From Lytechinus pictus (taxonomy: Eukaryota), in NCBI RefSeq assembly GCF_037042905.1, contig NC_087252.1:5768001-5832000 (forward strand): a DNA stretch of 64,000 bases, written 5' to 3'. Both the position numbers and the translations under genes were made by a program. Of the stretch, positions 1 through 64,000 are shown in pieces (the first letter of the stretch is position 1; the number at the start of each line of letters is the position of its first letter). The notes below the pieces were generated by a model. It was not told the DNA's origin and searched no databases. It worked only from the letters and a program-made list of their open reading frames with translations.

Positions 1-650
1 GGCATTTGGTTCATTATCTGTATTGAGCAGGACAGGGGATCAAATAAACCAAACTCTCTGATTAAAGCTTGTTTTAAAATGATTGATACAATAAATGGTG
101 GATTCAAAATGGGAAAGGAGTGAATGAGCCAGAATGATAGGGGGAGATGCAACAGGAGAGAGCGAAGAGGGAGAGAGAAAAGGGGAAGTTTTGTGGGTGT
201 GTGTGAGAGAGAGAGTGGGGTGGCAACCATGAAATACTTGGAAGAGATAACAGCGCGTCCCACACGCACATTAAAACGAAATATGTTCTAACCTTTGCTA
301 GTGGTATATATATGCTCACTTTTGCTGGATAATGTACAGCCTAGATTACTTCAGTCAACATGGAAGCCAAGGTGAATTTTAATACGTGTGTAGACTTGCG
401 GAATAATTTGTGGGTTAACATGACTCCCGTTTCTTTTATTAATCTATGCATAACTAATTCATTTGTTTATTCTAATTCCTAAACTTATATTCTCTTCCTG
501 TTATACGCTTAATGTTATTTTTTTTTCACTTTACATATTTAGTTAATATCCTTAGTTACTATCCTTTATAGTTGAAGATGCACTCGCGCGTATGTTGCAA
601 GTTTTATGTAGCAATTAGCAGTCAGAGAGTAAATCTATGCTTCATATCAA

Positions 651-1423
651 CTGGGTTCCAAAAGAAACTGATTAAACTTTACAAGGGCACTGCACAAATT
701 CGACTCTTTCAAAACGAAAAATTGATTTTTAAATGCAGGCTAACTTCAATAATATTTTCTGAGCACATGTCAATAATTAAGAGATTGTTTCAATCAAAGA
801 GAGGCTACAACCCCTACATTAATTGATTTCAAAGTCACTAATTAGCAAAAGAAAAAAAAATACAAATAAAAGGGATTAAACACACTTTCGTTATTTACAC
901 ATGTACTACAAAGGCATGTTTAAGTGATTGGCCTGATCATACTTGAACTATTACACAGTCACCTAAAGGTCCCCCGGAGGGGGGGGGGGGTGTCCCGGTA
1001 AACAGGGAATAATCTGAACACGGCTGACTGAGATACACAGTGACACACGCTGTGGTCAGATTATCCCCCGCTTACCGGGACATGCCAGGGGGGGGGGTTG
1101 TATGTGGGCTGTGCGATTGTTCCAGTCATTTAATCGTCTTAATGTTAATTTCCTGTAGCTTCTTTTGTAATTGACTCAATAACTTAAACATGACTGTTAA
1201 CGACGTGTGCAAAAACCAGTAAGTTTGTTTTAAAATGCAATCCCGTTTTCATTGGTCTTCCTTTAGACATTTTGTGACTTGAGATTATAAAACCATTTCA
1301 ATTATTAACATGCGATTAGTCAAGACTATTTAAACTAGCCTGTGTTAAAATATTGTTCATTTTGACTGAGTCGAAACTGTGCAGTACCCTTGTAAAAATT
1401 AATCAGTTTCTTTTGGAACCCAG
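651..1423. mobile_element. Long foldback/palindromic MITE
   Basis: ctgggttccaaaagaaactgattaa... (about 651-742) is inverted at about 1336-1423; inner arms gtcccggtaa..ataatctga / tcagattat..ttaccgggac. Confidence 0.7.
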
Positions 1424-2299
1424 ATAATATTTTGCAGGTAATTATGCACGAGTTTCCTAAAAATTGGTCATATCCTCCAAAACTGTCCTTTCGTATCCGG
1501 TCAAAGTATATGCTGCGTATGGTTATTAGCGAAGGAAGGATAATACTAAGCTTCTCGCTCATCCTTGTCCAATATTGCTTAAGGCGACGGTTACAACCTA
1601 ATTCCACCTCCTTCCATCCAAATTATTACTAATTGCAGCAGAGGTAGACAGTCAATTAGGAAATTATTTAGCTCGACAGCTCATTTATTTGATATGAGTG
1701 TATATGAGCACTTTGTATTTCCGCCATGGAAAATGTATTTAATTTCATGAGAAATTAACACTTAAAATATGTACTACATAACTAAAACAAAATAATAAAT
1801 AGACTTACTTTCTTCTTGGGTTGAGATATTTCACGTTATCTCCACGTTGTGCCATGGTTTTCTTTCGCAGGAATTGGTTGTTCACCCGTTTTTATTACAA
1901 AAACAATGATCCAGTTAAAACTAAAGCTTCCGTTCAAAGATTTAGACATGTTAGAAGGAATGATGTATAGTCTCTTCTGAATAGGCCTTTAACAATTTAT
2001 GGATATTATATTGACAGCAACAATTGTGAAAGTAATAAGAAGTAAACTCGGTAGAAACATGACAGAACAAGGACGAAAATGAGAAATTGACAAAAGGAAT
2101 ATCAAAGTACACGCAGACACTCGTCTTTGTTGGCAAATTCTCTGATTTGTATTTATTAGCATATCAGAGACCGGGATCAGAGAATCTATACGGATCTATT
2201 GAAAGTGGATAAGTTTACTTGACAGACATGCTGGCAGACTGAACGAGCAAGGGTGTGGGGTTTTCAAGCAAGCGCTGTCTATTAACCCCAACCCACTTA

Positions 2300-2478
2300 C
2301 TGGGTTAAAGTGGAATAAAGTAACGTTTAAAACTATGGGTGTTAAGTTCCCTTTGGATACCAATCAGAATTATAACCTTATCAATTAAATCAAACTTCGA
2401 TCCAAGAAAAATACAATGAATTGTTGGCAGCCAAGACATTTATCGTTGGCTGAAAAGATTGGTGTAGTAATGACTTTA
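2300..2478 (+). mobile_element. Degenerate L1/Tx1-like non-LTR retrotransposon ORF2 fragment
   Basis: Hand translation gives GLKWNKVTFKTMGVKF and KNTMNCWQPRHLSLAEKIGVVMTL, resembling the post-RT W..R.LSL.GK motif. Confidence 0.45.
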
Positions 2479-4048
2479 CATTGTTATGACTTTCTATGCT
2501 GTAAGGCCTATCATTAATGTGTATTGTGTACTAAAACATTTATTTTTTCATGCGATTGTAAAAACTAATTTGATTGCTATAAACAAATCGAAATTAAATG
2601 ATAAAATCATGCCGTCGCGAAAACCGATAACCGATTTGTGCTAAATTCAATGACCGCTTCGCTAAAGAAAGGCATTGTTCATCAGTTGAAAAGAAACTAC
2701 ATTAATTTTAATGAAAACTTTGTAATTTTTTTAAGCAGGAAAAGTGAATAAAAAGCAGAGATATCCCCGAGTGCACGAAATCCGTCAAATGTTAAAGCAA
2801 GGAAAGTTAAAATCAATGCTATACTAGCGATTTTAGCCGGAAAATCCTATATTTTGAGGGAAAAAGTCGGTCGCTGTTGTATTTCATTGAAAATTAATTG
2901 AAGAAATATAATTTCTTATGAAAATCCAGATAAAATGTGGATAACGTACAATTGTATGGTAATGGTAAGTAAGATATTTTAATATCTTATTAAAACAAAC
3001 AATCATACGGGTGGAGATATAAATCAGTGTGTGTCTTTGTTTGGCACGGATAGTCTACTATCCATACCAAAAAAGACACGCACTAAAACAAAGTGTGACA
3101 ACACTATATTTCAAACTGTGATCACACTGAGTTCACATAGTCGATCAATTCGGAAAGCTTTGAACGTGTTCACACCGTAGGTCACAGCGTGATAACACAG
3201 CGTTTCACAGTGTGGCAACTCGTGGCCTTGAGAAGTGTGACCTTCATTTTTTAATGAAACCTTTTTTATTTCTTTGCTTTTCAAATTTTTCGGGATCAAA
3301 ATGACGTTCATTTTTTTAGTAAAACTTTTTTTTTATTTTTTTAAAATAAATCAGCACCCCTAGTAAAAACAGTTTCCAGGGCCGTGTGGCGACTATGGGG
3401 TCCCCCGGCAAGGGCTGCCCTTGCAATGACCTATTAAAAGTCGGAGAAGTTGTTGAGAAACCTGTAAGGAATAAAGTGTCAGATCTAATTTAAATCAGAG
3501 CCTACTACTGTAGTAATAGATTAATTCGACCCCGATTGTTTTTAATTAGGTTTCACCCTCACGTGGGGCGTCAATTTCAGTTAACAATATTTTGTGAGAT
3601 AAATTACACATTGATAGATAATGTCAGCCCTGCGTCCAGGTAATTTTACCACCCGGCGAATAAGTCCCTTAATCTGGATGTTTTTACATCAATCGTTAAG
3701 TGAGAAAGAAACCTTATATATGATGCAATTAATTCAATAAATTACTTTTTTGAGCGAGGCCTATGCTAATTGGAGGCTTGAGCCACTTCGTAGGCTGGTT
3801 TTTACCCTCGCCTTCAAAAAGGAAGGTTGAAGTTTCGAATATATACGTGTTGATATGGATTTAGCCAGAATATATCTGCATTGTATTGCTCTCAACCCAG
3901 GTGAAGTGAATGGTTGCAAGACAAAATTGATTTCTTGCACTGAGCACTGTAAGCGACAGCACGAGTAATTATCCCGGGTTTATTATACAAGTGTACTTGG
4001 AATTGACTTTTTTTAAGATAGACAGATATGTAATGCAATTAGTATTTA

Positions 4049-4280
4049 CTAGTGTATCATTATCGTTATCATATACATTTTTATTGTCATCACCATCAAC
4101 ATCACCATCATCATAATCAAATTTTTAATCGAATTGAATTCAACAATCATCGTCATTATTATTGATGATATTCTCACGATGATTTTTATGATTATTATGA
4201 TTATCATTATTATTGTCATAATTATCATCTTCCTCATCATTATTGATAATGTTATAATCGATGTCATCGTTGCTGCTTAT
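4049..4280. repeat. Degenerate (ATC/ATT)n low-complexity tract
   Basis: Seen directly; explains the Ile/Met-rich ORF. Confidence 0.8.
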
Positions 4281-5923
4281 ATTATTAAAAGAAATTAATT
4301 TCATATTCCTACCGATATCTTTATTGGTCTTTTGTCTGAGAAAGAGAGAGAGAAAAAAGAAGTTACGTTCCTTGCGATTAGTGTATCATGGTTATTTACA
4401 CTTGACCAAGAGGGCGCACATCCTCCTCGTGAAATGTCCTTGAAACAGAGAAAAAAGGAGTTACTGAGGCAAAGCTGACGAGCCAAAAACAAAAGTACAC
4501 ATGGTCAAGCTTTCATACTGAGACAAGTATCGTTCTAAGTATCGTTTCAAGCAATGTTTTTACTGTTTGGCAAATTTGTTTGATTTTTGAGAGCATTATG
4601 TTAATCCCTTTCATGAATATATGAATATTTCTGTCATAAATTACCTCAACATGCTCATTCTAGAAAACTTTAAAAAAACATTCAAAAATCCATTTTATTC
4701 AGAAAGCGTAAAATTAATAAAAAGATTAAATTACTTGTATACTTATGCAATGTCTGTTTATACTCGATTCCCCATTTTTTTTTTATAATGTGTAATTTCA
4801 GGATCATCAGTTTATAAGTTCTTAGTAACATGTGCATGATCATTTCATTATTCTGCATATATTCTTAAAAGAATAATAATTTGCCTTTTATGAAATATTC
4901 AACACTTTTATTTCAATGTTTTTTAATGAATGTTTGTATGAAAGTGCCAAATATAGTTTAAATTTAAATTTAAATTTCACGCTTGTACTGCAACTTCGCG
5001 TAGCTACTAAAACAAGTAAAAAGGGAGAATACATTTACTAAATAAGCAAAATTATTTGAGTAATATAAAAATGTCCTATCAACATTTTAAATCTGTTGAC
5101 TGTCCGGCTAAATAAGGATATAAACTTTTGATAAAAAAGTCTCAATTTAAACTAATGATAAAAAAGTAAACGAGTGAACTTATCTAGCAGTTAATAATTG
5201 CAGATAAATATATAAACACACACACACTCACACAGGAAAGCCCACCAAAATGAGTTCCTCCAAATAATCCTGACATTAGCACAAAGATTTTGGTTCGGAT
5301 TAGTATTATCAAAGAAGGGTCGATCATTTGCTTATTTTTTAAAGGACAAGTCCACCCCAACAAAAAGTTGGTTTGAATAAAAATAGAAAAAACAAGCATA
5401 ACACAGAAAATTTCATAAAAATCGGATGTACAATAAGAAATTTATGACATTTTAAAGTTTCGCTTAATTTCACAAAACAGTTATATGCACATCCTGGTCG
5501 GTTTGCAAATGAGGAGACTATTAACGTCATCTACTCACTATTTATATTGTATTTTATTACATGAAATATGAAATATTTCAATTTTTCCTCATTGTCCAGT
5601 GAAACAATGATTAATTCCTCCATGAACATGTGGAATTAGCATTGTTTAATACTATATGGTTGAGTCAAGTTGGTCCTTGATGTCAAATCTGTAAAATATG
5701 AAATATTGTATAATTCAAACAATAAAAAACAAAAAAAAAGTGAGAAAGGGACATCATCGACCGTCTCATTTGCATGTCATTGAGTTGTGCATATCACTGT
5801 TTTGTGAAAAATAAGGGAAACTTAACAATTTCATAACTTTTTTATTTTACATCCGATTTTGACGAAATTGTCAGCGTTATGCTTGTTTGATTATTCTCTA
5901 TTTATTTAAAAAGTCAAAAAGGG

Positions 5924-5962
5924 GCCTAAGCTTTCGATCCTAGCAGAATCTTCGTCGGAGGC
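5924..5962 (-). ncRNA. Second (inverted) copy of the hammerhead-like motif
   Basis: Exact reverse complement of 7524-7562. Confidence 0.6.
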
Positions 5963-7523
5963 AAAATGACAAGCATTTAAAGTGGAACAACCATAATATA
6001 GACCACAGACAAGCTACAGCAACACTAGAAACAAGGAGACAAAAGGGGCATTAGTGAGTAGAGAAGACCAATCAGGTTTAGTGAAGGGGATGAAAGAAAA
6101 GGAGTAGGCAGACACAAAGGGAAGTAAGTGTAAGTAAGGCCAGTAAAAGACCTCAAGCCAAGAGGGATTAAGATAATGAGGCAGGCAACATCAAACAGGA
6201 TCTGGAACAAAACAGTGATAGTGGGTATGAGGAAGAGATGAATAACAAGAGAATTAGTGAGAGGTGGGTCAAACAGGTTACAAAGAAAGGCATAATAAAC
6301 TGGTGCATAAGAGTGGGGAAAAAAAGGAAAAGAATGGGGAACAAATGATAATGTGCGAAAGACATATAAGTATATATGATAAAGCATTAAACAAACTAAG
6401 AGAAGAAGGTAAGTGTAAAGATGTATCTATGAGTGATATGTATATAAAAAAAAAGAAATGAATATGAAAAAATATAAATACACATATGGTGTAGGGCATC
6501 GAATCTTTAGGTACCCGTCCTGACTCAGTCCGTACTAGCAGAGAGAAGTTCTGGATGAGACGACTTCGCACCACCCAACCTCATGGCCTGAACATCCAAG
6601 AGGGGAACGACTGATTATTCTTTCCTATCCACTTTCATTTTATATATACATATATTTTTTCCTCTCGGCTCTTTTGAATAGTTACATTATAGTTTCTTCC
6701 TCTACTTTCCTCCCATATCTCATACAAGCTCAGCTCCAATTTTTCCTTCCTTATTCAGGCGATATAATAAGTATTATACATGTATATATATTTTTTGTCT
6801 CCACTCACCTCTTTTAGATTTACCACATTTGCTTATTTACATGTATACTATGGTTTCTTCATAATACACCCCTCTCTTCTATATTTGCTTTTACCTTTTT
6901 AGGCAATTTGCTTCCTCTTTTTCACATATACAGGGTTTTTTTTCCTACTATATAGTCTTATGTTTTTTCTCCGTCACACCTATATATTACAATATCAGTT
7001 ACACCATATGTGTATTTATATTTTTTCATATACATTTCTTTTTTTGATATACATATCACTCATACCTTTACACTCACCTTCTTCTCTTAGTTTGTTTAAT
7101 GCTTTATCATATATACTTATATGTCTTTTGCACATTATCAGTTGATCCCCATTCTTTTCCTTTTTTCCCACTCTTGTGCACCAGTTTATTATGCCTTTCT
7201 TTGTAACCTGTTTGACCCACCTCTCACTAATTCTCTTGTTATTCATCTCTTCCTCATACCCTCTATCACTGTTTTGTTCCAGATCCTGTTTGATGTTGCC
7301 TGCCTCATTATCTTAATCCCTCTTGGCTTGAGGTCTTTTACTGGTCTTACTTACACTAACTTCCCTTTGTGTCTGCCTACTCCTTTTCTTTTATCCCCTT
7401 CACTAACCTGATTGGTCTTCTCTACTCACTAATGCCCCTTTTGTCTCCTCGTTTCTAGTCATGTTGCTGTAGCTTGTCTGTGGTCTATATTATGGTTGTT
7501 CCACTTTATATGTTTGTCATTTT

Positions 7524-7562
7524 GCCTCCGACGAAGATTCTGCTAGGATCGAAAGCTTAGGC
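7524..7562 (+). ncRNA. Variant minimal type I hammerhead ribozyme-like motif in the Penelope pLTR
   Basis: GCCT-CCGACGA-A-GATTCT-gct-AGGATC-GAAA-GC-TT-AGGC: helix I GCCU/AGGC, 6-bp helix II, palindromic AAGCTT helix III. Confidence 0.6.
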
Positions 7563-8449
7563 CCCTTTTTGACTTTCTAATTTACTCCATTGGCTCTCTT
7601 TTATTAGATAAGCAGTTTTCAGCAGCTTCTTTTTGCCATCTATTTATTTAAATCAACACTTTTACTAGGTGGACATGACCTTTAAAGTAGCATTACATAT
7701 CAAAGAACGCTTGGGATATATTTTGATTTCATGTTCTTGCGAAAGAATCAGGCATTCTGAATGAAATGTCAGCATGCATTTCATGATTTTAATCAAGATT
7801 GTCTAAAATCATTTCCCTTACTCGGCTAAAAAAATAAAAAGGTTAATATGTCCCTTGCAACGATATAACTCACGCGAAAAACCTTTTCGAGTTTTATCTT
7901 GGTGAGTATCTGTATAAAAGGTTTTATCTTATTCACAAAAGGATTTCATTTTCTAAAAACAAGATATCCTTAAAATAAATCATCGTCATAGTCATCAATA
8001 CAACAGGCAAGCATCATTAACAATATGATGGTGTACCCAATTGGACAAGCATTTTAAACATTAATATTCTACTTTTACGCCTTGTTTTTTCTCTCGTTTT
8101 AATTGATTTTTAATACCTCTTAGTGCAAGAACAGGGCACAATATTTTGAACAATACGATAAAGGCCGTATTATTTGTTTTTCCTTATACATGTATATGTA
8201 TGTAGATATAAATATATTCTGTTTTAGTTACTTGAATAATATAAAAATGATAAAGTTCTTATAATCAACCGATGAGGATAATGTTTGAAAAAAAAATCGT
8301 GAATATACATGTAGACCTAAAATTTTCAAGATTGAGATAAAAGGTGCTTGACCCGATGGTTATGACCAATAATGTCAAAGACATGCCATTTTCTTTTAAT
8401 CAGAACAATCTAAGCATGGAAAAGAAGAAAGAGTAAGATAAGAAGAGAG

Positions 8450-8600
8450 CGTCCGATCAGGATAGCCGTGCTAAAGCCGATGTAATAGTATGCAGCGCGT
8501 AGAAACCTTTGCATTAAGCGCCATATAAATGTTGCATATTATTACTATCATTATTATTATTTTTATCATGATTACTATTATTATTGTTATTATTATTATT
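8450..8600 (+). mobile_element. SINE 3' fragment with (TTA)n tail
   Basis: gctaaagccg...gcgccatataaatg + tta repeats, similar to the tail of the SINE at 22032. Confidence 0.5.
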
Positions 8601-9873
8601 ATTTAAATTTTGTTACTAAGGCCAGATCGAGACAGACGAGGGAATGTTGTGGGGGTGGTAAAGAGAGCGGAGGGGTAGAGATTGGGAAAGAGCGCGAGAG
8701 AAAGCTGGGGAGAGGTTGATAGCGCAAGAGATGTATAATATATACCTTTATTATAATGGTATAATCCCGTTGAGATGACAACGAACATGATCAATTGATA
8801 CACAACGCCGATGTATCGTATGGTAAGTTGGATTATAACGTTGTTAATTGCGAACAAAGACGTTAGCCCTCAATTATTCAGGATTGGAAAGCCATCTGCC
8901 CGACGTATATTTCCATCACCTTTGAAATACATGATTAATCCGGAGCCAGTCGACTGTGTAACATACAATCTGCCCAAAATATTAGCTTACCCGATAGTCT
9001 GGGCAAGATAATCAAATGCAATGGTACAGCTGCTGGGTAGTTATTCTCCCATGCGACACCCTCTTAATTAGAAACCGATTTATTTGCAATGAATAGCTAA
9101 TAAGAAACCATCTCTCTTCATTCTTCGCTTTGCACTCAGCCTCATTAGAGGCCAATTGTAAGCGAACACTTTAAACATAGATTATATATGTTCTACATCA
9201 AAGAAACTAATTACTATACAAATCGCAACAAGGCAAGTTTTATGCATGTTTACAGCTTAATAGCTGAGTTTTTTTTTCGGAACGTTCCAAATCACAAACA
9301 TTGAAATAAGTATCATTGTGCCTTTCATCTACAAGGAAAGGGTGTGCATACATGTATACATCAGTCACATTCCACTTCTACGTGTCTCTTCTAATAAGTA
9401 CTACACATGAAGGAAAAACAAAATGTCATAAGACTAAAAATGTGCCGTCGTGTCATTATCTACTTAGCCAACCACTCTGAACATCGTTTTTTACGTCAAA
9501 CTTTTCAATCAAATGCAACAATGAATTAATGGTTGGTATAATGTACTAACATAAGGGTTTAATGGCTGTTGCGTGGCATTGATTTGTTAATGGGGCTTAA
9601 TGCCACTCTATACCTATTCATCTCATTTCACCAATAGCCCTTCAACCCCTTCTCACTTGTCCCCATTACAATCTGATTACTTGATTAACAATTGGTACTG
9701 ATTCCCAACATCAAGTAAATATGGAATATCGTCAATGTTATTTGAAATCGAGTTTGGTGCACATAGCGGACATCGTGATAAAGTGAGTAGTATTTGCTAA
9801 TTACTGGAAGTCGTGGACAATATATTGTAATGGTTGTATTGTGGTTGACAACGTGAAACGAGATATTAAATGT

Positions 9874-10027
9874 CAATGGGGCCGCGGAACGGGCCGTGGA
9901 AACGGGGGGGCTGCGGGGACACTTAAAAAAACCTGTGTACAAATATCGAAAAGAGAAAATACCATCTGATTATGATTTTTTGCATGGTCACCCCCCTCCC
10001 ACTTTGAAAATCGTTCCCCGGCCCCTG
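9874..10027. mobile_element. G/C-run MITE (family with CAGGGGCC termini), copy 1
   Basis: ggggccgcggaacgg ... cgttccccggcccctg; the body is shared with the copies at 22497 and 53197. Confidence 0.65.
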
Positions 10028-10179
10028 TATCAGTCATGATATTAACACTAGTCATAGTAATAACATGTATAATAACAGGAGTCGTGTTGTTATCGTGGGA
10101 TCAGTGGTAGCATCAACTATCGTAAAATAATGAGACGATTTCGACCAGGCAAGAAGGGAAAGACGAAATCAATCAAGCA

Positions 10180-10545
10180 GGAGGAGGAAGAGGAGGAGGA
10201 GAAGAAAAAGAAGAACAACACCAACATTACAACAACGAAAAAAAAACAGAAGAAGTAGCAGAAGAAAAAGAACAAAGGGGATAAGAAGAAAAAAAGGATG
10301 ATGCAAAGGGAAAGAGAAGAAATAAAAGAATGAGGAAGGAAAAGCTTCCTGGGAGTATACATGGTATAGTTTGCATCTGAATAGGTTATTTCTTCTTTCC
10401 CCTTTCTTCTTCTTCTTCTTTGTTATCTTTCCTTCTCCTCCCCCTTCGTCTTTTCATTCATCTCTTCCTCCTCCTCCTTCTCTTGATCCTCCTTTCCATC
10501 TCCTTTTTATTCTCATTTTATTCTATTTTCATTTTATTTTTTACT
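10180..10545. repeat. Purine-rich then pyrimidine-rich low-complexity tracts (GAA/GAG, then CTT/CCT)
   Basis: Seen directly. Confidence 0.75.
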
Positions 10546-12067
10546 TACTGAAAATAGAAATTGTATATTGTAATTTCTTTTACTACTTTTACTACTACGA
10601 ATAGATGCTATGTAATCAGTATTGCATTAAAACAATTTTGCGAAGGGGTCCTTGCACACTATGTTTTGCTGTTTAAGTATTGAAGAAATGGGGCTTCAAA
10701 CATTTCACATATCCTGCAACGGAGCATAGATTTGTGTAAAGCCGAGATGTTGTGATGCATGGCATGATAATGACTGTACCAAGCGTTTCTATATCAACCC
10801 GTAATGGATGGACCGTACCTAGACATGGCAGATAACAGTACATACGGCACTCTGATGGAGGATGTGGTATGACCAAACAAATTAAGTGTATTGGAAGATA
10901 ACAAGACGATATAGAACAGGCAGAATGGGCTTAAGACGTGACCTTTTAGGAGCTGATTTGACTTTCAGGGGTACAGAATAGGGGTGGAAATGTCAAAAAA
11001 TCGTTGCACTGAAGTCTGGTTTAGCATCACATACGACCCTATGTGTTATTATAGAGACCATTTAAAAGGTACTTTTCGATATTGAAATGGTAATGTTCGT
11101 ATTACACAGGAATAGGCTGTATAATTGTTGCTATTATTATTTATTTCTGTATATGACATGTGTCTGAACGATGAATGATGATGGCGCGGGCGGTTACATC
11201 CCAAAACCCGGAAGAGTGTGTCGTCTGGCAGTCAATTATGACGTAATCCCTTGCCGTGCGTGTCTGCATTTTGAAAGATGAGTGTAAATGCACCTGTACG
11301 AAGCAAAACACATCTCACAGTAGTGCGTCACTTAGTAAATCATAAAAAGATTCTCGACAAAAGTTGACTGTTTCTAACATGAAAAAAGTCAATAAAAAAG
11401 TTGCTTACCCGACCGCCCTTCGTTGTGTAGATTTCACGATATACATGCGGCAATACTAATTTAAAATCCCCTTTGGTTGGTACAGTATTAATCCGAATAG
11501 AATCTGAGATGGTGGATTCCCTTTGTATCAGTGGAGATACGGGTAGTGTCACTACGATGCTAGACGAGAGCTTCCAGTAATATTCCTACGTTATTAACAA
11601 CGTGTGTGAGTGGTAGCTGATTGTGCGAGGGTGTGTGTGTGTGTGTGTATCTGTGTGTATGTGCTATCGGAGGTAGGATGAAAGATGACGCCACAGACCA
11701 TCCGGCACGGTACACTTAGTACATGTTATTAGCTGAGCGATGCGGGGTATTCCTATCGCTTTTGACGCGTGGAGAGACATAGTCTACGCACGCATTCTCT
11801 TTCCAAACACTTTAATAAACCGACATACATGTAGTAGAAAATCAATCGAGGACTAATCAATTAAAGACGTATGCCTAATGGAAACATGGTTATGTCGTTC
11901 GATATGTCCCAAGGGAAACAATTTTCCAATTTAAAACGTAAAGAAATAATGAGATATTTTAAAACTATATTGTAATCACTATGGCGATGACAAAGTATTT
12001 TAATCAATTATCGAGAGAGCTGGTGGATTATGAGTTATCTTCTATTATTCCGTAGTTGTGGTATATA

Positions 12068-13115
12068 CAGCGCGTCCCAAAAAAAATGTCCCTCTGACAT
12101 AGGACTGAATTAATGATAAAATGTGGTAGTATTTTCAAATAAGAGTTCATGAGTAGAAAGCTCATTTCATGATCTAACTTCTATGAAAATTTCATTGGTC
12201 TCGCTTCAGCGGTTTTGAATACACACTCTGTTACGTAACAGTGGTGCATTTTAGCCCATTCCAAGTTTGCAGCATTGATGCATATCTGCATTGTCTATGG
12301 CATGTTAACCCCCATTTTTACATCCAGGATCTGAGCAGGGACATTTCCCTAATCATATCCAGGCTCATCAAATTATAAACTTGGGCATGTTCAGAAGGGC
12401 AAGAAATATAAAAAAATAAAGTTTTTTGATGATTGATAAGGGGAATCAGTGCACCAACTTGAAAGAAAATGTGAATGATGGATGAGTAAAATAAGCTAAA
12501 AAATAAAGGGGAATCCGCAAGTTAAACACCCTTTGCGAAAAAGGAACTTTACCAGAGAAAAAATTGACTTTTTTTCTTTTAAAAAGTTATATGTACATTG
12601 AATTAACTTGACCACAGTAGCTTATTAACTAAAAAAAAAACAATAAAAACAAAAAAATGCAGTATTAGGCATGAATTAGGCATGAAACAAACATGACCCG
12701 TTGTCTTAATCATTGTGCATCTCCCATTTTCAAACATGAAATGAGCTGTCAAATATTGTTTTTGCCCTTCTAAACATGCTCAAAGTTGTGATTTGATGAG
12801 CCTGGTTAGATCATGGAGATTTCCCTGGTCAGATCAGGGAATTCCTTGGTCAGAATGGTCAAAGGGGGTTGATATGCTAGAAAGTGCAGAACACACAGTA
12901 GTGCTGCATGCATGCAAACTTGGAATGGGCTGAAAAGCACCACTTTTACATAATAGACTGTGTATTCAAAACCACTGATCCGAGACCAATGAAATTTTTA
13001 TAGAAGTTAGAACATGAGATGAGCTTCCTAGTTAAATACATTTCATGGAGAATAATTTTTATTTTTTGAAGTAATTTAGCCCCATATAAGAGGGACATTT
13101 TTTTGGGACGCGCTG
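12068..13115. mobile_element. Tc1/mariner-type MITE, 1048 bp, TA target duplication
   Basis: TA|CAGCGCGTCCCAAAAAAAATGTCCCTCT ... AGAGGGACATTTTTTTGGGACGCGCTG|TA; long imperfect internal palindrome; no ORF. Confidence 0.88.
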
Positions 13116-13419
13116 TATATTGTGTTGTTCTTGCGCGTTCCAAGTGCTTTAGATTGATGATGAAGGATACATGGATTTGATTAATGTAAACAAGACCTAG
13201 TATGGCAAGTCACAGTTGTGGGGAGAAAGAAAACAACAGAAGAAAAGAACCGAACACATATTTGAATACAGAGAATGGTTGCTTGGAGACGACGGTACAC
13301 AAATACTATCATATATTACATTTCATTCCCATTAACAAATTAGAACCCTTCGCCTCATAGAATACTCTTTACTTTTTTTCCGGCATCATCCTGTTGGTAT
13401 TAGGGGTATCAAAAGTATG

Positions 13420-13725
13420 ATCTTCATCAACATCTTCGTCATCATCGTCTTTGCCGTCATCACTACCACCACCATCACCACCACCACCATCATTAACATC
13501 ATCACTGCCGCCATCATCCCCATCTCACCATGATAATAATCATCGTCATCATCATCATCATCTCCACCAGCATTACCACAACCACCACCACCACCACCAT
13601 CATCATAATCATCACCACCACCACCAACATCATCATCATCATCACCACCACCACCACCACCACCATTACCACAACCACCACCACCATCATCATAATCATC
13701 ACCACCACCACCACCACCATCATAC
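13420..13725. repeat. Compound (CAT/CAC)n microsatellite with an internal ~75-bp duplication
   Basis: Seen directly; source of the His-rich ORF. Confidence 0.9.
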
Positions 13726-14553
13726 AGTCATTTGGATTATTCATTAAGCTATTGTTTTGTGTCTCTATTACATATATAGGAACAAATTATTCATTATCAT
13801 TATCATTCTGAAAAAAAAATATTATAATGCCTAATTTATCAGATTATCTCTATTCTCTATTTTTCGTAATATACGGGTCCAAGTAAAGAGGGCGATAAAC
13901 ATATTCACTTACAGTCCAACGGGCAACAACACCGTAAAAATGTTTACTTCTGACATGTCTGAGACTACGCCAGTACAGTTTGCGAATTTCTTATTTTGAG
14001 ATAATGAATTGATTCTAATATCAACGAGTTTCGTGAATATGCTCGGGTTTAGGCCTACGCAAAGATGCGTCATTGATACCTATATTTAAGAAAGACCTGG
14101 GTAGCGTATTTAAGACGTTATCTACTTTCCGACTAATCTAGTTCATTTTACAGTTATTGTATCGCTTTGTCGCTTATACATGTACTTGAAGGTATTAGTC
14201 ATGTAGGTGTAACAGTGGTGAAAATGACGGTATCTAATGGTATTCTGTGTGGGTAGCTGATATTGGATTTAAGCTATTCAACCACGCTGGAAAGCACTAC
14301 TTGTCAAAACATCTATTAAAACTGCTTTTTTAACATATCATTTTCGGAAACAAACACAAATTATCCTATTATTTTATTGAAGGGGATGTCTGCCCCAACA
14401 CAAAGTTGATTTCTATCAACAAAGACGAATAGACAAATCGAATAAAACACAAATGCCTGTTATGTCACCTATATTAGAAATGAGTTTGAACGAAATCCGA
14501 TAAAATGTCAACCATTTATTTATGTATAAATAAAATAAATCATGCCAAAGTAG

Positions 14554-14771
14554 GCCTCGTTCAGACGTGGGATCCCAGTCAGAGTCTCTTGGTCGGAGAA
14601 AGGGCGTAGTAACTCTGTCCAGACGGGCACTACTCGGACTATGCTTCCTCAGACTCTTCTCCGACCAAAACAGCCTTTATGTCTTGGTCGTAACAAGATA
14701 AATATCTTTCGAAAGTTAATCCATGTGTAATATAGTTTTACTTTGAATAGGATCCCACGTCTGAACGAGGC
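14554..14771. mobile_element. MITE with perfect 22-bp TIRs (possibly PIF/Harbinger-like)
   Basis: GCCTCGTTCAGACGTGGGATCC (14554-14575) / GGATCCCACGTCTGAACGAGGC (14750-14771). Confidence 0.75.
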
Positions 14772-17099
14772 TTGATTCTGGTTTAAAAATATATATTATT
14801 GGTGAGAAAATGCTGAGCAAAATAAGCATGTCATTCCGCCATACGGTAAAGTACACTGTCCCACAAGTCCTTATCTGTGTAATTGATCATCGGTATGATT
14901 TATTTTCAGCATAGATTTCATGATTTCACATTTATTGAAAATTAGCCGAATATAGATACAATGTCTACGATTATAATGACAATTAGCCTTGAATTTTAAA
15001 GACATGCTTGTTTCAGGCTTTGCTAATAATGTAACATACACACTTTTGGAGCACTAAGGTGCACTATGTGCTGGCATTATCATTTGAAACCCAAAACGGG
15101 TGGCACTAACATAGATAAACACTTGACGGCACCTATACCAGGTATGCTCAGTCGCTCACAACCCATCGTTCCTTGCATATGTGTGATATGTGGCGGGAAT
15201 TCTTCCTTTTGACCAATACTACATGAGTTTGGAAAAAAAATCTGTCCACATATAAAACAATAAATCTTTATTTTTCTAATCCGAATTATTAGGTCTTTGA
15301 TTGTTATTGCAGTTTTCGTTTGTATACTTAAACTTGAATTCATGTACATTTTATTCTAAAATAGTTGAAATAAACATTATTATGTATAGTTAGCTATTCA
15401 TGGTGTTCTTTGAAGAATATGCAAACGTACGAGCGGGAAATAAAAACAGAATGAAGAATGTCAAAATGGTACTAAAATAAGAAATTTTATTTTGAGTTCA
15501 GTTCAGTTCAGTTCTAAAAAAGACATTGAGTACAGATATATACATAGAAAATACACTTCAAATATATACATCAGTATTAAAAAAAATGTAAACACGCAAA
15601 ACACTACCTTAAATAAATACAATGATATTCATGTATAATTAGGCCTGTGTACATTAATATTATGAGAAACGAAAAGGAGGACTTAAAATAAAGCCAAAAG
15701 TGGCCTTGTGAGTTAAAGTCTCCTAAATTAATAAATGCTAATTTGGAGGCTACTTAGTATATACAATAATCAAAGCATATATGACAACTTAGGTTACAAA
15801 AGTAAGTGGATTAAGAAATGGACATACGGTATAAGATAAGCAACAACAAAAAAAAATTGTGGCAAATCGTCTAGAATATTGAGTAAAAGATTCCATCATC
15901 GTATCCGCTATCATAATAAAATAGATAATAAATCAGAAAAAATGGATGACAGAAAATGCACCAAAATGAAAGAAATCATAGTTGTACTGTTCCAAACAAT
16001 ATTTGTATAATTATATTAAAAGCGGTGCAATATTTTCCTTGTTATGTCTTCGATCTGAGGTTATGTTTTTATGTTGGTACTTTATAGAAACTAAGAGACA
16101 GTTTTCTAGGCACATATACAATGGTATTGTTTGGCCCCTATATTTACACTATTATATTTGCAATTTCCTTGTAGGTTTATTTGCTCCATAGCGGATTTTG
16201 GTTCATTCAGCTCCATCCACCGACTTTCAGCATGTTTAGACCCTTGATGCCAACTAAGCGATTCACTTTGTTTATCCAATTTGCTTGCGATTCATATTAT
16301 ATGCGTAATTGTCTCAGACCACTTCACAATTCAAAGAAGTTGGCTTGAGCAGGAATAATCTTGTGAAAAGGAAGTTGGTAACTTGATTTATTGATATTGA
16401 TATATTGCTGAGGACAAGCGAACCTTTCAAATTGGATTTGATAATATAACCCCTGTCCCCTTTCACATTTGTCTCACTGTAGTACGGAAGTGGAATGATT
16501 CTTCCTTTCATAGGAATAAGGTAAAACTATCTTTAACTCATCTTCATCTCTTCATGTTCTTGAGTTCTCCCTTCTTTCATTTTATTATTTGTGTTCATGA
16601 TCCGTTCTTCCTATAAATTTACTTTCATTGTGATCCTTTCCTCCATTTGATCTAGACTTTCTATTCAATCTTCTCGTCATTATTCGCCTTTTCGACTTCT
16701 CCCCTTTTGTTTATATTCTTTGTTTCGACCCTTTCCCTTTTTTTTATAAAATGATTTTGAATTAACACCATGTGAGTGATTAAAAAGGAATTTAAGGTGC
16801 ATTAGTATGTCATAATGAATTACAGCTCAATATGGATGTGGCTTATAATTCCAGTAAAACGTGACGGTAGAAGTGCATTCTGTATCGTATACATAGATCG
16901 ATCAATGCTTGAATTGACTTAGCAAATCCAACATCATCTTAAGTAGAAATGCATTGTGTTGACATAACTTCTGCTCTGCTTTCGTACTGCAAACGTTCGA
17001 CATGATAAAGCGGTCATTTCACGTCACTTTGATTTGATCTACAGTACTTGAAAACAGATGGAAATTCAGATCATTAATCAATTCTAACGATTATTTCCA

Positions 17100-18020
17100 G
17101 AGGTGTACAACTAAGATTTCTATTTACTTTTTAGAAAAGTTATTTGTTACCAGACTGTGTGAAATTATGTCCGGTTCAATTGTACGCCGATAACACGGTT
17201 CTTTATTCCTCTCACCCATCGATCCAAAACGTAGAGTCAGCTCTTAACTCCGACCTGGAGAATATTCATAAGTGGATGAATAATAACAAATCGAGTGACA
17301 ATTATAATAAAACGGAATGCATTTTTATCGGAAGTATACGTATGCTTGCTTAATGCAATGTCTTGAATGTATCATTTAACCATTCCCGTATAAACCAAGT
17401 GCGTGAATTTAAGCACTTACGACTGATTTGTGACGAAGCTTTGACCGGGAATAAACATATCGAAAAACTAGTTCTGAAAGCAAGTAAGATGGTTGGTTTT
17501 CTAGGCCGATTGAGACGCTCGTTGAATGAATCAGTTGTAAACTCAATTTATTCATTTTTAATCAAGTCATTTATACTCCCATATTTTGATTATGGTGACG
17601 TAATTTATACAACTCAGCATGTAATAAATATACCGAACTACAATACTCCAGAAGGTACAGAACAGAGCAGCTCGTATCATATTAAGAGTAAAACCAGAGT
17701 CACACATATCTGTTGCTGAGCTGCATAAATCTCTGGGCTGGCAATTTATAAACAAAAGGAGAAATCAGCATTGTATTGCTTTTTATGTATAAAGTAATGC
17801 ACGAACTAACTCCTCTGTATCTACGTAATAAATTCATACCTCAATAGTACTCTTCTCGTTGCGGCGAAAAAACTCCCTTTACCTAAACCACGGACGGAAT
17901 TCCTTAAGAAATGTTTTAAACATAGAGGTGCCAAGGTATGTGATGCCCTACCTTTGGATCTAAAATTGTCTTCTACTGTAAACAGTTTTCAAAACTTAAT
18001 TATCATCTCACTTCGGTGAC
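17100..18020 (+). mobile_element. Degenerate CR1/L2-clade LINE RT C-terminal fragment
   Basis: QLYADNTVLY..LNSDLENIHKWMNNNK, FKHLRL, ILPYFDYGDVIY; stops and frameshifts; AT-rich 3' UTR probably runs to about 18720. Confidence 0.85.
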
Positions 18021-20207
18021 ATGCTTTCCTTGTCATATAGTCAATATTGCATGCTCTTTTTTTGTCTTTCTTCCCCTTCTCCTCCCCCATTGTTCACTTA
18101 ACAAACTTTAAATTACAAACTGATTCTGATTTTATTCAACTGAATAGTTCCACAAAGTTCATTCTCCTTTTTACTTTTGACTTCTTGTATGAATCAAATC
18201 AGCGTGTCGTGTTTTTATATATTTATTCCGACGTTGTCTCAATACAATGTGGATCTTTATTCTGAATTCCCTTAAATAGTTTTACGCTCTTAGTTGTCCT
18301 CTTAAAACTGTATGCGTGAACCAAAATATTGTGTTATATGACAGTTTAAAATCATTTTATATTCATTTTATTGTTCCTTACCGACAACAGTCGTTTGCTT
18401 TTTTTTTCAATAATATGATAGCAGCCTAATTCTTTCAATTAATTCATTTTATGAAATATTTCGTGTAGATTCTTGCCAAACTATTGAATCTTATGATCTT
18501 TTGAGATTAGTAACATGATATATAATATCACTTTTGTTATATTATTTTATTTACCGTATATGGTGTTCTTCTTCCATATGTGTTTACTTTTTATTGTATA
18601 TGGAGTACATTGCAGAACAGTATTGCCATGTCGACTAAACTGAATATGGGCTATCCATCCGTTTTGCATTTTGTTTTGTTTTTATACAGAAAATAAATAC
18701 TATACTACACTAAATAAAGAATCTAGTCAGATACATAAGCATTATTATACACGGGCGTATGTATGTGTGCGTTTGGATGTGTTGCGACAAAGTGCGTTTA
18801 TGTGTCAATAAATCCATCTTTATGGTATACGTGCGTCTTTCATTTTTTTCAACGATCTTGAATACAGAATTTCATCCCACCTTTTACATTTGGTTTAATA
18901 TGTAAGTTGAATATTAGTCTTTGTGAAATGCTATGTGGATTCATGTTATTTACGATTTTGTTGTTTATGGGTTTCAATAATTTTACATTTACTAGCAGTA
19001 TGTCAGCAGAATTTATGTTAAATAACTGACCTTTCATAGAGCTGGACATTGGGTAAAACGAGTAACTGTTACTTATTAATGCAAATGATCATAATTTCCA
19101 TGACTTGCAAAAAAAGTCCCGGTGAAAGCGAAGGATTTAATGCAAAAGCTAATCAATTGATATTAGGAGAGAAAGGCTAATAATTAATCTCCTGTAAGCT
19201 AACGGCTTTAAGCGATGATGAAGAATCATGCTTTTACTCTTACATGGATAATAATAGATCGTCGGTGATGGCAGTATTCAGGTTCATTTCCACGGTTTAA
19301 TCAAGGGCCGATACCAAGCTGGAGCCACGGGTATATTTTATAATCAAGACATCAAAGCTGGTGCTTATCCCATTATATTTTAAACCACCATGTCACTTTA
19401 GTACAAATGACCTTCCTCTGATCATGCGTAGAATCTTTTGATCATGCGCAGAAAGGAACTAGGAACTGGCTTATTCTCCAATGATGATAACATGGTCGTA
19501 GGCAGCTGTTGGGAATGGTCACTGCTGCTGAAAATGGCTCAATTTAAATGGAGAATCTGTAGTGACTGAATGGAGGAAGGGGCAGGGGGGGGGGGTGAGG
19601 AAACGCCAAAATGAATCCATCTAGATTTGCACCATAATAACAATAAAACAACATTGGAAGTAACATTGAAGTATTGGTGTGTTTAAGGGATTGTTTTCGT
19701 TTGTTTCATAGTGCATCACTATTCCCTTTGCCTTATAACATTAATTGGTAGAAGTTAACGTGTTCGGGCAGTTCCTCTTCATACTCCCTAATTAAGAAAA
19801 ATGTCAGTAAATCAGGCAAATGTCACACATTTTTGTACTTTTTTTTTTGCATTAAAAAAAAAAGTTATCTCTCGTCATCTGATTTCAAACGAAAACGAGT
19901 ATGCTGGTGTGTTGAGAAAATCGGGCATCCGATTATGGTAGTTTAGAATCGCAAAAAAAGAATAAAAATCCAGCATAACGTGTTTTATTCCATAAACATG
20001 TCATTTTCATGTTCTATGGGTTTATATATTGCACTAATCCATGCAATAATCCATGTCAGGGAGAGCGGTATACACTGTACTGCACTCTTAAAAATGTTAT
20101 GCAACATACAGTCCACACAACATTGGTTAAAACATTTTCCCGTTCTGGGTAGTTTTAAACCAAAAATGCGTGCTTTGAGTGAAAACTACACAGTATTGAT
20201 TGAAAAC

Positions 20208-20570
20208 AAGGTGAAAGTTCGCCCCGACGACAAATCATTTTTTATAAAAAGCAGAATAACAATAATAATAATAAATGATGAGGATGTCATTACAATCCGA
20301 AAAAGGGAAAATTGAGTTATGAATTAATAACAATCTTATTACATGACGGCAGAGACGAGCAGCTCCTGCATAATGTAATGTTGTACAAATTATAAAAATG
20401 TTATTAAAAAATGAAAGTGATGTTATTATTAAGGTGGAGGCTATATCATCAGGTACATCATTCCATACCTTCTTTCATAAGAAAATATTTGTATTTATTA
20501 TTGTCCATTAAAAATATGGAACTTATAATTTTTCCACACAAACATATCCTCAGGGTGAACTTCCCTTGAA
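20208..20570. mobile_element. Degenerate Kolobok-type MITE
   Basis: aaggtgaaagttcgccccgacg ... cctcagggtgaacttcccttgaa; related to the copies at about 35589 and 38580. Confidence 0.5.
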
Positions 20571-22031
20571 CTCTCTTCTCTCCCCTCTCTCTTCCTCTCT
20601 GACTTTCTATCTCCCTCTCTCTTCATATTTATTTATTAAAAATGCACACACCTACACACACTTTGCCACATGTATTCTTCATAAAATATTCGACAATGAA
20701 GGTGGTTTAATATGTTTAACAAGACATTGGAAAGAAACAAGTTGAAAATCAAGAAAAGGAATGCTGCATAGGAAAAAATAGAGAGAGACAGAGAGATTGA
20801 TAAAGAAAGAGATTGATTAATAGAGAGGGGGGTGGAGGTTTTCATTAACCTAGTTTCAACGATGGTCAGCATGGTCAGTGAGCAAGGTCAGTTGGAAGGA
20901 AACGCCATGGAACAGCTTGGAGTGAGGCGTGAAAAAGTTGACATCTTTTCGAATGCTATATATAATATATGTATTTTGAAAAGAAACCCAACCATCATGG
21001 CCATGTTAAACACGTGATTTGATAATACAATTATGCCAGCAACGATGGATCTGCTACAAATTGTAAACATTAACACATTGTCCACTTTTTCTACCTGTTT
21101 GCGTTTATATTTGGACACTTAAACACCTTCTTCAGGGAGAAGGAATATTCAAGCGATATTGATTTGCATGCTTCGATCAATATTCCTGCTTTCGGTGCTG
21201 AAGTGAACTAAAGTAAGTCTCGAAGACCATATTCACTAATATGAGAACGTTTCCTTCTTTAACTTCAGCAAGCATGGACTACAAAATTAAATTAGTTTAA
21301 CCGAGCTATGAACAAAACTCTGACATTCGTAACACCTAAACTCTAATAAATGTTTTATACTAGACGCTTGGCCGTACGCATATTTTGTTCAGGGGGGGGG
21401 GGACGTTTAAATATTTTTGAAGAAAATCCAAAGCGAGGGAGCAAAGTGCTTGTGCGCAAGACGCTTTTTCATTTCCCAACATAAATTGAAGCATTTTGTG
21501 CGCACTTTACGGAATACGGTATAATTTGTGCAGTAAAGATGTAAGTTTTCAAAATTGATGGAGGCAACTGCCCTTTTCCCCACCGCCTCATACAGCCAAT
21601 AATCGAAGAAATAGATAAAAAGGTGTTAAAGTCAAGAAAAAGAAGTTAGAATACTTTGTTGTCAGAAGCCCGAATGAGGATTTTCCCGAGATAAATAAAA
21701 ATGGATTGTTAAAGCTGTTATTGCAGTTCTAGCTCACTACAGAAAGTACTTCCTAGCAAATTGTAGTAAGGTTTGAGTTCAGTTGTCCCATGTTTTCATT
21801 ATACGAGCCGATAATATTTTGTCCATCAATTATAAAATAGCAAATAAGTAATTATCCAAGCGACCTCACTGCGACGCCAATGAATGGGGTTAATAATGAT
21901 TATTAAAAATAGTTATCATTATTAACAATTACACAGTGAAGGTTGGCAAATTACCATTGTTGTCATGCCGCCTATTCTTTCTGGCCTAGAAAGTCTAAGT
22001 AATTAAGTTGTTATCATTGAAATGATATAGT

Positions 22032-22305
22032 GGAGCGTTGTGGCCCAGTGGATAAGTCTTCTGACTTTGAAACAGAGGGTCGTGGGTTCGAATCCCAGCC
22101 ATGGCGTAATTTCCTTCAGCAAGAAATTTATCCACATTGTGCTGCACTCGACCCGGCAGGATTAATTCCTTGAATGCACGAGCGCTGAAAGGCAGCTCGA
22201 GCTAAAGCCGGGGTAATAATAATAATAACAACGCGCCTCGGAATAGAATATTTCTAGATAGATGGCGCTATATAAATGCATGTTATTATTATTATTATTA
22301 TTATA
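22032..22305 (+). mobile_element. tRNA-derived SINE with (TTA)n tail
   Basis: A box tggcccagtgg, B box ggttcgaatcc, non-tRNA body, tta tail. Confidence 0.85.
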
Positions 22306-22496
22306 TTACAAGCAAATTATGAAATAGTTGTCAGACTGCAATTATTTATCGCTTACATAAATATGTATTATTCTTCATTTGACAAATGACAACACCCTGA
22401 TTCCAAGACTGCGGGAAGTGCTAACTTAACATTATAAAAAGGATTGAACTCGCTCAGTTCTTTGAAAAACTATTGTTAGGGGGGGGGGGGGCTGTT

Positions 22497-22656
22497 CAGG
22501 GGCCACGAAAGCGGGGGCTGGGGTGGGGCTTCAGCCCCCTCCCCTACTTTTTTTTCCCAAAACTGTTTACAAAAAGGTAACAATTACCATATGATTGTGA
22601 TTTTTTGCATGGTCAGCCCCCCCCCCCCCATTTGAAAAACCGTTCGGCGGCCCCTG
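22497..22656. mobile_element. G/C-run MITE (CAGGGGCC termini), copy 2
   Basis: caggggccacg ... ccgttcggcggcccctg. Confidence 0.7.
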
Positions 22657-22919
22657 CTGTTACCGTGATTATAAGTCGCTAGTCCGAAGTATACACTTTG
22701 AATATGTTAATGATCTACATCGACACCAACTGCGTATTATTTAGCCTTTTTCCAAATCTTACCCACAAGCTACAAAGAAATAGGGGGAATACTGACAGCA
22801 TTTTTTATATGGAATACATAGACAATTTGTTCTAGATGATGAACATAAAATTCCCCTAATTATTTATGTTAATATAGACTGTATGTTTTATCGTTTGCCT
22901 TATTATTTTTTGGAATTAA

Positions 22920-23702
22920 TTTTTTTGGTCTCAATGTATAGATTTCTAGTAGCTCTATAAGATGATATTAAAGAAAAGTTGAAATTCCTATTTAAAAGTG
23001 ATCAAAAATGGCAAAGAAAAATCACTTTTTGTTCAAAAGGGGTTAGGTCCATTTCAGTTTAGTTGCAAAAGGGATTAGGTCCACACCGATTTTTTTTTGG
23101 AAAAAATTTTTTTTTAAAAATATGAATAAAGGTAGATTTCTTTTATACCCAATTTTATGTTGTCATGGTAGGGAATCTTGAAAATTTAGTTTCGCATAAG
23201 AATATGCAATATAGGAGAATAAAAAAAAATTATTTTCTTGGAGTGGACCTAACCCCTTTTGCAAATAAACTCTTCTGAAGAGCTCATTTTTCAAAAGGGG
23301 TTAAGTCCATTGTTCATAAATTTTATTGTTTTCTGTCTCAAAACCTCTAAATTTTTAGTCGCTTTGATGAAAACAAAGAAAATTAGAAATTTACATGAAA
23401 ACGTGAAAAAAGTGGCAAAGAAAAGTCACATTTTTAATCAAAATAGATTGGATTCATTTCAGTTTACTTGCAAAAGGGCTTAGGTCCACAATGATAATTT
23501 TTAAAAGAATTTATAGAAAAAAATTGAAGACAGGTAGATGTCTTTTGTACCCAATTTTATGTTCACATGATAGGGTAGTACATCATGACAATTTAGTTTT
23601 TCATAAGAATATTGCAGTAAGCATGGTAAGTGAGAATAAAAATCATGATTTTTCTCAGAATTGTCCAAAGTGGACCTAAGCCCTTTTGCAACTTAACTCT
23701 TC
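22920..23702. mobile_element. Two head-to-tail units of a DNA-transposon-derived MITE with GAAGAG..AAAAGGGGTTAGGTCCA termini
   Basis: Junction ctcttc-t-gaagag at 23270-23282; right end ctcttc|atat at 23702; recurring aaaagggnttaggtcca motif; related copy at 60140. Confidence 0.65.
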
Positions 23703-23862
23703 ATATACGCCTACAATTGTTTTATCTATTAATTTCGTTCACAACATATCCAAATTAATTCAAATTAAAAATAATTGTCAAATTGTACATGTATGATTTC
23801 ACACACACACACACACACACATATATATACATATATATACAAATGATGTCTCTGATATTTAA

Positions 23863-24389
23863 GGGGAATAAAACCTTTGGAACAAGTGGGCGTGTATGGA
23901 AAACGAAAGATCAAACAATAAGATCAAAGAAAGTTGGGAAAAATCGGAAAATAATGAGAAAGTCATAAGCATTTGATTATTGCGTTCTCTAATACGATCC
24001 TCCCATTGGCAATTCCCTTTGATGGACTATAAAATGCATCCAAAATGTCTTTTTGATTTCCTCTTTCTTATGGTGATACATTGTATTCTTTGGAAATTTG
24101 CATTTCCTGCCCCCTAGAGAAAGAAAACATGATCGACTGATCAATGTGATAAAAGAGACAATTTAAGTGGAATATACACAAATGTAACGACCAAGTTGTT
24201 CACACGTGACATCACACATCTTTGTCGCATTGCCAATGGGGTGAATACATATTACAATAATGATCTAAACTTCAAATGCTCATAATTTTCTAATTATTTA
24301 TTCATTTTTTTTTCATATGATCGTTGATCTGTTTAATGGATTTATCTGTTTTCGCACAAACTTCCTTGGTACAAAGGTTTCATATTCCT
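23863..24389. mobile_element. Kolobok-type MITE (degenerate)
   Basis: ttaa|ggggaataaaacctttggaacaag ... cttggtacaaaggtttcatattcct. Confidence 0.6.
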
Positions 24390-24989
24390 TCAGTTCTTTG
24401 ATGCGTAACATAGAATTACATGTATGAGCACACGTTTGGCTCGCTGAAAGTTGTGGACTTATTACGCTACTGACCCGTAGGTTGTAGAAAAAAAAAAAAA
24501 AAAAACCCACTAATAATGATCCTTATGGTGCATGAATATCATGAATCTATCTGCATGCCTAACCATAATTAATATAGAATTTCATGCGAACTCTGTCCCC
24601 CGAATCGCTGATGAATATTATCCGATAGTAATTCATCTTGAGCATGTCGAGTATGTAGTCTGACCAAGGAAACGAATTTCAACACGCGTAAGATAAATTT
24701 AGAAGATACAGCGTATACATCAATTATTTATCATCGTGATTTATATGCGCGGTATAGGGAAACTGATTTAGAGGGAAAATTTGTTTGCTTTGTTGCATGG
24801 TAACCGTAAACCCCAAAACAAACACACACAAAAATGTCCCAGTATAATTATTGAAAAAGTGTGCTATCCAAATGGGCCTACATCATTTCACAACACTGCA
24901 CATCTCAGAATGTTGCATTATGGGACAGAAAGGTCTCTCAAATCGGGCGTCTTCAGTGAGTACATAACACATGTGCATGGCTGATTTGT

Positions 24990-25460
24990 AGTCAACCTAG
25001 ATTTACAAGCGATCACCCCTATCTTAAAGATCTGCCCTTGCTTCCAGTTCGCCAACGAATATCGTTCAAGAGTTTTTTATTTGTGTACAAGCCGCCATCT
25101 ATATTTCTGTGCTTTTACAAAGAAAAGTTCACAGACACACTTAGTACCTTCGCAGTTCTTATGATAATTTGCTCCTTCAAATCCCCACGCGTAAGAAAAG
25201 ATAACTTTGGGAGATCGTGATTTCGCCTGTGCAGCCACAAAATGATGGAAAGGTTTGTCGTATGTAATTAGATCTTGTCAATTATTAGAGACGTTCAAAC
25301 AAACATATCTTTTTAATTAATTTCTATGCATTTTTTCCCTTTTCTAATTTGTTTTCAAGCATTTCATACGGTCCTAATTTCAGCGCAGTAGAATATATGC
25401 TCATAGGTATTGCGCTATACAAATCAGTATATCACTATCATTATTATTTATCGCTATTAT
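24990..25460 (+). mobile_element. L2-clade LINE 3' fragment
   Basis: ITPILKDLPLLPVRQRISFK resembles the L2 HITP.LK.LHWLPV.QRI.FK motif; (tta)n-like tail near 25440. Confidence 0.7.
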
Positions 25461-25899
25461 TAGAAACAGAACCAGATTTTAGTATATAATGACCTCAGGT
25501 GGTGCTAGATAGTGCTGATGTTTCGCATTAACATTACGACTCACTTGTTGATTGGTAATTAGGGTCTTTGCAAATTGTCACCTTCTTGATATTAGAACGT
25601 AAATTGGAATGTGGCATTGCGTAGCCCTTACTACTGTACTATTAGTATCATCATAATTATGCTTACGACTTGACCATTCCCATACCGGATCACAATTGGT
25701 GATAACAAGTTCTCTTCCCCCTAGTCTAATTCCCTTTGGTTATACAACATCAAGTAGATAATCAATAATTGAATAATTTGTGGGCGATGTCTCAAGCAAT
25801 CATCGCGGATGATTAGTTCACAAGAGTACTCTTTTTGCATCCCTTCGACTTATTTTTCTTTTTATATACTTTGCATCTACCCTGTTGATACGTACATCA

Positions 25900-25913
25900 G
25901 TAACCATGACAAC
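25900..25913 (+). promoter_or_regulatory. RFX X-box motif GTAACCATGACAAC, followed by CCAAT at 25927-25931
   Basis: Matches GTHNYY-AT-RRNAAC at all positions; about 190 bp upstream of the sGC ATG. Confidence 0.55.
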
Positions 25914-26102
25914 ACACGCTTTGTGCCCAATGCCATTATCCTGTGCCTTCGCTCATAATGCAATCGGGAGAAAGTCAGATAGCTTTCAACCCTTCATTCA
26001 AAGTTTACTTCATCAGTTGCTCTCTGGCGGAAAGTTGAAAATATTTTGCTGTTCGTCACTTTTAATTTCTTCAAGTGAAGACTAGAAATCGAAGTGCCGG
26101 CT

Positions 26103-26105
26103 ATG
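26103..26105 (+). CDS. GUCY1B2: sGC exon 1 (ATG only)
   Basis: gccggctATG|gtaagt. An ATG-only first coding exon is typical of sGC beta genes. This is the nearest such site upstream of exon 2, with an X-box and CCAAT upstream. Confidence 0.7.
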
Positions 26106-29100
26106 GTAAGTTGACTCATTTTTTTTTCTAAGCGTATGACCAACTTATTTATTGTTTAGAATAAACGATTATCCATATAAAATACAAAATTTTACAAGGA
26201 AAATAAATTCTTTTTAATGTGAGAGGGATAGCTGAACATAGAAAGAAAATGCGGGTTGTTTTTAATGTGAGAGGGATAGCTAAACATATAAAAAAAAAAT
26301 CAGTTTGTTTGTTTGATTTTTATTTTGAAAGGGATTGCTGGACAAAGGATTGGTTTTTTTAATGATTGGGTTTAACCCTAACCCTAATGTTACGGTCGTT
26401 ACCTAAATTCTAATGATGCGGATTTAACTTAAATAATGATTGGACTTTACCTTTACCCTAAGAACTAGGCATTACCTTTCACGTATCAAACTATACTTTC
26501 TAAACCAGGCGTCAACACCGTTATCAGCGTTATTTCAAACATCAGCAATATCACAGTATTATTATTCCAAACACCATCGTTTTTTTTTTATTTCACCACA
26601 TCGCATACATTATCACCATTATCAGAATTATCGTCCTTCTCATCGTTTTTTTTTCCTTAAAATATCAGCACTATTACCATCATTACCCGAGCACAAACTT
26701 AATATACTAAGACACAAGACAAGAAATAGTGTTCGATGTAGTCTTCAATCTTCTTTTTGCTTTATTCATTCTTTCCATTTTTTTTCTTTAAACAAGCGCA
26801 CACCTACTTTCCAAGAATGCGTAAAGCATTTTCATTTATTTGAATGCAGGATAAAAGAGCATTGCCGATTAAATGACTTCCTCACGGGCATAGGTGACGC
26901 GACCGGGGACTTGACACCGGACTTTCCATGTATAAGGCGCCTTACACCACTCGGTTTACTTTATATAATACGTTACACCCTTTTTTTTTACGATTTTTTT
27001 AATTAATGATTTCGAGGTATTCTTTTTCATAAACAAAACAATACCGCGCTTTCCATATTTTTAGGAGCAATAATAACAATATGTTTGGTGAAGTATCGAA
27101 ATCATCTTGGGTAACGCTATTGTCGCAAACACATCTACATGTAGCATGTCCACGAGTATTATTTTCATGATGTGCAACTACATTTCTATCACAAATTATT
27201 TTGGGGGTCATGTTGTGTTCATTTGAGACTTGTAGAGGATAACCGAAGAAAGAAAGCTAGAAGTATTTACGCAGTGGGTGGGAAGTGCATGGCGTTGTAC
27301 AGGCAAGCCAGACTCGAATAGTTCAAGGAGGGCCCGCATGTTGTCATCACTCGCTGTCGCAGAACGTACTCTATCCCATGTAAATGATCAGAGGTTAGTC
27401 CAGTGCACACATGGTAGATGATAGTGTGCAGACTTCAACATAATCAGTGTAAGGGTCCACGGTCCGAAACGTCGGTGAGTGCAGGAACGACAGCGGCATG
27501 ACACCAGCCACGGCTACGTCATCTGGGAGGTGCAATTTCTCTGCCTTGCCTGTAGGGTAGCGAGAGAGGCAATCTGGAGCTCAATGACGGACGACAGGGA
27601 CATGGAACATTCTGAAGTTGTATCGCAGTGTCTGTCTTCTCCTTTAGATTCCGCAAGCGGGGATAAGGGATCCCCTCTAAGGTCCTATCGCTTAAAATTT
27701 GAATAGCGGCTTGTGGTCAACGGCAATGGTGAGATCCTCTCATCCCTAGACGAAGTACTGTGCCTTGTCAAGAGCGGTTGGTATTGCTAGTGCTTCGACT
27801 TCCACATGAGCGTAGCGGGATTCAGCAGCATGAGTAAATCGACTCCCTACAAGTATTACATTCCAACCTGTGGCACAGCAGAAGGAGATAGTGCCACCGC
27901 AGGTGCAGTGTTTCTACAGAAGCCACAAGCCAATGCCATCCTTACACCAGTCCATTGCCAGGCAGGTAGGCTTGCTGGGGTCAAATATCCTCGCGCCATC
28001 TTCGATCACGCCCGCAGTGACGACCTTGGACTCTTTAAAGGCACGCTGGAGGGCAGTTGTCCAGACGAATGGCGTACTGGGCTTCAGGAGTTGACGAAAT
28101 GGTAACATATTCTCTGTCATACTGAAGGCCTACAATACTTGGTTGACAAACCTGATCCATGAGCGCGCTTCGGTGATATTAGACGGTGCTGGGAAATCAA
28201 GAATCGCCTGCAAGTATTCCTGGCATTGACGGACACTGTCAGTTGTGATTGCGAAGCCTTCGAATTCGACGCCAAGTGTGAATTTGGAAGGGTTGATGAT
28301 GATTGCTTTTCTACCAAAGATGCCCAGCCACTCGACTGCTCGGAAGAAGCTGCCTGCTAATGTGTCAGCCCAGAGTAGGACGTCACCAACACACTTTGTC
28401 TTGCATGGTATGGCTGACACAATCTCGTCTTATCGCCTGGTGTAGCCCTCATCAGAAGCGATGTTTCACTGAGGCACGGTTTTGTAGCGGTATTTACCCC
28501 GGGGTGTGATGACTGTCGTGAGATGCCGATTTTCCTGGAAGATGGGTACACTGTGGTAGCCATTCCAAGCCTCACAGACTGTCTTCTGCTTGCCTTGTGG
28601 AACTGACCTCGCTTGTGTTGAATAGTTGTCTACTTGGAATAGATCTAGAGACCAAGTCTCTTAATAAAATGTATTATTTACAGATCTGCATTTACTAAGT
28701 CTAGATCTATAAAATTGTAGGTACTGTGTTACATCGTGATTCAGATTAGGTAGTTAATATAAATTCACAAGGGTGCTAGCTATACCTTATAATTATTTAT
28801 TACTGTGATTTATTGTAATTGTTCCAACTTTATCTTGTTTGATCATTGCTCAATGAGTTATAGTTCCGTGTTTCAATTATTACTTATTTAAAATGACGTT
28901 CATTTATTATGGTGCACTCTCGTGTACGTATCTTTTCCCTTGCAATACATTGAGAGTTATTTGTAATTACAAGTAACTACTTAAAGTGACATATTCCACG
29001 TAAGTCTTAACACAGTTATTAATAATGGTTAGATACCCATGTGCTATTTGCAGTAAGTCGGTTAAAAAAGAACCAACAGGCATTATTCCCAATGCGTGCA

Positions 29101-32100
29101 TATATCTTGTGGACGGGTCCTGAAAAGCACTTATGATTCAGATCTGCATAGCTCTGTCCTATGTGGTTGACGCAACAGCTACCCTTTGGGAATAATGTAG
29201 ATGAAGTAAAATGCAGTGAGATGTTAGCAAGTACATGTACATGTATTCAAGATAAATCGAATAGCAATTTCAAATTAAACAAAATGAAAGGCACCAAACT
29301 TGTCTATCTCAAAGTAAGGAGTCTGGTAAATCAGGTTGCTGATGTACAAAATTTGCTTAGTAATAATCATTATGATATGTTCAGTTTGTCTGAAACATGG
29401 TTGACTGAAGAAAATTCTGATAGTTTGTTTGATGTTAAAGAATATAAGTATGTGAGAAGAAATAAGGGCACCCATGGAGGAGGAGTGGGTGTGTTATATA
29501 TCTGCAAATACTTATGAAGAATAGATCTTGAACATGTAACATTATAAATTGTGTGGCTCGAACTGCGGCGTGCTAATAGGAGCTCTCTGTTCGTTGGTAT
29601 ATTGTATAGGAAACCTGATAGTCAAAATTATTTGAGAGTTTAGAACAAAATCTCGAGAAAGTATTTGCAAAGACATGTAATGTTATTATACTTTGGATTT
29701 AACTGTAACATAATAACTAAAAATAATCCGTCAAAAAAGTGAACAAATCTATGAATGGCCAAGCAGATGACACAGGTTATATCTCAACCCACGAGATTTA
29801 CGCCTAACAGTCAATCACTTGTTGATTTTTTTGTATTTCTGGCTCAGGGGTGAATCCGGAGTACAGATAACAAGTTTAAGCGATCGCTATGTAATATTTA
29901 AAAATTCCATGGGGGTTTGATATTCCATGTGACGTGCCGATGTTAACCCTTTGGAGCCGACCGGTTTCTGTAGAGGAAACATATCAGTATTTACTTTTTT
30001 TTTGTATATACACTCGGCAAAAAAAAGCTCTTGGACACTTAGAAAACTTAAAATATTTCATATAAATATTTGATTAAAGGAAAATTATTGTATGTCAACA
30101 TGACCAGACAATGTTCCTCTTCCAGTATGACATGACATTTTCATGTTAACAGTCATGCGTGGGCGGTTAAATGCTTTAAACAATAGAAATGTCAATAAAA
30201 AAAAACTGCAAGAAATTGACTATTCAAAAGCTAATGATCATGGCCATCCTGTAGGCATACATTCAACAATTTCAACAGGGGGTTGTCCCCATCGAGCGAA
30301 CATTGCCCAAAGATTTTTGGATGACCACAATGTTCAGCGCTCGGATCCATGGCCCGCTTGTTCACCAGACATGAACCCGATTGAACACTTGTGGGATCAG
30401 CTAGGAAAATCGGTCAATCAAAGAATTCAACCAGGAGACACTTTTCAAGATGTCCGGCGTTATCTCCTGGAACTCTGGAAGAATGGGACAAAATCACCCC
30501 AGAGCAAATTTATACAATATTACAATGCGAACGTGTACTATTCCAAGAGATTCAAAGACGGCAAGAATTATTCCAATACACAAAGGAGGGTCATATGATG
30601 TCGATAATGTTGGACCGATCTGTTCTACCTACCTTGTCTAAAATATTAGAAAGAGCAATCCACAATCAACTGTATGTACATGTATACTTGAATGAAAACA
30701 AACTACCTACAAATTCCCAGTCAGCTTTTAGACCTTTGTATTCTATTACTGCATGTATAACTGATTAGGGCGAATAATCGGAGGTATTTTCCTCGATTTA
30801 CGTAAATGGTTTGATGTTATACCACGCAATTTCATTTTTCGAAAACTGAAGTTTTTTAATTGAGGGTAACGAATATGATTGGAGTAAAGCATATTTAATA
30901 GACATGAGATAGTTTGTGGTAGTAAATAATCGTATCAGTGAAGTATCAGTAAAAGTATAAAAATCAGATCAGACGTCCCACAGGGATCCAAAAGTGGACA
31001 TAAGTGAAAAGTGTCCTCATGCAAGGCTTTTATGAAAGTTGATTATATCCATTACAAAGAAGTATATTAGGGAGACAAATTTGTATATAATTCAAAAAAT
31101 AAAGAACACATGGTTTTTACTAGGGGTGCAGAAAAAGTGGTTACTCACGTTACGGTTCAGATGGGCTATATGTCCACCAACCTATGGAATTGCCCTTAAG
31201 ATAATTATGTTATAAACAACCACACAGCCACGCTGTCATTTGAAAGTGATATTGACCTGGGATGAATTTTATTTTTAATATAACTAGCATTTTAAATTTA
31301 AAAATTGACTACATATTCGTGTATTGTTCTCTGCAGAGATTCGAGGTTCGATCCCTGGTCACGTCTTTAGGATGGTGACGTTAAAGGTCGGTCCCAGACG
31401 TAAATAATCATATCTGTTTGATACACGTCTGACAAAACTCAAATACACTGCTTCAAGTTTCAAGTTTATAGTTTGCTTCATTTAATTTCAACTCAACTCC
31501 CAATTTCATAACATAGAAATTTAGGCCGCAGTATACAATATTACAATTATGCAAATTAATACTATTTATATACATTGTTTACACCCTGACAGTTTAAAAT
31601 GAGAATGAATAAGTGTTCATTTGATTTACTTTCAGTACGGAAGCGTGAATGTTAGCATCAAAGACCTCGTCACTGAGAAATGGGGCAATGAGACGTGGGA
31701 GAAAATCAGGTAAGTGCCCCCAATTCATTTATTTGTTTCACTCTAATAAATAAGCAGACCAATCATACCGATGAAAGAAAAACAAAACCAAAACAACTAC
31801 AAGTTATTGACTTGTCTATGTTAACAAGACTATAATATCACGATTTTCATTTTGTTTCTCCCAAGGATAAAAGCTGGTGTTGATGATCGTTTTGTCAAGT
31901 TTGATATGTATCCTGACTCGATCACATATCAGATCGTCGGAGCTGCATCCGAGGTTTTAGGTAAGATCATTTTCCATTAACGTTCATGGGTCCTCCACCC
32001 TTGGACTCCCTCTTACATGTCTGAGTTCATGTCACCTATTGGTGGTGATTTTTTTTTTACCTGATTGCTAAGAAAGCATTAATGCTTGTAAGCAAGCAAC

Positions 32101-35100
32101 CAGAGGACCGACGGCTTAAGGTCCCTCTCCGAAGGACCTGGTACTGAGGATAAATGCCTTACCAAAGGGCACTAGCGCACCAAGTGGGAATCGAACCCGG
32201 GTCACCGGAATACGAATCCCCCGCTCTGCCGACTGAGCTATCGCGCCTCCTATTTATTCCCCCTGCCCCCTTTCAAATTAAGAAACTACACCCTCCCACC
32301 ACCATGACCACCCGTGTATTTTCACCTCTTAAACGATATTTTTTTGGTATGCGTTTTTCATGCTCTATGTCGAGTTAAAATATAGTTCCACTGTTGCTTC
32401 AAGTTTCATGGCTTTTTACAAGTTCTATAGATTATGGTTACTCTTGTAAGCGTGTATATTGTTCACAACTCACCCTATTGATTGCTAAGCGCAACAACAA
32501 TAACATTTTTATTCGATATCAAATTCAATAATGAGACAGACATGTCTAGACGAGTGAACGCAGTGTAAAAAATGTATTCTTAATAATGATTAACATGGTG
32601 ATCATAATGCTAACTATTACTGTTAGAGCAAACATCATGGCAACATTTTGAATCCTTTCCCATTGTCCAAAATTCCCCCGAATATGGAATAAATTCAATT
32701 TTGATGTTAACGTCACTGCCTTTTTGAGTTACGGAATAAGTTACACTCACAATTCACACAATCACAAGAAACTAAGATGTGCCGTTGGTTGTGGTTTTTA
32801 ATCTCATGCATGATACATAATACATTATGTGAATAGGCTTAATAATCTTGACGATTACAACATGAATAACTTGGTTGTGAGATGATTTTATACTAATATA
32901 ATTTGAATACATATTAGTACGGTTCTTAAATCTGTAAATCACCATCCTAAGTTCAATGTTATAACTTCATAAAATGGGTATACCACTTAATCAAAGAGGA
33001 CGGCTTCAGCATAACTACTTGGTAGGACCCGGGTATATTTTATCCGATAATTCAATCACAATTTACTAAAGCGTCCGCCCCCACGCGTCCGCACATCCCT
33101 ACCCGGGGTGCATAATGACGCAACCAATTCCTCTCTGCATAGGGTGCCCACTTCTACAGACGAGGAAACATTCAAAGGGCACAACATTAATAAACACTGC
33201 CCGAACTAAATTCATCTCCACATGATAGGGTGTGAACCTATATGGACGAGGAAACAATCAACGGCACAACATGAAATAAATGGGGCATAATTAAGACGCA
33301 ATGGCCAATACATCCGATCTCAAATAATTGAAAACAATACACCTCCCTGCTGAGCTTTACATGGTGAACACCTGGTGAAGCCGGCCAAATACGTTAATGT
33401 TCTTCTCTAACATCAATTCCACATAATAGCATTTAGAAAGATAGTAATCATAATACTGCAAATGATGATGATGATTATAATAGTAATACAAATGTAGATA
33501 ATGACAATATATCGTTTTAATTCAATTGATTCTTAAGGGAAAACGAGGAGTTATGAAACAAATTCATACTAAAAATGCAAGCTTATATTCCTCGATAGAT
33601 CGTGACACCCGATACTATGTTGTTTGGTTTCCCTTGCCTTCCTATTTTTAGATTTCAACAAAGACATTACAAGAAATCAATGAATTTCCTATTTTTTTGT
33701 TTAAATCTTGTTCATGTTGTTAATTCATGAACGTTTAGCATATTAAACACCTTGCATTCGATTTTTTTTGTAAGGAAATTCATCGCAGGGATCGATTCTC
33801 CAGAAAGTGACAAGTGACATGTTTGGCGAGATTCGTAGCTTTAATTACAATTTACACAACTATTTCTCGGTTCCATTTTGATTAAGAATAACACAAAATA
33901 TCACATTGGCCTATGTAAGTATAGGAATACAGTTATTGAGGTAAAGGATGTAGAATGATGGTCGTGATGACTATGACATTCATATTGGAAATATTGCTTT
34001 AACCTTACAAATCGAAAAATTTGCCACGGTTTTTATGGTGATGATAATAAAGATGAATGTGTGATGATGATAATAATAGTACTGATAATAATAAAACAAT
34101 AATAAAACAACTACATGGGAAATAAAGATAAAGAAGAACACAGCTCATTAAATATATTTTTCTTATCCTAGTAGCTCTTTCTCCCATATATTTTCTGGAT
34201 ATAAAAATCATATCGTACTTAACCTTCCCTAAATGAAAAAAAAAATAATGAAATAAACACAAACACACACTGACAAAATACTAATGTAATTCTTTTATAA
34301 TCTTAAAGTTCAGTTAAAATGATTTAGACGGGGGAAAATTACGCAGTAGCATCAATTGCGCATATTCCCCGTCTGTGCATTTTTGTACTATTCTTGCCGA
34401 AATTATATTCTGTTACGTTATCCACAGTATTATCTTCATTAGTTTAATAGTCTAAAACCATGGACTATAAAAGCGACGATATCGGCATCCACATTGACGT
34501 TGATGGACAAATAATCTAACAAAGGCATGCGGGTGTATATTCGTGCTGAGGTGTATTTCTGACATATGATCGAAGGAAATTCATCTTAGTTCCTAAAACA
34601 TTGTCAAGGAAATGGTAGAAATGCAGGACTTGTCGATATTGCTCGCTATTGGGCTTATTTGAATTCAAAAGCTAATTCTTGTTAATATGTTTACGCTTTC
34701 ATGCGAATGGAAATTATGAGGGGGAAGCTTATCTTGTAGAATCTGTATGCATATACTATATTTTGAAAGGAAATCGTTGGGTTGGTTTTCTCTTTTTAGC
34801 CTTACATAACACTGCATAATGTGATATTTCTCAGGAATATAAGAATTGATATGGCGTAATAAGATTGTCCTTTTGAAATAAAGTTAGACTTGCCTGACTA
34901 ATAATTGCCAGGATTGAAATAAGTGGCAATGTCATGAATGTGAAGAAACGAGACTCGTGTGGTAACATTTGCCTGCCTACAAGAATGTCAGTCCTTATAT
35001 TTTATATTAATCAAATTAACCTTCCCCTACCAGTATGCTTTTTATTTACTTCTTTATGTTCATCCTCTCCTTCTTTCTCCCATTTGAAGTTGCATTTTGA

Positions 35101-38100
35101 AATGTGATTAACCGCGTTCGGCCTTGTATCATATTTTGCAATATGTTTCAAATATGTAAGGTTTATTCAAGTCTTTGAGCCACAGAGAGCCTATGTCAAC
35201 GCTTAATTTAGATCTCAATGGCCTGTAGTATAAGAAATTAAGGCATTGAGCAATGAAAACAGAGACAAGCTACACATGCAAAACTTAATTATGGGGAAAA
35301 ATAAAAGAAAAGAAAATCCCAAACCTTAAATCATCATCTTTAAAATACTAAAGATTTATCTAGATTCGCCAGTATTGATCTATGAAAGAAGAAAATGCAG
35401 GGGCTCCTAACTTATTAGTTAACTATTTTTTATTCTATTTAAAGTATAAATAAAATGTTTCGATGTCGACTATTAATGTATTGTTTTTGTGTGTGTGTGT
35501 TTCGCATGGGTCATATAGATCAGATAGCACCCAGACCCACTTAGAACAGAATAACGCGTTCATAATAGACCAGCTTCGTCTAGATTAAAGGGAAAGTTCA
35601 TATTGAGAAAGGTTTGGTTTTAATAATAGCTGAAAAAATAAACACAAATATTAGTGATTGTCTGAGGGAAAAACCATCAAAGAATAAGAAGGCTATGAAG
35701 TTATGAAGTTTTCAATTTGTAACTTCAGATGTGAGCAGCTCCCCCATGTATCATGGTAAATGATGGGGATTTTTTTTTACCTGACTGCTAAGAAAGCATG
35801 AATGCTTGTAAGCAAACAACCAGGGGACCGACGGCTTAAGGTCCTCTCCGAGGGACCTGGTAATGAGGATAAATGCCTTACCAAAGGGCACTAGCGCACC
35901 GAATTGGAATCGAACCCGGGTCACCTGGATTCAAATCCCCCGATCTACCGACTGAGCTATCGCGCCTCATGGATTAAAAAAATTTAATCGAATACGGTGA
36001 ATAAAAATATTTTTCTTACTGAAAGTGATATAAAATAAATGTGTCTGATTGTATAGCCTATCCATCACTGTAAATAAAATCATTTTTATTTATATTAGAC
36101 GACATAAGTAACAGCTGATCGTCTGTGAAGTCACAAAATCAAACAACTTTGAAAGATAAAAACTCATTTACTTATCGATGGAATTTCACTTAACCTTCAT
36201 TAATGTATTTTGATAATTTTCCGATTTTAAAAAATCAGGGTGAAATTCCGATTTAAGTTGAAGAGATAATACACTTTACATATGCGGTAATAGGGTATTG
36301 TTGTTTATGTTATTCATTTAAAATGAATGTAATTATGTTTGTTAAAAATGCATACTGTAACTAGAACAATAAGCAGGTGTGATGAAGAAAGAGAGTGACG
36401 AAAATAGGAATAAAATGTCATATTGCAGCATTGTCAAACAATACCAAACTGGCCCTCAAAAAATAAGAAATATACTTTAACATTCTGGCTCTCCTCTGAT
36501 CATGGCTTTCAAGTCTAAACCATTTTTGAAGATTTGTTCCATTCACAGAGGACAGATGAAGGTCATAGAAACTGCGCAGTTCTGTCTAAAAGCTTGCGGT
36601 AAAAATCCGAATGATATAGCATTTTCAAGTCTTCATCATGCCTGTCAAAATAATAATATCTAATACACTAATCCGCAAACGCATGTCCTTCTTGAAAAAT
36701 ACATAATGATAACGACCTTGTATTCGTGTGGTGAGAAAATTCGCGTGGTGAGAACTTTCAACAATATACATGTACAATATCGGATTATAATGACAATGAA
36801 GGCTGTCAGCATCAGTCACAACGCTTACAAATTTTTCACCAACTGCTCGCTCTGTATCTGTGTTGGAGGAATGGATGGAGTAAATACAGATATATATGTT
36901 ATTTACTTGCATTTTCACAGCTTATGCCCCTTTTGAATTAAGTTTTTCAATGATATTTGAATGAAAAACAAAGCTAGAGAAAAAATAGAAAGTATAATTG
37001 CCAACTTTCGGCTGGTACAGGTGGATCAATCAGTCTGACCTGTATTTGGAACTCAGGTGTAGTTAGCCTAAACGCTTGATTTAACGTGTGGTTTAACTAT
37101 GGAAAGCCAATAGTGACAGAGATCTATAACAGTACTGTACATGCTCAGTTTATCAGCTTTTTTATATTCGAATTTTTCATAAATTGTCTCGGAATAATAA
37201 CTTAGATCATCGCAGTTACCATTAAAGCATTGGAGAAAAAGCACAGTGAACATTGTACACAAAAACTAGACATTTGAAGCTTCTCATAATTTTAACATAG
37301 AGTAAAAAAAATGGCAGAAATTAATCTTAATTAAGAATATACCTTATGCATTGACGTCAATCATGCTTGGTTATCTAAAACTGGCGCATCTCTGACATGT
37401 CTGACACCCAAGAGACAAGTCAATTCCTATAGCCTCAAGGGGAGGGCGCTATAAAATTGTGACGTTATGCTTAAGGTATAATAGGCCATGACCTTTTTCG
37501 TTAATAAATCAACCCCATATTATCTAACATCATCAATGGAAAAAAGCGACACACCCTGGCATTTTAAGTATACCGAGCTTACAGAGACCAACAGCAAAAG
37601 GGGGAATTTTAAGCTTTTGTTAAAAATTCAACGAAAACCTCAAAATAATCGTAATGAATGTCTTATTTCATCCAAGAAATGGATCATGGATATGAACTTG
37701 TAAATGGCGGGGATCAAAACATAATGAACTGTTTCAACACCCCCTTGCCTAAAACTACATTTTCGGCAGCTTTTTATTCGTGCATTCCATTATTCAAACC
37801 TTATCAATGCCTACACACTTAAAATGTTAGGCAACATAAAACTGACCACTGTCATGACTGTGTTGGATAATGTACATTGGTAAAAAAAAAATATTCTGGG
37901 CAATTATTATCAAATTTAGCAAATTTATTACCAAATTCATAGTTTTAATTACCCAATTTGGGCATATTTTAACCGACAGTTGTGTAGACATTATGTTGAC
38001 CAGCGTTTGTTAAAAAGTTGGGCATTTTTGCCCTACTATTTTAAGAGTGTAGTACCATTCATTATTTATGTTTCTTTAAAGACTAATTTATATCTCTCTT

Positions 38101-41100
38101 GTGTTGTTTCTATGAGCCTTGAAATATGAAATACAAATTTTCATTGGTTAAAACTTACTTACCTTGAGAAAGCATGTTCCTTAATCCAATTAGATTATAT
38201 CATATTATTTTGAGCCAACTGTGTAAGCTGATGTTCGCCTCATCTTACAAAATTGCAGGACTTGAGTAAAAGTCCTGGTGTCGCGGTTGTTGATTTCCGA
38301 TGTTCAAAATATAGCTAGAAGTTTAGATTTAAATTACCTTAGCCTATTTATTTGTGTATTTGCTTCCAACAAAACGAATCCACATTTATTCGTTGCATTG
38401 GTATTTTTTCACTAGTGACTATACAGTGATTCCTTTTACGTCTATCAATTACTTCTATATTTATTTTTTAACTTATTTATTCATTCATTCATATGTTTAT
38501 TTATTATTATGATTTTTATTTCTTTTACTTTTCTTTTCTTTTTATTTTCTATTTATTTATTTTATTTTTCAGTGGGAGGGGGGTTGAAGGTATAAAATGA
38601 AATGCAGCATTATAATTTAAAGCATTTGAGTTGTGACGTCAAATGCGAGCAGCTTTGGTACATTTCGCATGGTAAAAAAAACAATGAAATGTCAATTTTT
38701 CAGAAAATGGCTTTTATTGTACCTTCAGTATATTAATCCATTCATTTCACACCAACTCCTCAAAAGAAAGCAACAAATCATTACGTACCTCTAAAATATT
38801 TAAATTTATGCATTATTACATAACAAATGGGGCAGTTATTTGTATATGACGTCAAAAATCCAAAAATTATATTACAATAATTATTTTAATCTTTGATCGA
38901 TTTTCCTCAAACCCCATGACAAGTATTGTTAATTACTTTTCTGCTTTTTACAGCAAACTTTTCGTCAGGGTGAACCTCCCCTTTAATCCATTTTCAGAAA
39001 CCGCCAAGGCGCCAACCACACCAAATTGATTAACAAATTTATCGATTCTGCTTAATGACAATGATATCCTTAAATGTCACACGCATGGGAGTTACGATCA
39101 GAAAGGGTATATTTGGGTTAACATCATAAAGCGACAACGATAAGTTGTGTAAGAAGTCGCCGATTTTTGTTTTCTCCACAAGAACATAATTTAGATGAGT
39201 TCACATTACAGTTATCTTGAAATTTTATTTTTAATGAATTGATTTTAAAAGTCATACGGTTAAAATATTTCAATTTCCTAATTCGCAAATACATTATTAA
39301 CGGTTGACTTGTCAATATAATAATTTGATTTTAACTTAGGCAGATAATAAAAAATAGGGAGAAATTATATATTTTTTTATGTTTGAAGAGTTTGTCTGGA
39401 GTAGAGGGAGGAACTTTTCGGGGAGATATGTGTTCATTGCAAGGGAAATGGACAAAGAAACCATTGTACCCCGACTCTATAGTGATAACCAGAAACGTCA
39501 TCGGGTAGTTAATTTGATATGTATTCCATTATTTCTTACATATTTTCTTTTGAAACTGTCTTTAAAAAGAAAAGGAGAAGAAAATTAATAATCAAATAAC
39601 ATGAATAAGATGGACGCCAAATAGAAAAAATATCAATATCGTGTTCTCGAGGTATTTCCACTTAATTAATTTATAAATATACCGCGTATTCATTTGACCA
39701 AAGAAAATACAATAGGGGGAGAGAAATAAAATTACAGGATGGACATATTTGTTATTTTTTGTTTTTCCGAAAACCAGTGTAATTCTGAGTACCTTCAGAG
39801 AAAATGTAATTAAGCAATGGACATCAAACTTTGCTTTGGTTCGATGCAGAATGGATACCTCTCTACGTGTTCTATATAGGATGAGGTTAAATGGCTATAT
39901 TTAACAGTTGTGATTTACATGTATCAGTGTGTATGAAAATGCTAAACTCAATCAATGTTATAATTGTATAAGTACAGTTTACAATAAAACGCAGCAACAT
40001 AAATTGTTTTAATTTTTGTCAAAATGACTTTTTTTCATTTCAATACATGGCCACACGAAAAAAAAAACTTTCCGGGGGGGGGGGGGGGCAAGGAGGCGTT
40101 GAAAAACAATGACTGCGATGGAGCGACGTGATCGACCTTGTCATTGGGTGCTTTCGCGTATTCTGTCGTGAAATTGAAGGAATTCGTGCACAGTTTTGGT
40201 GAATTTTGTGAGTATAAAATGTAGGTTTTCAACATTTCGGGGTAGGGAGCAACTTGCCCCTGCCCTCTCTGCGTACGGCCATGGTTCAGTATGAATTAAA
40301 ACTACTCGTATCATTACACTGTTGCAAGCAATATTTGAATGCAAACTTTCGGGTCAGTAGAAAATAAAATCTAGCCCGCGCTTCGCGTTCGCATTGTCTG
40401 TCCAGTGATATACTTACTTACATACTTATACAATCCAGTTAGTAATGAGGGATGTTTTTTCAAATCTGTTCAGGTCTGTTTTCAATGAAACAATCACATC
40501 GTGCTTCGCGCTAGCATTTATTTTCTCAGTGATATACCAATGAGGCGCGTCTCCTTGACTGGGCCGTTCTTTGTTCCTTTTGCAATTTTGTTTTTTTATA
40601 TTACTTTCCATTGCCTTTCTCGCATACTGACCACAAATGACTGATCGTGTACTGTCTGCTGCTTGTTTACCCGCTTGCAATGTGTTCACATTGGATCCAC
40701 CCATTCCTGATACATTCCGCTTGCCTTTTTATTTCAGTCTGCATTTACCTAAAACGCCCCCACTTGCTTTCGTAGTTAAGTCCGAACTTTCCGGAAATAC
40801 CCCCACTTGCCTCCTCAGTTCAGTCCGCATGGTCCGAGCGTTTCGGAAACATCCCGCATGGCTTCTTCTTTAAAACGGTCCTGACCGAGTAAGACGCGGA
40901 AGGGTTTAGGAAGGGCGGGACATCATTAGGACATCGTCAAGACAAGGTCCAAAGGTGTCAAGAATTCAGTTTCCGCGTCCAAATTTTAGTCGAGACCAAG
41001 AATTGGATGCGGACAAATATTGATCTCCCGAACCCAAGGAAGGTTTTAAGACTTTTTGCGTTCATTCCCAGTACTGTCCGGACAGGATTCCGAAGGGACG

Positions 41101-44100
41101 CGTATTACAAATATCGCATTCCACGCCTTGTCCTGAGGTCGTCCTGACCCTAGTGGAAAAATAAAAGGGGTTTTTACAAACACAGCTCTTGGCAGAACGC
41201 GACGTTTTTTACAAGTCAAGCGTTATCTGGAAATGAAACTGGTAGAATTAAGATGAAAAATTAGCATAGTTATCTGGACTGGTGATTTCCTCGGTTGGTT
41301 GGTTAAAAACACAAAATGTCACTACTCTAGGTGACACCCCACTCGCGCATACAAACACACACACACACACACATGTACATAACATGCGGCAGATGTCTTA
41401 TTTTGATAAACTTTCATGTTAAATCGCAAAATCGCATTTTATATTTCCATACCGACGCTGTTTAGGGACATACTGTACACGTTCATATAATCTAGTAATA
41501 GATTTGAGTGATAACGAGCTTTTTTTTTTTGGGGGGGGGTACCATAACTCGAAATGAAAATACCACCATTACCATTATGATATTTTCTTTTGCCATAATT
41601 TCCATTATCACCACAACCATGACCACCATGGCAACCATTATTGTTTACTAAAGTTTGCTTGATCTTTCATGTTGCAGGTGTTGATGGAAACGTTGTACTG
41701 GAGACCTTTGGAGTTTACTGGGTGGTTTGGTGCATGCGATGTGGTTACGACGCCCTCTTTCGGGCACTCGGGGCAACGCTGTCTGATTTCATGGCGAACT
41801 TGGATTTCTTACACAGTGTCTACATGAAGACCCTTTATCCAAAGATGACAGTTCCATCATTCAGAGTAGAAGAATTAGAGAACGACGAAATGATTCTTCA
41901 TTATTACTCAAACCGTAGAGGTCTTGGCAGCATTGTTTATGGTAAAAACCTAAATGTTTGTTATGATTTCATAAAAAAGAGTGCAATGTTAGCTGGCAGT
42001 AGAGTGCATGAAAAACGATAACAATTTCTGTAATGCACACATTTGAGGCTCATCTAATCAAATTGTTCCTTCTGATTGAATCATATGCATTCCGGTTGCT
42101 CATTCGGCTTGAATTAGAAAATTGGTTTAAAAAAAGCAATGGGGTTTCTTTTAGACAAGGGAGGGAGGGGGGGGGGGGTCTATGATGCAAGAACATTACG
42201 CACACCGGTCATTCTTGTAAAATAGAGACCTGTCACGGCTCACTCCCTTCTAGGTGTCAAAATGTGAATTAAAACGAAGTCACATCGATAAACATGATAA
42301 AGGAATCACACAACACTAATGAGCATCAATTGATTCTTTTATGTGATTTGTACAACGGTATTTTTCAAAATTGATTTTCGTTTAAAGGATGCGTGAAAGC
42401 GGTTGGAAGAATCATCTTTAACACGGAAGTGGAGATTGAACTTCTGTCACATGACCAGGCAGAGTATTGCGGGATACTAAAAGATCACTACAAGTATCAC
42501 GTGTGTTTCGTCAAGTTCGATCTAGCTCCGTTAGGTACTGATGGAATCGTTACGGAAGAGGTAACACAATCTATGGATTTTCTTTTTGATGGCTGGATGG
42601 AAATACGAATAATTAAAAACCGTATCTTGAATTAGGATTCCGAATTTAATTTTTAAGCATATTTCTCATCGAAATTCATTGGGAATAATATTGATTATTT
42701 TAGAATGAAATTTATGACAGAATGTTTAAGGATGAACATGTAAAATGTCAATCATAAAAAAAGAAAAATAAAAAAAATTAACATTGCGACAATACATGCA
42801 ATATGCTAGTATATATCCCTCTTATGAGTATTCATGAGTATCAAAACGATTGATCAATTCGTGATCAGGGGGCAAAGTATAATTTCAATAGGAAAGAAAA
42901 GCTCCGTATAGTTTTCTTGTAGCTCCGTTTATTTGTTGATATACTTTCATGGGCAGAATTGCGCATGCTCATGCTCGACATTTTCTCTCAACGTTAAACT
43001 GCGCATGCTCCCTGACTTTACCCGATCCCCATCATCAGCAAAAAATACAAATAAAATAAAGTAAAGAACAAGCTCTCGCTCAAACTAATTAGCGACAATC
43101 TGGAGAAAAAAACAGCGTGGAATCGTGTCTAGATTATCATACAAAAAACATGATTCCGACGGCCGTTCGTACAGGATCCTTTAATTTGGAACAGACATAC
43201 CTAACAAGGTGAGTCAATATCCAATAATTCTTAGAGCATATATTAAGCGTACGCGTATTTAGACCACTGCAGCAACGGCCAACGCAACGCAACGTACTTC
43301 TCACTACTAAGAGCAGTCGGGTAGAAGCCTCGCGCAGCATACCCGGGAACTGTTTAGCAATGGCTCGACAGGCCTAGGGTAGGACTAGGTCCGACAATGT
43401 TGGTGGGTGGGGTGGGGGATTTTTTTACCTGATTGCTAAGAAAGCATGAATGCTTGTAAGCAAGCAACCACAGGACCAACGGGTTAAGGTCCTCTCCGAA
43501 GGACCTGGTAATGATGATGAATGTCTTACCAAAGGGCACCAGCGCACCAAGTGGGAATCGAACCCGGGTCACCGGAATACGAATCCCCGGTCTACCGACT
43601 GAGCTATCGCGCCTCCTTAAGTGCGAGTCCAACCTCGGATAAATAATTCCCACTATACTTTCTCAAAGCCTGATATATTTGTATAATATCCAAATAAAAA
43701 AATCGAAAAAAAAATAAATAATTAGAAGTCAAAGGAAAAACGTCCATTGCAATAATATGCCCTGATACTAAATGAACATTAATAAATGTGTACTCATTCG
43801 TGTTAATGCTAAGATTTATATAATCGTGAGTAGTTGATAATTACCTTTTAATACTGAATTTGTGTTTCACCGTTAATCATTGTCTTCATAAATTTGCTAT
43901 TTTGTTCTAATATCATATTCATTTAGGAATACAACACGACTTAGCATCATTGTCAATCGTCTGAAGAGTTTACAGGCGTGTATATAGGCTGTTTAAAATA
44001 GTTTACTTTGCTAACAACTGGGGAAACGTTATCTTTAAAGATTATTAACACATTTCGATATTATGTATTAATCTAAATATGTTTGTTATGTTATAGGAAT

Positions 44101-47100
44101 GGACATCCATTGTTGATGGAACATCACATCTTATTGGTGGCGGTGGGTCTCGTCCACATAGCCATGATTCGATGAAGAAGGACTTCGTACGTGTTGGATC
44201 GGCCAAACGATGTCCTTTCTCAGGAATGGATATCGGAATGTTAGATAACAACATAACAGAGGGAAAGGTGTCCAGGGATAAAAGCCTCCCGGAGATTTCC
44301 GAAAAACGCATCCTGCCGATCAGTCATTTCAAACCGAAAGTCCCAGCAAGGATTCTTCTAGATCCCGAGACATTCTGCAAGACCTTCCCTTACCACATCC
44401 TCTTCAACGGTGACCTGATGATCATGCATTCTGGATCGAAGCTACAACAGTTCTGCCCGTTGATCAACGATGAGGGCGCTAGACTGAGGGATATCTTGAT
44501 TCTTGATCATCCACAAATCGAGTTGACGTCTGAGAATATATTTCTGTTTCTGAACATGATCTTCATGGCAACGCTGAATAAAGAAGCCATGGCACCACAC
44601 ATGCCGGTTGTTTCTCTGAGAGGTATGTATCTGCAACAGTTTTTTGAAAAATGACCGTTTCGTGTTAGGAGTCCAAAGTTATATTAGGCATTGTAATACC
44701 ATGAATACCGTTTCACAATATAATCTTACTGACATACATGTACATGTATATTCCGTGCGTAAAATGTAAACATTTTAATTGGTTCGCAACATACAAATTT
44801 CTTTCTTTCCTGCTTCACGTTCTTTAAACTCTTTCCCCCCTTTTTTTACCGTTCGCTCCTTTTTTTTCTAGGGGATTAATATCAGATGACACAAAAAAGA
44901 AGGACAATTTTTATTGGTTTTGTTAAGAAATGCTCCTTTGCAAAGGTTGGTAAGATTGTTACAGGAAAGAGCATCTGAGCTTAAGAGGAAAAAGAGGGTG
45001 AGATTAAAGATAAATTCCAGTAGTTGCAGTAAACACTGATTTCATGAGAAAGTCTGTAAAACCAGGTTTAATTATCAGTATATCATCGAGGATCTAGATC
45101 TGGTACAGTTACATAAACTGAACTTTGTGAAATCTTGAAATCTACGCTGAAAAATGTTCACATTGAAGATCACAAACACAGATAGGCACACGTGGGACAG
45201 TGTATTATTATTGCTGGAATAAAGACCCGACGGAAGTGACCGAATCCGCGCTTATTTTGCTTATTTCTCAGCAATTACACAATTTCTTCCAGAATCCTTT
45301 GGCACATATTTTTTATTCATACAAACAGACACTTGGGTGGTCATTATATTAGATTCTGTAAAAAGTCATTTTGAGATCGTTACCAAAACTGGAATTTATC
45401 TTTAAAAGATCATTGCAATGTTTTGATGTTTGCGATTGGAAATAGTTGATTATAGGAATAATAATTTGTTCATGATGAAATGGGGACGACATTTAATATT
45501 GAAACGTTGTCGATTCATTTCGTATACTAAAGTCTAAGTAGTATTACCTTGAGAGTCACGATTGAGTGATGGTATGTGATGGCGAGTAGGTGAGATGTGG
45601 AGTATCACTTTGTTAGGTGGATGACATCTGGTCAGGATCAAGGAAACATACATGTAGATTTTTTGAATAACTGACCAAAAGAATACACACACGTCCACAC
45701 CCTCTCTGAAACACACACACATTTGTATATATATATAAACAAAGTGGAAATGTTCTGCTCGGAGTTGGTCAAATAAACAATTCAAAAAGAAAGAAAAACT
45801 CCGTAATGAAAAGTATTTCACGAGTGATTTATTGACTAAGATCAACTTTGAAAATGCGTCAAGATCAACAACAGTAAAGCGTGCACTCTCTCAAGGAGCG
45901 CCCTTGATGTAGGCGCACCCGACAGAGGGGCGCTCTTACGTAACAAGGAAAGAGAGGAGGGAAGGAGGCGATGAAATAAAGGAGAAGGGATAGAGAATAA
46001 ACGAAAGAAATTAAAAGAAAAAGAAAAAGAAAAAAAGAAAAACGGGAAAGCAGAAACAAGAGAGAATGAGAAGCATTTGGAAAAAAGCAAACATAAGAAG
46101 AACAGAGAGTAGAATGAACAGAAAATGGATAAAATAGAGAGAGGGAGAGAGGGAGATAGAGAAGAGAAGGTGAGAGATAGAGGAGAGAGAGGTGGGAGAC
46201 ACAGAGAAGGGGTGAAATAGAAATAGAAAAACAAAAAGAAGAATAAAAGAAAAGAGAGACAAATTTAGGGGCGGAGTGGGAGAAAGAAAATAGAAGAAAA
46301 GGCAAGAATATACCAGCTAAGGAAGAGAAATAGGGAGAGAGAACGAATGAGAAAAAGGGGAGGGGAGAGAGCGAGAGTTAGATATTTAGAAAGAAAAGGT
46401 GACAACAACACACCAGAAAACAAAGAAGCAAGGAAACTTGACAAGAAACTAAGAGTTCATAGGGAAGAAGCGAAAGGCTGCGTTGACTCCGTTTGGTTGG
46501 AGACATCCCAGGCGGTGGATCATACGTTCTTCCCGGATTTTCCTCTCCTCATCTGTACCACCAGAACATCTCACGATGCCACATATTTTGAAGTTGCTGA
46601 TGGAGTGTCCTGGAAGATTGAAATGATGAGCAACTGGAAGTCTTGTGGTGTGAAGTCGGATTGATCGTAGATGTTCATTGGTGCGATCGGCCATCTTCCG
46701 TTTAGTCTCACCGACATATAGCATTTCACATGCGGTGCACACTATGACATAGATCAAGTTGGTGATAGTGCATGTCAAATGATCCCGAACAATCCAGGTA
46801 GACTTAGGTCCCTTGATAGTGGTATCTTGCAGTATGACGTTGCATGCATTACATCTGCTCCTTCCGCATCTCACGGTCCCGTGATTCTCCTCAGTAGTTG
46901 TAGATGTTAATTTGGAATGTACCAGCAGATTGCGGAGGCTCTTGTCTTTCTTATACGCGACCACTGGAGGATTCTTGAATATCTCCCGGTTATTCTCATC
47001 CTCCTTGAGAATGCCCGTCTTATTCATGATGGTTGAGACGATTCTCTCGGTAGACGGATGGTACGTTAGGACCAATGGTACCCGGTCCATGTTCTCTTGC

Positions 47101-49216
47101 TGACGTGGTTGCAAAGTGGCCGTGCGACTTAGGCTGGAAGCTTTCCAAGAAGCTTTATGGATGACTTGCTTTGGATAACCCCTTTGTCGGAAGAACCCTG
47201 TCATTTCTTCGGATCGTTGTCTGAAGTCCTGGTCATCACTGAAAAGACGCCGGAGCCGGGTGAGTAGTGAGAAAGGAATTGATTGTTTGCAGCTGGGTGG
47301 ATGAGATGACGAATAATGTAGGTAGCAGTGAGCATGTGTAGACTTGTAGTGTACACTATAGTTTTAATCTGCTGGCCATCTATCCGAAGTTGAATGTCTA
47401 GAAATGGGAGTGAATCCTCAGAGTTTATGTGAGTGATTTTGAGACACGGATGGAAATCGTTGAAATGAGCAATCAGCTCATTCAGGTCCTCCAAGGGGCA
47501 AAATGCGACTCCTACATAGTCGTCGATGTACCTCTTTAAAATAAGAGGCTGTGGGCCTCGGAAGCTCCTCAAGATTTCCTGTTCGATACAACCGACAAAG
47601 AGGCGTGCGTAGGAAGGTCCCATTTTAGTTCCCATGGCAACTCCTTTCTTCTGCAGATAGAATTCACCATTGAACCGAAAAGCAGCAAGTCTAAGTACCA
47701 ACTCAGTAAGTCGAAGAACAGTAGTATCGTCTGGACGGTCCGGTGATGGAAACTTGTGTAGAAAGTACCTGATAGCTCGGAGACCTTCATTCATCATGTT
47801 CATGGGAATATTAGTGTACAGAGATGAGACATCCATCGTGAAGAGAAGTCGTGGCCCCTGCGAGGGTAGTTGCGTACATATATGTGTGTGTGTGTGTGTG
47901 TGAGTTTGAGAGAGGGTGTGGATGTGTATGTATTATTTTGGTCAGTTATTCACAAAATCTACATGAATGTCTTCTTGATCCTGATATCATATATATATAA
48001 CTTGTTTGAAGATTGTAGGTTCATTAATGATCCATCAGTAAATATTATACGTTATAACATGTAACATTTGTAAAAATAAAAAAAAAACATGATAAAAAAA
48101 TCGCAATATCAACGAACCGCACATTTTTGTTGGTAGATTTGAAAAGTCTCACAACCTGTGGGAGCAGAACAATTCCACGTTTGATCAAAACCTAGGAATT
48201 CGAAAAATAGGTCGGCAACCATGTAAATGAAAAAAATAAAATTTTATGAAAGTGCTATTTTGCACGTATCGAACATTTTGCTTAGCATCGGCCAAAGTCA
48301 AAGATGAAGTGCTGAAGACTTGGAAAATTGTGCTTTGGTTATCCAATAACCTTATTAGCTTGAATGAAATTTAGCTCATTATATGACTTTCACATATTCA
48401 TCGCTTATTTGTGCAATTCGATCGATTAATGGCTGGAATGTTTGAGAAAAAACGTGTTTCTTAAAAACGGCGCCTTTCATTGACGACAATATAACGTCTA
48501 TTTGCCCACTTTAACAGCGGAAGAGCCGTGGCTAAAGCCGAGATTGTAGGGGTTGGATTTCTCAGTCAATCATTGAGTTTGCGCAATTAATTGCCTTCCT
48601 CTGGGAAAAAAACACAAACAATGAAAATATAAATAAAAAAGCTTCCATATTTCTTTATCCTTGCATATTAGTAGGCCCTATGCTAAAACAGATTTCTTCA
48701 CTTTTAACATTTTTACCACTTTGTCATATGTCACGTGATAAAGTGCACTTTACCCATCAATCACTCGCGGTAATGGATGTTTTTGTGTTTCACTGAATGT
48801 GTACTCCATTACACTTTAGATAAAACATTATGTATGCTCAAACTAAAATGTGCCTCTGTTTTGTTTCCGTTTCCTTTACTTATTTATTTTCCATCTTACG
48901 AATTGACGATATAAATTCTTTGTGGCGTTACAATAACCTTGCTTGAGAAAAATATCGACGCGCCAGCAGTGAGTCAACCGTCAACGTTTAGGCCTACCAG
49001 ACATATTTGTCGAAAGTACGGTTCCGCTTATCTCATGAATAATTTATGAAACAGATGTTCGCTTGGCAAGCGATTCGGATATGTATGACTTTATATGGTC
49101 AATTCTACTATTAATATCACCTACTTCTATTACATTATTTTCATTAGTACAAATGCCATTGCATGTACTACTAACATTACCACAACCACCAATACCACTA
49201 CTAGTACTACTACTAA

Positions 49217-49248
<32 letters not shown>

Positions 49249-50186
49249 TGCTACTATTGCTACTACTACTACTACTCCTGCTACTACTACCACAACTACT
49301 ACTACTACTACTACTAATACGACTACTCCTACTACTGTTACTACTACTACTACAATTGCTGCTATTTCAATTACTATTCCTACTATTGCTATACTTTTAC
49401 TTCTACTACTACAAATACATTACAACAAAAACAACAACTACTACTACCAGGGGCGACGGAACCAAGCGGCAGGAGGAGCACTTGCCCCCCCCCCCCCCAT
49501 TCCCCGAAGGAAAAAATGCTTAGAATGGAAAAGGCTTTTTTTATGAAATATGCCCCTTTTTATAATGAAATACCATTTTCGAAAAAAAAAAATTATTTTA
49601 GGTTAGAAAATCACAAAAATTTTGGCTCGCGCTTCAATAAAAAAATATTGTTTTGTAAGGTAGCCATTCTGCTCCTGTTTTAAATAAATACTTAGAATGT
49701 CCAGTTTACAGGTCGGAATATCACAAGTTCGCGCTCGCATTATTCGATTGGTGAGATATGTATCCTATTCATGAGACACTAAGTTCCGTTTTTAACAGGT
49801 TACTTCTCTGGTTAGTATTAACAAATATTAAATGTATTATTACATGAAATGTCCAAAGTTTGAGCTAACGTTTCGCGCTTAACAGATTAGCATTGTGATA
49901 GGCAAAAAGCGAGTTTTACTACCCCAGATTTTTTTTTTCAAACCGCTCGCTCGCTACGCTCGCTTGTGTATGAACCATATTACATATCTTTTCGATCAGC
50001 AATCATTTCAAAATGGCTATGCTCAGCTTAATTACTACAAAAACACACATCTACTTCATGAAGATGATAATCTCATGATAAATAAAATCCGTTTGTACTA
50101 AAATGCCTACTTTGACATATAAGTGCCCTTTTTTGCTTTGCCCCCCAATGAAATTACGTTCCGCAGTCCCTGACCACTTCTACTAT

Positions 50187-50242
<56 letters not shown>

Positions 50243-53200
50243 CTACTACCACTACTAGCACTACAACTATTACAACAACTACTACTACTTCTACTACTCG
50301 AATATTACTCCTACTCCTACTACTACTGCCGCTACTGCTACTATATCATTGTAAATGTTCTCATTTTCTCTGCCTATAGGTCAGATGGTGTGGATGCCAG
50401 AATCCAATCTCTTCGTATTTCTCTGCTCTCCTCAACTCACATCTCTTAATGACCTCCGTGACAGGAAAATGCACTTTTCAGACATCGCATCACATGATCT
50501 CACACGTGACCTGATACTTTTTAATCAACAGAGAATCGCAGAGGTAACTTAATAATATGGACATGGTGGATTTCGAACGTGATACAAGTTTTGGGATAAT
50601 AATTAACGTTGACAAACTGCTCAGAATATCGTCAGTGTTTTTTGTCATTTTTATTTTGAATGAAAGTGCATGATAGAAAACTCAATGACAGAGATAATCA
50701 ACGACCCACAGCCCACGTTTTAGTTGAGACTAGTTAAAGAAATGGAAGTGAATAATTTCTGTCACGTAAAATAATAAGCTATTCGTAAACTTATTGGGTC
50801 CGTTTATACTCTTGACCCTCATCATTAAAAAAGATAAGAAATTCCAGCCTACTTCTAACGCAGATTTGAGATTTTGCTGCGCTTGCATTATTTGTTTGCA
50901 AACAGCAATTTATTGGCAGATGGAAATAAACTTCACATTAAACATTTTTTTTTTTTTTTTTAAATCTGCAAGTGAACGAATAAAGGGAAAAAAAAAATCT
51001 TCTTCTGTTAAATTAACAAAAATACATGCCATAAAAATTATTCCACCCTGACGTTTTTTAATACTATCTTTATTCTGTATTGCAAATTTTAATAGTTTTA
51101 GTAGACAACATACACACGGGCATTGGTAGCTGAAATGAGGTCAGGTGAGACAAATAGTTTCTTTCTAATTGGACATAAAGGTTGAGATGAATGTACATAA
51201 AGAACACAACTCTTTCTCTCTGCACATGCTATATGGCATGGCAATAATAGCATGGCTTGAACGGCAATATGCTTAAAAATATACACGTTTCCGTAATTTT
51301 TTTTTTTTAATAATAATGCAATGTGCGTGAAGACTTCCAAAAAAATACATAGGCCCACAAAACCCCCACAAAAACACCAAATCCATAACCGAATCCATGA
51401 ATATATAACTGTATATGCATAGTTTTTACTCTGTTTTGAAGTTGTTGATATTGTTTTCAGGTTGAGTTAGCAAAGCAGCTCGAACAGAAGAAAGAGGAAC
51501 TGCGCATACTCATGAGAGATCTCGAACTGGAAAAGAAGAAAACCGATACACTTCTGTACTCCATGCTGCCGAAAGAGGTCGCTAATGATCTGAGAGATGG
51601 CAAGAAAGTTGAGGCAGGTTAGTAAACTTGGATTACTAAAATACCCATTTACGTAAATCCTGGTGAAAATTATGCTTGTACTCCGTGCGTAGATACATAC
51701 AATTGTGAAATTCATTTTTTTAATATTCGAAAGAGAAAGGAGAGGGAGCAGTGTCTTCGATGGCTGGTGTATTAAGTAACATTCCATTGTGTTCAGAAAG
51801 ATCAGCAAAAATAAATTGCATATTACCAAACCGAAAATATTAATTAGAGGTTAGTTTAAGAAGGTAGGATGTTGTAATTATCATTCGAGGAATCAAACGA
51901 AAGTTAGCCCGAAAAGAAGAGGGGGGGGGGGGCGGGGTAAAATAAAGCAAACACATATGATTAATAAAAACTTATTTGTCTATATAAATTTGTGTAATTA
52001 TAACGGGGAAGGCAAAAACGAGAAAAAAGACAATTTTTACAATTTTTTTCTCACCTAGAGTGTAGTATATCACCTTTACCGATTATATGTATTATTTTCC
52101 TTTGTTTTATCTTCTGGCGCTCACGTCCGGCATTGATCTTTTTCCACCCTCTCCTTTTTCTTATCTCACGCCCTCTGTAGGTGATTTTCAGCAAGTGACG
52201 ATTTCCTTCAGTGATATTGTCAAATTTACAGATATGTGCTCCCAGTGTGACCCTATACAGATCGTTCACCTTCTCAATGAGATGTACGTTGTGTTTGATG
52301 AACTAACAAGTGTGCACAATGTCTACAAGGTACGTATTGCTCCATACATCTGCATCCCTAACAATAATTATATAATTAGGTGAATGAAAATGAAATAAAC
52401 ACATAGATGTGAATACAAATGAATACGTGATAAATTGAAGGATTCAATAAAGTGGATAAAACAATGATTAGTAAATAAAAAATATAAAATTTGGTCTGAA
52501 AATTGTAGGCAATTAATTATTGGCCTTATTATCCTTGTTGATTATTTATTAAAGATTTAATATTTTTGATGAGCGATAGATGTGCCAATAGAAGAAAAGT
52601 TAGAAAGAAATGCATAAATGCAACTTCCATGTGCATTCTAAGAACCTTCTCTATCTGAAGTGCATTTGAATTCGTTGAAATTAACGCAGCAACGCGAAGC
52701 CGCCGCGTTAAACTATTTGATTAATTAAGCATCATTAACAATGCTATTGTTTTCAGGTTGAAACGATCGGGGATGCGTACATGACGGCAGGAGGATTACC
52801 TATTCCTAATGATACCCATGCTGAACAGGTCACGTGTTTTGGTCTTGGTCAGATTGAAGGAGTCAAGAGCATCTCCTCGCCCGTCACAGGCGAGAAAATA
52901 CAGGTAAAATAATTAAAATAACATGCATATAACACTGCCCATTTCAGAAAAAAAAAATATTTCGAGGTTCGTTAAAAACCCTGTTTTAATTCGGAACTGT
53001 GGTGTACGCATTCACTTCACTTGTGTCGAGTGCTGCACAATGGGGTAAAATTCGTGATGGAAAAAAAGCAACGCAGGTTGCAAGCAACTACCCAGTGTTT
53101 AAAAAGTGAGAGTCATAAGTGTTTGAAAAGTGAGAGTCATAATCAGTAGGCCTCGGCTGTTTTTTTTTTTTTACTTATTCATTAAATTTTTTTTTACAGG

Positions 53201-56200
53201 GGCCACGGAACCGTGGAGGGGGGGGGGGGGGGGGCTTTAACCCTAACTTAGTCAAAAGCGTGTAAAAACGTGAAAATTACTACCTGATTGTGATTTGGGG
53301 GCATTGTCAGCCCCTCAGTTTCAAAACCGTTCCGCAGCCCCTATTGTATTTCCATCTGCCAGTGTCTAACTCTTTACGATCAACATGATCAAAAACACAC
53401 AAACAATTAAGGAAACATAATAAAGGTTTGGCGACAAACCATTGTCACCGAAAATGTATTTATTTGTTTTTCTTTTTAAAAAAGTGGCAATTTCCCTTTT
53501 CCCCCCATATGACATCCTTCTCCGTAAAACTTAGATTCGAGTTGGTATTCACACCGGTCCTGTAGTAGCTGGAGTTGTTGGTGTAAAGATGCCTCGATAC
53601 TGTTTGTTTGGTGATACTGTCAACACGGCATCGAGAATGGAAAGCCATGGGGTGCCAGGAAAAGTTCATATCAGCCCTTCTACATACAGGTAGTTTACAC
53701 TATTATTGTCCTTAAAATTCACATTAATTTAAACACTTCATAAATATTTACTCAATCTTTCTTTTCATTTTATCTTTTCATAAACGACGTCACCGATTTG
53801 TAGGTTTTGACCTTGACGTAACCATGATAACAGTTGATGATAGGGTCGTATTTTTTGGAAAGCCTGTAGCGCCCTCAGTACTTTGGATGCCCGAATGACT
53901 AAGGTGTTAAACAAAAAACCCTTTCGAAATAGTCGTCCCATGACCATAACTTTTACCTTGTTGACCTTCGCGTGATTTCCAGGGGATTTACAGTGAAAGT
54001 TCAGTTAAAATCTTACCCCTTTTAGATAGAGGGAAACTACATATCCCAAAGTTAACATAGAAGGATACTCACAAATAACCTAAACCTCGGCGATAGTTCA
54101 ATCAGGACACTCATCCACAACATGGTGGAAATCCAAGGAAGAACATGCAATAACCAATGTTCAACCATACGATCATGTGATTAACTTAAATTGTTTTACG
54201 TTGTATTGTCCCACACATTATGTGTATATTATACAGAGCAATTAAGGGGAAAGGATTTGAAACAGAGGCGAGAGGTGGAACGGAAATCAAAGGCAAGGGC
54301 AGAATGATGACACACTTTGTGACGTCACGAACTAACCAGGTCAATGATGACTCTTCGGCGTCAGAGGAAGGTATTGAACCTTGAACTTTGCCCTTTAACA
54401 ATCCCATCTTGTTATTTAAAGTTAAAGGATATTTTTTATACATTTAAACTATTTACCAATTGAACATAAAACAGCCTATTTCAACGTTTAGATAACCGGC
54501 AGAGTATGCTAAGAATATTACACGAACTTAAACTATTTATTATTATTTATTTATTTGAATATATTTATTCAGGATGACAAGATCAGTTAAAAAAACTGTT
54601 TTACATCATGGTCCTGACATTAAATACATAAATACATATAAATCAATAATATATTTAAAATGAGATAAAAATCAAAGTAATATCTGAAAATTTGTGCTTA
54701 AAGTGATACAATGCAATACAAGACAATTAACAATATGTTATACAAAGAAATATAGTAAATGTTATTAAATTGAAGTAATTATCTACGAATTAAAGAACAA
54801 ATTTCGGGGACGAAGTGTATGAATTAATAGTTGCAGAACTATATAAAAATTGATAAAAATCTGGATAATAAAACATCTTTTTAAGTGGAACACTGATATG
54901 AAATAGAAATAAAAAAGTGGTATAATTTACATAAAAGTGTGAGAGTACATAAAAATAGTGTTTCATGTATTTATGAACCAAACTGAATTATAACTAAATA
55001 AAAATTTATACATAATAAATTGTAACGAATTACAATAAAGATATAGGTACTATAAACCTGATAAAAACAATGATTGGATCGAAGTGTATTTGAACAAAAT
55101 GGTATGTAAAATGTACATGAGACTCCATATCGGGGTTTGGGATACAATTTCTTTCTTTCACAATTAAAACTCTCAGGTAATGTAGTACATATGGATTGCC
55201 CATCAGGGTTTTAAAATTAATTTCTTGTATTTAAATTTAAAATTATCGAGTGATGTTGCATTTTGGAGGCTGGGTGGAAGCTCGTTCCATATTTTAGCAC
55301 CAGCATATCTAAATGATTATTTGAATAATTCTAGCTTAGATTTAGGTATTATTACATTTAAAGAATCTACGTTTCTAGTGTTAAATCCATGGCGGTCACA
55401 ATACATCTCAATTTCATTACATAATCGTCCTGGAGCAGTGCCATTAATACATTTGTACATAAGTGTTGCAAGAAAGAAGTTGCGTCTTTGTTCAATGCTT
55501 GGTCACAAGTCCGTCATTAACTTAGTTCCATTGTATTTCTCGTAATCAAAGTTTTTCGTGACTATTCGTGCTGCTCTTTTTTGTGTTCTCAACAATTTCT
55601 TTTTGTAAACTTCTGGGCAATTACCCCGTACAGAACATGCATAATCATAGCATGGTTGAGTTGTAGACTTATACAATATGTTCAATAAGTTAGAGTTAAC
55701 AAATTTACTAAGTTTGGCAAGAATATGGACTTATATTCGACAGATTTACAAACAATATTAGTGTGAGCATTCCATTTCAACTTATCATCAATCATGAGTC
55801 CAAGATATTTCATGTTTTTTACTTGCTCAATCTTGCGCCCTTCAATATAAATGTTAAGTTCATTTAAGGATTTTGATTTTTATTGCATCACCTTAGTTTT
55901 ATCTTATTAATTCGAAGTCTGTTATTAGCATACCATTTATTGATTTCAGCCATGTTTGTCTGTAATTTTGCATTTGCATCGGTATTATCTTTCCCACTAA
56001 GATAAACAACCACATCATCAGCGAATATATTGCATGAACCATTTGTAACATATTCCGAAATATCATTAATAAAGATAAGGAAACGAGTGGGGCCAAGGGC
56101 ACTACCCTGAGGAATACCTACTGCGGGGTACCTCGTGTGTGATCGTTTACCTTGATGTTGTACACTTTGCTTTCTATTAGAAATATAACTCTGAAACCAT

Positions 56201-58596
56201 TGAAGCTGATTGCTACGTATTCCATACTTCTCTAATTTATAAATCAGTAAATCATAATCGATGCAATCAAAGCATTTAGAAATATCTCAGCAAGCAGCTA
56301 CTTTTTTTTACTTTAATTCATGGCTTCATAAAAAATCATCAAGTATGCAAGGTAGACTAGTTGAGGTAAAGTGATTAGGTAAAAAGGCTGATTGGTCGGC
56401 GTTGATCATGTCATTTTTATTTAAGTATTTCAATAGTTGGGATTGAACCGCTTTTTCGATGATCTTAGCAACATGGCTAACAAGAGAAATAGGCCTATAA
56501 TAATTTCTATCTTTCTTTGAACCCTTGCCTTTATAAACCGGGGTTGTTCGTGCCATTTTCCAGTCGTCGGGTATTTCGCCAGAAGATAAACTTTTATTGT
56601 AGATAAGGGTTAGAGAATCACATATGTATGGTGCTGCGATATTTAATATTTTTTTTATCTAGGCCTAAAACATCCACCTTACTCCTTTTGTCAAGGCGAG
56701 TAAGATGTTTTAAAATTGTGTCTATCTCAACATTTTTAAATTCAAAAGATTAAACACTTTCAGGATGTTTCCATTCAATTTTTTTTTCAGGAAAAGTATT
56801 TGCTATCATTTTACTAATGTTTGCAAAATGATTGTTCATTTCATGACAGTAAAGCCGTTCATAACAAGCCAGCCTTTGTCGAAAATCGGTGTATCGAAAC
56901 AGCAGTGTCGTCCTGTACTGACCGCACAGAAATGTTTTTAGCGCTAACAATGCGCTAAAAATGCGCTAACAGAGGCCCTGTTACAACTGGTAATGTGGCA
57001 GCGATGCACTACTGACACATTGAAATAAATGTTTTGACTTCACAATCCGAAAGATGTTACTGGGCTTACTGTTAGCGCTCTCTTAGGTTAACAAAGTTAC
57101 TGTGCGGTCGGCACTGGACTCTGGACAAACCTAATCTTTTCAATTGTTGTCCTGCAAAATCTTAAGACGAAGTGCTCTCCCGGTCCACCAATTTTCGACA
57201 ATGCCCTCTAATCCGTCCATTGTGTTTTGACGGGCATTTTCAGTAAATTCTGCAGAAAGTATATGTGAAGCGGATGCTAAAATACGATCCCAGTTGTTTG
57301 GTCCCACATATCCAGTTCCATGTAGTATTGTCACTATTGTATCAAGAGTCAAATGCACAAACCGGGTCAATGTATTGGTTTAAAAGACTGTTTCACAACG
57401 GGTTAGTAAAAGAACAATAAGTTCAACAATACGGGAACACTTACCAAGGCTTGATAAATTCCGTGTTATGGTGCACTTTTCAAATCCTTCCTGTATTTCG
57501 ACGGCGAAAATAGCCAATCACCACTGTGATCAATGTAATTGCGAATACAGCATTCCGTTATACGTGATTGGGATGTTTAAACCTATTTATCCGTATACAG
57601 TGGTATATGCAATCAAATGGTGGTCACACTGCGTTCGAGCGTACATAATGTAGATTTAGAGTCCATTTTATCTTCAATCAAACTGGTACGAAGTGAGGAT
57701 ATTTATCTATGTTAACACAAATTGCAACCAAATCCACGTGTGACATACCTTTCCCGATGTCGAGAATCATTGGTATCTAATCCCAGATCTAATATAATTC
57801 TTGCAAGAATGATCCCCTTCCCTTTAAAGCTTATGCGAGGGAAAAGTTCCGGCGTCTGACCGCTATCTATTGTTACAACATGAACAAAGTTACGCACACA
57901 TTATTTTGTGAATGTCGATCACGTGGTAAACGTTGTGTTGAGAAGTTGACGTTTTCTTGAATAGCTTTTTAAGTCTGCCAGTAAGTCTATTCTCTTGAAT
58001 TAGTCTATTCACCATGTTCATCCGATTACTAGCAATATTTATGTATACTTTTTTATCAATACCAAATAAACGAACTTAATTGTTCCATAACATTTTCTCA
58101 TTGTTCCTCCACGTGTGTTGTTGTTGTTCTTCATCTTCTCCTCCTCCAGCATCGCTTCCTTTCTATGTTGCTGCTGCTGCTACAGCTACTACTGCTATGC
58201 CGCTACTGCTTTTACTACTGCTGCTACCAATACCATTATTAGTGCTACTGGTAATAATTAGTACATTCTATCCACGAATATCAGTGTGAAACATTATATT
58301 AATCATTTGAATTAGGTTAATTTCGTTCAATAAAGATCAGTTGTTGCTTCACCATTCATCTTTATTACAAATATTCAGAGGCCGATGACCAGGCTAGTTC
58401 TGATGACAAAGACGTGCAGGCTCCCGTGATTATCAACGAACCGATCCCGACAACGAATATCGATGGGAAAAACACAACCACATCAGATGTTACTGCGCCC
58501 TCTGGTGTCAAGAACGAGCCATCAAAGACACAGTCCTCATCATCTTATGATCATGATGGAAGGAATACATCTTCGACATTATGCATTGTGCTTTAA
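26103..58596 (+). CDS. GUCY1B2: Soluble guanylate cyclase beta-2-like gene, 13 coding exons, 752 aa (H-NOX, PAS/HNOBA, coiled coil, class III cyclase, CaaX)
   Basis: Exons 26103-26105, 31636-31709, 31866-31960, 41678-41941, 42388-42560, 44097-44622, 50380-50543, 51461-51617, 52181-52329, 52757-52903, 53535-53689, 54237-54370 and 58379-58596 join through GT-AG introns with consistent phases into a 2259-nt [38 protein letters not shown], the cyclase motifs and terminal CIVL resemble vertebrate beta-2 as I recall it; orthology was not computed. Confidence 0.9.
27260..28612 (-). mobile_element. Degenerate Ty3/Gypsy pol fragment (RT-RNase H) in sGC intron 1
   Basis: [42 protein letters not shown] and [35 protein letters not shown]; many stops and frameshifts; boundaries approximate. 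Confidence 0.85.
29025..30990 (+). mobile_element. Degenerate CR1-clade LINE ORF2 (PHD, APE endonuclease, RT), interrupted
   Basis: [72 protein letters not shown] near 30975. Confidence 0.85.
30011..30512 (+). mobile_element. Tc1-like transposon remnant (left TIR plus transposase C-terminus) nested in the CR1 element
   Basis: TA|CACTCGGCAAAAAAA start; [18 protein letters not shown]c1 catalytic-Glu motif. Confidence 0.85.
31330..31447 (+). mobile_element. SINE fragment
   Basis: B box-like ggttcgatccc followed by a gacgttaaa..ggtccc body. Confidence 0.4.
31636..31709 (+). CDS. GUCY1B2: sGC exon 2 (H-NOX N-terminus [25 protein letters not shown])
   Basis: tttcag|TAC...AG|gtaagt, 74 bp, phase 0-2; matches the MYGFVN..YG..VWE.I pattern. 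Confidence 0.92.
31866..31960 (+). CDS. GUCY1B2: sGC exon 3 ([31 protein letters not shown])
   Basis: cccaag|G...G|gtaaga, phase 2-1; H-NOX Y.D..T...V.AAS.VL pattern. Confidence 0.92.
32047..32250 (-). mobile_element. tRNA-derived SINE family B, copy 1
   Basis: Minus strand ggaggcgcgatagctcagtcgg (A box) ... gggttcgattcc (B box); highly similar to 35768 and 43418. Confidence 0.88.
35589..36256. mobile_element. Kolobok-type MITE interrupted by a SINE
   Basis: ttaaagggaaagttca ... cagggtgaaattccgatttaa. Confidence 0.5.
35768..35968 (-). mobile_element. tRNA-derived SINE family B, copy 2
   Basis: Near-identical to 32047-32250. Confidence 0.88.
37814..38049. mobile_element. TA-flanked MITE with CAC(A/T)CTTAAAA termini
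   Basis: ta|cacacttaaaatgttaggcaa ... ttgccctactattttaagagtg|ta; related half copy at about 20082. Confidence 0.6.
38580..38986. mobile_element. Kolobok-type MITE, right portion
   Basis: Ends cgtcagggtgaacctcccct|ttaa; body similar to 20208 and 35589. Confidence 0.5.
40048..40283. mobile_element. MITE with CATGGCC termini
   Basis: catggccacacg ... ctctgcgtacggccatg; related sequences at about 21370 and 59601. Confidence 0.5.
41678..41941 (+). CDS. GUCY1B2: sGC exon 4 (heme ligand His103 in NLDFLH; YxSxR motif HYYSNR)
   Basis: ttgcag|GT...G|gtaaaa; inside ORF 41641..42021; carries PSFR and YYSNR. Confidence 0.95.
42388..42560 (+). CDS. GUCY1B2: sGC exon 5 (H-NOX C-terminus [19 protein letters not shown]...TEE)
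   Basis: ttaaag|GA...GAG|gtaaca, phase 1-0; ORF 42393..42635. Confidence 0.88.
43418..43616 (-). mobile_element. tRNA-derived SINE family B, copy 3
   Basis: Near-identical to 32047-32250. Confidence 0.88.
44097..44622 (+). CDS. GUCY1B2: sGC exon 6 (long linker plus PAS/HNOBA start, [11 protein letters not shown])
   Basis: ttatag|GAA...G|gtatgt, phase 0-1; in frame with ORF 44172..44654. Confidence 0.92.
45008..45401. mobile_element. Kolobok-type MITE with perfect 14-bp TIR and TTAA duplication
   Basis: TTAA|AGATAAATTCCAGT ... ACTGGAATTTATCT|TTAA. Confidence 0.85.
45632..47984 (-). mobile_element. 5'-truncated Penelope-like element (Neptune-type), RT plus GIY-YIG, in sGC intron 6
   Basis: RT motifs [29 protein letters not shown] (47201..47836). 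Cys-rich linker CGRSRCNAC and [17 protein letters not shown] nuclease (46449..47204). Frameshift near 47350; CT-rich 3' UTR; ~90-bp inverted repeats at the ends. Confidence 0.92.
49130..49447. repeat. (TAC)n microsatellite, left part
   Basis: Seen directly. Confidence 0.9.
49448..50172. mobile_element. hAT-like MITE inserted into the (TAC)n tract
   Basis: caggggcgacggaac ... gttccgcagtccctg; flanks actactac / accacttc (6 of 8 match). Confidence 0.65.
50173..50345. repeat. (TAC)n microsatellite, right part
   Basis: Seen directly. Confidence 0.9.
50380..50543 (+). CDS. GUCY1B2: sGC exon 7 ([36 protein letters not shown])
   Basis: ctatag|GT...GAG|gtaact; HNOBA signature. Confidence 0.95.
51461..51617 (+). 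CDS. GUCY1B2: sGC exon 8 (coiled coil ...[29 protein letters not shown])
   Basis: tttcag|GTT...G|gttagt; translated by hand; signalling-helix motif LLYSMLP. Confidence 0.95.
52181..52329 (+). CDS. GUCY1B2: sGC exon 9 (cyclase [12 protein letters not shown]...VYK)
   Basis: ctgtag|GT...AAG|gtacgt; inside ORF 52087..52383. Confidence 0.95.
52757..52903 (+). CDS. GUCY1B2: sGC exon 10 ([15 protein letters not shown]...PVTGEKIQ)
   Basis: tttcag|GTT...CAG|gtaaaa, 147 bp, phase 0-0. Confidence 0.95.
53197..53342. mobile_element. G/C-run MITE (CAGGGGCC termini), copy 3
   Basis: caggggccacggaac ... ccgttccgcagcccct. Confidence 0.65.
53535..53689 (+). CDS. GUCY1B2: sGC exon 11 ([39 protein letters not shown])
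   Basis: acttag|ATT...AG|gtagtt; guanylate cyclase signature. Confidence 0.96.
54237..54370 (+). CDS. GUCY1B2: sGC exon 12 ([28 protein letters not shown]...SEE)
   Basis: atacag|A...G|gtattg, phase 2-1; RG..E.KGKG.M.T.F motif. Confidence 0.92.
54535..56850 (-). mobile_element. Degenerate CR1/L2-clade LINE (RT plus AT-rich 3' UTR) in sGC intron 12
   Basis: [68 protein letters not shown]; (aaat)n-type tail near 54540. Confidence 0.88.
58115..58260. repeat. Mixed trinucleotide (TGT/CCT/CTG/CTA) microsatellite
   Basis: Seen directly. Confidence 0.75.
58379..58596 (+). CDS. GUCY1B2: sGC exon 13 (Ser/Thr-rich tail ending in CaaX box CIVL, then stop)
   Basis: attcag|AG is phase-compatible with exon 12 and in frame with ORF 58414..58596; TGC ATT GTG CTT TAA. 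Confidence 0.8.
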
Positions 58597-60139
58597 ACTC
58601 TTACTTCATGCGACTCTAAGTTGGACACAGTGAACTTCATTAAAGCATTGAATACGACAAGTTATATAAAACATCTTTTACTAAAAATAGGGTATGTTTG
58701 TCTAATATATAAAAATATATACAAGACTTAGAAAAATTTTATTTTCTAAAAGTTTCTCAATTAAATATCAAGAGAACGTTTGCGCCTATTGAATGTTATA
58801 CTTTGATTAGTGTTAAAGTTGTCATTGATATACACCTTATTTTTAATTACATATTTTGTGCATTTGTTTTATAGATTTTTTTTTCTCATATGAAAATCAA
58901 AGTTATTTACTTATTTATTTTACATTGGGGATGGGGAGAGGTGTACTACATCAAGCTTTTTGTTTTAGTTGCCCCATCCCATTTCTTTGAATGTTAAAAA
59001 TGTATTTGCTGTATATGCATATCTTTGTGCAGTTATACATGAAAACATCCACTGTATTAATGATGTAAATATAAACAATATAAAGTGGAAACATAGATAT
59101 CGGTCGCACCATGAATAATGTCGATATTTTGTAAATGCATAATATGTAGCTTGAATCGTGATCTTTATAAGGAAATTTGTGTTTCAAGCGTATTCCACCA
59201 CAAATTTTACTTTTATGTTATCACGCTCTTTTGTTGGTTATGAAATATATTATGTTAGTATACTTTTATGAATGATGGAAAATGATTTTGTATAATCATA
59301 TTTTGTGAAAATAGAAGAAAAAAAATTCCTTTGAATGAGAAAAATGGAGAAATTAGTGTGAGTCAATCAATCACATAAGATAAGTTTATATATGTAAATA
59401 AATAATTGTTATAAAACGATTTATTTCCCACGGATCTTTATATTTTCATCATCAATTTACCCTCACGCTCTGTCTATATCTCTCGCTCATTCCCTTTTTT
59501 TTCATCTATTTTCTTCATTCACTCTTCTAGCGATTACCAATTAATTCCTATTCTCTTTGTCTGATCCATTCTCAAAATTCATCTCAACAACCGATTGGAA
59601 TCATGGCCGTGTACGCAGAGGCTTGAGGAGAGGGTAATTGCTTCCCCTAGATATTTTGAAAACTTTTTGCTTTGGCTGAAAATCTTTACAAAATTCACCA
59701 AAAATGTTCACAAAATCATTCGATTTTTCTTTAGGAAACCCTTAAACACCCTCTTGACCAATCACTTAAACCCCAACTCCTTGTATCCTGTCCAGCTTGA
59801 TAATGTGTGAATAGAAAGGGCATGCAGTTATTGATCCATGTTTGAAATCTTGACAATGAAATATGAATAAACCTTAGGCTGTTTTTTTATTATACAGAAT
59901 TATTTTGTAAATTATGTCGCCATTGTTCTAACACTTACGAGTTCTATGTTTTTGTACGTGACAGGTATTTTATAATTTCTTACAAGAAATGTATGAATAA
60001 AAATATTTTGGTGTTCTTTCAGTACAGAAGTACTTACATTTAATGATGAATGTGTGATTGCGATGGTCAGGTGGATAATACGGAAGCATGGCAGTTTGCC
60101 CTACCTCCCAGTTATCAGATATAATTAAAATAATTATAT

Positions 60140-60360
60140 GAAGAGCTCATTTGCAAAAGGGGTTAGATCCATTTCTAATCAAATTTGATTTTGTTGTCCC
60201 AAGACCCAATGTATGGATGTTTAGTAGTTATGATGAAAAATGAAATTCCCATTAAAAGTGAAAAAATGGCAAAGAAAAATCACTTTAGTAAAAAAAAGGG
60301 CTAGATCAATTTTAATTTGTTTGGAAATGGGGCTAGATCCACAAAGGTAATTTTTGAAAA
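60140..60360. mobile_element. Partial copy of the GAAGAG-terminus MITE
   Basis: atat|gaagagctcatttgcaaaaggggttagatcca; shares aaaatggcaaagaaaa.tcac with 22920-23702. Confidence 0.6.
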
Positions 60361-60502
60361 AAAATATAAAGAAATATACAGACAAGCATCGTAATGAGCA
60401 ATGTTGAGGAATCATTGTTGTTAGATAATTATAGGAGACTGGAAAATTACTTTAACAATCGCTAAGAGTTTCGACATATAGTGTACAATTTGGTATTACC
60501 AC

Positions 60503-60740
60503 CAATGGCGGCGGAAGCCCAAAAAATTAGGGGGGACCAGCAAAAAAATTTGACAAGCTAAAAAAAAAAGGTTATCAACCAAAATTTTAGGGGGGGGGGA
60601 CCAACAAATTTTTTTGACAAGCAAAAAAAAAGAAAAAAAAAAGGTTATCAACTAAAATTTTAGGGGGAATCGTCCCCCCACCTCAAGTTTAGGAGGGACA
60701 GGTCCCCCCTCCCGTCCCTCCCCCGCTTCCGCCGCCTATG
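60503..60740. mobile_element. hAT-type MITE with perfect 8-bp target duplication
   Basis: ATTACCAC|caatggcggcggaagc ... gcttccgccgcctatg|ATTACCAC. Confidence 0.88.
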
Positions 60741-63644
60741 ATTACCACCGATGCGACTAATGTTGATTTACACTGAAAGTGATACTCTTTCTTTGAACCA
60801 GAAATTTCTCTAATTTGATTTGAGATTTTTTCGGAGGTAAATTGCTTGTTTGTAGACACCATACCATGTACGGTACCGCAGAAGCCATCTTCATCCTGAA
60901 GCCAAGTCAGAAATACCGTCCAGTACGTGGGACAGAATGTCCCGAGAAAGTACCTTTCCGTCGAGTATTTACACCAACCAAACAGTGAGTTTATATCATA
61001 AAATGTTCATGATTTGTAACTCTGAAGTACTATTGTGTATTATAAAGTAAATCCTGATTATTAGTACAGAAATTAAGTCGTGTGTACCAAGTTTATTTTG
61101 AATTGCCGCATTTTTAGGTGTTGCGTATGCTACGTAGAGGGCAGTGTTTCTAAATGATTTATTTTTGTTGGTTGCAATTGTTGAAATGTTGGTAGTATTT
61201 TGAATATATATATAAACATCTTTGACCAAAAAGGGAAAAGTTATGTACAAGACGGAACGATTTCACAACAAAGAAGATCTGGCTTTCAAAACTAGTCAAA
61301 GGAGAACGATCGGACAATAATGAAATAACTTTATGTAAAACTGCGCATGCACTATAAATCAGTTGATATTGTGGATTAATGAATTGTTTTTTTTTCAACA
61401 AAATAACTATTCAATTAATACTGATTCGAAATCAAAACAAAGCCACACTTGTTTTATAAATTCATAAATACGAAAACAATTTTGGGAATTAATGTGTTAA
61501 GGATTACCCCCCCCCATAAAAAAAAAAATAAAAAAAAATATGGCTTAGTTGCGTATAAAACACATCGAAATACAATACAAGAACGGTAATTTCAAAATTG
61601 ATCTGAATTTCTGGAGAAGTATTTTCAATAATTTGATTTGTGACATTGACATTAAAAAGGGCTATTTTGATTTATATTAAGCAATGAAATAAAGTAGTAG
61701 ATACTCCTGTGCTTTAAAGTTATGCATAGCAATTAGGTGCAAATTGAACATTTGGGTGCAAATTGAACATTTGGGCTGCTCGCTTCATAAGCTTTGAATT
61801 CCTCAAATCTCTAGATTTTTTGTCTGCCAAATCCCCGAGCTTAAAGAAATGACAACGAACATTTCACCTCAAATGCCTAAGCAGACAGTCAATTTATGTT
61901 AATTGTTTGAGTAATGCATATTCCTTACATTTTGTTAGTACCTTTTCAACCGTCAACAATACTTGAAAAAGTACAAAATTTCGTCGTATGGATGTAAAAA
62001 TAATAACATAAATTTAATCATTTTTCTGTATTATCAAGTGTTTACGCAATTATTTCAATTATTGACTTTAAACAATAATGAGTCTGAAGGGGACATTTTC
62101 CTTTTTCTTTCTTTATTTTGAAATAACATGTATTCATTTAAAGCATAATAAGATAAAATGAACAAAAACAGACATATATCACATCAAATATGTATTTTCG
62201 AATAGCAACATTACGTCACAAGAATGCTACAAAACACAACATGTACATTTAAGATTAATTAATCATTTCTTTCCAACTTAAACACTGGAACAAGATGATT
62301 CCATTAAAAGTTAATAATTTCTTTGTTTTAAGACTGATCCCATGTAGAAATAATAATAATAATATTAAGAACATGGATTCGGACTGGATGATATTTCGGT
62401 AATAATATTGATGATCGTTGTATTTATTTAAATCTCAAATATATTATTTGTTCTACTGATTATAAATACAGTTCGCCGTTTGTTTGAAAATTGCTGGTAC
62501 ATTTCGTGTAATAGGCATCAAAGATACATATGTCACTGTTTTATTCGGTGCAATAGCAAGAATTGCACAAACAAAATACACGTCAAATATAGGTCCAACA
62601 TATCGTGTTTCCAGTTGGTTTGAGATTTGCTCATGTCTTATGCTGTCCTTATTACAGATCTATTACCTTGAAGCAGCCTCCTGCACACATTTTACCAACA
62701 CCCTTAACTCAATATTGAAAGATATAGGGGAATAAACAGCCTTGGCATTCAATTAACATTACTCAAATTTCTGATCAATCATACCTTCTCAAAGAATCAT
62801 GTTTCCATGGTCTGTCGAGTTTTAATGGGTGTATGAGAATGCAGGGTCACGTAAAAGCTTACTAAATGTATTTAACAATTTTGAAACTTATTTTTGAATA
62901 TAACTTGTACAAACGGTTTATTACAACCTATCGCCTTAAGTTTATAATAGAGACCATTCAACGTGTTCAAAATGTATGACAGTTATTGGCACTGAATGAA
63001 ACAAGACTCGTAATTGTATCCTAATCTATCTCATGCTGTTTTCCGTCATTTGTGTTCTCCCTTCAAATAAGGTAGATGATCCTTTTGAGTGGATGATTAT
63101 TAAACAGATTAAAAACAGAATAAACATAATTAACGACTTAAAGAATAATCATTTCCTGAACAATACCTGTCTAAAAATGTACAGATAACCCGGGATGAAC
63201 TTGTATTTAATAATATATTAGTACACTTGCTAGACTAAACGTTGCCACTTAGCCTTAAACAACAAAATGTATGATTTGTACATAATTCCATGAAGCTGAT
63301 AATAAGCTCAGAATAAGCACAAAAATATTTACAAGAAATGTTTGTTGACAAATTATTATTACTATTTTTTTTGTAATAACAGATGGTTGTGTTTTGTCTC
63401 ATGCGGGGTTTATTAAAAATGTTTTATTCAATATTTGGGATACTAACAATACTTTCATCATCATATTATCATTGCCATAGTCATAATCATCATTCTTGTT
63501 AATATTGTCATCATTAACCGTATCAATAAATCATGCTTATTGAAATTATCATTATTTCTGATAATATCCTAATCACCAATAATACGGTAATCACAATTGT
63601 CATGAAATTATATCAAAACTTTATCCCGGATACATCCAAAATAG

Positions 63645-63764
63645 GTTGGTCCTATCAATGATGATACTTTAAAAGAGGTGATAGATGACGAATACTTGTA
63701 CGCCATCTACGTATTCTTGTATGAAAATACAAGTCGAAAATGGTACTTTGGGGCATATTCTCAG
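63645..63764 (+). other. Candidate exon of an unidentified downstream gene or pseudogene
   Basis: atag|GTT...CAG|gtaact, 120 bp, open in phase 0-0: VGPINDDTLKEVIDDEYLYAIYVFLYENTSRKWYFGAYSQ; no family recognised. Confidence 0.35.
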
Positions 63765-64000
63765 GTAACTAAGAATGTTTTTATGCCGGGATCAAATTTG
63801 CTGAAATAAATCGTGAATATATTGTAATTTGACAATTCGAAATAATGATATTTCAGCGCCGTCTACTGCCTGACGAGACTTTCACTTCAATGTCAATATG
63901 AATTGTTTTTATCAAGAAATATGATAAGCGTATTTTGGCAATCACTACGCAGTCGTTTTCTACAACGCACAAATTCCTTTGAAAATGCAAGTCGAACTAC

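Follow-up and report, generated by a model that had tools for sequence, protein, structure and literature searches.

Does the beta-2-like cyclase gene at this Lytechinus pictus locus, preceded by an X-box-like word and ending in a CaaX motif, encode a gas-regulated enzyme that is lipid-anchored and delivered to cilia or sensory endings? As a gene the locus is ordinary, being an already annotated beta-2-type soluble guanylyl cyclase (sGC), and its value is that of a test case. To the combination of a gas-regulated enzyme, a prenyl anchor and ciliary or sensory-tip delivery, for which RFX control is not required, we assign a probability of roughly 0.42.

Gene structure and identity

The gene lies in a window of 64,000 nt (the whole stretch of DNA that was analysed) and comprises 13 exons forming a single open frame of 752 aa, from the ATG at 26103 to the TAA at 58596, with 12 of 12 introns bounded by GT-AG. 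The encoded protein is identical at 752 of 752 residues to the L. pictus RefSeq entry XP_054761128.2. The components of the gene are as follows:

25992..26102, plus strand: 5' untranslated part of exon 1 (lower bound on its length; the contig end does not map the transcription start)
26103..26105, plus strand: exon 1 coding part, the ATG only (gene model, RefSeq, contig)
31636..31709, plus strand: exon 2, H-NOX, with Ser4 and Ser8 (gene model, Pfam, contig)
31866..31960, plus strand: exon 3, H-NOX (exon 2-3 joint present in X1 and X3 contigs)
41678..41941, plus strand: exon 4, H-NOX core, with Trp72, Trp75, His103, Tyr134-Ser135-Arg137, Ile143 and Tyr145 (Pfam HNOB, E 1.4e-24)
42388..42560, plus strand: exon 5, end of H-NOX, with Cys147 (gene model, alignment)
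44097..44622, plus strand: exon 6, disordered linker and start of PAS (Pfam HNOBA, E 1.2e-13; low pLDDT at 212-279)
50380..50543, plus strand: exon 7, PAS and start of coiled coil (Pfam HNOBA, E 3.6e-15)
51461..51617, plus strand: exon 8, coiled coil (Pfam HNOBA, E 8.3e-12; predicted helix 420-468)
52181..52329, plus strand: exon 9, cyclase domain, Asp497 (Pfam Guanylate_cyc, E 1.6e-14)
52757..52903, plus strand: exon 10, cyclase domain, Glu537 and Asp541 (Pfam Guanylate_cyc, E 3.7e-06)
53535..53689, plus strand: exon 11, cyclase domain, Arg605, Cys607, Asn614 and Arg618 (Pfam Guanylate_cyc, E 1.7e-25)
54237..54370, plus strand: exon 12, end of cyclase domain (gene model, Pfam)
58379..58596, plus strand: exon 13 coding part, disordered tail and stop (gene model, RefSeq)

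A contig from run X3 covers 25992-26104 and then joins exon 2 at a GT..AG boundary, and read evidence for splicing covers this 5' end of the gene (exons 1-3). No sequencing run found to carry the sequence was recorded as RNA. The exon 12-13 joint is predicted from the RefSeq models of five urchin species and from cross-species similarity of exon 13, the region 58378-58593 being matched by the Strongylocentrotus purpuratus ortholog (49% identity, E 4e-8). Orthologs that share the CaaX C-terminus are found in L. variegatus (XP_041470939.1, 96.5% identical to the L. pictus protein), S. purpuratus (XP_030834778.1, 87.7%) and Diadema (XP_072166485.1, 76.5%; XP_071506404.1, 75.9%). All carry the RefSeq label ‘guanylate cyclase soluble subunit beta-2-like’, as does the L. 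pictus protein, the label reflecting automatic naming only, and a literature search returned no functional study on any of these five proteins. The intact frame, the spliced contigs and the conserved orthologs rule out a pseudogene, and nine cyclase queries run against the window matched this gene only.

The domain order is H-NOX, PAS, coiled coil and cyclase, as indicated by exon-wise Pfam matches and by structure modelling and fold searches. An alignment-based structure model was confident in all four domains (mean pLDDT 78.8), and sGC beta chains were the nearest folds to it; a single-sequence model (pLDDT 34.8) was useless.

Phylogenetic placement

In a 39-row tree, from which near-duplicates and long branches were left out, the gene groups with vertebrate beta-2 in a deuterostome beta-2 clade, apart from beta-1, alpha and Gyc-88E (support 99/97), which bears out the beta-2 type proposed by the first-pass annotation; a 50-row quick tree returned the same grouping with vertebrate beta-2 (SH-aLRT 99). 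The deuterostome clade is sister to a protostome clade containing the nematode gcy genes, in agreement with PMC1435932. It divides into lineage A (an ambulacrarian duplicate), lineage B and a chordate lineage, the L. pictus gene being the echinoid A1 member of lineage A. Paralog B groups weakly with chordate beta-2 (82/71), its H-NOX domain is 58% identical to that of rat as against 40% for the L. pictus gene, and paralog B may be closer to vertebrate beta-2. The suggestion that this gene hints at an ancestral role of beta-2 is weakened because the gene belongs to a derived ambulacrarian duplicate lineage.

Catalytic residues and subunit composition

The complete catalytic set described in the first-pass annotation was recovered by alignment, all seven residues (D497, E537, D541, R605, C607, N614 and R618) lying in one chain. 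Such a set is ordinary for the family: each position is kept in at least 119 of 120 homologs, as expected if every chain contributes both halves of an active site. Three beta-1 rows have Gly at position 497, whereas the L. pictus protein keeps both metal-binding Asp residues; Asp497 and the tree together rule out a beta-1 identity.

Activity without an alpha subunit is predicted, and we regard it as likely, rat beta-2 being able to act alone (Koglin 2001, as cited in PMC5196021). The protein might instead need a partner, be it paralog A2, paralog B or an alpha subunit, and form a heterodimer in the manner of GCY-35 with GCY-36. L. pictus has at least three beta-2-like genes that could supply a partner, rat alpha-1 also retains both Asp residues, so that a partial set is no proof of homodimer use, and heterodimers with alpha subunits have been raised for mouse Gucy1b2 (PMC4396857). 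Set against the near-invariance of the seven positions and the solitary activity of rat beta-2, an obligate partner appears rather unlikely.

Heme pocket and gas ligand

The proximal His103 and the YxSxR motif (Tyr134-Ser135-Arg137) align with the heme residues of beta-1, in keeping with the intact heme-binding H-NOX noted earlier, and heme binding together with cyclase activity is predicted with high confidence. At the canonical distal pocket position the alignment places Ile143 rather than Tyr, the residue that confers O2 binding when present there (PMC1435932). With the distal tyrosine of O2 binders missing, NO is the most likely ligand, and direct binding of NO rather than O2 is reasonably probable. 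An O2 sensor of the Gyc-88E class is ruled out by the tree and Ile143.

The first-pass annotation considered the role of beta-2 poorly defined, a view that no longer holds: olfactory neurons of the mouse need Gucy1b2 to sense low oxygen, independently of NOS (PMC5196021). Since mouse Gucy1b2 answers low O2 despite the Ile present in beta-2 proteins, the tyrosine rule leaves the stimulus unsettled. Ser4, Ser8, Tyr145 and Cys147 each occur in only three of 120 homologs, namely the A1 orthologs, the usual residues at these positions being Phe (103 of 120), Cys (109), Pro (100) and Ile (113), respectively, while Trp72 and Trp75 occur in 10 of 120. Between Lytechinus and Diadema the H-NOX domain is 92% identical, above the catalytic domain (80%), unlike paralog A2, for which the same comparison gives 69% and 75%. 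These polar changes of the heme pocket, which are confined to echinoids and strongly conserved there, are a new observation, and a literature search on the altered pocket found nothing relevant.

One reading of these data, compatible with either cellular location discussed below, is that the A1 pocket has been retuned away from NO, towards sensing O2 or redox state. The A1-limited residues, the rare tryptophans, the high conservation of the H-NOX domain, the Tyr found at the canonical pocket position in both sea-cucumber lineage A members and the requirement for Gucy1b2 in low-O2 responses all favour it. Ile143, however, occupies the O2-conferring position, and Tyr145, two residues further along the helix, probably faces away from the pocket. 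Positions 4, 72 and 147 are ones that we take to line the distal pocket, an assumption that further weakens this reading, which we consider improbable.

C-terminal tail

The final feature of exon 13 is the following:

58573..58593, plus strand: Ser746-Thr747-Leu748 followed by CaaX Cys749-Ile-Val-Leu, candidate prenylation site (sequence, family census)

The terminal CIVL announced in the first-pass annotation is indeed encoded, at 58582-58593, and a prenylation motif is supported but normal for the family, a CaaX end being present in 91 of the top 120 homologs. Prenylation is very likely, and the lipid is probably geranylgeranyl, as CaaL ends are geranylgeranylated. The 20 residues preceding the CaaX contain two K/R and no Cys; lacking a polybasic patch and a second cysteine, the anchor would be weak on its own.

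Ser746 and Leu748 stand at -3 and -1 of the candidate prenylated Cys. The low-nM binding of INPP5E and GRK1 to PDE6delta depends on a Ser at -3 combined with a hydrophobic -1 residue, and ciliary enrichment is lost when these residues are swapped. The rule was established with farnesylated peptides (the paper contains ‘geranylgeranyl’ 0 times), and a retention signal was postulated as well (PMC5512577). The L. pictus end reads S-S-T-L-C and that of INPP5E S-S-T-I-C; the Ser -3/Leu -1 pair thus resembles the high-affinity PDE6delta pattern of INPP5E, and its recognition in this gene is new. Among the 91 CaaX-bearing homologs, which are related to each other and of which 74 are vertebrate, Ser is found at -3 in 77, I/L/M/F/V at -1 in 78 and both in 65. 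Ser at other offsets reaches 1-23%, while I/L/M/F/V is frequent also at -5 (54%) and -10 (43%). Both residues are present in 0 of 8 paralog-B tails but in 14 of 14 lineage-A tails, although the tails of urchin and rat are just 17% identical. A search of solved structures with the tail gave no match. Two nematode gcy tails have Thr at -1. The -1 residue is not a clean predictor, since GCY-35 depends on PDL-1 despite the Thr of the nematode tails.

A ciliary place is plausible, and this resemblance to a ciliary sorting signal is an independent clue to it that the first-pass annotation did not use. In the worm, GCY-35 is enriched in the cilium-like ending of URX, which it reaches via the PDE6delta ortholog PDL-1, and the ciliary location of GCY-36 requires its isoprenylation signal (PMC7520127, PMC3192831, PMC7839455). 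PDE6delta-dependent delivery to a cilium or dendrite tip would stand slightly below even odds.

Upstream region

The word described in the first-pass annotation as a consensus X-box lies upstream of exon 1:

25900..25913, strand not assigned: X-box-like 14-mer GTAACCATGACAAC, candidate RFX site (pattern match, shuffles)

GTAACCATGACAAC is present at the distance reported, with 190 bp separating its end from the ATG, its minus strand carrying a GTTGYCA half-site, and qualifies as consensus only under the relaxed nematode X-box pattern. Its last base is 79 bp upstream of the 5'-most spliced contig end, which places a relaxed X-box near the presumed transcription start. When the 614-bp promoter was dinucleotide-shuffled 5000 times, the relaxed pattern arose in 22 shuffles and is thus above local chance; it is found in 3 of 104 window tiles of 614 bp. 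The word is three mismatches from a perfect palindrome, a distance matched or bettered in 108 of the 5000 shuffles. The strict consensus GTNRCC-N0-3-RGYAAC (quoted from 10.1101/2022.11.11.515474) has 0 matches in the window and is failed by GTAACCATGACAAC.

Four X-box-like sites occur in the 64 kb, three of them outside the promoter, and the best sits in a retroelement reverse-transcriptase frame; the 14-mer lies outside the repeats detected in the window. A search of 61 of the 121 listed outside coding frames (mostly upstream, the rest intronic or downstream) identified no head-to-head neighbour to which the X-box could belong, returning transposon domains and one sub-threshold match only, though a neighbour whose first exon is non-coding would escape such a search, and an exact scan of metagenome contigs with a promoter 26-mer gave 0 stretches. 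In a choanoflagellate, 44 of 239 promoters with an RFX motif belong to conserved ciliary genes, and RFX sites cluster near transcription starts (10.1101/2022.11.11.515474). A functional RFX site is a tentative proposal, the case for RFX control being this one motif.

Cellular location and proposed mechanism

Searches of literature and data found no expression or localisation record for the L. pictus gene. Raw reads of runs X10 and X11 (tissue unspecified; 1315 and 1246 million letters sampled, about 6 in 100 of each run) had zero depth on the bins containing exons 1-3. The searched passages and four supplements of a sperm flagellar proteome of another urchin species do not mention a soluble guanylyl cyclase, a weak negative, and neither ‘guanyl’ nor ‘gucy’ occurs in the text and two small supplements of an S. 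purpuratus larval single-cell paper (PMC8683087).

The protein could be a membrane-attached NO receptor of muscle, gut or neuron bodies that has no special link to cilia. On this view the X-box-like word would be incidental or belong to an RFX programme unrelated to cilia, and prenyl processing or general shuttling would account for the conservation at -3 and -1. Sponge Gucy1b2 is expressed in contractile pinacocytes and planarian gucy1b2 in many cell types, while NO-sGC-cGMP signalling relaxes starfish stomach muscle and NO controls the urchin pylorus (reviewed), all of which would suit such a receptor, as the scatter of X-box-like sites in the window would suit an incidental motif. Less easily accommodated are the position of the motif, no more than about 90 bp from the 5'-most contig end, in the RFX-site zone and outside detected repeats, the INPP5E-like tail of lineage A that is absent from paralog B, and the action of characterised relatives in sensory neurons. 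Location away from cilia is a real possibility, albeit short of even odds and slightly less probable than the preferred reading.

In the preferred reading, that of a prenylated gas-regulated cyclase delivered to cilia or sensory tips, the H-NOX heme of the echinoid A1 paralog would bind a diatomic gas, most likely NO, and the signal would pass through the PAS domain and coiled coil to the cyclase, which would pair with a second copy of itself to form two active sites and make cGMP. The CIVL end would be prenylated, probably geranylgeranylated, and, the anchor alone being weak, the prenyl shuttle PDE6delta would most likely carry the protein and release it where the membrane is specialised, for instance in a cilium or at the tip of a sensory dendrite, in a small set of cells, as for worm GCY-35.

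A broader view, which we consider unlikely, traces prenylation, PDE6delta sorting and gas sensing in sensory cilia back to the ancestral beta-2 cyclase, the echinoid copy being RFX-driven with a retuned polar pocket. Paralog B would have lost the INPP5E-like tail, which ambulacrarian lineage A, amphioxus and most vertebrates would have retained, and urchin ciliated cells would possess a dedicated O2 or NO sensor; if true, worm GCY-35 and mouse Gucy1b2 would be joined in one ancient system. Should the -3/-1 pattern work as a PDE6delta sorting signal, it would predict the position of vertebrate Gucy1b2 in oxygen-sensing olfactory neurons and extend the worm PDL-1 route to deuterostomes. The tail difference between lineages A and B and the A1 pocket offer paired contrasts in a transparent larva in which NO acts.

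Comparison with known systems

INPP5E and GRK1, which were tested as farnesylated peptides, have the same residues ahead of the prenylated Cys as the L. pictus protein, Ser at -3 and a large hydrophobic one at -1, but are otherwise unrelated enzymes. Vertebrate GUCY1B2 belongs to the same clade and arranges its domains in the same order; it too has all seven catalytic residues, Ile at the distal pocket position and a CaaX tail, 55 of 74 vertebrate tails combining Ser at -3 with a hydrophobic residue at -1. Gucy1b2 marks olfactory neurons in mouse (type B; PMC5196021, PMC4396857) and zebrafish. The vertebrate protein differs in the pocket residues and in that the L. pictus gene belongs to lineage A, and RFX control of it is not described in the accessible parts of PMC5196021 and PMC4396857. 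The Caenorhabditis elegans proteins GCY-35 and GCY-36 are likewise prenylated heme cyclases, the nematode gcy genes falling in the sister clade of deuterostome beta-2, but sense O2 via a pocket tyrosine and act as a pair, and both of the nematode tails sampled carry Thr at -1. Finally, the Gyc-88E and gcy-31-like atypical sGCs share the full catalytic set and CaaX tail, yet form a separate clade (100/100), have Tyr at the pocket position and carry a hydrophobic -1 residue in just one of eight tails.

Gene model and transcript support

The plus strand of the window carries one long gene, the 13 exons of which (26103-58596) are separated by 12 introns, all GT-AG, and which upon splicing yields an open frame of 752 aa with HNOB, HNOBA and Guanylate_cyc (Pfam) placed on the expected exons. 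The first-pass annotation correctly spotted a beta-2 soluble guanylyl cyclase (sGC), but the gene had already been annotated, as XP_054761128.2 (L. pictus, 'guanylate cyclase soluble subunit beta-2-like') equals the model at 752/752 residues. The orthologs of L. variegatus (96.5% identity), S. purpuratus (87.7%) and two Diadema species (76.5 and 75.9%) also end in a CaaX motif.

The exon 1-2 and 2-3 joints are visible in contigs of sequencing runs X1 and X3, while exons 1-3 have zero depth in the raw reads of runs X10 and X11. The X3 contig, whose 5' end lies at 25992, differs there from the window at 7 of 113 letters and is therefore derived from another allele or a close relative. Splicing of exon 12 to exon 13, on which the first-pass annotation had made its reading depend, is probable given RefSeq models and a 49% match between the S. 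purpuratus tail and exon 13. The S. purpuratus model XP_030834771.1 terminates at the end of exon 11, without the tail; in the window, read-through past the exon 11 donor runs into a stop immediately.

The following repeats and relics were located in the window:

5906-7580: long, young, foldback-like inverted repeat, arms of ~0.5 kb each, 94-98% complementary
30131-30595: DDE transposase relic, intron 1
32053-32251, 35772-35970 and 43420-43617: three intronic copies of a SINE-like repeat of ~200 bp
45632-47984, minus strand: Penelope-like retroelement relic, intron 6, with RVT_1 and GIY-YIG matches at 46452-47932, bordered by 90-nt inverted arms (90% complementary)
55891-56658: LINE-type reverse-transcriptase fragments, intron 12

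A GC-richer part of intron 1 (27300-28630) with broken minus-strand frames resembles a retroelement relic by eye; four frames from it returned no Pfam match.

Family position

In a tree of 39 rows, the deuterostome beta-2 proteins form one clade (99/97), separate from Gyc-88E-like, beta-1 and alpha proteins and with mollusc, annelid and nematode genes as its sister; a second tree gave the same picture, and the nematode placement is likewise found in the accessible part of PMC1435932. The beta-2 type proposed for the window gene is thus upheld. Three lineages were discerned within the clade: chordate, ambulacrarian A and ambulacrarian B, of which B and chordate beta-2 group weakly (82/71). Lineage A holds two echinoid genes, A1 (the window gene and its orthologs) and A2. 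Since the window gene is one member of the echinoid pair in lineage A, and since the H-NOX of B is nearer to that of rat beta-2 (58% identity, versus 40% for the window protein), it is a derived duplicate and does not offer the best view of ancestral beta-2, which weakens the earlier hint at an ancestral role. S. purpuratus has two A1 models (P0002 and P0123) on one scaffold, one of them without the cyclase end and CaaX; this shorter model is a partial duplicate, an assembly duplicate or an incomplete model.

Heme pocket, catalytic residues and fold

The human beta-1 heme residues align with His103 and Tyr134-Ser135-Arg137 of the window protein, consistent with the intact heme-binding H-NOX noted previously, and the catalytic set is also complete as claimed (D497, E537, D541, R605, C607, N614 and R618), with each position altered in no more than one of the 120 best homologs. 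The terminal CaaX was confirmed and is shared by 91 of these 120. Because both the catalytic set and CaaX are common in the family, the 'stand-alone, membrane-anchored' anatomy is usual for beta-2 and does not set this gene apart. An alignment-based structure model is confident across all four domains, with linker 212-279 and tail 671-744 disordered, and its nearest folds are sGC beta chains. The window protein is likely a prenylated, self-sufficient gas-sensing enzyme. Rat beta-2 is capable of working alone (PMC5196021).

A Tyr at a distal pocket position confers O2 binding (PMC1435932, accessible part). The window protein has Ile143 at this site, and NO selectivity is therefore predicted. 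The canonical Tyr is present in two sea-cucumber members of lineage A (P0008 and P0009) and absent from the other 118 of 120 homologs, making these holothurian proteins candidate O2-binding beta-2 cyclases. Ser4, Ser8, Tyr145 and Cys147 are limited to A1 orthologs (each in 3 of the 120 best homologs), and the A1-specific positions, e.g., 4 and 147, presumably line the distal pocket. Between Lytechinus and Diadema, the A1 H-NOX (92% identity) is better conserved than the A1 catalytic domain (80%); for A2, the corresponding values are 69% and 75%. The A1-only residues, the H-NOX conservation and the sea-cucumber Tyr together indicate that lineage A seems to vary its ligand pocket.

An X-box-like word in the promoter

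The word GTAACCATGACAAC (25900-25913), reported previously as a consensus X-box, indeed lies 190 bp before the ATG, and the most upstream 5' contig end is found 79 bp downstream of it. The word matches a relaxed nematode X-box pattern and holds a GTTGYCA half-site; it fails the strict consensus given in the accessible text of 10.1101/2022.11.11.515474. Of 5000 shuffles of the promoter, 22 contained the relaxed pattern, as did 3 of 104 tiles of the window; the whole window holds five matches at four sites (0.60 expected). The best of these, at 47628, falls within the coding frame of the reverse transcriptase and GIY-YIG element of intron 6, and two more lie away from the promoter:

11045-11058: relaxed X-box match
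53818-53831: relaxed X-box match, intron 11

Another X-box-like word, GTTGCATGGTAAC (13 bp, 24792-24804), was observed 1.1 kb before the promoter word. The S. rosetta RFX motif occurs in 21.9% of conserved ciliary promoters versus 2.0% of all promoters, and conserved ciliary genes account for 44 of the 239 promoters that bear it (10.1101/2022.11.11.515474, accessible text). The promoter word makes RFX control more probable but does not demonstrate it; such control, if true, would inform on the producing cells and not on the subcellular site of the protein.

C-terminal tail and subcellular destination

INPP5E owes its low-nM PDE6delta binding and its exclusively ciliary location to two residues ahead of the prenylated Cys, a Ser at -3 and a hydrophobic one at -1, a rule derived from farnesylated peptides (PMC5512577, accessible sections). 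The window tail reads S-S-T-L-C where INPP5E has S-S-T-I-C. Of the 91 homologs that end in CaaX, the rows of which are related, 77 have Ser at -3, 78 have I/L/M/F/V at -1, and 65 have both.

Tails combining Ser (-3) with a hydrophobic residue (-1)
Lineage A: 14/14
Amphioxus: 2/2
Vertebrates: 55/74
Lineage B (P0096, P0135, P0118, P0073, P0105, P0106, P0087, P0040): 0/8 (-1 is Thr or Ala)
Gyc-88E-like: 1/8

Thr at -1 is also found in two nematode gcy tails. A polybasic patch is absent from the window tail (K/R at 2 of 20 residues), while that of L. variegatus B has K/R at 6 of 20; together with the Thr or Ala at -1 of B tails, this suggests that B may have a membrane target unlike that of lineage A.

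Comparison with known systems

A literature search reaching a minority of subscription journals found nothing on an urchin beta-2 gene or on this tail pattern in beta-2 proteins, and the accessible portions of PMC8683087 and PMC7024835, part of the supplements included, do not mention soluble guanylyl cyclase. As far as the accessible texts go, sponge pinacocytes (10.1101/758276), mixed planarian cell types (PMC6821139) and the relaxation of echinoderm muscle by NO-sGC (PMC10603993) are counter-cases to a purely ciliary family role. Two independent sequence clues and precedent make delivery of the window protein to a cilium or sensory tip a bet worth considering, at slightly below even odds (roughly 0.45), while the full account of RFX control, ciliary location and ancestral role is unlikely. 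Precedent, likewise from accessible sections, comes from mouse Gucy1b2, which type B olfactory neurons require, independently of NOS, for responding to low O2 (PMC5196021), these cells bearing short cilia or microvilli (PMC4396857), and from gucy1b2, which also marks zebrafish olfactory neurons (PMC4480006). Furthermore, GCY-35 is enriched in the cilium-like ending of URX (PMC7520127) and needs PDL-1 to reach it (PMC7839455), while GCY-36 is reported to lose its ciliary location when its isoprenylation signal is missing (PMC3192831).
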